A stretch of DNA of 64,000 nt, from contig JAZDOE010000018.1 of NCBI GenBank assembly GCA_043798985.1, forward strand, positions 8,057 to 72,056, in the 5' to 3' direction. The notes below the pieces were generated by a model that saw only the letters and a list, made by a program, of their open reading frames with translations, was not told the origin of the DNA and did no database searches. The stretch's first letter is position 1; each line of letters opens with the position of its first letter. The position numbers were made by a program, and so were the translations under genes. Of the stretch, positions 1 to 64,000 are shown piece by piece. This stretch comes from Candidatus Falkowbacteria bacterium (GTDB lineage: Bacteria; Patescibacteriota; Patescibacteriia; UBA11705; JACRDX01).

Positions 1-215
1 GATCAATTATAGATCCGGGCGTGAATGGCATGTTGGTTGAGCCGAAAAACAGTGGCGATATTGCTGACAAAGTAAAATTTTTAATTCAGCGGCCGCAGTT
101 AATGGCAACAATGGGACAAAACGGCGCAGAGCGGGTAAATGCGCATTATCGCTGGCCAATAATCGCGAAAAAATTAGAAGGAATTTACAATCGGATTTTG
201 CGAAAAACGAGTTGA
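1..215 (+). CDS. Glycosyltransferase family 1 (GT4-like), C-terminal fragment; the gene starts upstream of the window
   Basis: The ORF frame is open to the window edge. The translation NGMLVEPKNSGDIADKVKFLIQRPQL...YRWPIIAKKLEGIY has the typical GT1 C-terminal pattern. Confidence 0.5.
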   Translation, partial: SIIDPGVNGMLVEPKNSGDIADKVKFLIQRPQLMATMGQNGAERVNAHYRWPIIAKKLEGIYNRILRKTS

Positions 216-252
216 AACAATTTATTAAATTTGCTATTATTTCAATCGACGC

Positions 253-333
253 GGGGGGTTTGTATAGTGGTAGTACGGAGGTCTCCACCCCACTGCTCGC
301 GAGCAGCGGGGTCCAAAACCTCTATCGCAGGTT
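253..333 (+). other. Truncated tRNA-Trp-like fragment (tRNA positions ~1-55) carrying a 26-28 nt GC-rich palindromic insertion in the anticodon loop
   Basis: 253-286 is identical to 589-622 of the intact tRNA-Trp (acceptor 5' half, D-arm, anticodon stem 5', CTCC of the loop). 287-312 is the palindrome ACCCCACTGCTCG|CGAGCAGCGGGGT (12 of 13 positions pair). 315-333 matches AAAACCTCTAGCGCGGGTT of the tRNA with 2 substitutions. Homology ends inside the T-loop. Confidence 0.6.
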
Positions 334-335
334 AT

Positions 336-581
336 ATGTTTTACGTATATTTATTAACAGACGAGAATCAAAAAATTTATATAGGATATACAGAAAACTT
401 GCCACGGCGGATAGCCGAACATTCTGCGTGCAAGGTTTATACGACGAGAAGGATGGCGAGACCTAAGTTGTACTATCATGAAGCGTATTCAGATAAAGAA
501 TCTGCAAGAAATAGAGAAAAAGGATTGAAACAGTTTGGCTCTGCATATGTTGGATTATTAAAGAGAATTGGGTTAAAATGA
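336..581 (+). CDS. Small GIY-YIG nuclease-superfamily protein (YhbQ/UPF0213-like), 81 aa
   Basis: MFYVYLLTDENQKIYIGYTENLPRRIAEH contains the GIY...YIG motif and the Arg/Glu spacing of YhbQ-like proteins. The ORF-track start at 231 overlaps the tRNA-like fragment, so the ATG at 336 is preferred. Confidence 0.65.
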   Translation: MFYVYLLTDENQKIYIGYTENLPRRIAEHSACKVYTTRRMARPKLYYHEAYSDKESARNREKGLKQFGSAYVGLLKRIGLK

Positions 582-588
582 AAATCGC

Positions 589-662
589 GGGGGGTTTGTA
601 TAGTGGTAGTACGGAGGTCTCCAAAACCTCTAGCGCGGGTTCGATTCCTGCACCCCCTGCCA
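589..662 (+). tRNA. trnW: tRNA-Trp (anticodon CCA)
   Basis: Manual cloverleaf. Acceptor GGGGGGT/ACCCCCT. D-stem GTAT/GTAC with loop AGTGGTA. Anticodon stem GAGGT/ACCTC with loop CTCCAAA. T-stem GCGGG/CCTGC with loop TTCGATT. Discriminator G followed by an encoded CCA. Confidence 0.85.
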
Positions 663-779
663 GGTAGTCAAAGCGGAAGTGAATGGGTAGTTTCATCTAC
701 CCCCGCCAGCAAAAGTGTCCGAACTTCTGGCCAATACTTCTGCCAATTTTCAAAATTCGGATTTTGGGCGATTGTTGGT

Positions 780-2150
780 ATGATGGATGAAAGTATGTTG
801 AAAAAGATAATTAAAAAAATGCTGCCGAAAAATGTTTTAGGATGGTATCATTTTTTGTTGGCAAAATTTGGGGCAATGCTTTACGGATTTCCATCTCGGA
901 AAATGGTGATTATTGGAATCACCGGCACAAAGGGCAAAACCTCAACCGCGAATTTTATTTGGTCGGTTTTGAGCGCCGCTGGTTTTAAAACAGGTATTAT
1001 TACAACGGCCAACATTCGTATCGGCGATCAGGAAATTTTGAACAAATACCACATGACAATGCCCGGCAGATTTATTTTGCAAAAAACAATGGCTGAAATG
1101 GTTGATGCTGAATGCAAATTTTGCGTGGTTGAGACGACGTCAGAAGGCATAAAACAATGGCGCCATGTTGGCATTGATTATGACATTGCCGTGTTCACGA
1201 ATTTGTCGCCAGAACATTTGGCATCGCATGAAAATGATTTTGAAAAATACAAAGAGGCAAAAGGAAAAATGTTCGCCGCGTTGAATGTTAAAAAGCACAA
1301 AACAATTGACGGCCGCGAAATTGACAAAGTGATTGTCGTGAATTCTGACGATGAAAACAAGGATTTTTTTGTCAATTTCGCGGCCGATAAAAAGGTGACT
1401 TTTGCGCTGGAAGCGCATCCCCGCCTGCCGGCAGGCACGGCGCCTTTGGCGGAGGGTTTCCTTGGGGCGGATATTGTTGCGCAAAATATTGTTGAACTTC
1501 CGGACGGCGTGACGTTTAAAGTTGGCGACAATAATTTTCGGCTGAACATTGTCGGCGGCTTTAATGTTTACAACGCATTGCCAGCGATTATCGTTGCCAA
1601 TCTATTTGGCGTTGATAACGCGGCAATACAACGCGGGTTTGAAAATCTGGCGCAGATTCCCGGACGCATGGAAGAAATAAAACAAGGACAAAATTTCAGA
1701 GTTTTTGTTGATTACGCGCATGAGCCAAAAAGCATGGAAGCGGCATTGAACGCGACGCGCAAAATTGTTGGCAATGGCAAATTGATTGTTTTGCTTGGCG
1801 CAGAAGGTGGTGGTAGAGACAAAACAAAACGTCCTGCAATGGGGAAAGTGGCAGGAGAATTGGCGGATTTTGTTGTAATAAGCAATGTTGATCCATATGA
1901 AGATGATCCGGCCGCGATTTTGAGGGATATTAAAGTCGGCGCAGAGGCTGTCGCTAAAATTGAAAATATTAATTTGTTTGTAGTTGAGGATCGGCGAAGC
2001 GGAATTCGCCGCGCATTGCAATTGGCAAATGTTGGCGACATTGTTTTAATCACCGGAAAAGGCGCGGAACAATCTATAACAATTGCCGGTATAAAATATC
2101 CGTGGGATGACCGAAGCGTTGTCGCAGAAGAGCTGACGAAAATTAGATAG
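780..2150 (+). CDS. murE: UDP-N-acetylmuramoyl-tripeptide synthetase, MurE-like Mur ligase
   Basis: P-loop IIGITGTKGKTST. Motifs NLSPEHL, DYAHEP, and GGGRDKTKRPAMG (the MurE DRDKxKRP signature). The start is set after the tRNA; the ORF-track start at 603 overlaps the tRNA. Confidence 0.75.
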   Translation: MMDESMLKKIIKKMLPKNVLGWYHFLLAKFGAMLYGFPSRKMVIIGITGTKGKTSTANFIWSVLSAAGFKTGIITTANIRIGDQEILNKYHMTMPGRFILQKTMAEMVDAECKFCVVETTSEGIKQWRHVGIDYDIAVFTNLSPEHLASHENDFEKYKEAKGKMFAALNVKKHKTIDGREIDKVIVVNSDDENKDFFVNFAADKKVTFALEAHPRLPAGTAPLAEGFLGADIVAQNIVELPDGVTFKVGDNNFRLNIVGGFNVYNALPAIIVANLFGVDNAAIQRGFENLAQIPGRMEEIKQGQNFRVFVDYAHEPKSMEAALNATRKIVGNGKLIVLLGAEGGGRDKTKRPAMGKVAGELADFVVISNVDPYEDDPAAILRDIKVGAEAVAKIENINLFVVEDRRSGIRRALQLANVGDIVLITGKGAEQSITIAGIKYPWDDRSVVAEELTKIR

Positions 2151-2177
2151 TATAGGCGTTATCCACAACCCTCAATT

Positions 2178-2405
2178 ATGTTGGTTGCGGATTTATTTGT
2201 TATGCTGGAATTGAACAAAATAAAAAATAGCGTTGTCAGCGAACTTCAGCCATTTCAATTGGCAGTTAAAGAAGAATTTGATAGATTAAACAGCAAAATA
2301 GATAGGTTGATTGCGCGGATGGATGTGCATAATGATGTGCAGATGCTTAAAATGCGTGTTGGAACGGTAGAGGAAAAAGTCGCGCAGCTTGAAAAAAGTT
2401 TATGA
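2178..2405 (+). CDS. Hypothetical small coiled-coil protein
   Basis: 75-aa ORF with heptad-like charged sequence and no recognisable motif. Confidence 0.3.
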   Translation: MLVADLFVMLELNKIKNSVVSELQPFQLAVKEEFDRLNSKIDRLIARMDVHNDVQMLKMRVGTVEEKVAQLEKSL

Positions 2406-3142
2406 TTTTAATTTACATAATCGGCAGTGTTGTTTTGGTAAGTTTGATAAGCCTTGTTGGCGCGGTCGTGTTGTTGAAGCGAAATTTTTTGGAAAGTAAA
2501 ATGTTATATTTGGTAAGTTTTTCTGTTGGCGCTTTGTTGGGCGATGTTTTTATTCACATCATGCCAGAGCTTGCGGCAACAACGCAGCTGAATTTTGGAA
2601 TTTCAATTTGGATTTTAATTGGTTTGCTGATATTTTTTGTTTTGGAAAAGTTTATTTTCTGGCATCATTGCCATAGAGTTGACGCGCATAAACACGCGCG
2701 GCCAGTTGGCTACGCGATTTTGGTTGGAGATGGGTTGCACAATTTTATTGACGGCGCCATAATCGCCGGAGCGTATTTGGTAAGTGTGCCGCTCGGAATC
2801 GCGACAACATTGGCCGTTGTTTTGCATGAGATTCCGCAAGAAATTGGGGATCTGGGCGTGTTAGTCTACGCTGGGTTCACAAAAGCGCGCGCGCTTTTGT
2901 TTAATTTGTTGTCAGGATTAATCGCAGTAATAGGCGCAATTTTGACAATTGCCGCGGCAAAGCTAATCAATGGGTTGGAACCGATTTTGCTGGCAGTGGC
3001 AGCTGGCGGGTTTATTTATATTGCTGGTTCTGATTTAATTCCAGAATTGCACAAAGAAATCGGTTGGAAAAAATCAACGTGGCAATTGATTACAATTATT
3101 TTGGGAATTAGCGTTATGGCTGGATTATTGTTGATTGAATAA
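2402..3142 (+). CDS. zupT: ZIP family metal transporter (ZupT-like)
   Basis: Multi-TM protein with the HEIPQEIGDLGVL ZIP signature and the His-rich loop HHCHRVDAHKH. Confidence 0.8.
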   Translation: MILIYIIGSVVLVSLISLVGAVVLLKRNFLESKMLYLVSFSVGALLGDVFIHIMPELAATTQLNFGISIWILIGLLIFFVLEKFIFWHHCHRVDAHKHARPVGYAILVGDGLHNFIDGAIIAGAYLVSVPLGIATTLAVVLHEIPQEIGDLGVLVYAGFTKARALLFNLLSGLIAVIGAILTIAAAKLINGLEPILLAVAAGGFIYIAGSDLIPELHKEIGWKKSTWQLITIILGISVMAGLLLIE

Positions 3143-3169
3143 ATATAAAATTAATTTTGATAAAAAATA

Positions 3170-3195
3170 CCCCTTGCCAAGTTTTGGCAAGGGGG
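3170..3195. terminator. Bidirectional rho-independent terminator hairpin between convergent genes
   Basis: CCCCTTGCCAA-GTTT-TGGCAAGGGGG is a perfect 11-bp stem with T/A-rich flanks on both strands. It sits between the ZIP gene (+) and the phosphoesterase gene (-). Confidence 0.5.
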
Positions 3196-3204
3196 TTTAT
3201 GTCT

Positions 3205-3981
3205 CTACTTTCCAACGCGGAGCCGCTCTGCGAAGCCCATCGGCAATCCGCGCGCTCGCATGTGTTGAACCGTGGCTTCCACGTCGTACTCAACGCGGCA
3301 AAACCGCAAGGTGCGTTTTTCCGGCGCTTCCAAATCCAGAATCACGAAGCTCGCGCGCGGGTCTCTATCTCTTGGCTGGCCCACGCTTCCGACGTTGACT
3401 AAATAGCGGCAGTCTGGATTTAATGAGATTGAACACTCTGCGAGGCGCTTTTTTGGAGAATCCGGTCGTTTTACTCGTTTGCCGGTCTGCAAATTCCACG
3501 CGTGAAAACCAAGAATGTGCGTATGGCCAAGCATGATGAGTTGGTGGTCGGTTTGTGTCAATTGAAGTTCTGATTCTTTTTCGTACGGAAACACGTATGG
3601 CCATCGTTCAAGACTGCGCACGCAACTGTGGCTGGAAAAGAAAATTCCGTTCTGCTGGCGCCGTGGCAGTTTTTCAAGCATGCGTAGCGCAGTGCCAGAG
3701 AATTCGTTTTTTGTAAAAACAATCATCCTTGCGACGGCTGATTCGTTATCTGCAAGTTTGTCCATGTTTGCTCTGCAAATCGCTGCTTCATGGTTGCCAA
3801 GAAGCATGATTGCGCCATTGCCGGTCAAGGTTTCCACGACTTCTTTTGGCCATGGTCCATAGCCAATCGCGTCGCCCAGCGAAATCAGCACATCAACTCC
3901 GCAGTTTTGTTGCATGTACTCAATGCACGCATTCAGGGCAAGCAAGTTGCCATGAATATCAGCCAGAAAACCGTATCGCAT
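3205..3981 (-). CDS. Metallophosphoesterase (calcineurin-like phosphoesterase)
   Basis: MRYGFLADIHGN...GDAIGYGPWP...GNHE carries the D-x-H, GD and GNHE metal-ligand motifs. Confidence 0.75.
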   Translation of the reverse strand: MRYGFLADIHGNLLALNACIEYMQQNCGVDVLISLGDAIGYGPWPKEVVETLTGNGAIMLLGNHEAAICRANMDKLADNESAVARMIVFTKNEFSGTALRMLEKLPRRQQNGIFFSSHSCVRSLERWPYVFPYEKESELQLTQTDHQLIMLGHTHILGFHAWNLQTGKRVKRPDSPKKRLAECSISLNPDCRYLVNVGSVGQPRDRDPRASFVILDLEAPEKRTLRFCRVEYDVEATVQHMRARGLPMGFAERLRVGK

Positions 3982-4086
3982 GGTTGCCTCCTGTTTAGCG
4001 TTAAGGTTAAGGAACCGTTGGTTCTGTTGATAATTTAGCGCATTTTATTATTTTTGTCAATTTGTGATAATATTAACAAATTTCAA

Positions 4087-4115
4087 TTGCAAGATTGATT
4101 GAATCGCGGTAAAAT
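4087..4115 (+). promoter_or_regulatory. Putative sigma70-type promoter upstream of the thioredoxin pair
   Basis: TTGCAA - 17 nt - TAAAAT, ending 8 nt before the ATG at 4124. Confidence 0.35.
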
Positions 4116-4123
4116 GAAAGCAT

Positions 4124-4378
4124 ATGAAAATCATCAAAATTGGGGCAATTTGGTGCCCTGTTTGTATTGTTTTAAAAAATAATTTGATGGAATTTCAAAA
4201 GCAAAATCCGGATTTGCGGGTTGAATATATTGATATTGACGATAATCCGGAAGTTAAACAAAAATACGAAATTGATGATGTGCCAGTGATAGTTGTTTTA
4301 GACGATACAAATAATGTTGTGACGAAATTTCAAGGCGAGGATGCGTTAAACAATTTATTAAAATTTATCGAAAAATAA
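4124..4378 (+). CDS. Thioredoxin-fold protein (CxxC = CPVC)
   Basis: GAIWCPVCIVLK active-site-like motif in an 84-aa protein. Confidence 0.55.
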   Translation: MKIIKIGAIWCPVCIVLKNNLMEFQKQNPDLRVEYIDIDDNPEVKQKYEIDDVPVIVVLDDTNNVVTKFQGEDALNNLLKFIEK

Positions 4379-4384
4379 AAAAGT

Positions 4385-5623
4385 ATGTTGAGAAAAGCCA
4401 TTTATATATTTTTGGTTTTGTCGGTTGTGCTTAGCATGTTGCTATGGAGTTTTGGCGTTGGCGCGCAATGGAAAATGCCGCGCGTTTATTTGTTTCACAG
4501 CAAAGATTGCCCGCACTGCGTTGAGGAAATAAAATTTCTGACAAAATTAAAAACCGAAATGCTTGGGTTGGAAGTCGCAACTTTTGAAATTTCAGAAAAC
4601 AAGTTGGATCAAGCGGCTTTTAAGGCTGTGGCAGGGGCGTTCAACTTGCCGGTTGGTGGCGTTCCGTTGACAATTATTGGCCAAGACATGGTGAGCGGCT
4701 TTGATAATGAAAAATCAATTGGAGAGACGATCAAAGCCGCCATTCAAAAAAATATTGGGGTCACAGATTTGCTTGAGCCAATAATTTTGCAGGCTTCGCC
4801 TGATTTTTTGAAGAAAAATTTGATAAAAACAGCCGAGCCACAAAAAGTTGACCAGCCACAAATTGTTCAGAATGGCGCGAAAACAATGCAACTTCCGATT
4901 TTTGGGAAAATCAATATTGGAAAGTTGTCCTTGCCGATTTTGACCGTTGTTTTGGGATTTGCGGACGGATTTAATCCATGCGCCATGTGGATTTTGGTGT
5001 TTTTAATCACGTTGCTATTGGGACAAAGCTGGAAGCGCAGGCTGATTTTGGGCGGAACATTTATTTTTATTTCCGGATTTGTTTATTTTTTATTCATGGT
5101 CGCATGGCTGAATTTTTTTCTATTTGTTGGGTTAAATTTTTGGATACGTTTGATTGTCGGCGGGCTGGCTGTTGTAATGGGCGTGTTGCAATTAAAAAGG
5201 TTTTTTGAAAAACCAAACGTTGGTTGCGCGATTGCGGGCGCTGAACAAAAGAGAAGCATTGTCCAGCGGGTTAAAGAAGTGGTGCAAAGAAAAAATTTGT
5301 GGTTGGCATTGGCAGGATTGGTTATTATCGCAGCAGGAGTAAATTTGCTGGAAATGTTTTGTTCGTTGGGTTTGCCGGCGATTTACACCAATGTTTTGAG
5401 CGCGAGCAATTTAGTGACATGGAAATATTACGCGTACTTGCTCGGATATATTTTCTTTTACATATTGGACGACATTGTTGTGTTTGTCATCGCGATGGCG
5501 ACATTGAAAATCACTGGTGTTGAAAATAAATATAAGCGGTTTATCAACCTTGTTGGCGGTGTGATAATATTATTGATTGGCATTTTATTGTTGTTCAAGC
5601 CGGGTTGGTTAATGTTTTCATAA
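4385..5623 (+). CDS. Membrane thiol-disulfide protein: N-terminal thioredoxin-like domain (CPHC) fused to a CcdA/DsbD-like transmembrane domain
   Basis: SKDCPHCVEEIKFL motif. Cys-containing TM helices FNPCAMW and LEMFCSLGLP, as in the CcdA/DsbD family. Multi-TM C-terminal half. Confidence 0.5.
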   Translation: MLRKAIYIFLVLSVVLSMLLWSFGVGAQWKMPRVYLFHSKDCPHCVEEIKFLTKLKTEMLGLEVATFEISENKLDQAAFKAVAGAFNLPVGGVPLTIIGQDMVSGFDNEKSIGETIKAAIQKNIGVTDLLEPIILQASPDFLKKNLIKTAEPQKVDQPQIVQNGAKTMQLPIFGKINIGKLSLPILTVVLGFADGFNPCAMWILVFLITLLLGQSWKRRLILGGTFIFISGFVYFLFMVAWLNFFLFVGLNFWIRLIVGGLAVVMGVLQLKRFFEKPNVGCAIAGAEQKRSIVQRVKEVVQRKNLWLALAGLVIIAAGVNLLEMFCSLGLPAIYTNVLSASNLVTWKYYAYLLGYIFFYILDDIVVFVIAMATLKITGVENKYKRFINLVGGVIILLIGILLLFKPGWLMFS

Positions 5624-5643
5624 AATAATTAATTTTTAAAACT

Positions 5644-5937
5644 ATGGCATTAATGTCTGACCGTAAAGAAACGCAAGACGAAATTGTAATCGTCTTCAAG
5701 TATCAAGCCGCATGGTATTTGTTTTTGCTGATAGCTTTAGTTGCAAGTTTTTTTACTCGTAGATTAGAGTTAGAAATGTACATGATAGCGGGGCTGGTTG
5801 TGGTCTCGTGCGTTTTTATTTTTGGAAAAGCAAAGGCAAATAGCGAAGTTAAGCGGGCGATGAAAAATGGTAAAGTTCAGGTTTCCGGAAGTCGTTTTTC
5901 TTTTCGCAATCCAATAACATTTACCATTAAAAAATAA
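5644..5937 (+). CDS. Hypothetical small membrane protein
   Basis: 97-aa ORF with two hydrophobic helices. It is the first gene of the long + strand island. Confidence 0.3.
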   Translation: MALMSDRKETQDEIVIVFKYQAAWYLFLLIALVASFFTRRLELEMYMIAGLVVVSCVFIFGKAKANSEVKRAMKNGKVQVSGSRFSFRNPITFTIKK

Positions 5938-5938
5938 A

Positions 5939-7240
5939 ATGGGGTTTGGAATTTTGAAAAATAAATTTATTCAGAATAGTTTTATTTATGTGGCAGGAAC
6001 AATTGCCGCGGGATTTTTGGGTTATATTTTTCAATTTGTCATTTCGCGAAAATTATCAGTCGCGCAATACGGCGAATTCCAAAGTTTAATGGCTGCGTCA
6101 GCGATTTTCGGCATCGTAAGTTCCGCTATAAGTTATTTTGTAATAAAATACAGTTCGGTTTTCGCGAAAAATAATGATTACGCAAGCAACAATTCTTTTT
6201 TAAAATTGACAAACGCGAAAATGCGAAAGCTGGCGATCTTGTTGGTCGTCGGTTTTTTGTTATTGTCGCCGATTTTGAAAAATTATTTACGGCTTGATGA
6301 TTATTATGGATTGATTTTGGTCGCGCTGACGTTATACGTTGGTTTAATAACAACCGGATACACGGCAACGCTTTCCGGCTGGCAAATGTTCGCGATTTCC
6401 AGTGGAATTGGAATATTTTTTGGGATTTTAAAGTTGTTGGCCGGTATAATTGGCACGCAACTTAGCCCAACGTCAACGAGCATTTTGTTTTTTCTGTTGA
6501 TTTTTAGCGGAATATCGGCGTTTGTTAGCTATTGGGTTGTTCGACAAAAATTTTACAACAAAACAACTGTAGAGACGGGATATATCCCGTCTCTACAATG
6601 GAAACAAAAATATTTCGCGACGCTTGATGTTGGCAAAAGTATATTGCCAATTACATTGTTCGCGTTGGCTGTCGCGCTTTTGCAAAACATTGATTTGCTG
6701 ATTGTTAAAAATTTGACCACCGCGGAAATCGCCGGGCAATATGCCGCGCTTAACGTTTTAGGAAAAATAATTTTTTGGATAAATGGCGCGATTATCGCGG
6801 TGGTTTTGCCAACCGCCTGCGCGACTGGAATTGATGGCAACCGGCCAAGCCGAAAATTGGCATTTAGCGCTTATGGGCTTATTGGATTTGTAAGTTTGTG
6901 CGGCATTGCCGCTTATTTCATCGCGCCGAACTTTATTGTTTCATTGTTGTTCGGCGCGAAATATTTAATCTTTGCAAAAGAACTTTGGCTGTTTGGTGTA
7001 ATGGCATTTGCTTTGTCAATTTTAATGTTAGAAGCGAATTTCGCTTACGCGCGTCATGATTTTCGCGTTAATTACATTATTGGCAGCGTTGTTCTGATGA
7101 TGATTATCGGAATTTACGGTTGGCACGCTACAATTCAGATTGTTGTTTTGGATATTATTGTCGCGATGCTGTTGGGTTTTATCGGCATGATAATTTTGAA
7201 TAATTGTCAAACAAAAAACATTGCAAAAACGGTTGTATAA
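5939..7240 (+). CDS. Polysaccharide biosynthesis protein / Wzx-like oligosaccharide flippase (polytopic)
   Basis: 433 aa and about 12 predicted TM helices, matching MOP/Wzx topology. Located at the head of the glycosyltransferase island. Confidence 0.55.
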   Translation: MGFGILKNKFIQNSFIYVAGTIAAGFLGYIFQFVISRKLSVAQYGEFQSLMAASAIFGIVSSAISYFVIKYSSVFAKNNDYASNNSFLKLTNAKMRKLAILLVVGFLLLSPILKNYLRLDDYYGLILVALTLYVGLITTGYTATLSGWQMFAISSGIGIFFGILKLLAGIIGTQLSPTSTSILFFLLIFSGISAFVSYWVVRQKFYNKTTVETGYIPSLQWKQKYFATLDVGKSILPITLFALAVALLQNIDLLIVKNLTTAEIAGQYAALNVLGKIIFWINGAIIAVVLPTACATGIDGNRPSRKLAFSAYGLIGFVSLCGIAAYFIAPNFIVSLLFGAKYLIFAKELWLFGVMAFALSILMLEANFAYARHDFRVNYIIGSVVLMMIIGIYGWHATIQIVVLDIIVAMLLGFIGMIILNNCQTKNIAKTVV

Positions 7241-7255
7241 GCATAAGATGGCAGT

Positions 7256-8203
7256 ATGATAAAAAAGATTTCAATTGTTGTGCCTGTTTATAACGAGGAA
7301 GCAAATGTTCAGATGCTTTATGATTCATTGATTAAATTGTTGCGCCCGCTTTTGACCAAGTATGATCATGAATTGATTTTTGTGGATGATGGCAGCGATG
7401 ATGGCAGCGCTAAAGTTATTGAGACGTTCAGCCAGCAAGATGCGCGAGTTAAGTGCATTGAATTTTCAAGGAATTTTGGCAAAGAAGCCGCGACAACTGC
7501 CGGAATAAATAATGCGACTGGCGACGCGGTTTTGTTGATTGACGCTGATTTGCAACATCCCGTGGAAAAAGTTTCAGAATTTTTGTCAAAGTGGGAAGCT
7601 GGCGCTGAAATCGTAATCGGAATCCGCGAGAAAAATCAAAAAGAAGGGTTGGTTAAATGGTTTGGTTCAATTGTTTTTCATAAATTAATGCAATGGATTG
7701 GTGAGACGAAAATAATTCCACGCGAAACAGATTTTCGTTTGTTGGATCGCAAAGTTGTTGATGAATTTAATAAATTGACAGAACGAAATCGAATGACGCG
7801 CGGGTTGATTGATTGGTTGGGATTTCGGCGAGATTATGTTTATTTTATCGCGAACCCGCGCTCTGCGGGCAAGGCTGGTTATGGTTTTTTGAAACTGACT
7901 CGGCTGGCATTCACCAGCTTTGTAAGTTATAGTTTGCTGCCCTTAAAATTGGCCGGATATTTGGGAATTTTTATTACATTAATTTCTGGTAGCCTCGGTT
8001 TATTTGTGTTTATTGAACGATATTTGCTGAACGATCCATGGAAATTGGAAATTCGCGGAACTGCGATTTTGGCGATAATAATTATGTTTTTGGTCGGCAT
8101 CATATTGATTTGTTTGGGGTTGATTGCTTTGTACATTGCCAATATTCACGGCGAAGTCAGCCGCCGGCCGATGTATATTCTCCGTAAAAAAAGTATTGAT
8201 TGA
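7256..8203 (+). CDS. GT2 polyprenol-phosphate glycosyltransferase (ArnC/GtrB/DPM1-like)
   Basis: N-terminal GT2 domain (IVVPVYNEEANV, DDGSDDGS, DADLQH) plus two C-terminal TM helices, typical of the ArnC/GtrB architecture. Confidence 0.75.
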   Translation: MIKKISIVVPVYNEEANVQMLYDSLIKLLRPLLTKYDHELIFVDDGSDDGSAKVIETFSQQDARVKCIEFSRNFGKEAATTAGINNATGDAVLLIDADLQHPVEKVSEFLSKWEAGAEIVIGIREKNQKEGLVKWFGSIVFHKLMQWIGETKIIPRETDFRLLDRKVVDEFNKLTERNRMTRGLIDWLGFRRDYVYFIANPRSAGKAGYGFLKLTRLAFTSFVSYSLLPLKLAGYLGIFITLISGSLGLFVFIERYLLNDPWKLEIRGTAILAIIIMFLVGIILICLGLIALYIANIHGEVSRRPMYILRKKSID

Positions 8204-8206
8204 ATT

Positions 8207-9145
8207 ATGCCAAAACGAATTTTAGTGACAGGCGGCGCGGGATTTATTGGCTCGCATTTGTGTCGGCGATTGTTGGCAGACGGAAATTTTGTTTTATGTC
8301 TGGATAATTGTTTCACTGGCTCGCACGAGAACATTGTGGAATTGTTGGACAATAAAAATTTTGAGTTTATCCGTCATGATATTGTTGAGCCGATTCTGTT
8401 AGAAGTTGACCAAATTTATAATTTGGCGTGTCCTGCTTCGCCCATTCATTATCAATTTAATCCAGTGAAAACAATTAAAACAAATGTCATTGGCACGTTG
8501 AACATGCTTGGCTTGGCAAAACGCGTTAAGGCGCGAATTTTGCAAGCGTCAACTTCCGAGGTTTATGGCGATCCAGTGGAACATCCGCAAAAAGAAACTT
8601 ATTGTGGCAACGTAAATCCGATCGGCATTCGTTCGTGTTATGACGAGGGAAAGCGGTGCGCCGAAGCGTTAATGATGGATTATCACAGGCAAAATAAAGT
8701 TGATATTAGAATCATTAGAATTTTTAATACATATGGTCCGCGAATGCATCCGAATGATGGCCGTGTTGTTTCAAATTTTATTGTGCAAGCATTGAAGAAT
8801 GAGCCGATTACTTTAATGGGAGACGGAAATCAGACACGATCATTTCAGTACGTTGACGATCTGATTGAAGGAATGACGCGCATGATGAACAATGAAATTA
8901 ATTTTATTGGGCCCGTGAATATTGGAAATCCGGGTGAGTTTACAATAAAGCAATTTGCTGAAATGGTTTTGAAATTCATTCCGGAAAGCAAGAGCCAAAT
9001 TGTTTTTACGGAATTACCGCAAGATGATCCGAAAAAACGCAAACCAGACATTTCATTGGCAAAAGAAAAATTGGGTTGGGCGCCAACGGTGCCGTTGGAA
9101 ATTGGTTTGCAAAAGACAATTGAATATTTTCGTGGCATAATTTGA
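8207..9145 (+). CDS. UDP-glucuronate decarboxylase (UDP-xylose synthase-like SDR)
   Basis: [57 protein letters not shown]. Near-collinear with UXS/ArnA decarboxylase-domain proteins. Confidence 0.85.
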
Positions 9146-9171
9146 AATTTGTAATTTGGCATTTGTTATTT

Positions 9172-10497
9172 ATGAAAATTTCAATATTTGGCGTTGGCTA
9201 TGTTGGCTTGGTGAGTGGCGCGTGTTTTGCCGAGCTTGGCAATGAAGTTTTATGTTGTGATATTAATGCTGAAAAAATTTCTGATTTGAAAAACGGGATA
9301 ATTCCGATTTTTGAGCCAGGTTTAAAGGATATTGTTGATCGAAATGTAAAATCCAACCGTTTATTTTTTACAACAAAGGCAGAAGAAGCGGTTAAATTCG
9401 GAGACATTATATTTATTGCAGTTGGCACACCGCCAAAAGAACATGGCCAAGCAGATTTAAAATATGTTTATACGGTTGCCGAAACAATTGGCGAGTATTT
9501 GGATAAAGATCAAAAAATCATTGTTGATAAATCAACCGTTCCGGTTGGCACAGCAGAAGAAGTGCGGACGATTATTGGGAAAAAATTAAGTTGTCGGGGA
9601 CAAAGTTTTAACTTTGCGGTTGTTTCAAATCCAGAATTTTTAAAAGAAGGCGACGCGATAAATGATTTTATGAAACCCGATCGCGTTGTTGTTGGTTGCG
9701 ATAAGGATTGGGCAAAAAAAATAATGGAAGATTTATATTTGCCAGTGACAAAAAACGGCCATTCGATTTTTTTTATGGATTTGAAATCAGCCGAAATGAC
9801 AAAATATGCGGCAAATGCATTGCTGGCAACAAAAATTTCTTTCATGAATCAAATGGCAAATCTTTGCGAAATGACCGGCGCTGACATTGAACAAGTCAGA
9901 AAAGGAATTTGCGCTGATCGCAGAATCGGACCACATTTTTTATATCCCGGATGCGGTTATGGCGGAAGTTGTTTTCCGAAAGATGTGCAGGCGCTTGCCA
10001 GTTTGTCGAAAAAATTTGGCTATACTCCGCAGTTGTTAGATGCTGTTGAAAATATCAATGAAACGCAAAAAGAAATTTTAGCGAAAAAAATTGTCGCGGG
10101 ATTGGGCGATTTAATTAGTAAAAAAATCGCGGTTTGGGGCTTGGCATTTAAGCCACAGACAGATGATATGCGCGAAGCGCCGGCGATAATTACGATTGAA
10201 CGATTATTGGCAAAGGGCGCGCGCATAAGTGCTTATGATCCTGTTGCGATGAAAGAGGCGAAGAAAATTTTCCGCGACAGAATTGATTATGCGTTTGACA
10301 TGTATGATTGTTTGCGCGACGCGGACGCGTTGGTGGTGATTACCGAGTGGCCAGAATTTAAATTACCTGATTTCGCGAAAATAAAAAGTTTATTGCGCGC
10401 GCCGATAATTTTTGACGGCAGGAACATTTATTCGCCAGAAAAAATGAAAGAATTGGGATTTAAATATTTTTGTATCGGCCGGCCAGTTTTATGCTGA
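9172..10497 (+). CDS. ugd: UDP-glucose 6-dehydrogenase
   Basis: MKISIFGVGYVGLVSGACFAELG Rossmann motif. Catalytic GGSCFPKD. Motifs NPEFLKEG and WGLAFKPQTDDMREAP. Confidence 0.85.
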   Translation: MKISIFGVGYVGLVSGACFAELGNEVLCCDINAEKISDLKNGIIPIFEPGLKDIVDRNVKSNRLFFTTKAEEAVKFGDIIFIAVGTPPKEHGQADLKYVYTVAETIGEYLDKDQKIIVDKSTVPVGTAEEVRTIIGKKLSCRGQSFNFAVVSNPEFLKEGDAINDFMKPDRVVVGCDKDWAKKIMEDLYLPVTKNGHSIFFMDLKSAEMTKYAANALLATKISFMNQMANLCEMTGADIEQVRKGICADRRIGPHFLYPGCGYGGSCFPKDVQALASLSKKFGYTPQLLDAVENINETQKEILAKKIVAGLGDLISKKIAVWGLAFKPQTDDMREAPAIITIERLLAKGARISAYDPVAMKEAKKIFRDRIDYAFDMYDCLRDADALVVITEWPEFKLPDFAKIKSLLRAPIIFDGRNIYSPEKMKELGFKYFCIGRPVLC

Positions 10498-11465
10498 AAT
10501 ACAGTTTTATAATACCAGTAAAAGAGATAAACAATTATGTTCGGGAAGCGGTTCCGAAAATTCTTGAAATTGGCCGCGAGGATTTTGAAATAATTTTATA
10601 TGTTGATATTGCGAATTCGGAGACTTGGTTGAAAACGCGGCAAATCGCAACTGGCCCGGGCGGGCCGGCAATGAAGCGAAGTTTAGCGGCGCGCGACGCG
10701 CAAGGTGAGATTTTGGTTTTTATCGATGATGATGCATATCCTAAAAAAGATTTTTTGGAAAAACTTGACGAAGCGTTTAAAAATGAAAATGTCGTTGCCG
10801 TTGGCGGGCCGGCGATTACGCCGGCTAATAATAATTTTTGGCAAAAAGTTTCCGGCGCGGTTTTTTTAAGTAAACTGTCCGGCGGGTTCCCCGAAAGGTA
10901 CGCGCCGGTCGGCTCAAAAAAGTTTATTGATGATTGGCCGAGCGTGAATTTGTCGGTGCGTAAGGATGCGTTTGCAAAAGTCGGCGGTTTTAAAAGTTCT
11001 TTTTGGCCCGGAGAAGACACATTGTTCTGCGAAGAATTGGTAAAAGAAACCGGTAAAAATATTTTATATGATCCTGCGGTAATTGTTTTTCATCATCGTA
11101 GAGAAGGATTTTTCAGGCATTTGAAACAGGTCGGTGCGTACGGGCTGCATCGCGGTTTTTTCGCGAAAAAGTTCGGCGGCGCGTCGTTGAAATTAAAATA
11201 TTTTTTGCCGAGTTTGTTTTTACTGTTTATCGTCCTTGGCGCAGGATTAAGTTTCGTTTCTTTTTTGCTTTTTAAACTTTACATTGCCGGATGGGCGATT
11301 TATTTATTGGCATTATTGAAAGCATTGCTGGATATTAAACAGTATGAAGCAAGTTGGCTGGTCGCGTTGCATTCGTTGTATTACATCGTGGCAACACATA
11401 TAGTTTACGGATGGCATTTTTTGCGTGGTTTATTTAAAAAAGAATTAGTTAGCAAGTTGCGGTAA
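10491..11465 (+). CDS. Glycosyltransferase family 2 with C-terminal TM helices; contains a GC-rich palindromic in-frame segment
   Basis: FIIPVKEINNYVREA, FIDDDAYP, FWPGEDTLFCEE. 10653-10669 GGCCCGGGCGGGCCGGC encodes TGPGGPAM. Confidence 0.6.
   Translation: MLKYSFIIPVKEINNYVREAVPKILEIGREDFEIILYVDIANSETWLKTRQIATGPGGPAMKRSLAARDAQGEILVFIDDDAYPKKDFLEKLDEAFKNENVVAVGGPAITPANNNFWQKVSGAVFLSKLSGGFPERYAPVGSKKFIDDWPSVNLSVRKDAFAKVGGFKSSFWPGEDTLFCEELVKETGKNILYDPAVIVFHHRREGFFRHLKQVGAYGLHRGFFAKKFGGASLKLKYFLPSLFLLFIVLGAGLSFVSFLLFKLYIAGWAIYLLALLKALLDIKQYEASWLVALHSLYYIVATHIVYGWHFLRGLFKKELVSKLR
10653..10669. repeat. GC-rich palindrome GGCCCG-GG-CGGGCC inside the GT2 gene
   Basis: Shares CCGGGCGGGC with the 11.8 kb copy. 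It encodes GPGGPA. Confidence 0.55.
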
Positions 11466-11471
11466 ATATTT

Positions 11472-12959
11472 ATGAAGATTGCCATATCATTTCCACCATT
11501 AAAATCAGAAAAAGGCATTCCTTTGCTTTCGCAAAATCGGCAGTTCCAATGGTTCAATAGCCCCACTTATATTTATCCCATGATTCCGGCGAGTGCCGCA
11601 ACTTTGTTGAAAAAAAATGGACATGAGGTTATTTGGGACGATGGAATCGCTGAAAAAATGGAGTATGACAAATGGCTAGAGCGAATTGTTGAAACGCAGC
11701 CGGACATTATCGCGATTGAAACAAAAACTCCGGTTGTAAAAAAACATTGGCAGATTATTAATGATTTGAAAGCACAATCTTTGAAAATTGAAAACCCGCC
11801 TGCCGGGCGGGCAGGTTGGAAATTGAAAATTGTGCTGATGGGCGATCATGTGACAGCATTGCCAGAAGAGTCAATGAAAAATTGCGATGTTGATTTTGTG
11901 ATTCAGGCTGGGGATTTTGATTTTATTTTGTTAAGCATTGCGAATAAACTTTCAGGACAAGGCGAGTTGGAAGGTGGAATTTGGTATAAAGAAAATAGTG
12001 AAATAAAAAATAGCGGCGCGTATGATTTGCACAAACATTCGCTGGATGAATTGCCAATGATTGATCGCGAACTGACGCACTGGAAATTGTATGCGTTTGA
12101 AAATGGAAATTTTAAATATACACCTGGTTCATATATGATGAGTGGTCGTGATTGCTGGTGGGGAAAGTGCAGCTTTTGTTCTTGGACAACTTTGTTCCCC
12201 GGACAAAATTTTCGGACGCGTTCCGCGAAAAATGCGCTTGATGAAGTTGGCGCGCTGATTGGTTTGGGGGTAAAAGAAATTATGGAAGATTCCGGAACAT
12301 TACCGATAGGTGATTGGCTAAAAGAATTTTGCGAGGGGATGATTGCGCGTGGCTATAATAAAAAAGTGACGATGAGTTGCAACATGAGAATTAACGCAAT
12401 TAAAGATGTTGAAATTTGGAAAATGATGAAAGCTACGGGATTTAGACTTGTTTTGTTCGGTTTGGAATCAGCAAACCAATTGACATTGGATAGACTTAAT
12501 AAAAATTTAAAAGTTGAAGAAATTGAAAACGGGTTAAAAATTTGTAAACAAGCGGGCTTGGAGCCGCACATTACGGCAATGATGGGTTATCCGTGGGAAA
12601 CGCTGGCAGATGCGCAAAACACGGTCGTTTTGGCGAAGAATTTATTTAAAAAGGGTTATGTTGATACTTTGCAAGCAACGATTGTAATTCCTTATCCGGG
12701 AACGCCATTGCATAGATATTGTAACGAAAATAATTTGTTGAATTTTGAAGATTATGATCGGTTTGATCAACGGGAACAGGTTATGAAAAGCGCGCTAACA
12801 ACCGAAGATGTGCGTAAGTTAACTCAAAATTTGTACCGCGCGTGGATGAGCCCAAGTTTTATCGCGCGGAAAGTTTTTTCGATGAGAAATGTTGCTGATT
12901 TTAAATATTTATTTAAAGCCACGATGAAATTATTCGGGCATTTAATGGATTTTAAATAA
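11472..12959 (+). CDS. B12-binding-domain radical SAM protein (class B-like) with a non-canonical Cx4Cx2C cluster motif
   Basis: N-terminal B12-binding-like Rossmann region. The segment SGRDCWWGKCSFCSW. Downstream rSAM barrel motifs. In-frame GC palindrome at 11795-11815. Confidence 0.55.
   Translation: MKIAISFPPLKSEKGIPLLSQNRQFQWFNSPTYIYPMIPASAATLLKKNGHEVIWDDGIAEKMEYDKWLERIVETQPDIIAIETKTPVVKKHWQIINDLKAQSLKIENPPAGRAGWKLKIVLMGDHVTALPEESMKNCDVDFVIQAGDFDFILLSIANKLSGQGELEGGIWYKENSEIKNSGAYDLHKHSLDELPMIDRELTHWKLYAFENGNFKYTPGSYMMSGRDCWWGKCSFCSWTTLFPGQNFRTRSAKNALDEVGALIGLGVKEIMEDSGTLPIGDWLKEFCEGMIARGYNKKVTMSCNMRINAIKDVEIWKMMKATGFRLVLFGLESANQLTLDRLNKNLKVEEIENGLKICKQAGLEPHITAMMGYPWETLADAQNTVVLAKNLFKKGYVDTLQATIVIPYPGTPLHRYCNENNLLNFEDYDRFDQREQVMKSALTTEDVRKLTQNLYRAWMSPSFIARKVFSMRNVADFKYLFKATMKLFGHLMDFK
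11795..11815. repeat. GC-rich palindrome CCTGCC-GGGCG-GGCAGG inside the radical SAM gene
   Basis: Shares the 10-mer CCGGGCGGGC with 10656-10665. It encodes PAGRAGW. Confidence 0.6.
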
Positions 12960-12960
12960 T

Positions 12961-14586
12961 ATGGAATTGCCATTGGTTTCAATTATAATTACGACGAAAA
13001 ACGAAGAAAAAAATATTGAAAATTGTTTGGCGTCAATAAAAAGCCAGACATATCCGGTTGATAGAATAGAAGTTATTGTTGTTGACAATTCTTCGTCAGA
13101 CAAAACGAAGGAAATCGCGCTGAAATATACCGACAAGGTATTTAATAAAGGACCAGAACGAAGTGCGCAAAGAAATTTTGGAGTTGAAAAAAGCGCGGGC
13201 GAGTATTTTTTGTATTTGGACGCAGACATGATTTTGCAACCGGGAATCATTGATGAATGCGTTTCTTTAACGCAAAAGGACGTTGGCATAGTTGGTTTGT
13301 ATGTTCCGGAAATTGTAACGGGCGCAAAATTTTGGAGCGAGGTTCGCAGATTTGAGCGGAGTTTTTATCATAGTACGGTAATTGATTGCGTTCGATTTAT
13401 AAAACGTAAAACATTTATAGAGGTTGGCGGATTTGATGAGACAATGACTGGCCCGGAAGATTGGGATTTGGATAAAAAATTGCGACTACGTGGGCAGGTA
13501 GCATTAATTAAGACACATCTTTTTCATAACGAAGCAGAGTTTGATCTTAAAAAGTACTTGTCAAAAAAAGCGTATTATATAAAAAGCCTTGATAGGTATA
13601 GCGACAAATGGGGTAAAAATGATGCTGATGTTAAAAAGCAATTAGGAGTTTGCTATCGGTTGATAACCGTATTTACAGAAGACGGAAAATGGATTAAGCT
13701 GATTATGCATCCGGTGTTAACGTCGGGAATGTATTTGTTACGAGTTTTAGTGGGAATAAAATATTGCTGGGCGCTGTTGCAAAAAATTTTGTCCAACCAT
13801 GAAGAAATTCCCAAAAAACAAAAAAACATTGACGAGGAAAGGGAATGTAGAAAAACAGAGATTGTTTCTGTCGGGAAAGCGGAATTGGCTGGTTTTGATG
13901 AGTCCGCAGACTATTTATATAAATTTTTGATGGCAAATAATATTTTAAATTCACAGGAGCATAGTGGTCAATGCTTGGAATTAGGCTGTGGTTTTGGCGC
14001 GTTCACTTTTAAGTTGGCTAAATTGGGCTATAATATTTGCGGTACTGACGTTTCCGAAGAACAAATTGAGTTTAATAATAAAAGATGCGTAGAAAATAAT
14101 TTATCACCAATGTTTAAAGTGTTGAACATAACGACCTTGGATAAGATGGCGGGAGAAAGTGTTGATTATATTTTTCTAACGCAACTATTACATCATTTGG
14201 TTAAAATAGAGGACATTTTTGCGGAACTATTTAGAATTTTAAAACGAAACGGTAAGATTATTATTATAGAAGCCAATACGAGTAATTTTTTGCGCTTCAT
14301 CACCGCGGCTCTTATTAAAATTGATATAGATATATTCAAAAGACGACTTCGATTGGCGGCGCATTCCAACGAAGGATTCCATCTTATTCGAACATATAAA
14401 AAATGTATCAAACAACACGGAAATTTTTCTTTTTATCCATATTGCACGTCCAACAATTATTCTATTCCCAAATATAGGATATTTTCTAGATTGTTGTCTT
14501 TTTTTCATTTGTCGCCGAAATATTATGCTACGGATATTTGTTTAGTTGGGGCAAAAGAAAAGCCTGCGCCTTGTGTTCAAAAATAG
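12961..14586 (+). CDS. Bifunctional GT2 glycosyltransferase / class I SAM-dependent methyltransferase fusion
   Basis: N-terminus VSIIITTKNEEKNIENCLASIKSQTY...DADMIL is GT2. C-terminus CLELGCGFGAFTFKLAKLGYNICGTDVSEEQI is methyltransferase motif I. Confidence 0.65.
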   Translation: MELPLVSIIITTKNEEKNIENCLASIKSQTYPVDRIEVIVVDNSSSDKTKEIALKYTDKVFNKGPERSAQRNFGVEKSAGEYFLYLDADMILQPGIIDECVSLTQKDVGIVGLYVPEIVTGAKFWSEVRRFERSFYHSTVIDCVRFIKRKTFIEVGGFDETMTGPEDWDLDKKLRLRGQVALIKTHLFHNEAEFDLKKYLSKKAYYIKSLDRYSDKWGKNDADVKKQLGVCYRLITVFTEDGKWIKLIMHPVLTSGMYLLRVLVGIKYCWALLQKILSNHEEIPKKQKNIDEERECRKTEIVSVGKAELAGFDESADYLYKFLMANNILNSQEHSGQCLELGCGFGAFTFKLAKLGYNICGTDVSEEQIEFNNKRCVENNLSPMFKVLNITTLDKMAGESVDYIFLTQLLHHLVKIEDIFAELFRILKRNGKIIIIEANTSNFLRFITAALIKIDIDIFKRRLRLAAHSNEGFHLIRTYKKCIKQHGNFSFYPYCTSNNYSIPKYRIFSRLLSFFHLSPKYYATDICLVGAKEKPAPCVQK

Positions 14587-14648
14587 CTTTTATGGATGTG
14601 TTTGTGGCAAATGGGAAAGGACTAAGCTGACTACGCATCCGATAGGGA

Positions 14649-17600
14649 ATGCATTTTGTGAAAACTATGGAAAATAATCAAAGTGGAGACAAAAAAGTTG
14701 TTTATATTGGGATGAGTGCGGATCTTATACATCCGGGGCATCTTAATATTATAGAAGAAGGGCGAAAGCTCGGGGAGGTTGTAATTGGTCTTTTAACCGA
14801 CGCGGCGATTGCGAGTTATAAGAGATTGCCGTATATGTCTTACGAGCAAAGGAAAATCGTAATGGAAAATATAAAGGGCGTTGATCGAGTTGTTCCTCAG
14901 GCAACCTTGGATTACGTGGCGAATTTAAAAATGATCAAACCGGATTATGTTTTGCATGGTGATGATTGGAGAACCGGTGCGCAGCAAACAACGAGAACTC
15001 GGGTGATTGAAGCATTGAAAGAGTGGGGCGGAAAGCTTGTTGAAATTCCATATACTCCGGGAATTTCTTCGACTCAATTAAATAAAGCGCTCAAAGAAAT
15101 CGGCGTGACGCCAGACGTGAGAATGAAGAGATTAAAGCGGCTATTACAAGCAAAACAATTAGTTAGAATAATGGAGGCGCATAGCGGGTTGACAGGATTG
15201 ATTGTTGAAAATATTCACATTAGCAGAAATGGCGCAAATAAGGAATTTGATGGAATGTGGTTGAGTAGCTTGACAGAATCCACTTGCAAAGGAAAACCAG
15301 ACATTGAAGCTGTTGATATTACTTCGCGATTACAAACATTGAATACCATTGCCGAAGTCACGACTAAACCCATCATTTTTGATGGAGACACCGGCGGTCA
15401 GGTTGAACATTTTATTTATACGGTCAGAACATTAGAACGATTGGGCGTATCCGCGGTTATAATAGAAGATAAGACGGGATTAAAAAGAAATTCATTGCTG
15501 GGAACGGATGTTCAACAGTTTCAGGACAGTATTGAAGACTTTTCACAAAAGATTTCAGCCGGAAAACGCGCACAGATAACTCGTGATTTTATGATTATTG
15601 CTCGCATAGAGAGTTTAATTTTAAAGAAGGGCGTGGCTGACGCGATAAAAAGAGCAGATGTTTACATAAAGGCTGGGGCTGATGGGATAATGATTCACAG
15701 CAAGGAAAAAGATCCGCAGGAAATATTTGAGTTTTGCCGCGCGTACAAAAAGCTTGAGAGGGTCGTTCCTTTGGTGGTCATTCCAACTACATACAATCAA
15801 ATTACAGAGCAAGAGTTGATTGACCATGGGGTTAATGTTGTTATTTACGCGAATCATCTTTTGCGAAGCGCTTATCCGGCAATGGTAAAAGCAGCAACTT
15901 TGATTTTGGACAATGAACGGGCAATGGAAGCTGATGCGGTGTGTATGCCGATAAAAGAAATTTTGTCGCTTATTCCGTGCAGAGAGAATAATGTAAAAAT
16001 CGTTGATGGTATCAATGTGCCAGATTTTTGTAAATTTTTAAAAAACCTTGGAATAAATTTTTATTGTGGAGTTCCAGATTCCTTATTGAAAGATTTTTGT
16101 GCATATTTATTGGATAATCTGTCCGCGACCGAACATATTATTGCGGCAAATGAGGGCGGGGCGATCGGCTTGGCAACTGGGTATTATTTAGCTACGCAGA
16201 AACTTCCAGTTGTTTATATGCAGAATTCCGGTTTAGGTAATGCGACAAATCCGCTCGTTTCTTTGGTTGATCCAAAAATTTATTCAATCCCAATGTTACT
16301 TTTTATCGGTTGGCGCGGTGAGCCGAATAAAAAAGATGAACCTCAACATTTAAAACAGGGTGAAATAACCCTTGATTTATTAAAAGATATGGGCATTGCT
16401 TATGATATTTTGCCCAATTCATTTGATTCCGCGTGCAAGATTGTTGAGGATGCATATAAGAAAGCAAAACAAGAACAGCGTGCGCGGGCAATGATTGTTA
16501 AAGAGGGAACCTTTTTGTCGTATGTTCAAAAATCCTCGATAAAAAATGAGTATGAACTAAGTAGGGAAGATGCGATTGAAATTATTGCCGCGACGATTGA
16601 AGATACTGCGGCAATTATTTCTACCACTGGCAAATGTTCGCGAGAGCTTTTTGAATATAGAGAAAAAAACGGCGGTGATCATAAAAAAGATTTTCTTACC
16701 GTTGGCTCGATGGGGCATGCTTCGCAAATCGCGCTGGGCATCGCTCAAGAAAAAAGGGATAGGCAGATTTATTGTTTGGATGGAGATGGCGCGGCGATTA
16801 TGCATCTTGGGGCGATGGCGATTATTGGAAACAACGCGGTCGGCAATTTTAAACACATTATTTTAAATAATGGCGCGCATGAATCTGTCGGCGGACAGCC
16901 AACTGTTGGTTTTTCAATAGATTTTTGCGCGATCGCCAAAAATTGTGGTTATAAACAAGCAATATCGGCAAAAACCGAGCAAGAGTTGCGGGTAGCATTG
17001 GATTTTTTGAAAAACAATAACGGTCCTACGTTGCTGGAGGTGCGTGTTAAATGTGGTGCGCGGGCTGATTTGGGACGGCCGACAATCACGCCACAGCAAA
17101 ATAAAGAGGAATTTATAAAATATTTGCAAGAGGGCATTCCTCAACAGCAAGAAGAATTTTTTGGCATTGGGAAGCTGGCTGAAATTTTAAGAAAAAACGG
17201 GGCAAAAAAGATTTTTTTTGTTCATGGAAAAGAATCATATTCAATGAGCGGCGCTCAATATCTTATAGAACCGATTTTGAAAGATTTTGAAGCCACGCAT
17301 TTTTTTGAATTTGACTTAAATCCAAAAATTGAAGATGTGAAGCGGGGGGTAGCCGAGTTTTTGCGAGAAAAGCACGATATAGTTATCGGGTTGGGTGGCG
17401 GTAGTGCGATAGATATGGCAAAAGCGATTAGGGTTTTGGCGGCACAAGATCAACGAGTCGCGGCAGAAGAATTTGTTACGGGTGTTAAAAAAATAAATAA
17501 CCGTGGGGTACCGCTTGTTGTAATTCCTACCACAGCTGGAACAGGAAGCGAGGCAACTCATTTTGCTGTTGTGTATATTGAAAAAAACAAGAATTCGTTG

Positions 17601-18275
17601 AATAGCCCGTTTGTTTTGCCAGATTATTTCATTTTAGATCCTGTTCTTATTCGTCAATTACCAGCAAAAATTATGGCATCGAGCGGAATGGACGCATTGT
17701 GTCAAGCAATCGAATCATTTTGGTGCATTAACTCAACAAAAGAATCAAAAGAATATTCAAAGAAAGCGATTGAGTTAGCGATTGATAATTTAGAGGGGGC
17801 TTATGCCGGAGATATGAATGCGCGTGGGAAAATGCTTTTTGCCGCAAATTTAGCCGGTAAGGCGATAAACATTACGCAGACAACAGCCTGCCATGCCATA
17901 TCATATCCGATTACGAGCTATTTTGGCGTTGCGCATGGACACGCCGTAGCATTAACGCTCAGCGAAATGTTGAAATATAATTTTGAGATTTCAGAGAATG
18001 ATGTTTTGGATTCGCGCGGAGCAGGGTATGTAAAGGAAATGCTCAAAGAGTTACTGATAATTTTACGTGTTAATGACGTTGAATCGGGCGTTTATTTTCT
18101 TAAGGATTTAATGCAAAAATTGAACCTACCGACGCGGTTATCGGAGCTGAACATTAAGAGCGCGGAAGACATTGAGTTGATCATCAAAAATGGTTTTAAT
18201 CCAGATAGAGTAAAAAACAACCCGCGTGCATTGACAGAAGACAATTTAAGAAAAATTTTGCAAGTTATTTATTGA
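14649..18275 (+). CDS. Four-domain phosphonate biosynthesis fusion: cytidylyltransferase (TagD/Fom1-like), PEP phosphomutase, phosphonopyruvate decarboxylase, Fe-dependent alcohol dehydrogenase
   Basis: Domain 1 is an HxGH nucleotidyltransferase ([18 protein letters not shown]). Domain 2 is PEP mutase/ICL superfamily ([21 protein letters not shown] matching the EDKxxPKxNSL mutase motif). Domain 3 is a TPP enzyme ([29 protein letters not shown]). Domain 4 is an Fe-ADH ([24 protein letters not shown]). The 1208 codons are continuous. Confidence 0.75.
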
Positions 18276-18288
18276 AGATTAGGGTTAT

Positions 18289-19083
18289 ATGGAAAAAGAA
18301 GTTGTGCCCAAACAAACAGCAATGGCTTCAAGAAAGGACTATGATTTTACGGCGGTGCCGATGAGATTTTTTGCTTCTTTTTTTGCAAAATGGCTTGCTA
18401 CTCTTGGCGTAACTCCGAATCAGATAACATTATTCAATTTTTTAGTGCTTACCCCGGTCATTTCGTATTTTTTTATAAGAGGTGGGTATCTGGAAAATTT
18501 GATTGCTTTTGGGTTTATTTTTGTATATATGATATTTGATTTGTGCGATGGGATGGTTGCGCGATTAAGATCTTTACAGTCTGGATTCGGACAAACTCTT
18601 GATAGCAGTTTGGATAGAATTTTTCAAGGAGTATTGTTTATTTCAGTGATTTGTGGAGTTGTTTTGACCTCCGCAAACTGGCGGTGGGCTATTCCTGGAA
18701 TGTTGTTATTGTTTGGGCAAGGAATGGCGAACTGCATGGGCTTGGAATTTGAGAAACGGTTTGGGTTTGATGGATATTCCGGATTGCCCACTTTTAACGA
18801 AAAGTTTAAGTTGGGTGGCGTGGTTACTTTAGTAGATAAGTTTTTAAAGAATATCATTGTCCCGCATAATTTTTGGTATATTTTAATTTTTACGTGTAGG
18901 TACCAGTTTTTCCTCGGTATTTTATTTGATCAATTGGGGATATTTTTGATAGTTTTTGCGATAGCTATAAATATTAGATGGATCGTTTTATATCTTTTAC
19001 TAATGCGCTATTTGTATGGCGGAAAAAGTAAGTTACGAAGCCTTACGTTTTTAAAGGAGCTAGAATATGAAAAACGGAGTTAA
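18289..19083 (+). CDS. CDP-alcohol phosphatidyltransferase-family membrane transferase
   Basis: PNQITL plus DLCDGMVARLRSLQSGFGQTLDSSLDRI, which fits D-G-x2-A-R-x8-G-x3-D-x3-D. Polytopic membrane protein. Confidence 0.65.
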   Translation: MEKEVVPKQTAMASRKDYDFTAVPMRFFASFFAKWLATLGVTPNQITLFNFLVLTPVISYFFIRGGYLENLIAFGFIFVYMIFDLCDGMVARLRSLQSGFGQTLDSSLDRIFQGVLFISVICGVVLTSANWRWAIPGMLLLFGQGMANCMGLEFEKRFGFDGYSGLPTFNEKFKLGGVVTLVDKFLKNIIVPHNFWYILIFTCRYQFFLGILFDQLGIFLIVFAIAINIRWIVLYLLLMRYLYGGKSKLRSLTFLKELEYEKRS

Positions 19084-19121
19084 GCCGAGTATAATGTTAA
19101 TGATTAAAGGTTGAGTTTCAT

Positions 19122-21782
19122 ATGAAGATTGTTTTTGTCGTTGCGGGGGATGAAAATTTGGGGGTAGAATATTTAGCGGACTATTTGAAGAAAAATCATC
19201 ATCAAGTTGAGTTATTGTATGACCCGCAAATATTTGGAAAAGCGCACTTAAACATTTCTTTTTTAGGAAGATTGTTTGATTGGAAAAAATTAAATTTAAA
19301 AAAAATAAAAAGAGCCAGTCCTGATATAGTTGGTCTTTCTTGCGTCACGGCAACATATCAGTGGGCGAGAGATTTTGCAAAATTGGTAAAGACGGAATTG
19401 AGCATCCCGATCATTTTTGGTGGAGTTCATCCAACATTGGTTCCTGAGCTAGTTATAAAAGATGATTTTGTGGACATGGTTTGCGTGGGGGAAGGAGAAG
19501 AACCCCTTTTAGAGCTGCTGGATAGTTTGACGAACAATGCGCAGCGAACCGACATTAAAAGTCTTTGGTTTAAAAAAGGGGGGCAAATAATTAAGAATGA
19601 GGCGCGAGCATTGACAGAAAATATAGATAATTATTGCCTTGATAAAGAATTGTTTTTGGACATTTTGCCTAAGAATTTCAGAAAGGAGATAAATTATTTG
19701 ACGAGCAGGGGTTGCCCGTATAGGTGCACGTATTGTGGAAATGAACAAAAGGCTAAAATTTTTCAGGGTAGGGGAAAATATTTAAGACAAAAGAGCGTCC
19801 AGAGCGTGATCGCAGAACTTCAAAAGATAAAAAATGAGTACTCGTCCCAATACGTTGTTTTTGTTGATGATGTTTTAACGATGGATAGAGCTTGGTTTAG
19901 AGAGTTTAGCAAAATTTACGCAGAAAAAATAGGGTTGCCATTTACCTGTTTTGCACATTGTAAAATCATGGATGAGGAATTGATGATATTATTGCGTGAT
20001 GCTGGATGTAAGCTGATTGGATTTGGAGTGCAGTCAGGATCAGAGGAGACAAGGAGGAACGTGTTAAATAGGTATGAAACCAATGAGGAAATTTTGCAAG
20101 CGGCGGAGCTGTGCCGCAAGTATCAGATGCGGTTTATGGTCGATCACATTTTTGACATCCCATTTGATGATACAAACAATCTTGAATCTTTAAGGTTTTA
20201 TAATAAGGTGCGGCCGACAATGCTGAATGCGTTCAATCTGTTATATTTTCCTTGCGCAAAGATAATAGATTCCGGAATAAAGAGCGGAAAGATAACTGAC
20301 GCCGACGTCACCCTGATAAACGAGGGGCGATCAGTTGTCTACGAAACTGGAGCGGCGACTAGAAAAATAAAAGGAAATAAGAAAGACAATTATAGGAAAT
20401 ATGCGCTGCTTTATCAGCTGATGGTTTTATTTCCTCAACGATTTTTTGAAAAAATTTTGAAGCGGCAAAAAATAGTTGACCTCATTGGGATGTTTTCCCT
20501 TTCGTTCGTTTCAGTTGCCAGGATATTAGTCAATATAAAAGCTGGGCATGGATTTATTCCGCTTAGGATTATCAAAGATGAGATTTATTGGATGGTAAAA
20601 ACAGTCAAAGAAAGATCCTCTTGGCGTCCCAGAAAAGATGCGATGGATAAAATTTTAATTATATCGCCGTTTGTTTCTCCAAATGTTGGTGGGGCGGAGA
20701 CGCACATAGATGATTTAAGCGACTATTTAGCTCAAAAAAATTTTGATGTCCAAATTTTAACTTATCAACCATTAACGACGGACGCCAGTGGCGCATCTAA
20801 AGAAATGAGGGGCGCGCGGATAAAGATTAGAAGATATGCATGGTTTGGTCATAATATCTTCCATCGACTAGCGAATTTTCCGATTTTAAATTTTTTATAT
20901 ATAACTCCGTATTTGTTTGTTCGTTCTTTCTTTTTTATGTTAAGTAATAGCCGAAACTTCCGATTGATAAACGCTCACGGGCTTAATGCTGTATTTATCG
21001 CCGTTGTTTTAAAAATTTTTTTTAACAAAAAGATTGTCTTCAGCACAATGGCTCTTTATGATTTCAGGGACGGTTCGGTATTTAAAAAAATTACACAGCG
21101 TGTTTTGCGTAAGGTTGACCGGATTCTTGCACAGTCCGAAGAATCCAAAGCTGAATTTGTCTCCCTTGGTTTTCCCGTGGAAAAAATTGATGTTTTTGTT
21201 CACTGGGTGAATGTGAGTCGTTTTTATCCGATTGAGAAAAATGAAGCTAGATATCATTTAGGGTGGGAGAACAAGTTTACAGTAATTTTTGTCGGGAGAT
21301 TGATTTTTTTAAAAGGAGTGGATTTAGTTATTCGCGCTGCCGAGGCATTACAAGACATAACTTTTGTAATCGTTGGAGATGATGGCCCTCTTTTAGAGGA
21401 CGTTGCGCGCGCCTCAAAAAATATGAAAAATTTAAATTTTGTTGGCAAAGTAGAATACTCGGCATTGTCAAAATATTATAATGCGGCGGATATTTTTCTT
21501 TATCCGGCGAGGTATAAAGAGGATATGGCGCGTGCGATAAACGAATCGCTTGCCTGCGGAACGCCTGTTTTGGTGGCAAATATTGGCGCGGAGCCATATA
21601 CAATTGACTCCTCGGTCGCTCGGCTTATTGTGCCGGAGGTTGAAAGTATTGTCGCGACAATAAAAGCCTTGAAGCAAACTCCATCGTTGTTATTGGACAT
21701 GCAAAGAGCCGCTCCGAAGTTTATCAAAGAGCTGAATCAAAAGGTTGCTGATATAATCATTGAGGGCTATAATAAAGCATGA
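19122..21782 (+). CDS. Fusion protein: N-terminal B12-binding radical SAM (class B, Fom3-like architecture) and C-terminal GT1 (GT4) glycosyltransferase
   Basis: The B12-binding-like N-terminus is followed by TSRGCPYRCTYCGN (canonical CxxxCxxC). The C-terminal half ILIISPFVSPNVGGAETH...ESLACGTPVLVAN is a GT4 fold. Confidence 0.7.
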   Translation: MKIVFVVAGDENLGVEYLADYLKKNHHQVELLYDPQIFGKAHLNISFLGRLFDWKKLNLKKIKRASPDIVGLSCVTATYQWARDFAKLVKTELSIPIIFGGVHPTLVPELVIKDDFVDMVCVGEGEEPLLELLDSLTNNAQRTDIKSLWFKKGGQIIKNEARALTENIDNYCLDKELFLDILPKNFRKEINYLTSRGCPYRCTYCGNEQKAKIFQGRGKYLRQKSVQSVIAELQKIKNEYSSQYVVFVDDVLTMDRAWFREFSKIYAEKIGLPFTCFAHCKIMDEELMILLRDAGCKLIGFGVQSGSEETRRNVLNRYETNEEILQAAELCRKYQMRFMVDHIFDIPFDDTNNLESLRFYNKVRPTMLNAFNLLYFPCAKIIDSGIKSGKITDADVTLINEGRSVVYETGAATRKIKGNKKDNYRKYALLYQLMVLFPQRFFEKILKRQKIVDLIGMFSLSFVSVARILVNIKAGHGFIPLRIIKDEIYWMVKTVKERSSWRPRKDAMDKILIISPFVSPNVGGAETHIDDLSDYLAQKNFDVQILTYQPLTTDASGASKEMRGARIKIRRYAWFGHNIFHRLANFPILNFLYITPYLFVRSFFFMLSNSRNFRLINAHGLNAVFIAVVLKIFFNKKIVFSTMALYDFRDGSVFKKITQRVLRKVDRILAQSEESKAEFVSLGFPVEKIDVFVHWVNVSRFYPIEKNEARYHLGWENKFTVIFVGRLIFLKGVDLVIRAAEALQDITFVIVGDDGPLLEDVARASKNMKNLNFVGKVEYSALSKYYNAADIFLYPARYKEDMARAINESLACGTPVLVANIGAEPYTIDSSVARLIVPEVESIVATIKALKQTPSLLLDMQRAAPKFIKELNQKVADIIIEGYNKA

Positions 21783-21785
21783 TAT

Positions 21786-22772
21786 ATGCAAGAATTTTAT
21801 AAAGGAAAGAATGTATTAATTACTGGCGGGGTGGGTTTTATTGGCAGTAGTATCGCAAAAAAGTTAGTCGAATTTGGTGCCAATGTTTTTATTATGGATT
21901 CGATGTGCCCGGATTACGGCGGCAATCTTTTTAATATTGAATCTATAAAGTCGTCTGTCAATGTTAATATTTCAGATATGCGCGATCCGTATAGTACAGA
22001 ATATTTGGTGAAAGGTAAAGATGTAATTTTCAATTTAGCGGGGCAGGTCAGTCATATTGATAGCATGAAAAATCCTTTTCAGGATTTAGAAATAAATTGT
22101 ACCGCGCAACTTTCTTTGCTGGAACTTTGCAGGAAGGTTAATCCCGCCGTGAAAATTGTTTTTGCATCAACCCGCCAGATTTATGGGAGAGCTGAATATT
22201 TGCCCTTAGACGAGAAGCACATTGTTAATCCAATAGATGTCAATGGGATAAATAAAGCAGCCGGAGAGCGCTACCATACTTTATACAATAATATTTATGG
22301 AATAAAAGCGTGTGCGTTACGACTAACGAATACTTATGGTCCTCGGCAATTAATCAAACATAATAAGCAGGGATTCATTGCGTGGTTTATTAATAGGTTG
22401 GTAACGAATAATAAAATAGCCATTTTCGGTGATGGAATGCAGACTCGAGATTTTAATTATATCGACGATGTTGTGAATGCGTTTCTCGTGGCTGGGAAAA
22501 ACTCGGTAGCTGATGGCGAAGTATTTAACTTGGGGGGCACTGAGCCAGTAACCTTAAAGGCCCTAACAGAACAAATGATTGAGATAAACGGTGCGGGAGA
22601 ATATGAGTTGGTGCCCTTTCCAGATGAAAAAAAGCAGATTGATCTTGGTAGTTGCAGTTGCAGTTTCGACAAAATAAAAAATGTTTTGGGGTGGGTTCCA
22701 GTGGTTTCTTTAAGGGATGGTCTTATTGCGACACTCAATTACTATAAGGAGCACAAGGCGCATTATTTATAA
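21786..22772 (+). CDS. NAD-dependent sugar epimerase/dehydratase (extended SDR)
   Basis: VLITGGVGFIGSSIAKKL glycine-rich motif. YxxxK context. The length is typical of NDP-sugar epimerases. Confidence 0.75.
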   Translation: MQEFYKGKNVLITGGVGFIGSSIAKKLVEFGANVFIMDSMCPDYGGNLFNIESIKSSVNVNISDMRDPYSTEYLVKGKDVIFNLAGQVSHIDSMKNPFQDLEINCTAQLSLLELCRKVNPAVKIVFASTRQIYGRAEYLPLDEKHIVNPIDVNGINKAAGERYHTLYNNIYGIKACALRLTNTYGPRQLIKHNKQGFIAWFINRLVTNNKIAIFGDGMQTRDFNYIDDVVNAFLVAGKNSVADGEVFNLGGTEPVTLKALTEQMIEINGAGEYELVPFPDEKKQIDLGSCSCSFDKIKNVLGWVPVVSLRDGLIATLNYYKEHKAHYL

Positions 22773-22781
22773 ATATTTTTT

Positions 22782-23876
22782 ATGATTCCATTTTTTGAGT
22801 TAAAGCGACAATATGCGCTGATTAAAAATGCTATACACGAGGAACTGAATGGGATTTTTGAGCGCGGCGTTTATATTTTGGGCGATGAAAATAAAAAATT
22901 TGAACAAGAATTCGCTGATTATTGTGGAGTTGGTTATGCGATAGGTTGTAATTCTGGGACCGATGCTTTGAAATTGGCGATGCTATCGCTAAATATTGGA
23001 GCAGGAGACGAAGTTATAACAGTCTCGCATACAGCAGTTCCAACTGTTTCCTCAATTTATGAGGTTGGAGCCACGCCGGTTTTTGTTGATATAGAAAAAG
23101 ATGGTTTTCTGATGGATGTGAATAAGATTGAAAAAGCTATCACCGCAAAGACAAAAGCGATCATTCCTGTTTCTTTATACGGTGAAGCATGCGATATCCA
23201 GAAAATAAACGAGATAGCTGCAAAATATAACCTATCAGTGATTGAGGATGCGTGCCAAGCGCATGGAGCTATAAGCGCCGGAGTGAAAATTGGTGCCAGA
23301 GCGTTATTAACAGCTTTTAGTTTTTATCCAACGAAGAATTTAGGCGCTTATGGTGATGCTGGTATGGTTACAACCAACAACAAAGAGTTGGCGGGCAAGC
23401 TAGTCAATCTCAGGTTCTATGGAGTGGCAAATAAGGAAAAATATGAGCATACGTTGAGGGGGATCAATTCTAGATTAGATGAAGTACAAGCCGCCATTTT
23501 ACGGATTAAATTAAAATTTTTGGATAGTTGGAATAAACGACGTAGAGAAATTGCGGATTTTTATTTTAAAAATATAAAAAATTCGAATATCGTTTTGCCC
23601 AAAACAAGAGAAGCGGGAGGGCATGTTTTTCATTTATTCGTTATTAGATTTGTAGATAGGGATCGCTTGAAAAAGTATTTGCTTGATAACGGTGTTATTG
23701 CTTTAGTTCATTACCTTTTGCCAGCTCATAAGCAGCCAGTTTTTGCTGGCTTGCAACGAGAGGCATTGCCAGAAACAGAAAAAATTAGCAAGGAAATATT
23801 GTCTTTGCCGGTTTTTCCTGAATTGAAGCAAGAAGAGTTGGAAAAGATTGTTTTTTTGCTTAATAATTTTAAATAA
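22782..23876 (+). CDS. DegT/DnrJ/EryC1/StrS-family PLP-dependent sugar aminotransferase (ArnB-like)
   Basis: FELKRQYALIKNAIHEELNGIFERGVYILGDE, GCNSGTDAL, SFYPTKNLGAYGDAG. Confidence 0.8.
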   Translation: MIPFFELKRQYALIKNAIHEELNGIFERGVYILGDENKKFEQEFADYCGVGYAIGCNSGTDALKLAMLSLNIGAGDEVITVSHTAVPTVSSIYEVGATPVFVDIEKDGFLMDVNKIEKAITAKTKAIIPVSLYGEACDIQKINEIAAKYNLSVIEDACQAHGAISAGVKIGARALLTAFSFYPTKNLGAYGDAGMVTTNNKELAGKLVNLRFYGVANKEKYEHTLRGINSRLDEVQAAILRIKLKFLDSWNKRRREIADFYFKNIKNSNIVLPKTREAGGHVFHLFVIRFVDRDRLKKYLLDNGVIALVHYLLPAHKQPVFAGLQREALPETEKISKEILSLPVFPELKQEELEKIVFLLNNFK

Positions 23877-23888
23877 TGGTCTATTTTT

Positions 23889-24611
23889 ATGAGCGATTTG
23901 AACACGCCAGTCGATTATAATTTTGACGTACACGCACCACTAAGCTTTATGTATTATTTTACAAAACAATACATGGAGCAGACGCGGCGAACGATCTTGT
24001 CGTGCGGCAAAAATATTGGAGGATTGACACTATATGATATTGGCATTGGGCGCGGTCGTGCGCTGCAAATGTTTAAACATTTAGGCATTCAAAACGTAAT
24101 CGGCTTTGAGATTTCTATGGAAGAAGTAAAATTCGCTGAAAACCAGGCGGCTCGATTAAATATGAATCTAACGGTAGTTGCTGATTCCGCAGATAATATG
24201 GAGCTAAAAAAGATCGCAAATGACAGTTGTAGGTTGGTGACAATGATGAATGTTTTATTTTGTGTAAACGATAAAGTTAAATCTACCATGATTGGACAAG
24301 CAAAAAGGATACTTTGTGCAGGCGGAATTTTGATTGTCTTGGACATGCAAAGACCGTCTTTGTTGTCATTTTTTAGCCTTTTATCAGGTAAGCCGTGGAG
24401 ATTTTTTGGGGAAAAAGAATTTTTGCGTTTGATGGAACCATTACGACCAATCGCAATCGCCGAATCTAATCATTTTTATTTTGAGAATAGAACAATGACC
24501 TTTATAAATAAGTTTCTAAGATTTAATATTTGTTATGCGCTGGACGCGATTGCGCGATTTTTTAAAATACCAGGAGCAACTAAAACGTTCATATTTATTA
24601 AAGAGAATTAA
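23889..24611 (+). CDS. Putative SAM-dependent methyltransferase (weak)
   Basis: YDIGIGRGRALQMF motif-I-like segment. Otherwise uncharacterised. Confidence 0.3.
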   Translation: MSDLNTPVDYNFDVHAPLSFMYYFTKQYMEQTRRTILSCGKNIGGLTLYDIGIGRGRALQMFKHLGIQNVIGFEISMEEVKFAENQAARLNMNLTVVADSADNMELKKIANDSCRLVTMMNVLFCVNDKVKSTMIGQAKRILCAGGILIVLDMQRPSLLSFFSLLSGKPWRFFGEKEFLRLMEPLRPIAIAESNHFYFENRTMTFINKFLRFNICYALDAIARFFKIPGATKTFIFIKEN

Positions 24612-24632
24612 ACGTGGGACAAAAAATAAGAT

Positions 24633-25880
24633 ATGGATAAAGAGAAGGACGGCAATGAAATCAAAATAGCCCATTTATATTTTTATGGAGATCAGCATCA
24701 TAAAGATAACGAAGCGGCTCGCTGCAAAAAGAGAGTGATTTCGGACGGTGGATCAAATATTCATACAAATTTTTTGCTTCGGATAAAGGAGCGCGTCGAA
24801 ATAATAATTCATACGTACCAGGACAACTATCAGGTAAAAAATTTTTTTGGTGATTCACCAAGCATAAAGATAAAAGAATATGCGACGCTTTCTGGACTAT
24901 TTAAAAAATATCTATTGAGAATAGAGACTGTTACTCGGTGTTTTTATCCGGGTTTGATTTTTTTATTCAAAAAATTAAAAGAAGATTTTTTAGTAACGCA
25001 GACAGATTTCTTGCCAGATACTTTTGCTGCCTTTTGCGCAAAGATCCGTAATCCTAAAATTATTTGGATAGCATCTTTTTTCTTGGCAGCGCCCGCGCCT
25101 TGGGATAGGCAATCTCCATATAGGGGCAAGCGCTGGATTATTGGATTGTTTTATTGGTTATTGCAAATTCCGTCTATTTGGTTTATAAAACTAAAGGCCG
25201 ATAAAATTATTGTAACCTCAGAACCAGACGTTGTTCAATTTGTTAGCGAGAAGAGGGATAAATCTAAGATTATTGTTGTCCAGGGGGGGGTGGATATTAC
25301 AGATTCTGAAAAATATTTAGGAGCAGGGATCGTTGTGCCGGTTGAGCAAAGAAAGTATGATGCATGTTTTGTCGGCAGGTTTCATTGTCAAAAGGGCGTG
25401 CTTGAATTGGTGGATATTTGGAAAAAGGTTTGTGCACAAAAGCCGACAGCAAAACTGGCAATGATCGGAATCGGACAGTTGGAAAGTGACGTGGAAAAAC
25501 GTATTAAAGAGCATAGTTTGGCAGACAACATTGATTTGCTTGGATTTAAAGATGGCGGAGAAAAATATGAAATTTTTAAGCAAAGTAAAATAATGGTGCA
25601 TCCTGCTACTTATGATAGCGGAGGAATGGCAGCAGCTGGCGGAATGGCATGGGGATTGCCGGCCGTCTCGTTTGATCTAGAAGCGTTGCAGACGTATTAT
25701 CCAAAAGGAATGATTAAATCAGTAATTGGCGATGATCAGGGTTTTGCGGATAATTTGATTAAATTACTAGACGATAAAGATTTGTATGCTCGTACAACAA
25801 CGGACGCATTATCGTTGATTAGGGATGTCTGGAATTGGGATAAACGTGCGGACGAAATGTATAAAAAAATGTTTTTATGA
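24633..25880 (+). CDS. Glycosyltransferase family 1 (GT4)
   Basis: C-terminal GT1 domain (ACFVGRFHCQKG, HPATYDSGGMAAAGGMAWGLPAVSFD). Confidence 0.65.
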   Translation: MDKEKDGNEIKIAHLYFYGDQHHKDNEAARCKKRVISDGGSNIHTNFLLRIKERVEIIIHTYQDNYQVKNFFGDSPSIKIKEYATLSGLFKKYLLRIETVTRCFYPGLIFLFKKLKEDFLVTQTDFLPDTFAAFCAKIRNPKIIWIASFFLAAPAPWDRQSPYRGKRWIIGLFYWLLQIPSIWFIKLKADKIIVTSEPDVVQFVSEKRDKSKIIVVQGGVDITDSEKYLGAGIVVPVEQRKYDACFVGRFHCQKGVLELVDIWKKVCAQKPTAKLAMIGIGQLESDVEKRIKEHSLADNIDLLGFKDGGEKYEIFKQSKIMVHPATYDSGGMAAAGGMAWGLPAVSFDLEALQTYYPKGMIKSVIGDDQGFADNLIKLLDDKDLYARTTTDALSLIRDVWNWDKRADEMYKKMFL

Positions 25881-26749
25881 GTTGCAACTTGTGCGGTTCA
25901 AATAATACAGTTCTTTTGTTTAATACTTGCAATTTACATGGCAGGCACATGTTGGATTCAAAAGATATTTTTAAAATTGCGCGATGCGTGGATTGTGGAA
26001 ATATTTTTGTGGATAATATAAAAGTTGACGATACGTATTATAAAAAATATTATTGTTCTGATTATTATGAGCAACCAGCCAAATTACCGAAAATAGTTGG
26101 CTGTTTTTTAAAATTATTTTCGAGAATATCTCGACACAGGAAAGAAAAAGCGATTATAAAAACTTTGGATGTTCGTAAAACAAAGTATAAGATTTTGGAC
26201 ATTGGCTGCGGCACTGGAAGTTTTTTGTTGGGGCTTGATCCTGTAAAATTTGAAAAGTTCGGAGTGGAAATAAGCCCGACCGGTCAAAAAATTTGTCAAG
26301 AGCAAGGGTTGAACGTTTTTTGCGGAAAATTAGAGGGTGCAAATTTTGCTGATCAATTTTTTGACGCGATTACCGCTTGGCATGTTTTTGAGCATCTTGA
26401 AAAACCAGTTAAAACACTGAGCGCGGCGCGGCGAGTATTGTCAGATGATGGAATTTTAGTTTTTCAGGTTCCAAATGCGGATGGTTTTGGTTTTCAATAC
26501 GGGCAACAAAAATGGTTTCATTCTGACTCGCCGCGCCATTTATGGTTGCCGAACAGGAAAAGCATAGATTTTCTTTTGCAAAAAACCGGCTTCAAGATTT
26601 TGGAAGTGAAGAATGAATTTTATGATTATCCGCTTGATCTTTTTTGGTCAGTGCGCAAATCAAAGATGCGCTTTCTGTTTTATCCATTTTATTTTGTCGC
26701 AAAGATATTGAGCAAAGAGACACTGACTTTTGTTTGTAAAAAAATATGA
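25877..26749 (+). CDS. Class I SAM-dependent methyltransferase with N-terminal Cys-rich (zinc-ribbon-like) segment
   Basis: CNLCGS...CVDCGN, then ILDIGCGTGSFLLGL, then WHVFEHL. Confidence 0.6.
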   Translation: MSCNLCGSNNTVLLFNTCNLHGRHMLDSKDIFKIARCVDCGNIFVDNIKVDDTYYKKYYCSDYYEQPAKLPKIVGCFLKLFSRISRHRKEKAIIKTLDVRKTKYKILDIGCGTGSFLLGLDPVKFEKFGVEISPTGQKICQEQGLNVFCGKLEGANFADQFFDAITAWHVFEHLEKPVKTLSAARRVLSDDGILVFQVPNADGFGFQYGQQKWFHSDSPRHLWLPNRKSIDFLLQKTGFKILEVKNEFYDYPLDLFWSVRKSKMRFLFYPFYFVAKILSKETLTFVCKKI

Positions 26750-27384
26750 AAACCGCGATTTACGCAAAATATGTGCAGGACTTATGCAAAGAGTTTGTGA
26801 AAAAACAGGATAAGGTTTTTGATTGCGGCTGTGGCGATGGTTCTAAAACAAAAATTTTGATGCAATATTCTGACAACGTGATCGGCGGCGATCTTGACAA
26901 CAGAGTTGCGCTGGAGTTTAAAATAAATTTTAGAAAAATAATGCCCACACAATATGGCGACGAAAATGATTTTGATGTTGTTTTCTCGTTCGACGTGATT
27001 GAGCATATTAAGAACGATGCCGATTTCTTGGTGGAGTTAATGAGAATAACAAAACCGACAGGAGTGATAATTGTCGGTACGCCGAACAAAAATAGGCTCT
27101 CAAATAAAGTCACTGCGTTGATAAATGGCGAAATACAATATCCGCGTAAATTGGGATTTCACTATGAGAGCGGCGGTGATATAATTCATGTCAGAGAATA
27201 TACAAAACGAGATTTATTGGATTTGGCAGAAAAATTGAATATCAAAAATGTAGTTATTCGCGCTGGATTTTTGGGGCTTTATACTCCATTTGGCGCGGTT
27301 GGATTTAAAGGATTGAATCAAAAAAGATTTGCCGAATATGCGCAGCATTTGTTTTTAATTATAAAAAAATATGCAAAAAAATAA
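26746..27384 (+). CDS. Class I SAM-dependent methyltransferase
   Basis: VFDCGCGDGSKT motif I. DVVFSFDVIEHI post-I motif. Confidence 0.6.
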   Translation: MKTAIYAKYVQDLCKEFVKKQDKVFDCGCGDGSKTKILMQYSDNVIGGDLDNRVALEFKINFRKIMPTQYGDENDFDVVFSFDVIEHIKNDADFLVELMRITKPTGVIIVGTPNKNRLSNKVTALINGEIQYPRKLGFHYESGGDIIHVREYTKRDLLDLAEKLNIKNVVIRAGFLGLYTPFGAVGFKGLNQKRFAEYAQHLFLIIKKYAKK

Positions 27385-27871
27385 TCAACAATCGATAATT
27401 GAAAAATTCATGTATTTTATTTTGGACGTTGATGGTGTGTTTACGACGGGACAATTTTTGTACACAGCCGATGGAAAATTTGCTAAAGTGTTTGGCCCAC
27501 ATGATAGTGATGGCATAAAATTGGTTTCCGAATTCTTGAAAGTTCAGGTGATTAGCGCTGACAAACGTGGCTGGCTGATTACAAAAAAACGTATTGCTGA
27601 TGATATGGGGCTGCAATTAGATAATGTCGTTGAGGCAGAACGGATAGATTGGTTCCGCAAAAATTTTGATCTTTCAAAAACCATTTACATGGGAGACGGG
27701 ATTTATGATGCCAAAGTTTTTGAATTGGTGGCATATAGCATTGCGCCGGCCGACGCGTTTTATATTGCACGGGAAAAAGCAAGCTTTGTTACAAAATGTA
27801 AAGCAGGAGAAGGCGCTGTCGCCGAAGCGTGTTTGCATATTTTGGAAAAATTTTTTAATCAAAAAATATGA
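27371..27871 (+). CDS. KdsC-like HAD-superfamily sugar-phosphate phosphatase
   Basis: FILDVDGVFTTG (DxD nucleophile) plus YMGDGIYDAKVFELVAYSIAPADA (GDxxxD). The length matches the KdsC/YrbI family. Confidence 0.7.
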   Translation: MQKNNQQSIIEKFMYFILDVDGVFTTGQFLYTADGKFAKVFGPHDSDGIKLVSEFLKVQVISADKRGWLITKKRIADDMGLQLDNVVEAERIDWFRKNFDLSKTIYMGDGIYDAKVFELVAYSIAPADAFYIAREKASFVTKCKAGEGAVAEACLHILEKFFNQKI

Positions 27872-28689
27872 AAATAGACAGAGATACGATCTGCTGTGTT
27901 TCTATTGCCGAGCGACCTGGTAATTTGGGCGCGGCAATTTTTAACGCGGCGTTTCAGGAATTGAATTTGAATTATGTTTACAAGCCATTTTGTGTTTTTG
28001 CGAAAGATTTGCAAAAAGCGATTAACGGTATGCGCGCGTTTGGCATTCGCGGTTGCGGCGTTTCAATGCCACATAAAAGTACAGTAATGCAATATTTAGA
28101 TAAGATCGATGAGGCGGCGAAGAGGATTGGCGCGGTAAATACAATAGTAAATGACGATGGCGTTCTATCTGGGTATAATACTGATTATGTAGGATTTAAA
28201 CGTGCGCTGGCAGAGAGTTATGCTGTATGCAGGAAAAAAGCATTTATTATTGGCGCTGGTGGAGCGGCGCGGGCGATTATTGTCGCGCTAAAAGACGGCG
28301 GTGCGGCTGAAATCTATCTTACTAATCGTGACGAGCAAAAAGGATTAGATTTGGCAAAAGAGTTCTCTTTGCATTATTATCCGTTTGACAAACGAGCAGA
28401 ATTAAGTGCTGATATTTTGGTTAACGCGACGCCGGTCGGCATGGCCCCGAATGCAGAAGAATTGATAATTGACAAACAAGTACTAGTGCACTATCATGCG
28501 TGTATGGACGTTGTAGTGTCTCCAAGAAAAACTGGTTTAATTTTAGCGGCAGAAGCGGCTGGAAAAATTGCCATTCATGGGGTGAAAATGGCACTATATC
28601 AGGGGCTCTCACAGTACGAATTGTATACAAAGTTATCTGCGCCAATCGATATTTTACAAAAGAGCATGCAGAAGTATTTAAATAATTAA
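27868..28689 (+). CDS. Shikimate/quinate dehydrogenase-like (AroE family) oxidoreductase
   Basis: GVSMPHKSTV, NTIVNDDGVLSGYNTDYVGF, then a GAGGAARAI Rossmann motif. Confidence 0.6.
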   Translation: MKIDRDTICCVSIAERPGNLGAAIFNAAFQELNLNYVYKPFCVFAKDLQKAINGMRAFGIRGCGVSMPHKSTVMQYLDKIDEAAKRIGAVNTIVNDDGVLSGYNTDYVGFKRALAESYAVCRKKAFIIGAGGAARAIIVALKDGGAAEIYLTNRDEQKGLDLAKEFSLHYYPFDKRAELSADILVNATPVGMAPNAEELIIDKQVLVHYHACMDVVVSPRKTGLILAAEAAGKIAIHGVKMALYQGLSQYELYTKLSAPIDILQKSMQKYLNN

Positions 28690-28700
28690 CTTGGTACACT

Positions 28701-30287
28701 ATGGATTATAAGGTTTGCATTTTAGCTGCTGGCGCGGGGACACGAATGGGAGAGTTTTCAAATGTTATAAATAAAGCGGTACTTCCCATCAACTTTAAGG
28801 CCGTAATTTCCCATATTATCGAAAAATTTCCTAAGGAGATTGAGTGCGTTATTGCGGTCGGTCATAAAAAAGAAACCGTACAAGATTATTTGACGATTGC
28901 GCACACGGATAGAAAAATTACTTTTGTAGAGGTTGATAAATACATTGGACCGGGTACAGGACCAGGGTATTCATTGCTTAGCTGTAAAAATCAGCTACAA
29001 TGTCCTTTTATTTTTTTTGCCGCAGACACACTCGTGTTGGAAGAAATTCCAGAGCCAGATAAGAATTGGTTTGGCATTGCGCCGGTAAAAGAGACAGAAA
29101 AATATTGCACGGTAAAAATAAAAAATAATTTGATTTATCAGCTCGATGACAAAGTCAAAAATGACAATAAATTCGCGTTTATAGGGTTGGCGGGCGTAAA
29201 AGATTATCAACAATTTTTTGAAGCATTGGAGAAGAATAAAGAAAGTATAAGTGGAGAAATACAGGTTTCAAATGGATTTAGAAAATTGGTTGATAGTCAG
29301 CTGATTCCCGTGGGATTTACTTGGTTTGATACTGGTTCTATAGAAAATTACGACAAAACAAATAAAAATTTTACTGCGGAGATTAAAAAATTCGACTTTA
29401 GCAAGGGGCAGGGAGATGAATTTTTGTACTTCGTAAATGGCAAAGTGATCAAATTTTTCGCTGATCAAAAAATTGCTGCTAACCGTTATGCGCGCGCGCA
29501 GAGTGCGTTAAAAGGATTGTGCCCCAACATAGAAGCCTATCGTGGGAGTTTTTATTGTTACAAAAAGGTTGATGGGCAAACGCTATATAGCATTTTGAAT
29601 AGACAGACTGTAAAGAATTTTTTGGTTTGGGCGAAGACGCATCTATGGAAAAAGCAATTGCTTTCCGAGATTGAAAATGAAGAGTTTTGGGCCGCCTGTA
29701 AAAAGTTTTATATAGATAAAACAACGAAGAGATTGCAGTCGTTTTATGAAAAAACAGGCATAGAGGATGGATATACATATATAAATGGAGTCTATGTGCC
29801 GCCGCTAAAAAATTTGTTTGATAAAGTCGATTGGGGGCAGATTACAGATGGTACGCCGAGTAATTTTCACGGAGATTTGCAATTTGATAACATTTTGGTA
29901 ACGCGTGATATCGTGAGCAACTTAGAGAAATTTATTTTGCTTGATTGGCGACAAGATTTTGCTGGTTTGACAAAGATCGGAGATCTTTACTACGATTTCG
30001 CAAAATTATACGGGGGAACCATTATTTCATATCAATTAATAAAGGAAGGCCTATTTTCGTTTGACATGAGCGGCGCCAGTGTTTATTACAATTATCACCT
30101 AAAAAACGATTTGATCGAAGCAAAAGATGAGTATGAGGCGTTTATAAATAAAAATGGATTTGATTTGAAAAAAATAAAAACTATAACCGCGATTATATTT
30201 TTGAATATGTCTCCCTTGCACAAAGAGCCGTTTAATTTGATGCTGTATTTCATGGGGAAGAGTATGCTTTATAAAGTAATTAGTTGA
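28701..30287 (+). CDS. Bifunctional sugar/alcohol-phosphate nucleotidyltransferase (N-terminal) and APH/choline-kinase-fold kinase (C-terminal); LicC-LicA-like or MurU-AmgK-like
   Basis: VCILAAGAGTRMGE...NKAVLPI is an NTP-transferase motif. The C-terminal HGDLQFDNILV is the APH/ChoK Brenner motif. Confidence 0.6.
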   Translation: MDYKVCILAAGAGTRMGEFSNVINKAVLPINFKAVISHIIEKFPKEIECVIAVGHKKETVQDYLTIAHTDRKITFVEVDKYIGPGTGPGYSLLSCKNQLQCPFIFFAADTLVLEEIPEPDKNWFGIAPVKETEKYCTVKIKNNLIYQLDDKVKNDNKFAFIGLAGVKDYQQFFEALEKNKESISGEIQVSNGFRKLVDSQLIPVGFTWFDTGSIENYDKTNKNFTAEIKKFDFSKGQGDEFLYFVNGKVIKFFADQKIAANRYARAQSALKGLCPNIEAYRGSFYCYKKVDGQTLYSILNRQTVKNFLVWAKTHLWKKQLLSEIENEEFWAACKKFYIDKTTKRLQSFYEKTGIEDGYTYINGVYVPPLKNLFDKVDWGQITDGTPSNFHGDLQFDNILVTRDIVSNLEKFILLDWRQDFAGLTKIGDLYYDFAKLYGGTIISYQLIKEGLFSFDMSGASVYYNYHLKNDLIEAKDEYEAFINKNGFDLKKIKTITAIIFLNMSPLHKEPFNLMLYFMGKSMLYKVIS

Positions 30288-30293
30288 TAATTT

Positions 30294-31301
30294 ATGCTGC
30301 GGCAACCTTTGACATCTACCATAGGGATCGGTCCTATGAGCTCTGAAATTATTGAGGCTGTTTTTCGTTTTTCGCATTACCACAGAAAACAGTTGATGTT
30401 GATCGCGTCAAAAAATCAAATTGATCATAGCGGTGGCTATGTAAATAATTGGAATACTGCACAATATGCGGCATTTATTGCAGAAATAAAAAAAATATAT
30501 CCAATGAGCGATGTAAAAATTTGCAGAGATCATTGTGGACCTGGATTCAATGGAATCGACGAGATAGCCGATTGTTATAAAACAATAGAAGATGATATAA
30601 AAAATGGCTTTGACCTGATGCACATTGATTTCTGTCATTTTAAAGGTGATAAAGGACAGCAGTTGGAAGAAACTAAAAAGGCAATAGAATATTGTTTAAA
30701 ATTACGACCTGATATCTATTTGGAAATTGGCACCGACGAAAATTATGGCGCAAATTATAACCTTCCAATTTTGGAAGAAATTGCACGAGAACTGGATTAT
30801 TTTAAAAATTTTTGCGTGCCTGAGTTTTATGTTGTGCAAACAGGCACGGTCGTTAAAGAAATCGGACAGGCAGGACACATTAACAAAGAGGCCGTTGAGC
30901 AAATCAGCGCAATCCTTAAAAGTAAGGATGTAAAATTAAAGGAACATAACGCTGATTATCTTTCAAAAGACGAGATCGTTTCCAGAAGAGGGATTGTGGA
31001 TGCCGTGAACATTGCTCCGCAGCTTGGGGTTGTTCAAACAAAGATTGTTTTGTCAAAATGCCTAATTTATGGAATAGATCCGTCAGAATTTTTGGAAGAA
31101 GTTTATAAAAAGGGTAAGTGGAAAAAGTGGATGGATAAAAATACCATGGAAAACAAGTTGCTTTGTTGTGAAATTGCAGGGCATTATCATTTCGCTTCTG
31201 ATTCTTATAAAAAAATTATTTTAAAATTAGCAGAACGAGAAGAGATTAAGGAAAACTTGATAAGTGTTGCGTCAGATATTATATCGCATTATTTAACTTA
31301 G
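30294..31301 (+). CDS. GatZ/KbaZ-family protein (tagatose-bisphosphate aldolase accessory / ketose-phosphate-binding TIM barrel)
   Basis: IGIGPMSSEIIEAVF, LIASKNQIDHSGGYVN, CRDHCGP and MHIDFC parallel the GatZ motifs ICSVCSAHP, EATSNQVNQFGGYTG, GGDHLGP and IHLDCS. Confidence 0.5.
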   Translation: MLRQPLTSTIGIGPMSSEIIEAVFRFSHYHRKQLMLIASKNQIDHSGGYVNNWNTAQYAAFIAEIKKIYPMSDVKICRDHCGPGFNGIDEIADCYKTIEDDIKNGFDLMHIDFCHFKGDKGQQLEETKKAIEYCLKLRPDIYLEIGTDENYGANYNLPILEEIARELDYFKNFCVPEFYVVQTGTVVKEIGQAGHINKEAVEQISAILKSKDVKLKEHNADYLSKDEIVSRRGIVDAVNIAPQLGVVQTKIVLSKCLIYGIDPSEFLEEVYKKGKWKKWMDKNTMENKLLCCEIAGHYHFASDSYKKIILKLAEREEIKENLISVASDIISHYLT

Positions 31302-31321
31302 TATTTAATTAATTTAATTTT

Positions 31322-31699
31322 ATGTATCCTAAAACGGTGATAAAACCATGGGGCAAGGAGATTTGGTTAGAATTAAATGACAGATATTGCTATAAGAGGA
31401 TTTATATTAACGCCGGAACCAGGACGAGTTTTCAGTATCATGAAAAGAAACAAGAAACAAACTACATTATTGAAGGCGAGGCGGAAGTGTGGTTGGAGAA
31501 TGAAACCGGTGAAATCGCAAAAAGGAAAATGGGCGTAAATGACTTTTTTAATGTTATTCCTCCGCGGAAGCACAGAGTTATTGCGATTACTGACTTGATT
31601 CTTCAAGAGGTTTCTACCCCTGAAGTTGATGATGTCATTCGAATTGAAGACGATGCTGCTCGACCAAGCGGAAGAATTGCGGCAGAGCACAAGAATTAG
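31322..31699 (+). CDS. Cupin-domain protein (sugar isomerase/epimerase-like small barrel)
   Basis: KPWGKEIW...FQYHEKKQETNYIIEGEAEVW is a cupin_2 pattern. Confidence 0.5.
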   Translation: MYPKTVIKPWGKEIWLELNDRYCYKRIYINAGTRTSFQYHEKKQETNYIIEGEAEVWLENETGEIAKRKMGVNDFFNVIPPRKHRVIAITDLILQEVSTPEVDDVIRIEDDAARPSGRIAAEHKN

Positions 31700-31719
31700 C
31701 GTTTTGCAAATAAAAAGAT

Positions 31720-32994
31720 ATGCGGTTGTGTTTTTATAATCCGCACGCGATAATCAATGCCACAGGTGAAACCGTCGTATCAAGATTGGCACAATTTTTT
31801 GGTACTAACAAAAAAAAACTGAGAAAGCACGTTCAGAAATATTCATTTTTGTTAAATATTTTAAGAAACAAAAAATACAAAACGGCCATTATCGTCGATG
31901 GCGCAGAAACTTCGTTCGGAGCGGTTTTAAATAGAATCTTGCTCCTTAAAAATAATCAATTCATCTACTGCGCGATCTCTTTTGTAGAAATATACATTTG
32001 GTGTTTGTTAAACAAAATAAATCCATTGAAACAAACGATAATTTTCAATAAAAAAAGATTGCGAATAGACGAAGATATTTTGTTTGGCTTTGCGTTCTGT
32101 TCGGAGTTATTTTTAAACGAACAATTACTGAGTAAAAGTATAATGAAATCCTTTAACGGTCTAAAGATCTTGCATGCTTCTCATTTTTATAAATTTACAA
32201 AACGCGTCGCTGAGAATGTTCATAAAGCGGGAATTAAATACATGGTTGCAGAAACCGATCTGAAAAAGTCGCCGTATTTTAATAAGTTTTTTGGTTTTAT
32301 TGAAAAAGTGTATATTCTGCCACATGTTTTGAGAGAAAAATATATAAAAATTACGGATTTCGCAAATAGAAAAAATATTTGCCTTGCGCTGGGAACGCTT
32401 GTGATTGAAAGTGCGCAGGACAAATCCAACCAAGACTATTTGGAATTTTTCAAAATAGACACATTGCATCCGATGAGAAAAATCATTTTTGAAAATAAAG
32501 ATAATCTTCCGCAAATTGATTGTTGCATTAACCTTCATAATAAAGACAGGATGGTGATTTCGCAAAAATCAAAATGGTACAACAAAAACGGTTTTTTCAA
32601 ATTGTTCTACGATTTATTTTTTTTAGCAGAGGGAAAAGAATATCACAGCATGGACATTGTGAAAAAATATAATGAATATAAAATGTTTATCGCGCCCGAA
32701 GAAAATATCGGTTTAACCTCTATAAACGTATGCGAAGGAATGGCTTGCGGCTGCGCGTATATAGGGCTGGATAGCGATATGTATAAAGATATGGGCATGA
32801 TTGGCACGCAACATTATATTGCGTATGACGGCATGTTTGAAGATTTAAAAAATAAAATAAATTATTATCAAAATCATCCGAGCGAGCTGGAACAAATCGC
32901 GCAAAACGGTTATGTGTTTGCGCACGAAAATTTTGCGGAAGAAAAAGTGGTCGCAGATTTTTGGACTTACTTGGAAAAATTGATACAACGATAA
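31720..32994 (+). CDS. Divergent glycosyltransferase family 1-like protein
   Basis: C-terminus EGMACGCAYIGLDSDMY...ELEQIAQNGYVFAHENF resembles GT1 C-terminal domains. The N-terminus is unassigned. Confidence 0.4.
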   Translation: MRLCFYNPHAIINATGETVVSRLAQFFGTNKKKLRKHVQKYSFLLNILRNKKYKTAIIVDGAETSFGAVLNRILLLKNNQFIYCAISFVEIYIWCLLNKINPLKQTIIFNKKRLRIDEDILFGFAFCSELFLNEQLLSKSIMKSFNGLKILHASHFYKFTKRVAENVHKAGIKYMVAETDLKKSPYFNKFFGFIEKVYILPHVLREKYIKITDFANRKNICLALGTLVIESAQDKSNQDYLEFFKIDTLHPMRKIIFENKDNLPQIDCCINLHNKDRMVISQKSKWYNKNGFFKLFYDLFFLAEGKEYHSMDIVKKYNEYKMFIAPEENIGLTSINVCEGMACGCAYIGLDSDMYKDMGMIGTQHYIAYDGMFEDLKNKINYYQNHPSELEQIAQNGYVFAHENFAEEKVVADFWTYLEKLIQR

Positions 32995-35576
32995 TGAAAA
33001 ATTGTTTTAATTCAGTACGGTCTATTAAGATTGGCATTATTTTTTTAACATGTCTTTTCTTTTTAATTTTGCTGATTCTATACTCTCAAAATTATTTGCT
33101 TTTGGGCGGGGAGGGGAATTATATTACTGATTTTCAGCTCACAAAAGACGCGGGGATTTTTACATGGGTTTCGCACATTCAAGGATTGGGATTTCCAAGC
33201 CCTATCTTAAATGCGCTTCGTGGAATTTTCGACCTATTCGCGCTGCTACAAAAATTAACGCTTTCTTTTAAGGTTGCAAATATTGTAAGTGCTTGGCTGG
33301 TTTATATTCTGCCCTTTCTTTCAATGTTTTGGCTGTTAAGCAAAATATTGAAAAGGAGTTTTCCCCTTGCGTATTTTGTTTCATTATTTTATATCATAAA
33401 TCCTTTCAGTACGTTCCATTTACAAGGATTAATGTTTTGGAATATTGCGCTGCTGTTTGTTCTGCCTTTGATTTTCGGCGTGCTTTATAAATATTATTCT
33501 CATGGCTTAAAACTGTTTTTCTTTTTTGGATTGTTGACCAGTCTCTTATCCTTTTCGCTCGCGAATATTCCTTATTTGGGTATTTTCCAGATTTTTTTAT
33601 TCAGTTCATTGATTATAATTCCCTACATGCAAGAAAAAACGCCGCGCGTCCGCGCTGTTGTTAAAAATATCGTCATAACGGAACTAAGTTTTTTGCTTTT
33701 TAACGCGTGGTGGTTTTTAAATCTGTTGCGTTTTCAGATGCAGGACATTGGTCTTTATTATACAAAAGAATTTGCCGTTAGTTGGGCGCAGGCTTATGCG
33801 GGCGATGGAAGTATAATAGCGAAACTTTTCTCATTAACTTCATTAATTTCAAGCAACGATGATAATTTTTTTGCAAGTTTTTTTTACAGCATTCCGATGA
33901 GGCTGATTCTGCTTGTGCCATTTGGATTACTTACCTTTCAGTTTTTTATAAAGCCAAGCAAAGAATATTCTGTTGATAAAAAAATTGTTTCAATTCTCGC
34001 GCTTTTCGTTGCAGGGATTATGTTTTTTGCCAAAGGCGCGAATCAACCACTCGGCGAGCTGTATATTTGGATGCTGAATCACATTCCGTTTTTTATTATC
34101 TTCAAAAGTCCGATAGAAAAATTTTCTTTGCTTTTTGTCTTTTTTTTGGCGCTCACGATGATTTATGTTTTTAAAAATATAAAAACCAAATGGGCGTATT
34201 GTTTGTTTGCAGTTTACCTGACCGCGTGCAGCATCCCATATCTTAGTTTGAATTTTATGCCTGATTTTAGATTCGAAAAAGGCGCCCAAGGAGAAGAGGA
34301 TAAATATATTTCCAAAAAATATGTTTATAAAGAAAATTATTTTGCGGCGGCAGAATCGCTCAATAAACAAAAATTAGAATGTCGATATTTAAGTTTGCCC
34401 GGCTCAGCGAATTACCAGGTAACTTTATTGAACCATGATGGCAATAAATATTACCGCGGCATGGATCCATTCGTTTATTCGGTTAATAAGCCTTTTATTA
34501 CATCCTACTCAACGCCCGCTTTGAATTTTATATTTTACGGTCTCTCGAACGATTCCATTGAAATTTTTTTAAACGCGTTTAATATAAGAAAGATAATCGT
34601 AAATCAAGATCTCTATCCATCATTTGGCAGGGTGGAGAAGGAGCTTCCCGAAGAATTGATAAGTATTTTTTCTAAAAAATATAAAAAAGAAGATTTTAGC
34701 CCAATAACAGTTTTTAGCGTGAAAGATTTTTTGCCGCTTATTTATGTCCCACGCAATTTGATAGTAGCGGAAAACGCTACTGAGCTATCTGCTATTCTTT
34801 CGGAAGCAGATTATAAAATTGATTCGGCGATTTATTTTAAAAATCAGCTTAGTGATAAGGAGACGCAGCCATCTCTGGCGGCAAAAGGCGTCCTTCCGGC
34901 GGTAGAATTCAAAAGAATCAACTCGATTAAATATCGCGTCGTTTTGCATCAAGCGCACGGTGAGTTGCCTGTAATTTTTAACGAATCGTTTCATGCTGGC
35001 TGGAAATTGTATCCGACAAATTTGCAGTCGGTTGATAGCGTTGGTCTGCAGAACAGGCTTGCAGATTATAATATTTTGGATGGCAACGAAGATGATCAAG
35101 CGACAATCGATGAGGTTAAAAATTATATTCAACAAGGATTTATAACCTCGCTTGGCAACGGCAAAGAAAAGACGGTAAAGCATTGGCGACTAGTCGTTGA
35201 TAAGAAAAAATTGGATTACATAGAAAAATATAAAATTGATTTTGTATCTAAAAATTTTCATGGCACAATTCAAAATAATAATCTTATCGATGGAAATTTT
35301 TATGAGACATGGCGATTCAATTCGCTTGCTAACCATGGCAGCCATGTAAAAGTGAATGGTTTTTTTAATAGTTGGATTATTAACGTGGACGATATTTGCG
35401 CTGGAAAAACGTTATGCCAGTGGAATCCTAACGGAACCTATGACATGGAATTAATTTTAGAATTTTCGCCGCAACGATTATTTTATTATGGGCTGGCGAC
35501 GTCTATCGCAACACTGTTTTTGTCGCTCGCATCTTTGTTCTTTGTGAGTTTAATAAAAAAACACGCGAAACAATAA
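32994..35576 (+). CDS. Large polytopic membrane protein (about 12-14 TM N-terminal domain plus soluble C-terminal domain); candidate GT-C/YfhO-like glycan transferase or polymerase
   Basis: Topology inferred from the hydrophobicity pattern only. The start is chosen at the ATG overlapping the upstream stop (TAATG); the ORF track gives 32961. Confidence 0.3.
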   Translation: MKNCFNSVRSIKIGIIFLTCLFFLILLILYSQNYLLLGGEGNYITDFQLTKDAGIFTWVSHIQGLGFPSPILNALRGIFDLFALLQKLTLSFKVANIVSAWLVYILPFLSMFWLLSKILKRSFPLAYFVSLFYIINPFSTFHLQGLMFWNIALLFVLPLIFGVLYKYYSHGLKLFFFFGLLTSLLSFSLANIPYLGIFQIFLFSSLIIIPYMQEKTPRVRAVVKNIVITELSFLLFNAWWFLNLLRFQMQDIGLYYTKEFAVSWAQAYAGDGSIIAKLFSLTSLISSNDDNFFASFFYSIPMRLILLVPFGLLTFQFFIKPSKEYSVDKKIVSILALFVAGIMFFAKGANQPLGELYIWMLNHIPFFIIFKSPIEKFSLLFVFFLALTMIYVFKNIKTKWAYCLFAVYLTACSIPYLSLNFMPDFRFEKGAQGEEDKYISKKYVYKENYFAAAESLNKQKLECRYLSLPGSANYQVTLLNHDGNKYYRGMDPFVYSVNKPFITSYSTPALNFIFYGLSNDSIEIFLNAFNIRKIIVNQDLYPSFGRVEKELPEELISIFSKKYKKEDFSPITVFSVKDFLPLIYVPRNLIVAENATELSAILSEADYKIDSAIYFKNQLSDKETQPSLAAKGVLPAVEFKRINSIKYRVVLHQAHGELPVIFNESFHAGWKLYPTNLQSVDSVGLQNRLADYNILDGNEDDQATIDEVKNYIQQGFITSLGNGKEKTVKHWRLVVDKKKLDYIEKYKIDFVSKNFHGTIQNNNLIDGNFYETWRFNSLANHGSHVKVNGFFNSWIINVDDICAGKTLCQWNPNGTYDMELILEFSPQRLFYYGLATSIATLFLSLASLFFVSLIKKHAKQ

Positions 35577-35596
35577 ACGAAATTTTCTGAAAAGCT

Positions 35597-36709
35597 ATGA
35601 CTAAAATAAAAATAATTTTAAACTGGCTTAAAAACATAAAAGTCATTTATAATCTTCGAGAATTTTTTGTTTTTTATCTATCAAAATTTTCAGAATTTAA
35701 AAAGCTACCCGCTGATAAAAAATATTTACTCTCTAATTACGGTTTTGTCGGTAGTTATTGCTCGCGGCTTTTTGTTGACCATGCTCCTGTTTTTATGGAA
35801 TCGGAAATAAAAAATATTGCGGAAAAGGTTTTTGACGATGAGGATTCAAGGAAGTTATATTATCTGTTTTTTTTAAGGCAAATGCATTGCGCATATTTTG
35901 TTGATGGTTGGGAAAAATATTATGATGACGAAAGAACGTTTGAAGAAAAATTGAGGAAAATAAAATCTGCTATAGCAAGCAATGTTATTTTTGTGGGGAA
36001 CCTTTTTTTCACTAAAACAAAGAAGAAAAAAAAATTTATTCTAAACTTTACAAACGGTGCAACTTATATTTTGCCAATCAATTGGTTTGAGATAAGTGTT
36101 TTTTGCATGAAGCTCGGATTGCCATACTTAAAAGCCGAATATCTTAGTTATATAAAAAGGGGGAACGTCATAGATGCGGGCGCGTTCGTGGGGGACAGTA
36201 GTATTGTCTTAGCTGAATACACCGACGAAAAAGTATTTGCTATAGAAGCACACGCGGAAAATTTTAAATTATTGGAAAAAACAGTAGCGTTAAATAATCT
36301 ACAAACCAAAATAATTGCTTTAAATGCAGCGCTGGATAGAGAAGTCAGGCGGGTTAATATTATCAGCAGTGGCGCGGGTGCGCGAACGGCTGTCGCTGAC
36401 GGTCAATTTTGCACCGTTTCGACTGTGACTTTGGATAAGTTATTTGAAAACAAAAGTCAAAAAATCAGCCTCATAAAACTTGACGTGGAGGGATTTGAAA
36501 TGAATATACTCTTAGGCGCCGATCAGGTGATTCGGCGAGACAAGCCAGTCCTTTTTGTCTCTATTTATCATAGTGGCGAACAATTTATTAACGTTCCGTT
36601 ACAACTTAAAGAAAAATACTCGGATATTTATAGTTTTAAGTTTATTGATTGTAATCCCGTTCATCCGTTGGCGGAAAAGGTTTTGTTGTGCTTGCCTAAA
36701 GATGTTTGA
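35597..36709 (+). CDS. FkbM-family methyltransferase
   Basis: VIDAGAFVGDSSIVLAEY...VFAIEAHAENFKLLEK...NL matches the Methyltransf_21/FkbM core. Confidence 0.6.
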   Translation: MTKIKIILNWLKNIKVIYNLREFFVFYLSKFSEFKKLPADKKYLLSNYGFVGSYCSRLFVDHAPVFMESEIKNIAEKVFDDEDSRKLYYLFFLRQMHCAYFVDGWEKYYDDERTFEEKLRKIKSAIASNVIFVGNLFFTKTKKKKKFILNFTNGATYILPINWFEISVFCMKLGLPYLKAEYLSYIKRGNVIDAGAFVGDSSIVLAEYTDEKVFAIEAHAENFKLLEKTVALNNLQTKIIALNAALDREVRRVNIISSGAGARTAVADGQFCTVSTVTLDKLFENKSQKISLIKLDVEGFEMNILLGADQVIRRDKPVLFVSIYHSGEQFINVPLQLKEKYSDIYSFKFIDCNPVHPLAEKVLLCLPKDV

Positions 36710-38406
36710 TTCCAAAAGTTGATATGCGATTTCCTAGTAAAAAAAACATGGTTTCACTGCTGCCCTATTTTCTGATTATTTGCGCAATTGCGCTGCCGTG
36801 GTTTTTATCTTCTGCATATTTATTTTTTGTGGATTTATCATGGGGGCCAATTATTAATATTGATTGGCATGGATCTTATTTGTTTCTTACGCTGATATTT
36901 AGATTGTTAACATACTTTTTGTCGAGTGCCCTTGTGGAAAAAATTTTTATTTCAGCGATCTTGCTATTTATTCTTTTAGGCGGAAGAGCGTTAGTTATGT
37001 CGGTTTTGAAATTATGTCAGAACGATGCGTTGGATGGTCATAATGGAGTAGTTTTTGTTTTAAGTTTGTTTTTACTGTTTAATCATTTTGTTTATGATCG
37101 TGCGCTGTATGGGCAATTTGGTATTCTCGCGGCTTATGGTGCATTGCTTTTTTTGTTTGCTTACTCATTGAGAACGTTGAAAGAATTAAATCCACGGTAT
37201 TTGATTTACGCGATAGCGTCAGCTACGATCAGCATAATGTTTGCAATTCATTTCATTTTTTTGGTTGCGATAATTTTTTTGTTATTATTTTGGGGCTTAT
37301 TTGCACAACAAAAGTTAATTAGAGCACGGAAGTTGAATAAGTCTCTTTGGCAAGCGCTGTTCCTTTCCGTGCTAATATTTTTGATTCTTAATGCAAATTG
37401 GTTGGCATTTTTTTTCCTCGGTGAAGGTGCATCACTAATTGCGCAAGATATTGGCCGACAAGACTTAAATATTTTTAAAACCGCGGGTATAACGCAAACA
37501 GAAGCAGTGTCGAACGTCTTTTTTATGGGGGGGTTCTGGGCAAAGGATATGAATCGGTATGTTGACATGGCCGCTTTAAAACAAAACTGGGGTAGAAGTT
37601 TTTTTCTGTTATTGCCATTAATTTGCTGGGGTGTGATAAAAGGATTACGAAACAGCAAACAAGAGCCGAATTTGTTTTATTTCACAATTGGTTTGATAAT
37701 AATTTTTGCTACGACGTTTATTTTAGCATTAGGAATAAGTACGCCATTTAGTAGCAAAATAACATTATTGCTATTTAACAACTTTCCGCTTTATAAAGGA
37801 ATGCGTGAACCGCAAAAATGGGTAGCGCTCATTGTAATCATTTACACAATATTTTTATCTATCGGGGTAAAAGAATTTTTTAAATTAAAAATCATTGCTA
37901 AAGATCATATTTTGTTTAAAATTATTTTGACGCTGGTGATTATTATGCAGGCTCCGTTGCTACTTTGGGGATTTGGCGGGCAGATAAAACCGGTTGATTA
38001 TCCAAAAGATTGGTATAGGGTTGATAAGATTACCGCAGGCAATGCGATATCTCAAAAATGCGATGATAAAATTTTATTCTTACCATGGCATATGTACATG
38101 GGATTTCAGTGGGTTGGCCGTGTCATTGCCAATCCGGCAAAAGTATTTTTCCAATGCCCTGTTATAAGCGGAACAAATATGGAAGCAGGCCCGATTTATG
38201 ACAATAGCGGTGACCCAACGGGACAAAAAGTCGCGGCATGGATTTCTGCTCAGGGTGAAACCAACTTGTTTGTTTCAGAAAAAATAAAATATATTATTTT
38301 AGCCAAAGAAGTAGATTGGCAAGGTTACGCTTGGATAAATTCTTTGACAAATTTGCAATTGATTAAAGATTCTGAAACGCTTAAACTATATAAAGTAGTT
38401 GAATAA
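36706..38406 (+). CDS. Polytopic membrane protein, uncharacterised (candidate GT-C/ligase/polymerase)
   Basis: 566 aa and more than 10 hydrophobic helices. Confidence 0.3.
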   Translation: MIPKVDMRFPSKKNMVSLLPYFLIICAIALPWFLSSAYLFFVDLSWGPIINIDWHGSYLFLTLIFRLLTYFLSSALVEKIFISAILLFILLGGRALVMSVLKLCQNDALDGHNGVVFVLSLFLLFNHFVYDRALYGQFGILAAYGALLFLFAYSLRTLKELNPRYLIYAIASATISIMFAIHFIFLVAIIFLLLFWGLFAQQKLIRARKLNKSLWQALFLSVLIFLILNANWLAFFFLGEGASLIAQDIGRQDLNIFKTAGITQTEAVSNVFFMGGFWAKDMNRYVDMAALKQNWGRSFFLLLPLICWGVIKGLRNSKQEPNLFYFTIGLIIIFATTFILALGISTPFSSKITLLLFNNFPLYKGMREPQKWVALIVIIYTIFLSIGVKEFFKLKIIAKDHILFKIILTLVIIMQAPLLLWGFGGQIKPVDYPKDWYRVDKITAGNAISQKCDDKILFLPWHMYMGFQWVGRVIANPAKVFFQCPVISGTNMEAGPIYDNSGDPTGQKVAAWISAQGETNLFVSEKIKYIILAKEVDWQGYAWINSLTNLQLIKDSETLKLYKVVE

Positions 38407-38410
38407 AATT

Positions 38411-39151
38411 ATGGCAGCAAAAGAAAAAACGCGCAACATATTGAAGTTTTTGTTGAATGATATTGCGGAAATTTTTCCTTTGCTGTTTGTTTTCTATGCT
38501 GCTGCTTTTTTGCTATCCTTAGTTTTTGAATCATGGAAATTGTATTTTAATTGGCCAATATTCCACGTTAACATTTTAATTTTGGGTTTGTTTAGTTTTT
38601 TGAGCGAATACGGACGCAAAAAATTTGCTACGATAGTTTCTTTTATAAAAGTAGAGGCAAAAAAAATCGTTGCGTCAACGTTAAACAAATCAATGTTCCG
38701 TGATAAAAAAGTAAACATTCTTAATTTACTATTCATTATTTCAGAAATCGCGATTACGTATATTTTTGCGATCATTAAACGAGCAGTAATTGGTTTGCTA
38801 AAACTTATTATTAAAATCATCGCGCTTGCTTTGGATATTCGCCAGCAAGGATTTAAAAACTATTTAAAATTTGTTTTGCTTGCAATTATTTTAACCTTTG
38901 CGATTACGAAAGGAGCAAATGTTGTTGAATTACTGATTTGGATTTACGCGTTTCGTGCGATATTTGTAGGCATTGATAGTCGCATTAGCGCTGGTATTGC
39001 TTTGGCCTTGTTGGCAACCTGCCCGATTTTATTAATTTTAAAAAAGAATGCGATAGCCGAACAATCTGCTGTTTTTGCGTATTATTTTTTGGTTATAGTT
39101 GTAATCACGCAAATTATTGAATTACGCCGCGAATCAAAAACAAAGAAATAA
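38411..39151 (+). CDS. Hypothetical membrane protein
   Basis: Hydrophobic helices. The start is set at the ATG just after the upstream stop; the ORF track gives 38399. Confidence 0.3.
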   Translation: MAAKEKTRNILKFLLNDIAEIFPLLFVFYAAAFLLSLVFESWKLYFNWPIFHVNILILGLFSFLSEYGRKKFATIVSFIKVEAKKIVASTLNKSMFRDKKVNILNLLFIISEIAITYIFAIIKRAVIGLLKLIIKIIALALDIRQQGFKNYLKFVLLAIILTFAITKGANVVELLIWIYAFRAIFVGIDSRISAGIALALLATCPILLILKKNAIAEQSAVFAYYFLVIVVITQIIELRRESKTKK

Positions 39152-39363
39152 TGGAATTTATCCACAAGCCAGATTTTTAAAAGTATTGTAAAAAGAGTAT
39201 AATATAAATGTAGAAATTTTATAAATAATGAATTCAACGTGAGGCGCCGTAGATTATTCTATTTTTGGATCCTCTCCTTAAGGGGATAGAATAGTTTATA
39301 AAGCCAATAATCACAAACGGGTCGGGTGGTTAAAAGCGTTGAAATAAAGAAAGGAACACGAAA

Positions 39364-40830
39364 ATGGCTGAAAAAATAAAAGCTATTTTGAAAGATGAAC
39401 GGAAAGTAAGCAAAGCGCTATTTATCGCGATTTTAGTTTTCGCGATGGTCGTGATTTTTGACTTGCCTGCGCTTTTTACTGCATATGCTACTCAAAATTC
39501 TGAAAATGGCTGGGGGTATGGAAGTCCTGTCGGATATGCTTGGGGTTATGGTTACTGGTCTGAGGTAACCCCAACGTTGGCGCTAACCTATAATAGCTGC
39601 GCGGCAGATTGTCAAATTGCGAGAAACACGGCAATTACTATTACTGCGACATTCAGTTCTTCTCCTGCAACGCAACCAGACATCAGCATAGATCTTCCTG
39701 GCACAACTTATGACACCGCATATACTGCTATGAGCGGAAGTGGGGCGGTAAGAACGTATAGCTATACAACGGCGAGTGTTTCCGCGACTTCCACGGCTAC
39801 CGTAAGCATACAGACCGCTGGTGGTGCGGCGCACACCCCGACCCCATCAAACAGCACGCTTAGCATCACTGTTCCCGGAGGTGAAAGTGGCGGCGCGACA
39901 GTGACAGATACAACTGCCCCAACGATTAGCAGTGTTGTAGCAACGCCAAAAGCAACAGAAGCGACGATTACATGGACGACAAACGAAGCTTCTGTGACTT
40001 GGATTGATTACGGAACAACAACCACTTATGGTAAACAGACGCTTACAAGCGCTTTTGTCACTGCTCACTCTGTCACTTTGACTGGCTTGACCGCAGGGAC
40101 AACGTATCACTACAAATTAAGTGCGAAAGATGTTTCTTCAAACTTAAATGTTGGCAGTGATGCTACGTTCAAAACTTTGACGGTCGCGGAAGAAGTGAAG
40201 AAGGCAGAAGATGCTAAGAAAGCGGAGGAAGCCAAAAAAGCAGAAGTGGTAAAAGAAGAAGTAAAGAAAGAAGAAACAAAAGCTATTACCCCGGTGACGA
40301 CCGTTGTTGAACCACAAAAGCCAGCAAAGCAAGATGTTGCTAAAGAAAAAGATGGCTTAATCTTTTATATCAAGACCACAAAAGCATTGCCTACAAAGAG
40401 CGCTGACTGGAAAGTCGTACACTTTGTCGCGTATGGCACTAGCAATACTGTAAAATTGGCTGCCGCGGAAAGAAAAGACATGCTGACTGATTACAAAGCG
40501 ATTTATGGCAAAGTGCCAGCAACTACTGGCGATTGGTCAAATGTTGATTCAATGGCAACGGGCGTAAAACCAGCGACAAGATCTTTGGTAGCTGAAAAAG
40601 CAGCGTTTAAAGATTTTATAAAGGTCTATAAACGTGTACCAAACTTCAAGGTTGCGGGTGATAATATGGGCTTGCAGTATATCGCGTATAAGTTGCGACC
40701 AGCGGTGAAAGATGCGGCAAAAGAAAAAGCTGCGACAGCAACGTTTAAGGCAATTTACAAAGTTACGCCAAAGACTTCTGCGCAAATGGCAGTTGTTAGA
40801 GCGATTGCTTACTCTGGAGCAAAACGATAA
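39364..40830 (+). CDS. Cell-surface protein with N-terminal anchor, Thr/Ser-rich region, fibronectin-III-like domain, Lys/Glu-rich repeats (KAEDAKKAEEAKKAE) and a C-terminal domain
   Basis: N-terminal TM/signal segment. ITWTTNEASVTWIDYGTTTTYG...TTYHYKLSAKD is Fn3/PKD-like. Low-complexity charged repeats. Confidence 0.5.
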   Translation: MAEKIKAILKDERKVSKALFIAILVFAMVVIFDLPALFTAYATQNSENGWGYGSPVGYAWGYGYWSEVTPTLALTYNSCAADCQIARNTAITITATFSSSPATQPDISIDLPGTTYDTAYTAMSGSGAVRTYSYTTASVSATSTATVSIQTAGGAAHTPTPSNSTLSITVPGGESGGATVTDTTAPTISSVVATPKATEATITWTTNEASVTWIDYGTTTTYGKQTLTSAFVTAHSVTLTGLTAGTTYHYKLSAKDVSSNLNVGSDATFKTLTVAEEVKKAEDAKKAEEAKKAEVVKEEVKKEETKAITPVTTVVEPQKPAKQDVAKEKDGLIFYIKTTKALPTKSADWKVVHFVAYGTSNTVKLAAAERKDMLTDYKAIYGKVPATTGDWSNVDSMATGVKPATRSLVAEKAAFKDFIKVYKRVPNFKVAGDNMGLQYIAYKLRPAVKDAAKEKAATATFKAIYKVTPKTSAQMAVVRAIAYSGAKR

Positions 40831-40841
40831 GAAATTCAAAA

Positions 40842-40873
40842 ACAGTCCTGATGTAATGTCAGGGCTGTTTTTT
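40842..40873 (+). terminator. Rho-independent terminator after the surface-protein gene
   Basis: ACAGTCCTGA-TGTAATG-TCAGGGCTGT (10-bp stem including one G-U pair) followed by TTTTT. Confidence 0.6.
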
Positions 40874-40907
40874 GTTAATCAATTTGGTATAATTATTACA
40901 ATGAAGC

Positions 40908-41960
40908 ATGCGTATGGACACTGCGATTTTTGATTATAATTTGCCTAAAAATTTAATCGCGCAACAGCCGGCCAAACAACGAGATCGTTCGCAGCTTTTT
41001 ATTTATAATCGCGCAAACGACGAAATTGAACACAAAAAGTTTTTTGAGCTGATTGATTATTTAAAAAAGGGCGATATATTAGTTTTAAATAACACAAAAG
41101 TATTGCCAGCGCGTCTTTTTGGCAAAAAAGAGCAGACTGGTGGCAATGTTGAGGTTTTGTTGCTTAGACAACTTACGGCCAGGATTTGGGAATGCTTATT
41201 GCGTGTTCGTGGAAATAAAAAAAATACATTTTTGGTTTTTCCAAAAAATTTATCCGCGCAGATTTTAAAACCGCACACGAATGAAACATGGCAAGTTCAG
41301 TTTGATCTGCCGGAAAATGATTTTAAATTGTATTTGCAGAAATATGGCGCAATGCCTTTGCCGCCGTACATTAAATCAAATTCCCCCGAAGGGGCCCCTT
41401 CGGGGCAGGCATCAATTTTGAAAAAACAGTACCAGACGATTTTTGCCAAATATGATGGTTCAGCTGCGGCTCCAACAGCCGGATTGCACTTTACCAAAGA
41501 ACTTTTGTCTAAAATTCGACAAAAAGGTGTGGCAATAAAATATATCACCCTGCACGTTGGCTTAGGCACGTTTGCGCCGGTTCGCGAGCAAACGATTGAA
41601 CAGCACAAAATGCACTCGGAAGTTTATAAAATGAGCCAGCCAACATATAAAACTCTTCTTGCCGCAAAAAAACAAGGCCAGCGAATAATTGCGGTCGGCA
41701 CCACAGTCGTTAGGACGCTGGAAACGGTTTTTAATGCCAGCCGACCGCGATTATCCGGCGAAACTGACATTTTTATTTATCCGGGCTATGACTTTAAAAT
41801 GGTTGACGCGATGATAACGAATTTTCATTTGCCAAAATCAACGCTACTAATGTTGCTCGCGGCATTTGTGGGCAGAGAAAAATTAATGGAACTTTATAAA
41901 ATCGCGATAGAAAAACAATATAGATTTTACAGTTTTGGAGATGCGATGTTCATTGAGTAA
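40908..41960 (+). CDS. queA: S-adenosylmethionine:tRNA ribosyltransferase-isomerase
   Basis: FDYNLPKNLIAQQPA, PLPPYI, AAPTAGLHFT. Carries an in-frame palindromic insert at 41384-41405 (see findings). Confidence 0.85.
   Translation: MRMDTAIFDYNLPKNLIAQQPAKQRDRSQLFIYNRANDEIEHKKFFELIDYLKKGDILVLNNTKVLPARLFGKKEQTGGNVEVLLLRQLTARIWECLLRVRGNKKNTFLVFPKNLSAQILKPHTNETWQVQFDLPENDFKLYLQKYGAMPLPPYIKSNSPEGAPSGQASILKKQYQTIFAKYDGSAAAPTAGLHFTKELLSKIRQKGVAIKYITLHVGLGTFAPVREQTIEQHKMHSEVYKMSQPTYKTLLAAKKQGQRIIAVGTTVVRTLETVFNASRPRLSGETDIFIYPGYDFKMVDAMITNFHLPKSTLLMLLAAFVGREKLMELYKIAIEKQYRFYSFGDAMFIE
41384..41405. repeat. Perfect 22-nt GC-rich palindrome CCCCGAAGGGGCCCCTTCGGGG inside queA
   Basis: Read directly from the sequence. 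It encodes PEGAPSG, between the conserved PLPPYI and YQT motifs. Confidence 0.8.
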
Positions 41961-41995
41961 ATTCTAAGCACGAATCTCGAAATTCTAAACAAGCA

Positions 41996-42080
41996 CGAAA
42001 TTCGAATTTCCCAATATTTGAAACATTCTGATTTCGGGCTTCTGATTTGTTTCGAATTTAGGATTTCGGATTTCAAATTT
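41996..42080. repeat. Intergenic repeat family B (copy 1)
   Basis: 42003-42042 CGAATTTCCCAATATTTGAAACATTCTGATTTCGGGCTTC. Also contains the perfect palindrome GAAATTCGAATTTC. Confidence 0.5.
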
Positions 42081-42089
42081 TAGCAGTTT

Positions 42090-42587
42090 ATGCGTTATTC
42101 CAATAAACAACAACTTGAACAAAAGTATAAAGAAAAGTTGGAAACAGCGAAATTGGATGATCGCGAAATGTTTGAATTAAAAAAGGACATGGAAGAATAT
42201 AAACAAGATAAAATCAAAAAAGCGGGAAAGCGCGGCCGCAAGAACGCTATTAGATTTTATTGCGGAGCAATATTTTTGGTGATATTTCTTGCGGCCGTTG
42301 GTTTAATTTTTTATTTTTATCTGCAAATCAAAGACAATTTGGCCGAAGAATTTTTAAAACAAAAAGAGGCTTTGCCTCAAAATGTTGAGCAGCTGCAAAA
42401 TACGATTACTGACGCGCAAGAAAAAATAAACGCGGCATACGCAACTTATCAAGAAGCGAAAAAGACCTACGAAGAATTGAAAGCAATAAAAAATGCCAGC
42501 GTGGAAAAAATAAATCAAGCAAAAGCGCTTATGGATCAAGCAAGCGTGGCGCTTGAGAATGTCAAATTGCAAATGTCAAATCAATAA
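42090..42587 (+). CDS. Hypothetical coiled-coil protein with one TM helix
   Basis: 165-aa ORF with charged heptads and one hydrophobic helix. Confidence 0.35.
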   Translation: MRYSNKQQLEQKYKEKLETAKLDDREMFELKKDMEEYKQDKIKKAGKRGRKNAIRFYCGAIFLVIFLAAVGLIFYFYLQIKDNLAEEFLKQKEALPQNVEQLQNTITDAQEKINAAYATYQEAKKTYEELKAIKNASVEKINQAKALMDQASVALENVKLQMSNQ

Positions 42588-42618
42588 CAAATTCCAAATG
42601 TCAAAATCAAAATTTATG
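42557..42618. repeat. Intergenic motif family A (AATGTCAAA / TTTGACATT units), copy upstream of rsmI in reverse orientation
   Basis: Three AATGTCAAA units within 62 nt. Confidence 0.5.
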
Positions 42619-43254
42619 TTATATATAGTCGCAACGCCAATCGGAAATTTAAAGGACATTACTTTGCGCGCGGTGGAAGTTTTAAAGAGCGTTGACATTG
42701 TTTTTTGCGAAGATACGCGGCAGACAAAAAAGCTACTGGATCATTATCAAATTGATAAGAAAATGATAAGCTTGCATCAGCATTCCAGCGACGAAAAAAT
42801 CGCAGGGTTACTGCGACAGTTTGAAAATATTGCCTATGTCACAGATGCTGGCACGCCCGGAATTTCTGATCCTGGCAATCGTTTGGTTGAAATCGCAATT
42901 CAACTTAATGTCGCGATTTGTCCGATTCCCGGACCATCAGCCGCAATAGCCGCTCTTTCTGTCGCAGGATTCGCGACTGACAAATTTTTGTTTCTGGGTT
43001 TTTTGCCAAAAAAAGGACAACAAAAAGTTTTTGAAAAAATAAAAAATTCCGACTGCGCGGTTTGTTTTTACGAATCACCGCACAGAATTCTTAAAACTCT
43101 CGGCGCGTTGGAAAAAGTGCTTGAACCAACCCGGCAAATGGTTATTTGCAGAGAATTAACGAAAAAATTTGAAACAATTTACCGAGGAACAGCCGAAGAA
43201 TTGTTAAAACAAGTTAAACCCAAAGGCGAATTTGTCATAATCATTGCACCATAA
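42616..43254 (+). CDS. rsmI: 16S rRNA (cytidine1402-2'-O)-methyltransferase RsmI
   Basis: LYIVATPIGNLKDITLRAVEVLKSVDIVFCEDTRQTKKLL. The alternative ATG at 42598 lies inside the intergenic repeat motif. Confidence 0.75.
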   Translation: MLYIVATPIGNLKDITLRAVEVLKSVDIVFCEDTRQTKKLLDHYQIDKKMISLHQHSSDEKIAGLLRQFENIAYVTDAGTPGISDPGNRLVEIAIQLNVAICPIPGPSAAIAALSVAGFATDKFLFLGFLPKKGQQKVFEKIKNSDCAVCFYESPHRILKTLGALEKVLEPTRQMVICRELTKKFETIYRGTAEELLKQVKPKGEFVIIIAP

Positions 43255-43265
43255 TAATTTTTGCT

Positions 43266-44741
43266 ATGAAAAAATTCTATATCACAACTACTTTGCCGTA
43301 CGTTAACGCTGATCCGCACATTGGTTTTGCTTTGGAAATTGTGCAAGCTGACGCTATTGCCAGATACCAACGTCTGCTTGGTAAGGAAGTAATTTTTAAT
43401 ACAGGCACAGATGAACATGGCTTGAAAATTTATCGCAAGGCATTGGAAAACAAAGAGGAACCACAGCAATATTGCAATAGATACGCGGCAAAATTTGACG
43501 CGTTGAAACAGGCGTTGAATTTGAGCTACACCAATTTTATCCGCACCACAGACACACACCACATGGCCGCGGCACAGGAATTTTGGCGGCGGTGTTTAAA
43601 AAACGATGATATTTATAAAAAAAATTACAAAATCAAATATTGCGTCGGATGTGAATTGGAAAAAACCGATTCAGAATTAGTTGATGCTAAATGTCCTTTG
43701 CATCCGAATTTAGAATTAGAAGTAATTGAAGAAGAAAATTATTTTTTTAAATTTTCTAAATTTCAAAAATCATTATTAAAATTTTACGAGAAAAATTCCA
43801 GTTTTGTCATTCCAACCAACCGTTTACAAGAAATTAAAAATTTTGTGGAAAGGGGATTGAAGGACTTCAGTATTTCTCGCTTGAAAATAAAAATGCCTTG
43901 GGGCGTGTCAGTGCCGAACGATGAAGAGCAAGTGATGTATGTGTGGTTTGACGCGTTGATCAACTATATTTCTACGCTTGGCTGGCCCAATGATGAGAAA
44001 AATTTCAAAAAGTTTTGGCCGGGCGTGCAAGTGGCTGGTAAAGACAATCTGCGCCAACAGAGCGCCATGTGGCAGGCGATGTTGATGTCTGCTGGATTGC
44101 CAAATTCTGAACAGATTTTTATACATGGTTTTATTACTTCGGACGGACAAAAGATGAGTAAGTCTCTCGGAAATGTAGTTGATCCGTTTGAAATTGTGAA
44201 AAAATATGGAACAGATGCCACGCGCTATTTTTTGCTTGGTGGCTTGCCATCTTATGATGACGGCGATTTTACCATTGCCAGGTTTGAAGAATTTTACACT
44301 GCCAATCTTGTCAATGGCATAGGAAACCTCACTTCCCGCATTTTGACAATGTTGGAAAAATATTCTGATAACAAAATTCCAGCCAAAGCAAAAGGGCTTT
44401 TGGATATTGATAGTTTTTGGCAAAGCTATGATGTCGCGTTTCGCAATTTTGAATTTGATAGCTTAATTGAAATCATCAACAATTTAGTGGCCAAATGCGA
44501 TAGTACTATTTCTGAACAAAAACCATGGGAAAAAGCCAAAAAAGGCGAGAACGTTTCTGTTCTGCTTTATCAATTGGCGGAAACTTTGCGCCATCTCGCT
44601 GTCGCGTCGCTTCCAATTATTCCAGAATCAGCCGAAAAAATACTGCAACAACTTAACACAGAAGACAAAACGCATTCTTGGGGGAAATTGAGCAAAGGCA
44701 ATGTCATCAAAAAGAGCGAGATATTGTTTCCCAGATTATAA
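43266..44741 (+). CDS. metG: Methionyl-tRNA synthetase (short form)
   Basis: FYITTTLPYVNADPHIGFA matches the HIGH region. KMSKSLGN is the KMSKS motif. Confidence 0.9.
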   Translation: MKKFYITTTLPYVNADPHIGFALEIVQADAIARYQRLLGKEVIFNTGTDEHGLKIYRKALENKEEPQQYCNRYAAKFDALKQALNLSYTNFIRTTDTHHMAAAQEFWRRCLKNDDIYKKNYKIKYCVGCELEKTDSELVDAKCPLHPNLELEVIEEENYFFKFSKFQKSLLKFYEKNSSFVIPTNRLQEIKNFVERGLKDFSISRLKIKMPWGVSVPNDEEQVMYVWFDALINYISTLGWPNDEKNFKKFWPGVQVAGKDNLRQQSAMWQAMLMSAGLPNSEQIFIHGFITSDGQKMSKSLGNVVDPFEIVKKYGTDATRYFLLGGLPSYDDGDFTIARFEEFYTANLVNGIGNLTSRILTMLEKYSDNKIPAKAKGLLDIDSFWQSYDVAFRNFEFDSLIEIINNLVAKCDSTISEQKPWEKAKKGENVSVLLYQLAETLRHLAVASLPIIPESAEKILQQLNTEDKTHSWGKLSKGNVIKKSEILFPRL

Positions 44742-44751
44742 AGCACGTAAA

Positions 44752-44803
44752 TTTTGACATTTGGATTTAATTTGACATTTTAATTTTGATATTTGAAATT
44801 TAC
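44752..44803. repeat. Intergenic motif family A copy upstream of cvpA
   Basis: TTTTGACATTTGGATTTAATTTGACATTTTAATTTTGATATTTGAAATTT. Confidence 0.55.
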
Positions 44804-44809
44804 AAACGT

Positions 44810-45313
44810 ATGTTGCTATTTGACTACATTTTGCTCGGTGCATTGTTACTTTTCGTGTTTTACGGTTTTCGCGCCGGCTTTATACAAAGTGTCGGCGCGC
44901 TAATCGGCTTGGTCGTTGGTTCAGTTTTTGCCAGCCGTTATTTTGAGGCAATCGGCAATATTCTCGGCGGCTCAAATTTGATGAAAATGCTGGCGTTTTT
45001 CATCTTGTTCGGGTTGATCACAAAACTGATTGGTTTTGTTTTCAAAATAGTCGGTAAAATTTTCAAAATTATTACAGTTTTACCGCTTTTGGCACAGTTG
45101 GACAAATTGTTGGGCGCGATTTTCGGGGCCGCCGAAGGTATTTTATTTTTGGCGATCATGTTATTTTTCTTGTCAAAATTCCCAATCAGCGCGTGGCTTA
45201 CGAATTCAATGGGCGCTTCAATTATCACGGCAACATTATTAAAAATCTCCGCGATATTCATGCCGCTATTTCCAGTCGCGATCAAACAAATAGAAACATT
45301 AATCAAAAAATGA
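44810..45313 (+). CDS. cvpA: CvpA-family membrane protein
   Basis: MLLFDYILLGALLLFVFYGFRAGFI is a CvpA-like N-terminus, followed by 4 TM helices. The ORF track gives 44786. Confidence 0.6.
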   Translation: MLLFDYILLGALLLFVFYGFRAGFIQSVGALIGLVVGSVFASRYFEAIGNILGGSNLMKMLAFFILFGLITKLIGFVFKIVGKIFKIITVLPLLAQLDKLLGAIFGAAEGILFLAIMLFFLSKFPISAWLTNSMGASIITATLLKISAIFMPLFPVAIKQIETLIKK

Positions 45314-45314
45314 A

Positions 45315-46148
45315 ATGATTGACACGCACGCGCATGTAAATTTCAATGCGTTCAAAAAAGATTCAGATGAAGTTATAAAAAGGGCATTATTAAACAACGT
45401 CACGATTATTAATGTTGGCGCACAATTTACAACAAGCACTCGCGCAGTTGTTTTTGCGGACGACTATGCTAATTGTTTTGCCGCGGTTGGTTTGCATCCG
45501 ATTCATTTGCAAGACATGACAATTGAAGAAGAGGGCGTAAGTTTTACAACTAGAAAAGAAAATTTTTCATACGAAGATTATAAAAAAATGGCGAGTCAAC
45601 CCAAAGTTGTGGCAATTGGCGAAACTGGTTTAGATTATTGGCATTTGAACGATCAAGAGCCGTTGGAAATCGCGATTGAAAGACAAAAAAAAGTGTTTCA
45701 CGAACATATTAAATTGGCAAATGAATTAAACCTGCCAGTAATCGTTCACTGTCGGGGGGCAAATGGCAACATGGATCCAGCTTATGTTGAAGTTTTGGAA
45801 GAATTAACAAAACAACCGCCAAAAAACGGGGGAGTAATGCATTGTTATGGCGGACCAATTGATTTGGTTGAGAAATTTACAAAACTTGGACTTTATATTA
45901 GTTTCAATGGAATTCTAACTTTTGATAAAACCGGAAAACTTGCGGAAATTTTAGCCGCAACGCCAGACAATAGAATTTTAGTTGAAACAGATTGTCCATA
46001 TTTGACGCCAGAACCGTATCGTAGCAAGCGCAATGAACCTGCGTTTGTTGAATTGGTCGTGCAAAAAATCGCCGCGATAAAAGGTGTGCCGTTTGATGAA
46101 GCTGACAAACTGACAACAACTAACGCGAAACGACTATTTGCAATATAA
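45315..46148 (+). CDS. tatD: TatD-family metal-dependent hydrolase
   Basis: MIDTHAHVNF, GETGLDYW, HCRGA and ETDCPYL metal-ligand motifs. Confidence 0.8.
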   Translation: MIDTHAHVNFNAFKKDSDEVIKRALLNNVTIINVGAQFTTSTRAVVFADDYANCFAAVGLHPIHLQDMTIEEEGVSFTTRKENFSYEDYKKMASQPKVVAIGETGLDYWHLNDQEPLEIAIERQKKVFHEHIKLANELNLPVIVHCRGANGNMDPAYVEVLEELTKQPPKNGGVMHCYGGPIDLVEKFTKLGLYISFNGILTFDKTGKLAEILAATPDNRILVETDCPYLTPEPYRSKRNEPAFVELVVQKIAAIKGVPFDEADKLTTTNAKRLFAI

Positions 46149-46151
46149 AAA

Positions 46152-47906
46152 ATGCCAATTTACTCGCCAAAACCATTCGTTTCTACCTATGAAAATAAAC
46201 GGGCGCTAATTCTGCTTATTTTTTTTATTATTTTTGCGGTGGCAATTATCATCAGACTTTTTGATTTACAAATAATCAAACACAATTATTTTGCCGCGCT
46301 CGCTGAAGACCAGCACGAGATTTTTAAAAAACTTGTGCCGGAGCGCGGCGAAATTTTTTGTCATAATAGCGCGAGCGACCCATTTGCCATTTATCCTTTG
46401 GCAATAAATCGCGATGTTTATTTGGTTTACGCTGTTCCGACTTTGATTACAAACGCGGAACAAACTTTAAAAAAGCTTGAATCAGTTTTATTGCTGGCAA
46501 ACGTTTCGCGCGAACAATTATTAGCGCGACTGAACAAGCAAAATGATCCGTATGAACCGATTTTAAAACGCGTTGAAGAAGAACAAATCAAACAATTGGA
46601 AGAACTCAACATTGCTGGCATAAAATGGCTTAAAGAAAAAGGCAGATTTTATCCGGAAAACAATTTGGCTTCGCACATTCTTGGTTTTGTGAACCAAGCG
46701 GACAATCAGGAAACCGGCGCGTATGGGCTTGAAGCATATTACAACAAAGAACTCACCGGCGTGCCCGGATTTTTGCGCGGCGAAGTTGGCAACCTTGGCA
46801 ATTTTATCGCGCTTGGCCAGCAAGACGTGGTGCCAGCTGAAAATGGCGCGGACGTTATTTTAACAATAGACAAAAACATTGAATTTTTCAGTTGCAAAGA
46901 ATTGGCAATAGCGGTGAGAGAATTTGAAGCTGACAATGGCTCTTTGATTGTGATGGAGCCGCAGACCGGAAAAATTTTGGCAATGTGCAATGCGCCTGAT
47001 TTTAATCCAAACAAATACAATGAAGTTGAAAGCGTTAAAGATTTCACAAATTCAGCCATAAGCGTCGCGTACGAGCCGGGTTCTATTTTTAAGCCTGTGA
47101 CGATGTCAGCGGCAATAGAAGAAAAAGCCGTCACGCCTGAAACAACATATCAGGATCCCGGGCAAATCAAAATTTCTGATTTTACAATTTACAATTATGA
47201 CAAAAAATCTCACGGCACGCGCACAATGACGCAGGTGCTTGAAGAATCGCTGAATACTGGCGTTGTTTTTGCCGGTCGTAAAATTGGAATTGAAAAATTT
47301 ACAGAATATGTAAAAAAATTCGGCATGGGCGCAAAAACAAAAATTGACATGTTCAATGAAGCTGTTGGCAATATTGCGTCCTTAAACAAAAAACATGAGC
47401 TTTACATGGCAACAGCGTCGTTTGGACAGGGGATTATGACAACGCCTTTGCAAATGGTTTCCGCCTACTCGGCAATTGTGAACAACGGCAAATTGATGCG
47501 GCCATATATTGTTGAAGAATTGCGCTTTGACAATAAACCAGCGCAGATTACACAGCCGCAGGTCGTCAGACAGGTGATTTCGCCTGAAACAGCGAAAAAA
47601 GTCGCGGCAATGCTGGTTTCTGTTGTAAACAATGGCCACGCGAAAAACGCCAAGATTCCCGGCTACCTTGTCGGCGGAAAAACAGGCACAGCTCAAATTG
47701 CTGATCCAAATTCTGGAAAATATAGCGAAAATGTCACGCATTCTTTTGTGGAGTTTGCGCCGTTCAACAACCCTAAGTTTGTATTAATTGTAAAATTGGA
47801 AAACGTTAAAAAAGTAAAATACGCGGAAAGTTCAGCTTTGCCAACGGCAACAAAAATCGCGAAATTCATTTTGGATTATTACGCGGTTGAGCCGGAAGTG
47901 AAATAA
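46152..47906 (+). CDS. Penicillin-binding protein 2 / FtsI-type peptidoglycan D,D-transpeptidase
   Basis: N-terminal TM. The transpeptidase motifs SxxK, SxN and KTGT are present (GSIFKP, SLN, GGKTGTA). Confidence 0.8.
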   Translation: MPIYSPKPFVSTYENKRALILLIFFIIFAVAIIIRLFDLQIIKHNYFAALAEDQHEIFKKLVPERGEIFCHNSASDPFAIYPLAINRDVYLVYAVPTLITNAEQTLKKLESVLLLANVSREQLLARLNKQNDPYEPILKRVEEEQIKQLEELNIAGIKWLKEKGRFYPENNLASHILGFVNQADNQETGAYGLEAYYNKELTGVPGFLRGEVGNLGNFIALGQQDVVPAENGADVILTIDKNIEFFSCKELAIAVREFEADNGSLIVMEPQTGKILAMCNAPDFNPNKYNEVESVKDFTNSAISVAYEPGSIFKPVTMSAAIEEKAVTPETTYQDPGQIKISDFTIYNYDKKSHGTRTMTQVLEESLNTGVVFAGRKIGIEKFTEYVKKFGMGAKTKIDMFNEAVGNIASLNKKHELYMATASFGQGIMTTPLQMVSAYSAIVNNGKLMRPYIVEELRFDNKPAQITQPQVVRQVISPETAKKVAAMLVSVVNNGHAKNAKIPGYLVGGKTGTAQIADPNSGKYSENVTHSFVEFAPFNNPKFVLIVKLENVKKVKYAESSALPTATKIAKFILDYYAVEPEVK

Positions 47907-47998
47907 ATTTCAAATATCAAATTACAAATGTCAAAGTTTGGAATTTGATATTTGACATTGATTTGATATTTGACATTTGAGCTTTGAAATTAATTGTG
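47907..47998. repeat. Intergenic motif family A, inverted double copy upstream of murF
   Basis: AAATTTCAAATATCAAATTACAAATGTCAAA in reverse orientation, followed by TTTGATATTTGACATTGATTTGATATTTGACATTTGAGCTTTGAAATT in forward orientation. Confidence 0.55.
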
Positions 47999-48012
47999 CT
48001 ATATTTGATGGC

Positions 48013-49308
48013 ATGAAAAAAATCCTGTGTTTGATTCTACGATTTTTCGCGAAGTGCGTTATTCATAAATACGCGCCGGTTGTTATTGGCATTACAGGCA
48101 GTGTTGGTAAAACTTCAACAAAAGAGGCGATTTTTACTGTTTTGCGAAAAAAATGTCCCAACCTTAGACAAAATATAAAAAATTATAACAATGAAATCGG
48201 CTTGCCGCTTACGATCATTGGCGCTGACACCGGCAATGCAAATCCAATCGCGTGGCTAAGGGTTTTTGCTAAGGCAATCGGGTTGTTGTTAAAATTTGAC
48301 GTGAATTATCCGACAATTTTAATTTTGGAAATGGGAGCTGATAAACCAAATGACATTGAATATTTAATAAAGATCGCGCCGTGCCAAATCGGGGTGTTAA
48401 CAAAAATCGGCACGGCGCACATTGAGTTTTTTGGTTCAATTGAAAAAATCGCTGAAGAAAAACAAAAAATAATTTCTCATTTGGATTCAAGCGGTTTTGC
48501 AATTGTAAATTTTGATGACGCGCGCGCACAAAAGGCATTGAAAAACACAAGCGCCCAAATAATCACTTTTGGAATCAACGAGGGCGCTGACGTGCGCGCG
48601 CTGGAATCAACAATGCAGAACTCTGCCTCATCGGCAGACAAGAACTGCAACTTGGGTTTAAGTTTCAAATTGAATTATAAAGGTTCAAGCGTTCCTGCTT
48701 TTTTGCCAAACATTATTGGCGCGCATCAAATTTACCCGGCGCTCGCCGCGACTGGCGTCGGGCTCGCGCTTGGAATGAACCTCATTGAAATTTCCGAAGC
48801 TTTGCGTAATTATTTGCCGCCAAAGGGTCGGATGAATTTGATAGAAGGAATCAACGATTCAACAATCATTGATGACACTTATAATTCGTCGCCAGAAGCC
48901 GCGATTTCGGCGATTGAAACTCTCGCGCAAATGAAGTTCAACGGAACTGGTCGCAAAATCGCCGCGCTTGGCGACATGTTGGAGCTTGGCGATTCAACTG
49001 AAAAAAGTCATTATGACATTGGCAAATTTTGCGCCGAACAAAAAATTGATGTTTTGATTTGTTCCGGAAAATTCGCGGAAATGACAAAACGCGGAGCAGT
49101 AGAGCATGGCCTGGAATTGGGTCAAGTGTTCGTTGTGGATAACTCTGTTGCTACTGGACAATTGCTAAAAAACATGATAAAAAATGATGACATTGTATTG
49201 ATAAAAGGTTCGCAAGGAAGCCGCATGGAAAAAGCTGTAAAGGCTGTCATGTTAGCACCGGAAAAAGCAGGAAAATTGCTGGTTCGGCAAGAATCAGGCT
49301 GGTTGTAA
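48013..49308 (+). CDS. murF: UDP-N-acetylmuramoyl-tripeptide--D-alanyl-D-alanine ligase
   Basis: VVIGITGSVGKTSTKE P-loop. DDTYNSSPEAAISAIETL...GRKIAALGDMLELGD is the MurF C-terminal motif. Short N-terminal region. Confidence 0.8.
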   Translation: MKKILCLILRFFAKCVIHKYAPVVIGITGSVGKTSTKEAIFTVLRKKCPNLRQNIKNYNNEIGLPLTIIGADTGNANPIAWLRVFAKAIGLLLKFDVNYPTILILEMGADKPNDIEYLIKIAPCQIGVLTKIGTAHIEFFGSIEKIAEEKQKIISHLDSSGFAIVNFDDARAQKALKNTSAQIITFGINEGADVRALESTMQNSASSADKNCNLGLSFKLNYKGSSVPAFLPNIIGAHQIYPALAATGVGLALGMNLIEISEALRNYLPPKGRMNLIEGINDSTIIDDTYNSSPEAAISAIETLAQMKFNGTGRKIAALGDMLELGDSTEKSHYDIGKFCAEQKIDVLICSGKFAEMTKRGAVEHGLELGQVFVVDNSVATGQLLKNMIKNDDIVLIKGSQGSRMEKAVKAVMLAPEKAGKLLVRQESGWL

Positions 49309-49319
49309 AAATTAAACGC

Positions 49320-49394
49320 GCCGGGTTCGTCTAGTGGTTAGGACATTAGGTTCTCAACCTAAGAACACGGGTTCGATTCCCGTACCCGGTACCA
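49320..49394 (+). tRNA. trnE: tRNA-Glu (anticodon CTC)
   Basis: Manual cloverleaf. Acceptor GCCGGGT/ACCCGGT. D-stem GTCT/GGAC. Anticodon stem TTAGG/CCTAA with loop TTCTCAA. T-arm ACGGG-TTCGATT-CCCGT. Discriminator A followed by an encoded CCA. Confidence 0.85.
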
Positions 49395-49403
49395 AATGGG
49401 TTC

Positions 49404-49434
49404 TCGCCCTTCGGGCGACCACCCGCAGGGTGGG
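49404..49434 (+). other. Two tandem GC-rich hairpins immediately 3' of tRNA-Glu
   Basis: TCGCCC-TTC-GGGCGA (49404-49418) and CCACCC-GCA-GGGTGG (49419-49433). The same GC-hairpin style as the intragenic palindromes. Confidence 0.5.
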
Positions 49435-49460
49435 ACACCCCTTGGCGGTACCAAAAATAC

Positions 49461-49485
49461 AGAAATCTCATCGGTTTCTTTTTTT
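49461..49485 (+). terminator. Rho-independent terminator downstream of tRNA-Glu
   Basis: AGAAATC-TCATC-GGTTTCT stem followed by TTTTTT. Confidence 0.45.
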
Positions 49486-49575
49486 GTTAGTTTAGGCTAA
49501 TTTTGCTTATTTTTTTATTAAGCTTGCTATATTTTTATAATTATGCTAAGTTGAATTGTTCTTCACTAGAACTGT

Positions 49576-49594
49576 TGTTTGGATATTCCAAACA
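49576..49594. promoter_or_regulatory. Palindromic operator-like site TGTTTGGA-TAT-TCCAAACA upstream of the first island gene
   Basis: Perfect 8-bp inverted repeat, 34-52 nt upstream of the ATG at 49628, which has an AGGGGG RBS. Confidence 0.35.
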
Positions 49595-49627
49595 GCAAAA
49601 GCTCTTTTGACAGCAAGGGGGATAGAG

Positions 49628-50164
49628 ATGGAAAAGCTTGACTTCACGCAAGTCGAAATCGGCCACTGGTCAGTGAAAGTGGATCTTGATGTTGCAATGG
49701 CTCACTTCGCATTTCTCACCGAGACTTTGCAGTGGGTGCAAAAACACGGACAGGAGATGATAGCAAGGCTGGCGAATCTCAGCTATGAAGAGTGGATAGC
49801 GCTTCTTGAGAAGGCCGTTTATCTGTGGCGAGACATTCCCAGATCACGTTCTGTCAGTGCGTTTTTCGTCGCAGTTATTGAGCGAGGCATCACTGACTTG
49901 ATTCCTCTCGCAGTTTCTAAGAATAACGAAGCGCTGGCAACAGCGTGGTTCCACTCGATTGCTTATCAGCTTCAACCAGGTGCGAGACTTGGCATCGGAG
50001 CAGATACTTGCGGCGATGATAAGAGTCGGGAGCTCATTGAGCGCCTTGCTCGCGTCGCGCAAATACTCACGGCCGAACATCTCCTTGAAAGCTTGTCATC
50101 AAGTCGTTGCCCCGGAGATAGTTCTGCGCAGAAGCTTTTTGTCAAGCACTTCACGAATTGGTAG
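49628..50164 (+). CDS. Hypothetical protein encoded in the GC-rich insert
   Basis: ORF with a strong RBS (AAGGGGGATAGAG-ATG). GC about 50-55%, against about 35% for the flanks. No recognisable motif. Confidence 0.4.
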   Translation: MEKLDFTQVEIGHWSVKVDLDVAMAHFAFLTETLQWVQKHGQEMIARLANLSYEEWIALLEKAVYLWRDIPRSRSVSAFFVAVIERGITDLIPLAVSKNNEALATAWFHSIAYQLQPGARLGIGADTCGDDKSRELIERLARVAQILTAEHLLESLSSSRCPGDSSAQKLFVKHFTNW

Positions 50165-50189
50165 TTGACTCGCTAACGCGCAATTCTAA

Positions 50190-50227
50190 CCCCTTGCGGA
50201 CAAACCGTCTGCGAGGGGATTTTTTTG
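50190..50227 (+). terminator. Rho-independent terminator
   Basis: CCCCTTGCGGAC-AAACC-GTCTGCGAGGGG (12-bp stem including two G-U pairs) followed by ATTTTTTT. Confidence 0.55.
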
Positions 50228-50332
50228 GTTATTGACTTTTAATAAAAAACGTGCAAATATTATTACAGATTCAGCGGAAATACCGCGGAACCTTAACAAC
50301 CTCAGATTGTCCCATGGGGACAGGAGGGTCGC

Positions 50333-51097
50333 ATGAGAAAGGATGGAGCGTTCAGGGCATTGCTTGACTTTGCCAGAGAGAACCCTGATTGTCTTAGCAA
50401 TCAAGTCGATGAAATGGCCGAGGCAATCATCATTGCGCTTGCTGATGGAGGAATGCATCCTCGCCAGCTTTTCGCTCGCGTATTGAATTCTACTGATCCG
50501 AACTTTCTTTTCGCTGTCGTGTACAACAAACTGGCGCAAGACGAAGCCAAACGGCTGGAACTTCTTGACGCGGTAGTGACCGCAGATGAAATGATTTGGC
50601 ACGACGCAATTCTCAACGCCAAAACCGTGGCAAACAAGTTCGCGCGCGCGGAAGACTTTGAACACCTGCTCAAAAATCACCGCGACGCGCTCTTGTATCA
50701 GCGCGACGAACGTCCGTTGTTCTTGTTTGTTCCCTCCGATGAATACTGGCGCAAACGTGTGCGGTGGTACATTGCGAAGAGAGATTGGCGGCGCGCGTGG
50801 GACGAATTCCGCAAGGCGCGCCGCGGATTTTTCAACGGACCGAAAGAAGAAGCCCCGCGGTTTGGGAAGATTGACATGACGTGGTATTGCTACGAAGCTT
50901 CGAAGGAGACGCTTGTCGCACTGATACGCGAGCTTTTCAATGGCATGGTCTCTCGTGGCGTCTTTGCGAAGCTCATCGATTCAGAGTGCGTCCCCAGCGT
51001 TGAAGGTGCGATGGCTATCAAGCTTACCGAATACTTCCGCGAACAGCGCAACGCGCAGCGCCGGAAGAAGTGGGACGTAGCGCGGCGCAAGGTGTAG
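50333..51097 (+). CDS. Hypothetical Arg/Ala-rich protein encoded in the GC-rich insert
   Basis: 254-aa ORF with a GGAGGG RBS and high GC. The overlapping minus-strand 164-aa ORF is judged an antisense artefact. Confidence 0.45.
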   Translation: MRKDGAFRALLDFARENPDCLSNQVDEMAEAIIIALADGGMHPRQLFARVLNSTDPNFLFAVVYNKLAQDEAKRLELLDAVVTADEMIWHDAILNAKTVANKFARAEDFEHLLKNHRDALLYQRDERPLFLFVPSDEYWRKRVRWYIAKRDWRRAWDEFRKARRGFFNGPKEEAPRFGKIDMTWYCYEASKETLVALIRELFNGMVSRGVFAKLIDSECVPSVEGAMAIKLTEYFREQRNAQRRKKWDVARRKV

Positions 51098-51120
51098 TCC
51101 GCGGACTGTGACCAACAAGG

Positions 51121-51148
51121 AGAGAGCTAAAAGTTCTCTCCGTTTTTT
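51121..51148 (+). terminator. Rho-independent terminator closing the GC-rich insert
   Basis: GGAGAGA-GCTAAAAGT-TCTCTCC followed by GTTTTTTTT. Confidence 0.6.
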
Positions 51149-51206
51149 TTAACAAACATTAACATTTCATTTTGGGGATAGTTGTGATATTATATGTCTA
51201 TAAAAT

Positions 51207-52355
51207 ATGAAAATAGCAATCAATCTTACGCGAGAAAGCGTTGGTGGCATCACATGGTCTAACATTAATTTGATTAACCATTTGTATGGTTTGGATTACG
51301 AATTCGTTGGTTTGGAATTAAACGGCAGGATGTACATGAAAGGTCCGTCTCTGTTTAGAAATTTTTCGCCTGAAATTTTTGAACATCATATTATTAACAT
51401 TCATCACTTACCGCTGATTGGCATTTTAGACAAAGCCAAAAATATTAAAGACGTTGAAGCCGCCTATAAAGAGCCGATAAAAATTATCAGGAATGTTTTG
51501 AGAGAAACAAAACCAGACATCATTTTATTAAGCGGCACATACTATATTCCTTGGCTCATATCAATAGCCGCAAAACTGGAAAAAATCCCTGTTGTATTGT
51601 GGTATTCCGGAGTCCTATCCAGAGAAACTGAAAGCCAGCCCGATCACAGAAAAAGGCTTTTCTCTGCAATGGAAAAAAGCCTTGCGTCTCGGGTGGCCAG
51701 AATTGTTTTCCCCTCACGACTCTGCAAAGATGTCGTAGAAAAGGAAGTTGTGAAACACAAAATCAAAAACAGTTACATTATACCAAACCCGGTTTCAAGC
51801 ATTTTTACAGAACATTGCGCCGTAGAATATTCGCTTGTGCGCAGAATCGCGGCGGTTGGCCGTTATTCAAAGGTAAAAAATTTTGATTCATTTTTCGCGT
51901 TGCACAAAGAACTTTTGCGACGCAAATGGCGGCATAGCGCCTGTTTCGTCACCAATCCTGATGCGCGCATTAAAAAACTTCCAAAGGCAATTGAAGTTCT
52001 TCCGCCAATGACCCCTGATGGTTTAAAAAAATTTTATATTTCTCAAGGTTTAATAGTTTGTCCATCAACATTTGAAACTTTCGGGAATGTTCCGATGGAA
52101 GCCGCTTGTCTCGGCGTTCCAGTATTGGTGAGCGACAAAATGGGCTGCGCGGAAATACTAAAAAAAGTTGGTCTTGAAAACATGGTAATATCATTTGATG
52201 ATATTGGCAAAGTGGCTGACCGCGCGCAACAGTTATGCGGTCAATCAATACTGCCCCAACAATTAAATGCGCTTAAAAGAATCTTAGATAACCATTTAAT
52301 AAGCGAAGAAATTAATGCTGTACTGCTCAATGTAATCAAGCGCTCCGTGAATTGA
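51207..52355 (+). CDS. Glycosyltransferase family 1 (GT4)
   Basis: C-terminal FETFGNVPMEAACLGVPVLVSD. The N-terminal half is GT4-like. Confidence 0.6.
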   Translation: MKIAINLTRESVGGITWSNINLINHLYGLDYEFVGLELNGRMYMKGPSLFRNFSPEIFEHHIINIHHLPLIGILDKAKNIKDVEAAYKEPIKIIRNVLRETKPDIILLSGTYYIPWLISIAAKLEKIPVVLWYSGVLSRETESQPDHRKRLFSAMEKSLASRVARIVFPSRLCKDVVEKEVVKHKIKNSYIIPNPVSSIFTEHCAVEYSLVRRIAAVGRYSKVKNFDSFFALHKELLRRKWRHSACFVTNPDARIKKLPKAIEVLPPMTPDGLKKFYISQGLIVCPSTFETFGNVPMEAACLGVPVLVSDKMGCAEILKKVGLENMVISFDDIGKVADRAQQLCGQSILPQQLNALKRILDNHLISEEINAVLLNVIKRSVN

Positions 52356-52621
52356 CTTTGCGTTGTTAGCGCGCTATACTGAACTAAGATAAATAACTAA
52401 AATTTATGTTTGGATTTTTTGAAAAACAAGCTACTGAAAAGGCGGGGTTCACGAGTCAAGAAAGCGCAAGATTAAAAGAGAGTTGTAAAACGCCAGAGCA
52501 AACAACTACTGCCGAACTTTTTGGCGCAAGCTCCGAGTTCCTAGAGAAACGCTTACGCGCTTAATTTAATATTTGCAGATTCGTAACATTTGTAAGATTC
52601 GTAGGTTCGTAGCCATAACTT

Positions 52622-52897
52622 ATGACAAAAATTGAACAAATTGACATTATAATCGCGAAACTTGATGTTGATATAAAAGATGAATCAAAAACACTGATGG
52701 CTGATTTTTTTCGGTCAATTCAGGACCAGCCGCTTTTTGACAAAATGGTTGACCTGCTCAACCGATTCCCGTCGGTTTTAGATAATTTTGCCAAATGTTT
52801 TCAGGATAAAATCGGGTTTTTCAAAAGCAATGGCGCTGATACTGATTGGCAAAAAATCATTGATGTTGAAAAACAAGCGATAGAGAATATTCAATGA
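52622..52897 (+). CDS. Hypothetical protein
   Basis: 91-aa ORF with no motif. Confidence 0.3.
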   Translation: MTKIEQIDIIIAKLDVDIKDESKTLMADFFRSIQDQPLFDKMVDLLNRFPSVLDNFAKCFQDKIGFFKSNGADTDWQKIIDVEKQAIENIQ

Positions 52898-52928
52898 ATT
52901 GAGTGGGTTGTTTATCTCGCTATCATTT

Positions 52929-52968
52929 ACCCACCAAAAGCTTACGCATTTAGGTGGGTTGTTTTTTT
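52929..52968 (+). terminator. Putative terminator upstream of lexA
   Basis: ACCCACC...GGTGGGT stem (17-nt loop) followed by TGTTTTTTT. Confidence 0.4.
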
Positions 52969-53039
52969 ACTTAGAAAAACAAAGTTATCCACACTTGCTG
53001 TTCTTGTTCGCTTTTTGTTCGGTGGTATAATAGTAATAT

Positions 53040-53651
53040 ATGAATAAAGCTATCCTAACAAAAAGACAGGCCGAACTGTTGAACTTCGTCAAAACTTTTC
53101 AGAAAGATTATGGTTATTCACCGAGCTACCGCGAAATCGGACAAGGACTTGGATTAAAATCAACCGCGACTGTTGCCGGTCATTTGCAAACCTTAAAAAA
53201 GAAGGCGTATTTGAAATTTTTTGAAAATGAAAATCGCTCTATTGAACTGACGCACAAATCGTTCTGCCTCGGTAAAACCATGGACTTACCGCTTGTGGGG
53301 CTAATCACTGCTGGCGAGCCGATTGAGGCCATAGAAGATAGGGAGATGTTTGCTGTGCCAGCGGCATTGATTCGGGACGAAAACAGCTTTGTTTTGAAGG
53401 TAAAGGGCAGTTCAATGATTGATGAGGGGATTTGGGATGGCGATTATGTTGTGGTTGAGCGAAATCACTACCCTAAAAATGGTGATATTGTCGTCGCTTT
53501 ATTGAGCAATGCTTATGCCACGCTTAAAAAATTCTATCGCGAAAAAAACGCGATAAGACTTCAGCCGGCAAATCCGCTAATGCAACCAATTTATTGCAAA
53601 GACGTTGCAATCCGCGGAATTGTCCGCGCAATCATCAGAAAATTCGCGTAA
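53040..53651 (+). CDS. lexA: LexA repressor (S24 peptidase)
   Basis: N-terminal wHTH (YSPSYREIGQGLGLKSTATVAGHL). Catalytic Ser in GSSM, and Lys in ATLKKF. Confidence 0.85.
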   Translation: MNKAILTKRQAELLNFVKTFQKDYGYSPSYREIGQGLGLKSTATVAGHLQTLKKKAYLKFFENENRSIELTHKSFCLGKTMDLPLVGLITAGEPIEAIEDREMFAVPAALIRDENSFVLKVKGSSMIDEGIWDGDYVVVERNHYPKNGDIVVALLSNAYATLKKFYREKNAIRLQPANPLMQPIYCKDVAIRGIVRAIIRKFA

Positions 53652-53702
53652 ACTTATTTTATTTGCGGCGATGTTGTAAATTTGTTATACTGGCATAACA
53701 AC

Positions 53703-54865
53703 ATGGCACTAATATCCATTGAAAAAATGCCAGATTTGAATAGCCGAATTGTTTTAGTTCGCTGCGATTTTAATATCAACCTAACTGCTAAAAAACAACT
53801 ATTGGACACGACAAAAATAATTCGCAGCTACAAAACAATAAATTATTTATTGAACAAAGGCGCGAAAGTTGTTATCATTTCGCACCTTGGCAGACCAACG
53901 CGAAAAGATGCAAAGCTTTCGTTGCGGCCGATTTATAATTTTCTTAAAAAAGATTTTCCAACGGCAAGGTTTATTGAACGATCTGTTTTAACAATCAGCG
54001 AAAAACCTGTAAATGGCGATTTATTTTTGCTGGAAAACATTCGTTTTTACAAAGGCGAATGGAAAATGACGCAAAATTCGCGAAGCATCTTGCCACATTG
54101 GCGGATTTTTACGTGAATGAAGCATTTAGCGCGTCGCACAGAAAACACGCTTCGCTCGCGGCAATCACAAAATATCTAAAACCATTTCATGGTTTTAATT
54201 TTATTGAAGAAGTTTCAACGTTAAAAAATCTGAAAATTAAAAAGCCAGCGCTGCTCATTCTCGGCGGGCTGAAAGTTGATGACAAATTGCCAATGATAGA
54301 AAAATTGGCGCCAAAATTTTCAAATATTTTACTTGCTGGTGGATGCTCGTTTTTATTTTATAAAAAATTAGGAATTAACGTTGGCGCATCCAAAATTGAT
54401 AAAGCAGCGCTGGCCTGCCTCGCCGGCGGGCAGGCTTCAACGTCGCTGCGACGTTTGTTAAAAAATAAAAAGATATTATTGCCGATTGATTTGATTGTCG
54501 CGAACGCGAAGACGCTGAAGAAGGCTAGGAATGTAGCTTGTAGCAGGGTAGGTTGTGGGATAGAAAAAGGTGAAGCGATTTTTGATGTTGGCCCTCGCAC
54601 AATTTTAAAATGGTCAGAACTTATAAAAAAAGCGCGGACAATAATCTGGCTCGGGCCAGTTGGTTATGTTGATCACAAACAATTCAGTCACGCGAGCGCG
54701 ATGCTGGCGAAAATTATTGGCAGCCGCGCGAGCGGACGAGCCGTTGGAATCGTTGGCGGCGGAGAAACATTGTATTCGGTGAACAAATCCGGCATGGCAA
54801 AATATTTTGATTACATTTCAACCGGCGGCGGCGCTACTTTAAAATTTTTGAGTGAAAAGGAGTGA
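53703..54865 (+). CDS. pgk: Phosphoglycerate kinase, split into two ORFs by an apparent -1 frameshift at about 54059-54062
   Basis: ORF 53682-54116 carries VLVRCDFN, ISHLGRP and LLENIRFYKGE. ORF 54059-54865 carries MENDAKFAKHLATLADFYVNEAFSASHR and GGLKVDDKL. Joining them with a -1 shift restores a collinear Pgk. Confidence 0.75.
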
Positions 54866-54877
54866 GACAATTCTGTC

Positions 54878-54975
54878 ATTTCGACCCTGTTTAGCGGGGG
54901 AGAAATCCCTCGTAAAAGGCATTTGCCAAGGGATTCCTCACCCTTTCCAAGGGTTCGGAATGACATCAACGCATC
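54878..54975. repeat. GC-rich structured element with about 13-bp terminal inverted repeats (MITE-like or small structured RNA)
   Basis: GTCATTTCGACCC at 54878-54890 pairs with GGGTTCGGAATGAC at 54958-54971. These flank internal hairpins (GGGGGAGAAATCCCTC, and CCCTT-TCC-AAGGG). The element is intergenic and its GC is far above local background. Confidence 0.3.
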
Positions 54976-55017
54976 CTTAACAAAAACCAACCATTAAACA
55001 ATAAAATTTTAAAACGT

Positions 55018-55806
55018 ATGTGTGAAACAAACAACTCAACTTGCTCATGCAAAATGTGGGCGCACAGAATAGGGAGCATTATTTTGGCGGTTTTGGCGAT
55101 TTGTTTATCATTATTTTTGATATTACAAGCGCGCAATTTAATAAAAGCTTACAATTACATTGGCAAATCCGAACAAACTCCAAACGTGGTGACCATCAGC
55201 GCAGAAGGCAAAGTGACGGCCGTTCCAAATGTCGCGACAGTTCAAATCAGCACAACCACAACAAGGGTGACAGTTGCTGACGCGCAAGCTGAAAACACGA
55301 AAAAGATGAATGACCTGATCGCAGGCGTTAAAAAAGAAGGAGTTGCTGACAAAGACATAAAAACAAGCGACTATTCAATTTATCCGCAATATGACTGGAA
55401 TGGCAACAAAAATGTTTTGTCCGGATATACTGTTAATCAAACATTGACTTTGAAAATCAGAGACACGAAAAAAATAAACGCGATCTTAAAATTGGCTGGC
55501 GAAAAGGGCGCGAACAGCATTAGCAATTTGAATTTTGAAATTGATGATCAGGACGCGCTAAAAGAGCAAGCTCGTGAAAAAGCGATTGTGAACGCGAAAG
55601 CAAAAGCAGAGACACTGGCAAAATCTCTTGGCGTTAAATTGGATAAAATAATTTCGTTTTCAGAATCAACTGATATGCCGGTTTACATCGGCTATTCAAA
55701 ATACGCGGAAGGCGGTGGAATGGGCGGCGGGGGAGCATCACCAAACATTCAAACAGGTGAAAACGAAATCAAGGTTTTCGTGAATATCACGTACGAAATT
55801 TTATAA
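55018..55806 (+). CDS. SIMPL-domain (DUF541, BP26-like) protein
   Basis: N-terminal TM, then VTISAEGKVTAVPNVATVQIS...YTVNQTLTLKIRD, typical of SIMPL proteins. Confidence 0.6.
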   Translation: MCETNNSTCSCKMWAHRIGSIILAVLAICLSLFLILQARNLIKAYNYIGKSEQTPNVVTISAEGKVTAVPNVATVQISTTTTRVTVADAQAENTKKMNDLIAGVKKEGVADKDIKTSDYSIYPQYDWNGNKNVLSGYTVNQTLTLKIRDTKKINAILKLAGEKGANSISNLNFEIDDQDALKEQAREKAIVNAKAKAETLAKSLGVKLDKIISFSESTDMPVYIGYSKYAEGGGMGGGGASPNIQTGENEIKVFVNITYEIL

Positions 55807-55808
55807 AT

Positions 55809-57065
55809 ATGAAAATAGCGAAAATTTGGGCGCAGGAAATTTTAGATTCGCGCGGCAATCCGACTGTTGAAGCTTTTGTTAAACTTGAAAACAAAATGAT
55901 TGCCAGCGCGAGTGTGCCGTCCGGCGCGTCAACCGGCGTTCACGAAGCATTGGAATTGCGCGATAATGACAAAAAACGCTATGGCGGCAAAGGCGTTTTG
56001 ATTGCCGTGAAAAATATTGAAGAAAAAATCGCGCCGGAATTAAAAGGAATTAACGTCACACATCAGAGAACCGTTGACGCGCTCATGTTAAAATTGGACG
56101 CGACCAAAAACAAATCAAAATTAGGCGCCAACGCAATTCTAGCGGTTTCGCTAGCATGTTGTCGCGTTGGCGCGGCCAGCCTTAATTTGCCGCTATACAA
56201 ATATATCCGCGCGACCTATGGCTTAAAAGAGCGCGGATGGAAATTTCCAATTCCAACGATGAACATTATCAATGGCGGCAAACACGCGGACAATTCGCTT
56301 ACTGTTCAGGAATTTATGATTGCTCCGATTGCCAAAACTTTTACAAAAAGAATGCAAATCGGCGATGAGGTTTTTCAGACGTTGAAAAAATTATTGAAAG
56401 AAGCTGGCCAGCAAACATTGGTTGGCGACGAAGGCGGCTTTGCCCCTAACCTCAAGAAAAACGAGAATGCACTTGATTTTATTATCACAGCAATAAAATC
56501 AGCTGGTTACAAACCCGGTAAAGATGTTTTTTGCTGCGTTGATTTGGCGCTGTCTGAATATTTTGACAAAAAAACCAACAGCTACTCGTTAAACGACAAG
56601 TTAGGTAAAAAATTTATTTCCGCTGACGCTGTAATCAAAACAATTAGCGCGTGGACTAAAAAATATCCGATTTTGTCACTTGAAGATCCGCTCGCAGAAG
56701 ATGATTGGGACAATTGGCAAAAATTAACAAAAAAACTTGGCAAAAAAGTGACGCTGGTCGGCGACGATTTGTTTGTCACAAACACACAACGTTTACAAAA
56801 AGGCATTGACGCGAAAATCGCCAACGCGATTTTAATCAAACTCAATCAAATCGGCACGCTTTCTGAAACCATTGATGCCATTTATCTTGCGAAAAAGAAT
56901 AATTACAAAGTAAGCGTTTCGCATCGCTCTGGCGAAACGTGCGACACATTTATCGCAGATTTGGCGCTGGCAGTGAACGCTGATTTTATAAAAGCTGGCT
57001 CTTTGTCGCGCTCCGAAAGACTTTGCAAATATAACAGACTACTAGAAATAGAGAATGAATTATAA
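55809..57065 (+). CDS. eno: Enolase
   Basis: ILDSRGNPTVEA, SVPSGASTGVHEALELRD, IKLNQIGTLSETI. Confidence 0.9.
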   Translation: MKIAKIWAQEILDSRGNPTVEAFVKLENKMIASASVPSGASTGVHEALELRDNDKKRYGGKGVLIAVKNIEEKIAPELKGINVTHQRTVDALMLKLDATKNKSKLGANAILAVSLACCRVGAASLNLPLYKYIRATYGLKERGWKFPIPTMNIINGGKHADNSLTVQEFMIAPIAKTFTKRMQIGDEVFQTLKKLLKEAGQQTLVGDEGGFAPNLKKNENALDFIITAIKSAGYKPGKDVFCCVDLALSEYFDKKTNSYSLNDKLGKKFISADAVIKTISAWTKKYPILSLEDPLAEDDWDNWQKLTKKLGKKVTLVGDDLFVTNTQRLQKGIDAKIANAILIKLNQIGTLSETIDAIYLAKKNNYKVSVSHRSGETCDTFIADLALAVNADFIKAGSLSRSERLCKYNRLLEIENEL

Positions 57066-57068
57066 TTT

Positions 57069-58670
57069 ATGAAAACAAATAAGTTGGTTGCACTTATTAT
57101 TTTGGATGGCTGGGGCATTGCTCCGCCCAACGATGGAAACGCGATTGCTCTCGCGAAAACTCCATATTTTGATCAGCTGATTAGCCGCTATCCAACGCGC
57201 ACGCTTTTGGCGTCTGGCGAGGCCGTTGGTTTGTCTTGGGGCGAAATGGGAAATTCAGAAGTCGGGCACCTTAATCTTGGCACCGGCAGAATTTTTTACC
57301 AAAATTTGCCACGCATTGACAAAGCAATTAGCGACAAAAGTTTTTTTGAAAATCCGCAATTTTTAGGCGCGATTGAACACGTGAAACAAACAAATGGCGA
57401 TTTGCATTTGCTCGGAATTTTAAGCGAAGGCCGCGTGCATGGCATGTTGTCTCATCTTTACGCACTGCTGGATCTTTGTAAAAAAGAACATTTTAAAAAA
57501 GTTTACATTCACGGATTTCTTGACGGAAGAGACACGATTTACAATAGTGGCGCGGATTTTGTAAAAGAATTACAAGAAAAAATTGACGAGATTAAAGTTG
57601 GCGAAATCGCCAGTTTGTGCGGCCGGTTTTACGCGATGGATCGGGATAGACACTGGGAAAGAACAGAAAAAGCTTATCGCGCGATTATTGAAGGCAAAAG
57701 TGAAGCATACGCGAAAAACGCAGTCAGCGCGATTGACGCGTCTTACCACAAAAAAGTTTTTGACGAAGAATTTGTGCCGGTTGTTATCGGTTCCGCGCAA
57801 AAGCCCGTAGCAACAATTAAAAATGGCGATTCTGTAATATTGTTTAACTATCGTTCTGATCGCGCGAGACAATTGGCAGAAGCATTAACAAACCCTAAAT
57901 TTGACAAATTTGAGCGCGTCCCTATGGCAGACATTTTCGTTGTCAGCATGACAGAATACGAAACCCCGAAGGGGTCCCCTTCGGGGACCAATAATAACAT
58001 CCATGTCGCGTTTCCCAAAGAACCTGTAAAAACATGTTTGGCAAAAACACTTAGTGAAAACAAAATAAAACAATTGCACGTCGCGGAAACGGAAAAATAC
58101 GCGCATGTCACTTTTTTCTTTAACGGCGGCAAGGAGGAGCCGTATCCAATGGAATCACGAATTATGATCCCATCGCCGCGCGTTTCATCCTACGCGGAAA
58201 TTCCGGAAATGTCTGCAAAAAAAATCAGCGACGCGCTTGAGCAGGAAATTTTGAAAGAAAATATAAATTTTATTGTTGTCAACTATGCAAATCCGGATAT
58301 GGTTGGACACACCGGCGACTTAAAAGCGGTTATAAAAGCGGTTGAAACCACTGATAAACAATTGGAACGCGTTATAAATTTAATTTTATCAAAAAAAGGC
58401 ATCGCGCTTATTGTTGCTGACCATGGCAATGCCGAGGAAATGATAAATTTGCAAACAGGCGAAATTGATAAAGAGCACAGCACAAATCCAGTTCCGTTTA
58501 TTGTTATCGGAGAAGAATTTGAAGGAAAATTATTGGAAACAGAAGAAGCAATTGGTCGTGATTTGAGTTTACTGCGACCGTCCGGTATTCTTAGCGACTT
58601 GGCGCCGACGATTCTGAAACTTTTGAACATTAAACGTCCGAAAGAAATGAGCGGGCAAGACTTATTGTAA
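57069..58670 (+). CDS. gpmI: 2,3-bisphosphoglycerate-independent phosphoglycerate mutase
   Basis: LIILDGWGIAPP, GNSEVGHLNLGTGR, ADHGNAE. Contains the palindromic insert at 57964-57986. Confidence 0.85.
   Translation: MKTNKLVALIILDGWGIAPPNDGNAIALAKTPYFDQLISRYPTRTLLASGEAVGLSWGEMGNSEVGHLNLGTGRIFYQNLPRIDKAISDKSFFENPQFLGAIEHVKQTNGDLHLLGILSEGRVHGMLSHLYALLDLCKKEHFKKVYIHGFLDGRDTIYNSGADFVKELQEKIDEIKVGEIASLCGRFYAMDRDRHWERTEKAYRAIIEGKSEAYAKNAVSAIDASYHKKVFDEEFVPVVIGSAQKPVATIKNGDSVILFNYRSDRARQLAEALTNPKFDKFERVPMADIFVVSMTEYETPKGSPSGTNNNIHVAFPKEPVKTCLAKTLSENKIKQLHVAETEKYAHVTFFFNGGKEEPYPMESRIMIPSPRVSSYAEIPEMSAKKISDALEQEILKENINFIVVNYANPDMVGHTGDLKAVIKAVETTDKQLERVINLILSKKGIALIVADHGNAEEMINLQTGEIDKEHSTNPVPFIVIGEEFEGKLLETEEAIGRDLSLLRPSGILSDLAPTILKLLNIKRPKEMSGQDLL
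57964..57986. repeat. GC-rich palindrome CCCCGAAGGGG-T-CCCCTTCGGGG inside gpmI
   Basis: Identical to the queA element apart from a central T. It encodes PKGSPSG. Confidence 0.8.
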
Positions 58671-59087
58671 AAATAAAATGTACAAAGCCGGAATTGCCAT
58701 GCCTGCCACAAAACCCCAAACAATTTCCCAAAAAGTATGCCCGATCCGCTCTTCCAGAAATTCGTATTTCGCGCCCTCTGTTGGCGCTAAAACATGGACG
58801 GTCTTATTAATAAAATTCGCATGTTTGCCGATAATGCGCCGCAAAACACCAGCATCCCAGATTATTAAAATCGCCAAAACCAACGCGATAGCAAAGTCAG
58901 ATGAATTTAGTCCATGATAATAGCCGATTAACGTGGCAAGACAAACAACAAGCGCAGTATGTGACGATGGCATGCCTCCCGGAGAAAAAAAGTCTCGCCA
59001 ACTGAATTTGTTCTTTAATCCGTGCAATGTGCCTTTAATAATTTGGACGATGATCAGTGTCGCGAGCGGAACGATTACGAATACCAT
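58662..59087 (-). CDS. Divergent PAP2 / DUF212 membrane protein (YuiD-like)
   Basis: GGMPSSHTALVVCLATLIGYYHG core of the DUF212 family. Confidence 0.6.
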   Translation of the reverse strand: MVFVIVPLATLIIVQIIKGTLHGLKNKFSWRDFFSPGGMPSSHTALVVCLATLIGYYHGLNSSDFAIALVLAILIIWDAGVLRRIIGKHANFINKTVHVLAPTEGAKYEFLEERIGHTFWEIVWGFVAGMAIPALYILFLQ

Positions 59088-59119
59088 AAAGTTATAAATA
59101 CGAATACCCGCTTCGCCAT

Positions 59120-59215
59120 AGCTTCAGCGAGGCGAGTCGAAATACGAAACAAATTAGAAATCAGAATGTCCCAATATTGAATCATTGTGATTTCGTGCTT
59201 CAAATTTCGAGCTTC
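59120..59215. repeat. Intergenic repeat family B (copy 2), in the divergent region between DUF212 and manC
   Basis: 59163-59201 AGAATGTCCCAATATTGAATCATTGTGATTTCGTGCTTC. About 85% identical to copy 1, in the same orientation. Confidence 0.5.
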
Positions 59216-59236
59216 TTTGTTAATATATCATCAAAT

Positions 59237-60376
59237 ATGAATTTTGTCATTTTGGCGGGAGGCGGTGGAACGCGCTTGTGGCCACTAAGCAGAGAAAGCA
59301 AGCCCAAACAATTCACAAAATTATTCGGCAATAAAACGTTGATTGAGCTAACCTATGAACGTTTGCGCAAAATCGCGCCGCCGGAGAAAATTTTTGTTAT
59401 CTTAAATAAAAATCTGTTAAGTTTGGCAAAAAAATTCCTTCCGCAAATTTTGATTCGCAATTACATTATTGAACCTTCGCGCAGAGACACAACCGCGGCA
59501 TTTGGTTTGGCATGCGCAAAACTTTTCAACATCGCTCCTGACGAGCCTGTCGCGTTTATTCCGTCCGATCACTTTATTGGCGACACAAAATTGTTTTGCA
59601 AAACATTACAAACCGCGGAAACATTAATAAATAAAACGCAAAAGCTTGTTGACATTGCCGTTTTGCCAACGTTTCCAAGCACAGCGCTTGGCTATACCAA
59701 AATTGGCAAATTGGTCAATAACGAGAATTGCCCGCTTCGGCTCGCGCAGAGCAAGGCGAGCATTGAAATTTTTTCTTTTTTGGGACACAAAGAAAAACCA
59801 AACTTTGATAAAGCAAAAAAATATATTCAAAGCGGAAAATATCTTTGGCACGCCAGTTATTACATGTGGACGCCAAGAAAATTTTTAGAGGCTTTTGAAA
59901 AATATTCACCAAATAATTATAAATTTATAAAACAGATGGCGCGCGCGTTGCGATCCGCCCCGGGCGGAGAAGCAATCTCCGGCGCGCGCAAAAACATTAT
60001 TGAAAATGCTTTTAACAAAATAACCCCTCAATCGCTGGATTACACCATCACGGAAAAAATAAAACCCAGCGAAGTTTTGATAATCAAAGGAAGTTTTGGA
60101 TGGAGCGACGTGGGCGCTTTTGATGTTTTATATGACGCGCAGAAAGCAACGGCTGACACAAATGGCAATGTGAGCCACGCGAATTTTGTCGCCATGGACA
60201 GTTCACATTGCCTTGTCTATGGAATTAAAAATAAGCCAATCGCCGCGATTGGCGTCAATAACTTAGCAATTATTGATACTCCGGACGCACTTTTGATTTG
60301 CCCTTTGAATCGCGGCCAAGAAGTGAAAAAAATAATAACACAAATAAAAATTCAAAAGAAAACCAACCATCTATGA
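59237..60376 (+). CDS. manC: Mannose-1-phosphate guanylyltransferase
   Basis: MNFVILAGGGGTRLWPLSRESKPKQF. The nucleotidyltransferase domain has ManC-like downstream motifs. The ORF-track start at 59177 lies in the intergenic repeat. Confidence 0.7.
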   Translation: MNFVILAGGGGTRLWPLSRESKPKQFTKLFGNKTLIELTYERLRKIAPPEKIFVILNKNLLSLAKKFLPQILIRNYIIEPSRRDTTAAFGLACAKLFNIAPDEPVAFIPSDHFIGDTKLFCKTLQTAETLINKTQKLVDIAVLPTFPSTALGYTKIGKLVNNENCPLRLAQSKASIEIFSFLGHKEKPNFDKAKKYIQSGKYLWHASYYMWTPRKFLEAFEKYSPNNYKFIKQMARALRSAPGGEAISGARKNIIENAFNKITPQSLDYTITEKIKPSEVLIIKGSFGWSDVGAFDVLYDAQKATADTNGNVSHANFVAMDSSHCLVYGIKNKPIAAIGVNNLAIIDTPDALLICPLNRGQEVKKIITQIKIQKKTNHL

Positions 60377-61035
60377 TGCTTAAGGAATTTTTTTTCGCGC
60401 TACCAAGCTTTATAAACAGTTTGCCAGAACACGGATATTTGATTATTTTAGCGTTTTCCATTCTTGAGGCATTGGCATTTGTCGGAGTTTTGTTTCCGGG
60501 AACAATCATCGTAATCATTCTTGGCTTTTTTTCATTTTTAAAATATTGGAATTTTGCCGCGGTATTTTTCTTAATTTTTATTGGCGCTGTTATTGGCGAT
60601 ACTTTCAGTTTTTGGCTTGGCAAAAAATATGGCATAAACATCCTCGCAAAACTTAGCAAATATCGTCTTTATAGATTCTTGGGGCTAGACTTAGCCGCTG
60701 AATTTTTAGGCAGTAATGAACGCAAAAGCATTATTATTGGTCGTCTGATTGGCCCTTCGCGCGCGTTCACGCCGTTTTTGGTTGGAGCGGTTGGCATGCG
60801 CTTTAGAAAGTTTCTCAACGCTGACATTTTGAGCGTTTTTTTATGGTCAATTTTATACTTGGGAATTGGCGCGATGTTTGGCTCGTCAATGCCTTTGATT
60901 GAAAAATTAATAGACCACGTTGAATCTTTATTTTTATTTTTCATCGGCATAATTTTATTGTCTTCGTTCATTGCAAAACTTGTTTTCAAACGACCATTGC
61001 AAAAAGAAATTCGGAATCCTGAAACTATAAACTAG
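60373..61035 (+). CDS. DedA/VTT-domain membrane protein
   Basis: GYLIILAFSILEALAFVGVLFPGTIIVIILG is the DedA core. ATGA overlap with the manC stop. Confidence 0.7.
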   Translation: MMLKEFFFALPSFINSLPEHGYLIILAFSILEALAFVGVLFPGTIIVIILGFFSFLKYWNFAAVFFLIFIGAVIGDTFSFWLGKKYGINILAKLSKYRLYRFLGLDLAAEFLGSNERKSIIIGRLIGPSRAFTPFLVGAVGMRFRKFLNADILSVFLWSILYLGIGAMFGSSMPLIEKLIDHVESLFLFFIGIILLSSFIAKLVFKRPLQKEIRNPETIN

Positions 61036-61038
61036 AAA

Positions 61039-61995
61039 TTGGGGTTTATGCTTTTCAAAAAAAGAACACTGATAATTTTATTGATTATCGTCGGCACGTT
61101 GCTTGTAATAAATTTTCGGTTTGGCTGGCATCGGGATATTGGCATTGCGCAAACGTTTGTAATTGAAAAAGGGCAGGGATTGTCTGAAATCAGCGACGCG
61201 CTGGCGCAGAAAAAAATTATTAAACGCCCGCTTGGCTTTAAAATTTATGCAGTTTTAACGGGCAATTACGACAATTTGCTGGCCGGCAAATTTTTTTTAC
61301 CGCAAAAAATCAGCATAAAAGATTTGATGAAAATTTTGACAAATGAAAAATTCATGCAACTTGAAACCGAAATAACGATTATTGAAGGCTGGAACAAAAA
61401 CGAAATCGCTGATTATTTGGAACAAAAACAATTGGTTGACAAAAAAACGTTTTTAAAAGCAGCTAATGATTTGGAAGGATTTTTATATCCTGACACTTAC
61501 AGAATTTATCAGGCGACAACAGCCGACGAGATTATCAAAAAAATGCTGGATAATTTTAACACCAAACTGACCATTGATTTGAAAAACAAAATTGAGCAAC
61601 AGCACAAAACAATTCCGCAAATTCTGACAATGGCAAGTATTATTGAAAAAGAAATGACCGGCTTGGAAAATCGCAAAATCGCTTCCGGAATTTTTTGGAA
61701 AAGAATCAAACAGGGGATTCCATTGCAATCTGACGCGACAATAAATTTCATCACGCAAAAAGGCATGACTCAACCCAATTACGTTGACCTAAAAATTGAC
61801 AGCCCCTATAACACCTACAAAAATTATGGCCTGCCACCCGGACCGATTTGCAATCCGGGCCTTGAAGCGATTATCGCATCAATTGAGCCAACCGCGAGCC
61901 AATATTATTATTTTTTAACAACCAAAACAGGTGACGTGATTTTCAGCAAAACCTATGAAGAACATTTGAAAAACAAGCAAAAATATTTAAACTAA
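61039..61995 (+). CDS. mltG: Endolytic murein transglycosylase MltG (YceG-like)
   Basis: N-terminal TM. ITIIEGWNKNEIADYL, and GLPPGPICNPG at the C-terminus. Confidence 0.8.
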   Translation: MGFMLFKKRTLIILLIIVGTLLVINFRFGWHRDIGIAQTFVIEKGQGLSEISDALAQKKIIKRPLGFKIYAVLTGNYDNLLAGKFFLPQKISIKDLMKILTNEKFMQLETEITIIEGWNKNEIADYLEQKQLVDKKTFLKAANDLEGFLYPDTYRIYQATTADEIIKKMLDNFNTKLTIDLKNKIEQQHKTIPQILTMASIIEKEMTGLENRKIASGIFWKRIKQGIPLQSDATINFITQKGMTQPNYVDLKIDSPYNTYKNYGLPPGPICNPGLEAIIASIEPTASQYYYFLTTKTGDVIFSKTYEEHLKNKQKYLN

Positions 61996-62043
61996 AACCC
62001 CTTAACTTGCGAATAGCCGCGGGTTGCGATATAGTTAAAATAT

Positions 62044-62517
62044 ATGGAAAAAGATGAGATTTTAAGCTTGGCAATTGAACTTTTACGCGAGGAAGAAGAA
62101 TTTCTCGTGCCAATTTTAAAATTGCATACGCTGATTTTGGACGAGCAAGAAACCTGCGGACTGACCATTGAAGAACTGACAAAACTATTGAGCAATGACG
62201 ACCGCTTCTTTATTTTAGAAAGCCAAAGCACGCAAGAACCATGGGAAGACGATGATGATGACAAAATGGAAGCGCTTGGATTTTACAAAGGGCCACGAGC
62301 TATGCTGATGGAACGCAAACCAAGCAAAGATGAATTGAGCGCTGCAATCAAAGAATCAATGCAACAAATGCTTTATAGCCTGAAACAAGCGTATCACGTT
62401 GGGGACAATGACCCTGACGACACAGAAGAAACGGAATTTTTGCAGATTATGACAAAAGCACGCGATCTAGAACGCAAATTTGACGATGCTTTTCAGGAAA
62501 CAGAAAAAGACACCTAA
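62044..62517 (+). CDS. Hypothetical acidic protein
   Basis: 157-aa Glu/Asp-rich ORF. Confidence 0.3.
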   Translation: MEKDEILSLAIELLREEEEFLVPILKLHTLILDEQETCGLTIEELTKLLSNDDRFFILESQSTQEPWEDDDDDKMEALGFYKGPRAMLMERKPSKDELSAAIKESMQQMLYSLKQAYHVGDNDPDDTEETEFLQIMTKARDLERKFDDAFQETEKDT

Positions 62518-62549
62518 TTTTGACATTTGAAATTTGATATTTGAAATTT
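62518..62549. repeat. Intergenic motif family A copy upstream of the GT1 gene
   Basis: TTTGACATTTGAAATTTGATATTTGAAATTT is the 31-nt core, nearly identical to the reverse complement of 47907-47937. Confidence 0.55.
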
Positions 62550-62557
62550 CCTTTAAT

Positions 62558-63769
62558 ATGGCTATTGATATTTTTGGATACGAAAAAGACAAAATTGATA
62601 TTATCATGTTTAACATGGCAACGTTTTATGATTGGGACAGGGGAGTGGTTAATCGGAATTACAATGTAATGAACGAGCTGGCAAAAAATCCGCGCGTAAA
62701 CCGGATAATCGGCGTTGATTTTCTGCCAATCAAACTTAGGCAGGCAACAGGACATTATTTTAAAAATCTTTTATTAGAAATAAAAACCGCGGAAATGATT
62801 TATGGCGACCTTACCAGCGCTTGTTATCGCAAAACCGACAAAATCTACGCGTACACAACAATTGATTCAATTTTTTCTTTTAAAATCGTCGCGCGAGAAT
62901 TGCGCAGAATAGAAAAAATTCTGAATTTGCGCAACATTGTTTTTTGGTCATATAATCCGATGTTTGTTGAATTTATAGGTCGGTTGAACGAACGGCTTAT
63001 TGTTTTTGACACTGTGGATAACTGGATAGAGCACTCAATTTATCCGAAATTGCTGTCGCGAAAGCGCTTGTGCGCAAATTACAAAATAATTAGCGAAAAA
63101 GCTGACTTGATATTTACAGTGTCAGAAGAATTATTGGATTTTTATAAAGAAATGGGACGGAAAAAGGATATGACTTGGATACCAAATGGCGTTGATTTCG
63201 CGCATTTTAATGATTCTGAAAAATTGGCAAAAGAAAACGAACTGTCCAAAATTGATAAAAAAATAATTGGCTATCTTGGCACAATTGAGAATCGGTTAAA
63301 TTTTGATTTGTTGACCAAAATCGCGGATAACAATAAGGACAAAGTCCTTGTTTTGGTCGGACCAGTTTGGCCGTCTGTGAAAAGCAAGGTTGCGGCGCTC
63401 GCGAAGCGAAAAAATGTGAAAATTATCGGCCGCGTCAAATATAATGACGCGCCGAGCTATATTAGCCGTTTTGACGCGGCCATTATTCCGCATCAATCAA
63501 CCGGTTTGGTAAAATCAATGAATCCAATGAAACTTTACGATTATCTTGCCTGCGGCAAGCCGATTATTACAACATCTGTCCCGGGCGCTGAAATGTTTAA
63601 AGAACAGATTTATATTTCAAAAAATGATTCTGAATTTTTACAAAATATAGCGCGCGCGATGACAGAAGATTCTTTGGAAAAGACGGCCGCGCGTCGCGCG
63701 GCCGTGAAGCCGCATTCATGGTCATCGCGCGTCTCCCAAATGACCGATCTGGTTTTTAAAAAATTATGA
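62558..63769 (+). CDS. Glycosyltransferase family 1 (GT4)
   Basis: GT1 C-terminal domain (GYLGTIENRLNFDLL, VKSMNPMKLYDYLACGKPIITT). The ORF track gives 62534, which overlaps the intergenic motif. Confidence 0.6.
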   Translation: MAIDIFGYEKDKIDIIMFNMATFYDWDRGVVNRNYNVMNELAKNPRVNRIIGVDFLPIKLRQATGHYFKNLLLEIKTAEMIYGDLTSACYRKTDKIYAYTTIDSIFSFKIVARELRRIEKILNLRNIVFWSYNPMFVEFIGRLNERLIVFDTVDNWIEHSIYPKLLSRKRLCANYKIISEKADLIFTVSEELLDFYKEMGRKKDMTWIPNGVDFAHFNDSEKLAKENELSKIDKKIIGYLGTIENRLNFDLLTKIADNNKDKVLVLVGPVWPSVKSKVAALAKRKNVKIIGRVKYNDAPSYISRFDAAIIPHQSTGLVKSMNPMKLYDYLACGKPIITTSVPGAEMFKEQIYISKNDSEFLQNIARAMTEDSLEKTAARRAAVKPHSWSSRVSQMTDLVFKKL

Positions 63770-63775
63770 TTTTAT

Positions 63776-64000
63776 GCAAAATAAAATCAAAGACAAAAAC
63801 TATTTCTTTGTTGATGAATCTGGCGACCCAATTTTTTATGATCGTTATGGCAACTGCATTGTCGGAGATGACGGATGCTCAAAAATTTTAATAATAGGCT
63901 TTATAATGGCAGATAACCCTAGCCTATTAAGAAAAGAAGTTGCGAAATTGCAGAATGAAATAATTAACGATCCATATCTCAAAGGCATACCGTCCCTCGA
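63776..64000 (+). CDS. Partial ORF, DUF3800-like N-terminus; continues past the window end
   Basis: YFFVDESGDP...ILIIGFIM resembles the DUF3800 N-terminal motif. Confidence 0.25.

Follow-up and report, generated by a model that had tools for sequence, protein, structure and literature searches.

Known systems

Correia elements (CREE/NEMIS) and other bacterial MITEs are intergenic elements of 60–110 bp with terminal inverted repeats. Correia elements are co-transcribed with their neighbors, their hairpins are cut by RNase III, and their ends can supply promoter elements. Closer to the DNA described here are the ORF-bearing intervening sequences (IVSs) of 23S rRNA. In the Coxiella IVS, for example, GACAGAT heptamers precede the S23p ORF, the terminal stem is 28 bp long, and excision is by RNase III (PMC4990558). 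Heptamers are also known as direct repeats, among them TAACTGA (Beggiatoaceae, Cyanobacteria, Bacteroidetes), TTTTGAA/TTCAAAA (Nostoc), TTTTGAT (V. cholerae PctxAB), and the STRR of cyanobacteria.

Heptamer arrays in the window

The window, the whole 64-kb stretch of Candidatus Falkowbacteria DNA that was analyzed, contains a recurrent motif whose copies are probably the terminal arms of small, IVS-like inverted-repeat insertion elements built of 7-nt units, ATTTGAN. A sequence-only reading had placed the motif before rsmI, cvpA, murF, and GT1, as an inverted pair in the case of murF. All four sites and the inverted pair are indeed in the sequence, and the gene names are correct by Pfam, which was used to name the genes around the arrays:

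42616-43254, rsmI
43266-44741, metG
44810-45313, cvpA
45315-46148, tatD
46152-47906, PBP2/ftsI
48013-49308, murF
62558-63769, GT1

Reverse (R) arms have the form (NNCAAAT)n and forward (F) arms the form (ATTTGNN)n. Beyond the four reported sites there are a degenerate fifth copy, before ugd, and three more 7-nt-periodic arrays with other unit sequences:

9140..9171, plus strand, degenerate F arm, ATTTGAA ATTTGTA ATTTGGC ATTTGTT ATTT
41961..42081, no strand assigned, R...F module of the CGAAAT/ATTTCG unit type, after the 41960 stop and before the 42090 ATG
42557..42612, minus strand, solo R arm before rsmI, three TTGACAT units
44752..44803, plus strand, solo F arm in the metG–cvpA spacer (stop 44741, ATG 44810), with a TTTGACATTTGNAATTTGATATTTGAAATTT match
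47905..47937, minus strand, R arm of the ftsI|murF module, 31-mer with 0 mismatches, conserved in L065
47940..47993, plus strand, F arm of the ftsI|murF module, conserved in L065
52570..52612, plus strand, array of ATTCGTA/GTTCGTA-type units directly before ORF 52622-52897
59135..59215, no strand assigned, R...F module of the CGAAAT/ATTTCG type, then TATATC 7 nt before the ATG at 59237
62518..62549, plus strand, solo F arm of ATTTGAN heptamers, 31-mer with 0 mismatches

The 31-nt form of the motif, TTTGACATTTGnAATTTGATATTTGAAATTT, is a run of ATTTGAN heptamers. The full consensus TTTGACATTTGNAATTTGATATTTGAAATTT, with at most three mismatches allowed, has three matches in the window:

44771-44801, plus strand, 2 mismatches
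47905-47935, minus strand, 0 mismatches
62519-62549, plus strand, 0 mismatches

Each of 100 dinucleotide-preserving shuffles contained none. The core TTTGAYATTTGA, with at most one mismatch, was matched 15 times against 3.5 +/- 2.0 expected, a count that no shuffle reached. The gap between array end and ATG is 3 nt at rsmI, about 8 nt at cvpA, about 20 nt at murF, and 8 nt at GT1. The arrays themselves are 30–50 nt long and place an upstream unit at about -38, so it was wrong to call them too close to the start codon for a -35/-10 layout.

The GT1 arm starts 1 nt past the TAA that closes ORF 62044-62517, with 8 nt left between its end and the GT1 ATG (62558). Over 30 nt, its 31-mer agrees fully (100%) with an arm in L123, one that contains the start codon of a four-helix-bundle gene. 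The rsmI arm overlaps the last ~10 codons of ORF 42090-42587 (C-terminus ..ENVKLQMSNQ*) and stops 3 nt short of the rsmI ATG (42616). At ftsI|murF, the outer end of the R arm overlaps the ftsI stop (TAA, 47904-47906), and its inner end is ATGTCAAAG, the start-codon context of the cassette genes; the F arm has an irregular CATTGATTTGA junction that is found in many phyla. The degenerate arm makes up all of the spacer that separates ugd (ATG at 9172) from the stop codon of gene 8207-9145, and the units at 52570..52612 are similar to those on either side of a GxxExxY gene in L034. The 64-kb window itself is without a four-helix-bundle or GxxExxY gene, a point against the reading as elements, and holds derivatives only: a single ORF-less R-F hairpin of the ATTTGAN type (ftsI|murF), a further two built of a different unit, and a number of solo arms.

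Spread, placement, and polarity

Such arrays are present in many bacterial phyla, and a 23-mer of the motif was located in over 119 stretches from other genomes. Together with the orthologous sites of relatives, this means that the motif is not a local duplication. The position relative to genes is strongly biased. In 143 kb of intergenic DNA there are 221 arrays, compared to 64 in 768 kb of ORFs (~19-fold intergenic enrichment). Polarity is strict, with (NNCAAAT)n after stop codons and (ATTTGNN)n before start codons; R arms start a median of 6 nt past the stop, and F arms end ~20 nt before the start. Pairs within 60 nt are R-then-F in 36 cases and F-then-R in none. In an anchored profile of 117 copies, conservation continues one unit further and then stops abruptly at +30; the arms thus have an outer end, about 31 nt long, that is conserved and sharply bounded. 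Arrays also lie between convergent genes (7/43 junctions), and some arms adjoin canonical terminators. Solo arms and pairs occur equally often; this would be unusual for MITEs and counts against the reading as elements.

Conservation among relatives

A relative with 82% nucleotide identity has arrays at the same gene junctions, and these are ~90% identical (74/82 and 92/106 positions) compared to 59% at four-fold degenerate sites (291/490). One array is off by exactly one 7-nt unit. The arrays are thus under purifying selection, which speaks for a function at the level of the host, not for junk DNA, and also counts against the element reading. In L065, the array orthologous to the cvpA arm is preceded by an R arm and shows a 7-nt indel relative to the window copy. 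The rsmI array is retained before rsmI in L057, and an Omnitrophota array in L033 matches it at 86% identity over 58 nt. The ftsI|murF module is 77–79% identical over about 100 nt to modules of other CPR lineages. In more distant Falkowbacteria, arrays are absent at ftsI|murF and across 10–14 kb.

These data bear on the proposal that the arrays are chance low-complexity sequence or a neutral replication-slippage product of AT-rich spacers. One whole-unit indel was observed, and among the long simple repeats of prokaryotes, heptanucleotide ones are given as the most frequent (Mrazek 2007, cited in PMC4679880). However, the observed counts, the excess conservation over four-fold sites, and the identical 23–31-mers across phyla with their sharp outer boundary effectively refute such an origin.

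Link to four-helix-bundle genes

An all-against-all comparison of 735 ORFs from motif-selected loci yielded a group of TIGR02436/PF05635 proteins, members of the little-understood S23p family of “23S rRNA intervening-sequence proteins”. Their genes are preceded by an R arm that includes the ATG (ATGTCAAAT, read as M-S-N), and an F arm comes past the stop. In 5/6 motif-selected loci, the four-helix-bundle gene is inside an R...F pair with its ATG in the R arm. Ranked by flank complementarity, nine of ten four-helix-bundle or GxxExxY genes are in the top 19 of 597 ORFs. An independent sample consisted of 75 metagenome loci picked by protein alone. At least three R units were found upstream of the gene in 48 of them (F units in 0) and at least three F units downstream in 52 (R units in 5), with both in 37. 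The R-to-F gaps of these loci cluster at 336–515 nt, around the ORF. Inverted heptamer arrays of other unit sequences bracket other four-helix-bundle and GxxExxY genes. Across the cases compared, the units are ATTTGAN, ATTGGTA, ACTTACA, or GACAGAT for different four-helix-bundle genes, and four others for GxxExxY genes.

The full element would thus consist of an R arm, (NNCAAAT)n; a four-helix-bundle gene of about 125 codons (PF05635, S23p, bAvd-like) with its ATG within that arm; and an F arm, (ATTTGNN)n. This would be the architecture of the ORF-bearing IVS of 23S rRNA, placed in spacers between protein-coding genes. Both ORF-less and ORF-carrying versions exist. Family membership, polarity, intergenic placement, conservation, whole-unit change, and the link to the four-helix-bundle gene are established. 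The elements may spread as selfish or horizontally mobile units. A transposase, a target-site duplication, and a pair of empty and occupied sites were each looked for and none was found, so mobility is deduced only from the patchy cross-phylum distribution.

The arrays could instead be putative sites at which a protein binds nucleic acid in a sequence-specific way, and serve as a regulon or punctuation without being mobile; the likeliest such protein would be the pentameric four-helix-bundle protein that they enclose. The bAvd proteins, which are related to the cassette protein, bind nucleic acid. On this reading the gene would have its own sites on either side, much as REPs flank RAYT genes. 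The unit sequence changes along with the enclosed protein. Purifying selection on arrays far from any four-helix-bundle gene, the strict polarity, and two arms without co-adaptation for pairing also fit. However, common descent of whole elements predicts the co-variation of unit and protein equally well, and the window is without such a gene; this alternative is considered doubtful. The operator named in the sequence-only reading survives only as putative binding by the enclosed four-helix-bundle protein.

Predicted hairpins and possible termination

The arms of the ftsI|murF module are predicted by folding to form a hairpin:

47895..47985, plus strand, predicted long AU-rich RNA hairpin of the R and F arms

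Its dG is -34.8 kcal/mol (z = -5.8), and 0/200 shuffles fold as well. The module at 41961..42081 has a dG of -30.6 (z = -2.9) and that at 59135..59215 a z of -2.0, and the RNAs of the solo GT1 (62518..62549) and rsmI (42557..42612) arms are predicted to be without structure. Complementarity at variable positions is 0.669 for arms of the same module and 0.667 +/- 0.025 for arms of different modules. Since same-module arms are no more complementary, the hairpin may merely follow from the unit that both arms share, which counts against the element reading. If the element reading is right, co-transcribed paired arms would form a stem of ~26 bp or more, which RNase III might cut by analogy with the rRNA IVSs, and such a cut would part the flanking cistrons.

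Strong hairpins could also mean that paired arms are bidirectional AU-rich host terminators and single arms decayed ones. In R-then-F order, either strand reads as a stem with an A-rich flank on its 5' side and a U-rich one on its 3' side. The reverse order is never seen, and modules lie at operon boundaries and convergent junctions. Yet a terminator scan picks up none of them, and the stems are neither GC-rich nor followed by a U tract. Canonical terminators are used elsewhere in the genome and even beside some arms, solo arms lack structure, and arm complementarity is not under selection, so this role has little probability.

Possible promoter and translation signals

The final units of the ftsI|murF F arm give TTGAGC, a candidate -35 for murF:

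47977..48005, plus strand, candidate murF promoter, TTGAGC-17-TATATT with TG extension, -10 ending 7 nt before the ATG at 48013 in a leaderless layout

The TG-extended -10 is conserved in L065, which has TGTTATACT at equal distance before murF. Elsewhere in the window, canonical -10 boxes likewise end 7–9 nt before the ATG. The arrays might then be primarily promoters, stacked sigma-70-type elements driving leaderless transcripts like the V. cholerae ctxAB heptads, an experimentally studied precedent (bioRxiv 10.1101/2021.05.14.444153). The 7-nt period automatically sets TTGACA 17 nt before GANATT, and TTGACA-N17-GAAATT-N9-ATG occurs at cvpA (TTGACA at 44772) and GT1 (62520), with CAAATT-N9-ATG at the end of the 41961..42081 module before ORF 42090. 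Distant relatives have ordinary promoters at ftsI|murF. However, reverse arms, which start 0–8 nt past stop codons, would fire antisense; arrays occupy convergent junctions (7/43) and sit beside canonical terminators; GAAATT matches TATAAT at only 3/6 positions, and a consensus scan gives such sites no distinction; the distance from TTGACA to ATG is without a common peak across loci; and the enclosed four-helix-bundle genes are left unexplained. The leaderless promoters proposed earlier are therefore unlikely as a primary role and plausible only as a secondary one, in which outward-facing TTGACA-like units of F arms would be co-opted as the -35, as at murF.

Forward arrays have one more conceivable role, as mRNA translational enhancers or Shine-Dalgarno (SD) substitutes, as proposed for the TAACTGA repeats in Beggiatoaceae (PMC4679880). 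They abut start codons in a genome almost without SD sequences, and solo arms are AU-rich and unstructured. However, SD-using phyla have a separate SD downstream of the array (L003, L009, L017), reverse arms come after stops, convergent junctions also hold arrays, and leaderless transcripts, if that is what they are, would exclude the array from the mRNA. This role is highly improbable.

Comparison with known systems

Of the three candidates in the sequence-only reading, dispersed REP/MITE-like repeats are best supported, as inverted-repeat arms; identity with REP/RAYT or a classical transposase-derived MITE is rejected for the arm family. Like REP, BIME, and REPIN sequences, the arms are short intergenic repeats, often a few nucleotides from stop codons, that form hairpins as inverted pairs and are patchily distributed; like REP/RAYT, they flank one protein gene. 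However, a REP unit is a GC-rich imperfect palindrome and RAYT a Y1 HUH transposase, whereas here the unit is a non-palindromic tandem 7-mer and the gene encodes a four-helix-bundle (or GxxExxY) protein. A true REP-RAYT pair in L052 is quite unlike the heptamer arrays. Correia elements and other MITEs are alike in intergenic place, size, and terminal inverted repeats, and Correia elements also in co-transcribed hairpins cut by RNase III and in ends that can supply promoter elements, two traits that are putative for the arms. Here, however, the arms are periodic and near-identical across phyla, with no target-site duplication detected and no transposase-bearing parent element.

The heptad direct repeats share tandem 7-nt units ending a few nucleotides before start codons, stop codons in all three frames of forward copies with reverse copies tolerated inside ORF ends, cross-phylum distribution, and unit-number polymorphism. 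Among those compared, only ctxAB has defined binding proteins (ToxT, ToxR, H-NS). The reports describe direct repeats only, without an obligatory R-then-F architecture, a sharp outer end, or an enclosed four-helix-bundle gene.

The 23S rRNA IVSs of Coxiella burnetii, Leptospira, and Xanthomonas are alike in the terminal inverted repeats that form a long stem around a PF05635 ORF, the tandem heptamers right before its start codon, whose number varies between strains (PMC4990558), the sporadic distribution suggesting horizontal spread, and the short ORF-less versions. They lie in helix 25 or 45 of the rRNA, whereas the elements of the window type lie between protein-coding genes, with arms almost entirely of heptamers of another sequence (ATTTGAN), the start codon within the arm, and solo arms common. 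RNase III excision is known for the rRNA IVS and would apply to the intergenic elements by analogy.

Heptamer arrays between protein-coding genes

The motif that the sequence-only reading had picked out directly before four genes has a period of 7 nt, with ATTTGAN as its unit. All four sites are present as described, the names given to the adjoining genes are correct by Pfam, and the inverted pair reported before murF is borne out. There is also a fifth, degenerate copy, and three further arrays keep the 7-nt period with other units.

Heptamer arrays in the window
9140-9171, forward: fifth copy, degenerate, before ugd
41961-42081: 7-nt-periodic array of other units
42557-42612, reverse: site 1, before rsmI, overlapping the final codons of ORF 42090-42587
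44752-44803, forward: site 2, before cvpA
47905-47993, inverted pair: site 3, before murF
52570-52612: 7-nt-periodic array of other units
59135-59215: 7-nt-periodic array of other units
62518-62549, forward: site 4, before GT1

All copies in the window lie between protein-coding genes, and the window has no rRNA. With at most three mismatches, the consensus TTTGACATTTGNAATTTGATATTTGAAATTT matches at 62519-62549 (forward), 47905-47935 (reverse) and 44771-44801 (forward), and it has no match in any of 100 dinucleotide-preserving shuffles of the window. A shorter core of the motif is found 15 times, against 3.5 ± 2.0 expected; the motif is real and non-random in the window. The arrays at 9140, 44752 and 62518 each have at least three forward tandem units and end a few nucleotides before a start codon. 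At site 1, the reverse arm (42557-42587) encodes the last ~10 codons of ORF 42090-42587 (..ENVKLQMSNQ and the stop). Rfam at its gathering score reports two tRNAs only in the window and no family for the arrays, and at E <= 5 it gives nothing meaningful across 41900-48100.

The units are arranged in reverse (R) arms, (NNCAAAT)n, and forward (F) arms, (ATTTGNN)n, which stand either as R-F modules or as solo arms. Across the loci compared, array density is 1.55/kb between ORFs and 0.083/kb inside them, a difference of ~19-fold, and arrays occur at tandem, convergent and divergent junctions. On the sense strand, the R arm starts a median of 6 nt past the stop codon, often with the TAA within the arm, and the F arm ends ~20 nt ahead of the next start. 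Where both arms are present the order R then F is invariable (36 R-F pairs within 60 nt, 0 F-R pairs). A profile anchored on 117 copies stays conserved for one unit further and then drops abruptly, so the 31-mer is the sharp outer end of an arm. F arms contain TGA in all three frames; R arms have no stops and contain ATG, so ORFs run into them, and motif copies inside called ORFs are mostly antisense (25 versus 7 sense). For the annotation of compact uncultured genomes, this means that the stop-free, ATG-containing reverse arms give false N- or C-terminal ORF extensions, while TTG in the forward arms causes false start calls (e.g., the “ORFs” beginning at 44786 and 62534).

Arrays as the arms of small-gene cassettes

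When 735 ORFs from motif-selected loci were clustered, one cluster of ~125-aa, bAvd-like proteins corresponded to TIGR02436 (“four helix bundle protein”) and PF05635 (“23S rRNA-intervening sequence protein”), and a second to the GxxExxY proteins of TIGR04256. The PF05635 family is abundant and structurally solved, and we know of no function for it. The four-helix-bundle genes sit within an R...F pair, with the start codon inside the R arm (ATGTCAAAT..., read as M-S-N...) and the F arm after the stop codon; the R arm, gene and F arm together are referred to here as a cassette. Around the GxxExxY genes and the more divergent members of the four-helix-bundle group, the bracketing inverted heptamer arrays consist of other units, such as ACGAACT, ACGCAGA, GCTAATT, TGCGAAT, ACTTACA, ATTGGTA and AAAGCGA-like. 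GxxExxY genes of this kind are found in loci L034, L051, L106 and L107, and other bracketed four-helix-bundle genes at L034 5833-6189, L104 6325-6708 and L121 11355-11747. Ranked by the complementarity of their flanks, nine of the ten four-helix-bundle or GxxExxY genes fall in the top 19 of 597 ORFs.

The same architecture is seen in an independent sample of 80 metagenome loci picked by protein similarity alone, of which 75 have both flanks. At least three R units are found upstream in 48/75 and F units in 0/75; downstream, at least three F units are found in 52/75 and R units in 5/75. Both R upstream and F downstream are present together in 37/75. The distance from R to F, spanning the ORF, is concentrated at 336-515 nt, and the cassette contigs also carry modules with no ORF.

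The window's motif copies are members of the same family of arms as those of the cassettes. The 31-mer of site 4 is 100% identical over 30 nt to the start-codon arm of a cassette in another genome (L123), and the inner end of the R arm between ftsI and murF, ATGTCAAAG, matches one cassette start context. By tblastn, neither a four-helix-bundle nor a GxxExxY gene is found in the window. The window copies are ORF-less modules or solo arms, and since no PF05635 ORF accompanies them they are ORF-less derivatives rather than full members.

Bacterium CG2_30_37_16 has a related pair of inserts, ~330 nt each, that are enclosed by an R and an F arm (L043 4474-4978 and 5251-5658). Both are bracketed by canonical terminators, and neither shows an evident ORF. 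Either non-coding cargo or the gene of a small RNA may be carried here, in a module of the same sort.

Conservation and distribution

In a close Falkowbacteria relative (L065), whose PBP2 is 90% identical to that of the window and whose DNA is 82% identical across 44751-49391, the cvpA array and the ftsI-murF arrays have counterparts at the same junctions. Another Falkowbacteria contig (L057) has the reverse arm that precedes rsmI. Four-fold degenerate sites of cvpA, tatD, ftsI and murF are identical at 291/490 positions (59%), compared to 92/106 (87%) for the ftsI-murF spacer and 74/82 (~90%) for its array portion; the arrays are therefore under constraint. The cvpA array differs between the window and L065 by an indel of exactly one 7-nt unit. 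The arrays are polar, intergenic and conserved, and they change by whole units. In more distant relatives (L120 and L121/L122, with PBP2 identities of 55% and 47%), the ftsI-murF junction has ordinary promoters and arrays are absent across 10-14 kb, so their presence is a lineage-specific acquisition.

Other differences are found nearby. A 45-nt ATTGAAA-type array lies between murF and tRNA-Glu in L065 (4620-4676) and is missing from the window (49309-49319), a gain or loss between close relatives. The tRNA-Glu comes right after murF in both the window and L065 (4677-4749), and in L120 and L121, too, murF has a tRNA gene behind it. Past the tRNA-Glu, the window has a GC-rich stretch at whose end the tRNA 3' end is repeated (GGTACCAAAAA), all within 49320-49480; L121 has a similar duplicated 3' end within ~9800-10120. 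Such a duplication may be the scar of an integration into the tRNA gene. Between rsmI and metG, which are 11 nt apart in the window, L057 has a 143-aa ORF (7146-7577) with a Nudix-box-like motif. Arrays do not flank it, and by its motif it looks like a Nudix hydrolase rather than a cassette.

Beyond the Falkowbacteria, an exact scan of one genome per species found a 23-mer of the motif in at least 119 stretches. Among the matches listed, the hosts include many Patescibacteria lineages, Omnitrophota, Bacteroidota, Ignavibacteria, Deltaproteobacteria-type MAGs, WOR-3, Margulisiibacteriota and others. Arrays are carried, for instance, by CP066689.1 (Roizmanbacteria) and by the Omnitrophota MAG JBDRCN01. 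The 23-mer was not found in 2.9 million viral contigs. The sole archaeal contig among the matches listed, labelled Candidatus Pacearchaeota (L039), has two R-F modules. It was rejected as an archaeal occurrence: it encodes bacterial FabG, FabZ, FabK and PlsC, and probably came from a bacterium and was mis-binned into the archaeal MAG. Apart from the orthologous genes of the two Falkowbacteria, the DNA common to the window and the matches listed consists of the arrays only. One array is 86% identical over 58 nt to an Omnitrophota contig, and entire modules in other CPR lineages match the window at 77-79% identity over ~100 nt.

The patchy distribution, the near-identical arms across phyla and the lineage-specific presence suggest selfish spread, both of the cassettes and of the ORF-less elements derived from them. 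Four-helix-bundle genes are bracketed by the same 7-nt arrays that stand gene-less at housekeeping operon boundaries in CPR, Omnitrophota, Bacteroidota and others. This reach across phyla, together with the link to the PF05635 family, gives the arrays more than routine interest.

RNA structure, termination and promoters

The paired arms of site 3 are predicted to form an AU-rich stem (-34.8 kcal/mol, z = -5.8), and such stems are also predicted for the two modules of variant units (41958-42092, z = -2.9; 59105-59250, z = -2.0). The solo arms of sites 1, 2 and 4 are unstructured, with no long stem from terminal inverted repeats, and there is no sign of compensatory changes, since the arms of one module are complementary to no greater degree than arms drawn at random from the family. 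Once transcribed, paired arms would fold into long AU-rich stems and, by analogy with the intervening sequences (IVSs) of 23S rRNA, these would be putative RNase III substrates, separating the flanking cistrons. A scan for intrinsic terminators (GC-rich stem plus U tract) reports none of the arrays, and some arms adjoin canonical terminators. Other gene junctions have their own, so the genome does not depend on heptamer hairpins for termination.

Canonical terminators (GC-rich hairpin and T tract) at other gene junctions
3160-3204
40845-40875
50190-50235
51120-51150
52935-52985

The sequence-only reading had also considered promoters of leaderless transcripts. This is plausible as a secondary role of the F arms and is not the closest of its candidates. 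The murF gene has TTGAGC, a 17-nt spacer and a TG-extended TATATT ending 7 nt before the ATG, kept in L065; this candidate sigma-70 promoter passes a consensus scan. The cvpA and GT1 genes share TTGACA-N17-GAAATT-N9-ATG, both below the scan threshold, and ORF 42090 has CAAATT-N9-ATG. The spacing at these genes matches the leaderless geometry of the window's canonical promoters. Consensus scans for promoters and terminators do not discriminate in this AT-rich DNA, and no peak in the TTGACA-to-ATG distance is common to the phyla. F arms may have been co-opted in promoters, at murF and, by their layouts, also at cvpA, GT1 and ORF 42090. Most genes of the window lack a Shine-Dalgarno sequence, and at 4124, 48013, 53040, 59237 and 62044 the ATG comes 7-9 nt after the end of a -10-like hexamer, in many cases TG-extended, which suggests that leaderless transcripts are widespread in this genome. 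On CPR promoters and leaderless transcripts, the literature search gave nothing specific.

Comparison with known systems

Of the three explanations first offered, a family of dispersed small repeats (REP- or MITE-like) comes closest. Placement and likely RNA behaviour resemble those of REP-RAYT and Correia-type MITEs. The defining features of both are lacking. In contrast to REPs and REPINs, ATTTGAN is no palindrome and a single arm lacks structure, and the genes flanked are those of TIGR02436 or TIGR04256 proteins, not a Y1 (HUH) RAYT. A link to RAYTs was rejected, as the only one found is flanked by unrelated GC-rich REPs; this is a classical REP-RAYT of Candidatus Shapirobacteria (L052 2600-3370), with a 157-aa Y1_Tnp (IS200-like) protein and tandem REPs, GGGTTTGGGCAAGCCAAACCCC.... 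As regards MITEs, inverted repeats are present; the longer form encodes only the ~125-aa four-helix-bundle protein, and no transposase was found. No consistent target-site duplication is seen at the ends of 71 cassettes, which are fuzzy. DNA-uptake sequences, integron attC sites, Rho rut sites, operators of CtsR, Spo0A and MraZ, and the Bacteroidetes -33/-7 promoter geometry as a general explanation were dropped, being inconsistent in unit sequence, spacing or distribution.

Heptamer repeat families beside bacterial genes have been described repeatedly, to our knowledge without explanation. For example, TAACTGA direct repeats adjoin start codons in Beggiatoaceae, Cyanobacteria and Bacteroidetes (PMC4679880), as do TTTTGAA/TTCAAAA repeats in Nostoc, and TTTTGAT heptamers in the ctxAB promoter are bound by ToxT, ToxR and H-NS (bioRxiv 10.1101/2021.05.14.444153). 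The forward arrays of the window are similar in ending a few nucleotides before starts. In the literature searched, heptamer repeats are not linked to four-helix-bundle genes and no obligatory R-then-F architecture is described; searches on the motif string found nothing relevant.

That each small gene has its own unit sequence hints at cognate protein-array pairs, and another explanation of the arrays is that the enclosed four-helix-bundle protein may bind them. It is possible, though we consider it rather unlikely, that four-helix-bundle (S23p/Avd-like) and GxxExxY proteins recognise their own heptamer arrays and form an unrecognised class of transposase-less selfish cassettes with ORF-less progeny between genes across phyla. 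Such a pairing would resemble that of REPs and RAYTs and, if true, a single system would lie behind ORF-bearing rRNA IVSs as well as the TAACTGA, STRR and Nostoc TTTTGAA repeats.

The closest known architecture is that of the Coxiella burnetii IVS, a 428-nt element in 23S rRNA with a 28-bp terminal stem and an S23p (PF05635) ORF. RNase III excises the element, and just ahead of the ORF start it has two to three tandem GACAGAT heptamers, whose number varies by strain (PMC4990558). The elements described here have the same architecture, with tandem heptamers in the arm before the ORF and a variable number of units (the 7-nt indel between the window and L065). They differ in lying between protein-coding genes and not in 23S rRNA (helix 25 or 45), and the window copies enclose no PF05635 ORF, whereas related elements do. 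The window feature is a set of IVS-type, heptamer-armed inverted-repeat elements, a new form of a known kind.

Follow-up and report, generated by a model that had tools for sequence, protein, structure and literature searches.

A GC-rich accessory-gene islet, probably of horizontal origin, downstream of tRNA-Glu(CTC) in a Candidatus Falkowbacteria genome

Genomic islands associated with tRNA genes, such as the P4-like and ICE-type elements, lie directly downstream of a tRNA, have atypical GC and variable content, and carry cargo without assigned function with a partial copy of the tRNA 3' end close by. The same traits were identified in a groundwater metagenome-assembled genome (MAG) of Candidatus Falkowbacteria (CPR/Patescibacteria), where two GC-rich open reading frames (ORF1 and ORF2) are situated 3' of tRNA-Glu(CTC) (Table 1). 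The identical proteins are assigned to Candidatus Falkowbacteria by NCBI. The locus differs from the described islands in having neither an integrase nor direct repeats (attL/attR) bracketing the cargo, in a tRNA fragment that is adjacent to the tRNA instead of distal, and in a size of only ~1.7 kb (~3 kb with a glycosyltransferase gene). Because it is partly shared with a sister species, the islet is an old fixed remnant or a hotspot and not an active element. Phage morons offer a second comparison in that ORF1 and ORF2 are each autonomous units of deviant composition with their own promoter and terminator, but the islet is outside a prophage, and viral relatives were found neither from sequence nor from fold. 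Finally, the ORF2 transcript shares with the Shine-Dalgarno (SD)-sequestering leaders (ribosomal-protein leaders, translational riboswitches, RNA thermometers, and inert type I toxin mRNAs) a 5' UTR hairpin between an anti-SD (CCUC) and the SD (GAGG), an upstream helix that covaries, and a leader that accompanies its gene across genomes. It differs from them in belonging to no Rfam family, in numbering only seven examples, and in preceding a 250-aa basic helical protein that is neither a ribosomal protein nor a small toxin.

Overall, the locus is best explained as an accessory-gene islet in a recombination hotspot downstream of tRNA-Glu(CTC), made up of two independent units that were probably acquired horizontally (estimated probability of about 0.6). 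The islet is of an ordinary kind.

Table 1. Coordinates and supporting evidence for the features of the tRNA-Glu(CTC) locus.
Feature	Position	Strand	Description	Evidence
tRNA-Glu(CTC)	49320..49394	+	CCA encoded; left anchor of the variable interval	ARAGORN; Rfam tRNA model, 66.6 bits; murF linkage in 7 related loci
tRNA relic	49397..49453	+	Decayed 3' half of a second tRNA-Glu(CTC)	71% identity to tRNA 3' end over 28 nt; sister homologue
Terminator-like element	49461..49485	+	Weak AT-rich hairpin, then U-run	RNA fold
ORF1-unit promoter	49524..49552	+	-35 TTGCTA, 17-nt spacer, extended -10 TGC-TAAGTT	Read from sequence
ORF1 5'-UTR hairpins	49558..49597	+	Including 11-bp palindrome 49573-49597	Repeat search; RNA fold z = -2.5
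ORF1	49628..50164	+	178 aa, acidic pI 5.9, conserved C-terminal ...KNW	
ORF1 intrinsic terminator	50190..50226	+	12-bp GC-rich stem + T7	Terminator scan; RNA fold z = -4.95
ORF2-unit promoter	50232..50260	+	-35 TTGACT, 17-nt spacer, TGc-AAATAT	Promoter scan; alignment
ORF2-family 5' leader	50270..50327	+	P1 + linker + P2	Present in 7/7 family loci; folding
ORF2	50333..51097	+	254 aa, basic pI 9.2	
ORF2 intrinsic terminator	51119..51150	+	GGAGAGAGC-TAAAA-GTTCTCTCC + T8	Terminator scan; RNA fold
GT4-family glycosyltransferase cassette	51160..52360	+	Gene 51207-52355, GC 39.7% (host-like)	Sister alignment; NCBIfam glycosyltransferase matches

Base composition sets the two genes apart from their surroundings. 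In the window, i.e., the whole 64-kb stretch of DNA analyzed, positions 49395-51150 are the GC-richest 1.75 kb, with 49.7% GC compared to a background of 39.1%. When scored against the 58 ORFs of this single window, ORF2 (53.6% GC) was the strongest compositional outlier, ranking first in both GC (z = 4.5) and GC3 (z = 5.3), with ORF1 (50.3% GC) at z-scores of 3.1 and 2.6, respectively. The excess in ORF2 was greatest at third codon positions (GC3 of 62% vs. 39%). An earlier sequence-only reading had proposed ~55% GC for the two genes against 35% around them; the outlier status stood but the figures did not. The same reading's ORF coordinates and SD sites (AGGGGG for ORF1 and GGAGGG for ORF2) were confirmed, as were the individual intrinsic terminators (hairpins at 50190-50218 and 51119-51141, both followed by a T-run) and the lack of an integrase, as only ORF1, ORF2, and the GT4 gene are present between the tRNA and the small ORF sm52, with no recombinase match.

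The interval is flanked by core genes, with murF on the left and a small-ORF pair (sm52 and sm91) plus lexA on the right, and the first islet gene begins 234 nt downstream of the tRNA. Directly 3' of the tRNA is a GC-rich structured piece (49395-49451; 68% GC, folding energy of -31 kcal/mol, z = -2.9) that overlaps the tRNA relic, which consists of a T-arm-like hairpin and the acceptor 3' strand TGGCGGT-A-CCA, the anticodon arm being overwritten by GC hairpins. This acceptor strand is identical to that of tRNA-Glu in another Falkowbacteria locus (L009), and the relic's counterpart in the sister genome (contig L007, 4763-4811) retains an anticodon arm with CTC, a T arm, and CCA. A repeat of the tRNA 3' end had previously been placed at 49444-49451. 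The second CGGTACCA copy is in fact at 49446-49453, and as a bare 8-mer the repeat is within chance (two or more copies in 10 of 100 shuffles), being meaningful only because its sister-genome counterpart is a recognizable tRNA 3' half. Nor does the repeat mark a boundary of the insert: the relic starts 2 nt past the tRNA, upstream of ORF1 and ORF2 and without bracketing them, and no tRNA-like repeat was present at 51100-52400 or elsewhere in the window with three mismatches allowed. Judged by its sequence, 49397-49453 is a scar of earlier recombination at tRNA-Glu rather than an edge of what is now inserted, and it may now aid termination or processing of the tRNA transcript. The possibility of an intron-split or second functional tRNA was considered and rejected: the resident 5' strand is unable to base-pair with the relic's acceptor strand, and the relic was called by neither ARAGORN nor Rfam. 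The terminator said to follow the tRNA exists as a hairpin and U-run, but it is weak, AT-rich, and was missed by the consensus terminator scan.

Comparison with related genomes revealed a site of variable content. The murF-tRNA-Glu(CTC) linkage was conserved in seven related loci (L007-L010, L012, L016, and L025), and the tRNA-Glu to lexA interval was different in every related genome examined. In L008, L009, and L010, the interval to sm91-lexA comprised 1.4-8.6 kb of unrelated genes, several of them GC-rich, and neither ORF1 nor ORF2 was found there despite the murF-tRNA-Glu...sm91-lexA synteny. As the interval content differs genome by genome and is often GC-rich, it constitutes a hotspot. 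The sister genome (L007 plus L001), with flank proteins 86-94% and flank DNA 80-86% identical, carries an ORF2 homologue at the same site (55% protein and 68% DNA identity), with 83-92% conservation of promoter, leader, and terminator hairpin. The genome analyzed here is not the only one with the ORF2 unit. Since it is common to the sister species, this unit was likely acquired before their split. The sister genome is without ORF1 and contains unrelated ORFs of 75 and 118 aa. A cassette swap between the conserved leader and terminator was considered as the source of the 55% ORF2 identity and rejected, as the neighboring small ORFs are also fast-evolving (72% DNA identity to the sister). Relative to the sister, the GT4 gene is an indel, placed exactly in the space that separates the ORF2 terminator from the sm52 promoter; by tblastn it was absent from L001. 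The gene is read here as another of the variable cassettes in the tRNA-Glu to lexA interval. The sister genome also carries a probable IS element, so qualified because Pfam supports it only weakly (rve_2, E = 0.11).

The promoter upstream of ORF1 recurs in the sister genome (a 41-nt block 83% identical to L001 149-189); the 5'-UTR hairpin sequence does not, and a different hairpin occupies that position. The ORF1 AF2 model is a seven-helix bundle of high confidence (pLDDT 97.3) for which Foldseek against PDB and BFVD returned generic helical repeats only (E > 0.1), and the protein had no match in Pfam, NCBIfam, PADLOC, PHROG, PDB, or BFVD. An exhaustive HMMER search against 1.84 G representatives identified 55 cluster representatives (36 at E <= 1e-10), a lower bound that sets the family at 55 clusters at least, with the closest relative at 46% identity. 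The genes of this family are standalone and spread over at least six unrelated contexts, some adjoining transposases, with neighbors including Y1 or rve transposases, TrmB regulators, sigma factors, and glycosyltransferases. A search for a conserved partner, in which the neighbors of family members were compared to ORF2, the GT4 gene, and the sister small ORFs, gave no match. A divergent TrmB regulator was rejected as a general partner, being located beside only two of about nine members.

ORF2 encodes a protein with an all-helical AF2 model (pLDDT 83.8) and the conserved motifs RAEDFEHLL and YWRKRVRWYIxKxDxRRAWDE. It had no Pfam match and no PDB match by fold or sequence, with Foldseek against PDB again restricted to generic helical repeats (E > 0.1). 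Extending the searches to every member of both family alignments gave no match in Pfam, PHROGs, NCBIfam, or PADLOC, and a PDB sequence-profile search with both families returned noise only (e.g., TetR at E 0.46). The earlier statement that the proteins have no recognizable domains is consequently correct for both, although with its 55 cluster representatives ORF1 is not an orphan. The ORF2 family is very rare, with seven known loci in approximately six genomic contexts; a metagenome scan by the leader pattern yielded only two new loci, and the closest relative outside the sister is 50% identical. The -35 hexamer TTGACT of the promoter is found upstream of the leader also in L003, L005, and L059, with TTGACA in L060 and TTGATT in L006. 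The terminator hairpin is of a type common to the sister islet, which has two copies with compensatory stem changes.

Between promoter and coding sequence, the ORF2 family carries a compact structured leader that is single-copy in the window. Hairpin P1 (50270-50290, core GCGG/CCGC) is followed by a conserved linker and by P2 (50300-50327), composed of CCUC, an AGA bulge, UUGUCCC-AUG-GGGACAG, and GAGG, in which the Shine-Dalgarno site is buried. The CCUC at 50300-50303 paired with the SD GAGG at 50324-50327 in all seven leaders, and the P2 folding energy was -12.6 kcal/mol in five of them, -14.6 in L006, and -5.0 in L001. With seven sequences giving limited support for structure and covariation, 91.4% of alignment cells were paired compared to 42-57% in slid controls, and the observed covariation score was reached in none of 500 shuffles. 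Five pairs of P1 were changed on both sides, while P2 was 98-100% paired with wobble-compatible changes only. The leader had no Rfam 15 match at gathering thresholds and none overlapping it at E <= 5, and its pattern was not found in IMG/VR. The palindromes that the sequence-only reading had described before both ORFs are present (49573-49597 and 50307-50323), but its operator interpretation is not supported for ORF2, where an RNA hairpin predicted to hide the SD is the better reading of the palindrome. Pairing of CCUC to the SD within P2 would hold ORF2 translationally repressed, and a trans-acting factor recognizing the invariant linker and bulge would relieve or maintain this repression. 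The most economical candidate for such a factor would be the basic ORF2 protein itself, in a conjectured autogenous control.

The proposal that the islet was horizontally acquired at tRNA-Glu is thus supported by the outlier composition, the variable interval, and scattered relatives that are usually GC-richer than their hosts, and not by a bounding repeat. Some observations weigh against it. No close donor was identified, considering the 46% (ORF1) and 50% (ORF2, outside the sister) identities of the nearest relatives, and there is no integrase, far-end direct repeat, or att site that would indicate how and in which direction the genes were transferred. Alternatively, ORF1 and ORF2 may be native, vertically inherited, fast-evolving genes of this lineage whose GC richness is intrinsic, imposed by amino-acid or mRNA-structure constraints. 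Both families exceed the host GC in most loci, whichever the host, and their GC excess could come from the genes themselves instead of marking a donor. In two species ORF2 is syntenic along with the promoter, leader, and terminator of its unit, and it could be no more than a vertically inherited gene that evolves fast; the adjoining small ORFs have diverged fast as well, and mobility genes and flanking repeats are lacking. This is nevertheless judged unlikely in view of the more distant Falkowbacteria that have the same synteny with other cargo and without both genes, the missing ORF1 in the sister, and the six or more unrelated contexts of each family, some by transposases, while the third-position GC excess argues against amino-acid composition alone. 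A chimera of assembly or binning, in which the GC-rich segment would be foreign to the genome, is scarcely credible: the MAG source and the abrupt composition shift would fit such an artifact, but within a 72-kb contig the segment runs without a break into core genes to its left and right, the order ORF2 homologue-sm52-sm91-lexA-pgk recurs in a MAG and in a Logan assembly, each of them independent (L001 and L002), and the two genomes share a conserved promoter, leader, and terminator.

The two genes had also been suggested to form a toxin-antitoxin, defense, or phage-derived pair, which is not supported, given negative results from PADLOC, PHROGs, IMG/VR, and BFVD, their organization as separate units, and their lack of co-occurrence elsewhere. 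A two-gene toxin-antitoxin or anti-phage defense module would be consistent with small, adjacent, co-directional genes within a variable region by a tRNA, with toxin-antitoxin genes around some ORF1-family loci (PIN/MazE and Phd in L056), and with the SD-sequestering hairpin predicted to gate ORF2 translation as in some toxin mRNAs. The genes did not co-occur, however, in six further ORF2-family or nine further distinct ORF1-family loci, by which this reading is largely refuted and considered highly improbable. Moreover, the two are set apart by 168 nt in which a strong terminator (50190-50226) and then a promoter for ORF2 alone (50232-50260) are predicted, the sister has ORF2 with unrelated ORFs in place of ORF1, the proteins are unrelated by profile-profile comparison (hhalign), and the best PADLOC E-value was 0.024 with no passing stretch, in addition to the empty Pfam and NCBIfam searches. 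Somewhat less remote, but still improbable, is a prophage or integrative-element remnant in which phage-derived morons were left after integration at tRNA-Glu and decay. The adjoining tRNA with its 3'-half relic, the self-contained promoter-to-terminator units, and the atypical composition agree with such an origin, but neither family nor the leader pattern was present in 2.9 M IMG/VR contigs, the best PHROG E-values (0.086 and 0.15) were not significant, and ORF1 had no BFVD fold match. Furthermore, no integrase or phage gene was found at the locus in the window or in the sister (L001/L007), nor in the L008-L010 variable intervals as sampled with Pfam, and the relic lies between the tRNA and the genes and not at the far end.

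Under the preferred explanation of a hotspot islet, two monocistronic units would encode unrelated all-helical cytoplasmic proteins of rare families that are patchy in mostly CPR-like genomes. Each unit would run from its extended -10 promoter to its intrinsic terminator and include a structured 5' UTR and a strong SD. Both genes were most likely gained horizontally, the ORF2 unit before the sister-species split, with ORF1 and the glycosyltransferase representing later arrivals or losses in the sister. Turnover of the interval would be continuing via insertion, deletion, and IS activity, and the islet itself would be fixed as no mobility gene is left. A more speculative proposal, put forward tentatively and with low confidence, is that the ORF2 family and its invariant leader constitute a self-contained, horizontally mobile single-gene module of CPR-like bacteria, in which a basic helical RNA-binding protein would repress its own translation via a new SD-sequestering motif (P1, the ACCUUnAnAA linker, and the CCUC[AGA]UUGUCCC-NNN-GGGACAGGAGG hairpin), with the tRNA-Glu to lexA interval as a landing site in Falkowbacteria. 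If true, the leader would define a new class of cis-regulatory RNA, and ORF2 a new family of proteins.

The mobile and accessory DNA of the ultra-small CPR/Patescibacteria genomes is poorly charted, and the locus documents a tRNA-Glu-linked hotspot with cargo turnover among closely related Falkowbacteria. It also puts on record two uncharacterized protein families, including the confident ORF1 fold that is unmatched in PDB (Foldseek) and BFVD. Overall, the islet is an incremental and useful data point that does not overturn current ideas; its most interesting part is the compact, conserved ORF2 leader with its predicted sequestration of the SD, a candidate new regulatory RNA.

The GC-rich region 3' of tRNA-Glu(CTC) is best interpreted, with a probability of about 60%, as an old accessory-gene islet, no longer mobile, that occupies a hotspot beside this tRNA in Falkowbacteria and is made up of two independent and probably horizontally acquired single-gene units (ORF1 and ORF2). 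Both genes were preceded by a structured 5' UTR and a strong Shine-Dalgarno (SD) site and, as the sequence-only reading had described, each had its own intrinsic terminator and no integrase was present. The exact proteins are listed in NCBI as hypothetical proteins from a Candidatus Falkowbacteria MAG.

Coordinates of the islet features in the window
Feature	Position	Properties
tRNA-Glu(CTC)	49320-49394	called by ARAGORN and Rfam alike
ORF1 promoter	49524-49552	sigma-70-type, extended -10
ORF1	49628-50164	178 aa, 50.3% GC
ORF1 intrinsic terminator	50190-50226	convincing; fold z = -4.95
ORF2 promoter	50232-50260	sigma-70-type, extended -10
ORF2	50333-51097	254 aa, 53.6% GC, GC3 62%
ORF2 intrinsic terminator	51119-51150	convincing; fold z = -4.3
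GT4 (glycosyltransferase) gene	51207-52355	

The stretch 49395-51150 was the highest-GC 1.75-kb segment of the window (49.7% versus 39.1% overall), confirming the compositional anomaly, although the earlier figures of about 55% against 35% overstated it. When the 58 non-overlapping window ORFs of 90 aa or more were compared, ORF2 ranked first as an outlier (GC z = 4.5, GC3 z = 5.3) and ORF1 third (GC z = 3.1, GC3 z = 2.6). The second strongest GC outlier was a metallophosphoesterase-like 258-aa ORF at 3205-3981 (-) (51% GC, z = 3.7) that may be another acquired gene, and a 488-aa ORF at 39364-40830 (45% GC overall) was GC-rich in its 5' part (51% at 39501-40000).

The murF-tRNA-Glu(CTC) linkage was kept in Falkowbacteria and relatives (contigs L007-L010, L012, L016, and L025), and three more distant genomes (L008, L009, and L010) retained the small-ORF pair and lexA further downstream. 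Their intervals after the tRNA spanned 1.4-8.6 kb of unrelated genes containing neither ORF1 nor ORF2: L008 had a methyltransferase gene and a GC-rich gene resembling major vault protein, L009 a JAB-like protein along with a DEAD/ResIII helicase, and L010 an ORF of 59% GC. This unrelated cargo and the differences in the sister genome therefore identify the tRNA-Glu-to-lexA interval as a hotspot with ongoing turnover. The interval of the Falkowbacteria-like L008 genome encoded, at 13339-16677, a 908-aa protein (52% GC) with MVP_shoulder and Vault_3 domains, preceded by a GC-rich 139-aa ORF.

The sister genome (GCA_016212745.1), a related species with murF on contig L007 (MurF 86% and FtsI 90% identical to the window proteins) and the ORF2 homologue on L001, shared flanking core genes at 80-86% DNA and 86-94% protein identity. 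It was colinear from murF via the tRNA and a tRNA relic to the first promoter (a 41-nt block at 83% identity), after which there was a probable IS whose rve_2 match was weak (E = 0.11) and whose transposase ran off both contig ends. The parts comprised a transposase C-terminus with rve_2 (L007 4897-5025, -) and an HTH-like N-terminal start (L001 1-95, -), placing the IS just 5' of the islet promoter, where it split the assembly into two contigs. ORF1 was absent, its position being occupied by unrelated ORFs of 75 and 118 aa. The ORF2 homologue (55% protein and 68% DNA identity) was followed by the same TAAAA-loop terminator hairpin as in the window and directly by the promoter of sm52, the first gene of the small-ORF pair, with no glycosyltransferase between. 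The ORF2 unit is older than the divergence of these species, which differ in ORF1 and in the GT4 gene. The window phosphoglycerate kinase gene (53682-54865) looked frameshifted (overlapping ORFs 53682-54116 and 54059-54865 in different frames), unlike the single 387-aa sister ORF, and appears to be a sequencing or assembly error or else a pseudogene.

A second copy of CGGTACCA from the tRNA 3' end, noted from the sequence, was located at 49446-49453; as a bare 8-mer it was within chance expectation, and the 28 nt up to 49453 matched the 3' end of the tRNA at 71% identity. In L007, tRNA-Glu was followed by a short spacer and CATGGTTCTCAACCATG-GAATA-GGGGTTCGACACCCC-TTGGCGGTACCA, corresponding to an anticodon arm with CTC, T arm, acceptor 3' strand, and CCA. 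The window relic retained a T-arm-like hairpin and the acceptor strand, had GC hairpins in place of the anticodon arm, and folded as a whole at -31 kcal/mol. Since the L007 arms and CCA are preserved and the relic acceptor strand TGGCGGTACCA is the exact 3' end of tRNA-Glu(CTC) in another Falkowbacteria (L009), the relic is what remains, in decayed form, of the 3' half of another tRNA-Glu gene, left by old recombination or duplication at this tRNA. Its position is between the tRNA and the two ORFs, the window has no further copy, and an attL/attR pair bracketing the insert was rejected. In another Falkowbacteria genome (L010 11787-11910), 2-3 tandem copies of a ~45-nt unit GAGCTTCGGCTGGCACGGCCAGTACTATAGCTTTTTAAAT lay directly 3' of tRNA-Glu(CTC).

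The same 5' leader was found at all seven ORF2-family loci and occurred once in the window; no Rfam family matched it. Its order was a -35 element (TTGACT in 5/7, TTGACA in locus L060, TTGATT in L006), hairpin P1, a conserved linker, and helix P2. P1 pairing was kept despite differing sequence (GCGG/CCGC, UACGGA/UCCGUA, UGCGGA/UCCGCA, UGCAGA/UCUGCG, and GGCGGA/UCCGCC), while P2 read CCUC-[AGA]-UUGUCCC-NNN-GGGACAG-GAGG, the final 4 nt being the SD core. RNAfold recovered P2 in six of seven full leaders and both helices in 7/7 when folded separately. In the leader alignment (A7), this structure paired 91.4% of cells versus 42-57% in slid controls; five P1 pairs changed on both sides, and all P2 changes, including those of the divergent sister copy, were one-sided and wobble-compatible. 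The "operator-like" palindrome at 50306-50320 is present as the inner stem of P2, and because the DNA palindrome is degraded in the sister, which yet keeps RNA pairing through G·U pairs, sequence comparison favours an RNA rather than a DNA operator role. In the sister, the leader sits 5' of the 118-aa ORF with the ORF2 homologue 13 nt after it, an arrangement in which the leader would still govern ORF2. Translation of ORF2 would be off by default and under the control of a factor that recognises the invariant linker and bulge; the ORF2 protein, as the sole component always travelling with the leader, is a candidate for this factor.

ORF1 seemed an orphan in a word-indexed search; exhaustive HMMER retrieved 55 cluster representatives (36 at E<=1e-10) of ~180 aa with a conserved C-terminal ...KNW. 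AlphaFold with the family alignment predicted a seven-helix bundle (pLDDT 97.3) without significant Foldseek match in PDB or BFVD, and no HMM library searched gave a match. Family members were standalone genes in varied settings, including next to a Y1 transposase, near a sigma factor and rve transposase, with divergently oriented TrmB regulators, among cohesin-domain proteins, alongside glycosyltransferases, and in Taylorbacteria. One Taylorbacteria member (L061 350-1740) had a convergent tRNA-Glu(TTC) at a distance of ~750 nt, and two others had tRNA genes within 1-3 kb, which may hint at a tendency toward tRNA-linked variable regions.

ORF2 encodes a basic protein (pI 9.2), predicted to be all-helical (pLDDT 83.8, alignment of four sequences), for which fold and sequence searches gave no match; the earlier view that neither protein has a recognisable domain thus held. 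The family was extremely rare, with seven loci: the window and sister in one shared context; L003 and L005, both next to pnp and a 401-aa ORF; L006, flanked by ligA and gatC; L059 (304-1296), with nusA downstream; and L060. The L059 gene had an in-frame TAG at codon 96 past which homology continued, and may represent a pseudogene, sequencing error, or recoding. A ~570-nt non-coding block (L003 ~6900-7470 and L005 ~1283-1860) was 89% identical versus only 50% for the adjacent ORF2 homologues; its minus strand ended with a hairpin and U8, the block folded with z = -4.3 and had no Rfam match even at E<=1, and it may represent a large structured RNA not yet described.

The proposed toxin-antitoxin, defence, or phage pair was not supported, as the two families were unrelated by hhalign, no ORF2 relative lay beside an ORF1-family gene in the family loci examined, and neither relatives of these families nor copies of the leader turned up in IMG/VR. 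These tests make a toxin-antitoxin or defence pair very improbable and a prophage remnant improbable, and specific tests left an assembly chimera of the GC-rich segment scarcely credible. Genes of both families lay 8-11 points above the surrounding GC in most hosts, and vertically inherited, fast-evolving genes of intrinsically high GC constitute the main rival, which is considered unlikely. As an accessory-gene islet, the locus belongs in kind to a known class, and potential novelty is limited to the leader motif and to the two protein families, neither of which is annotated.
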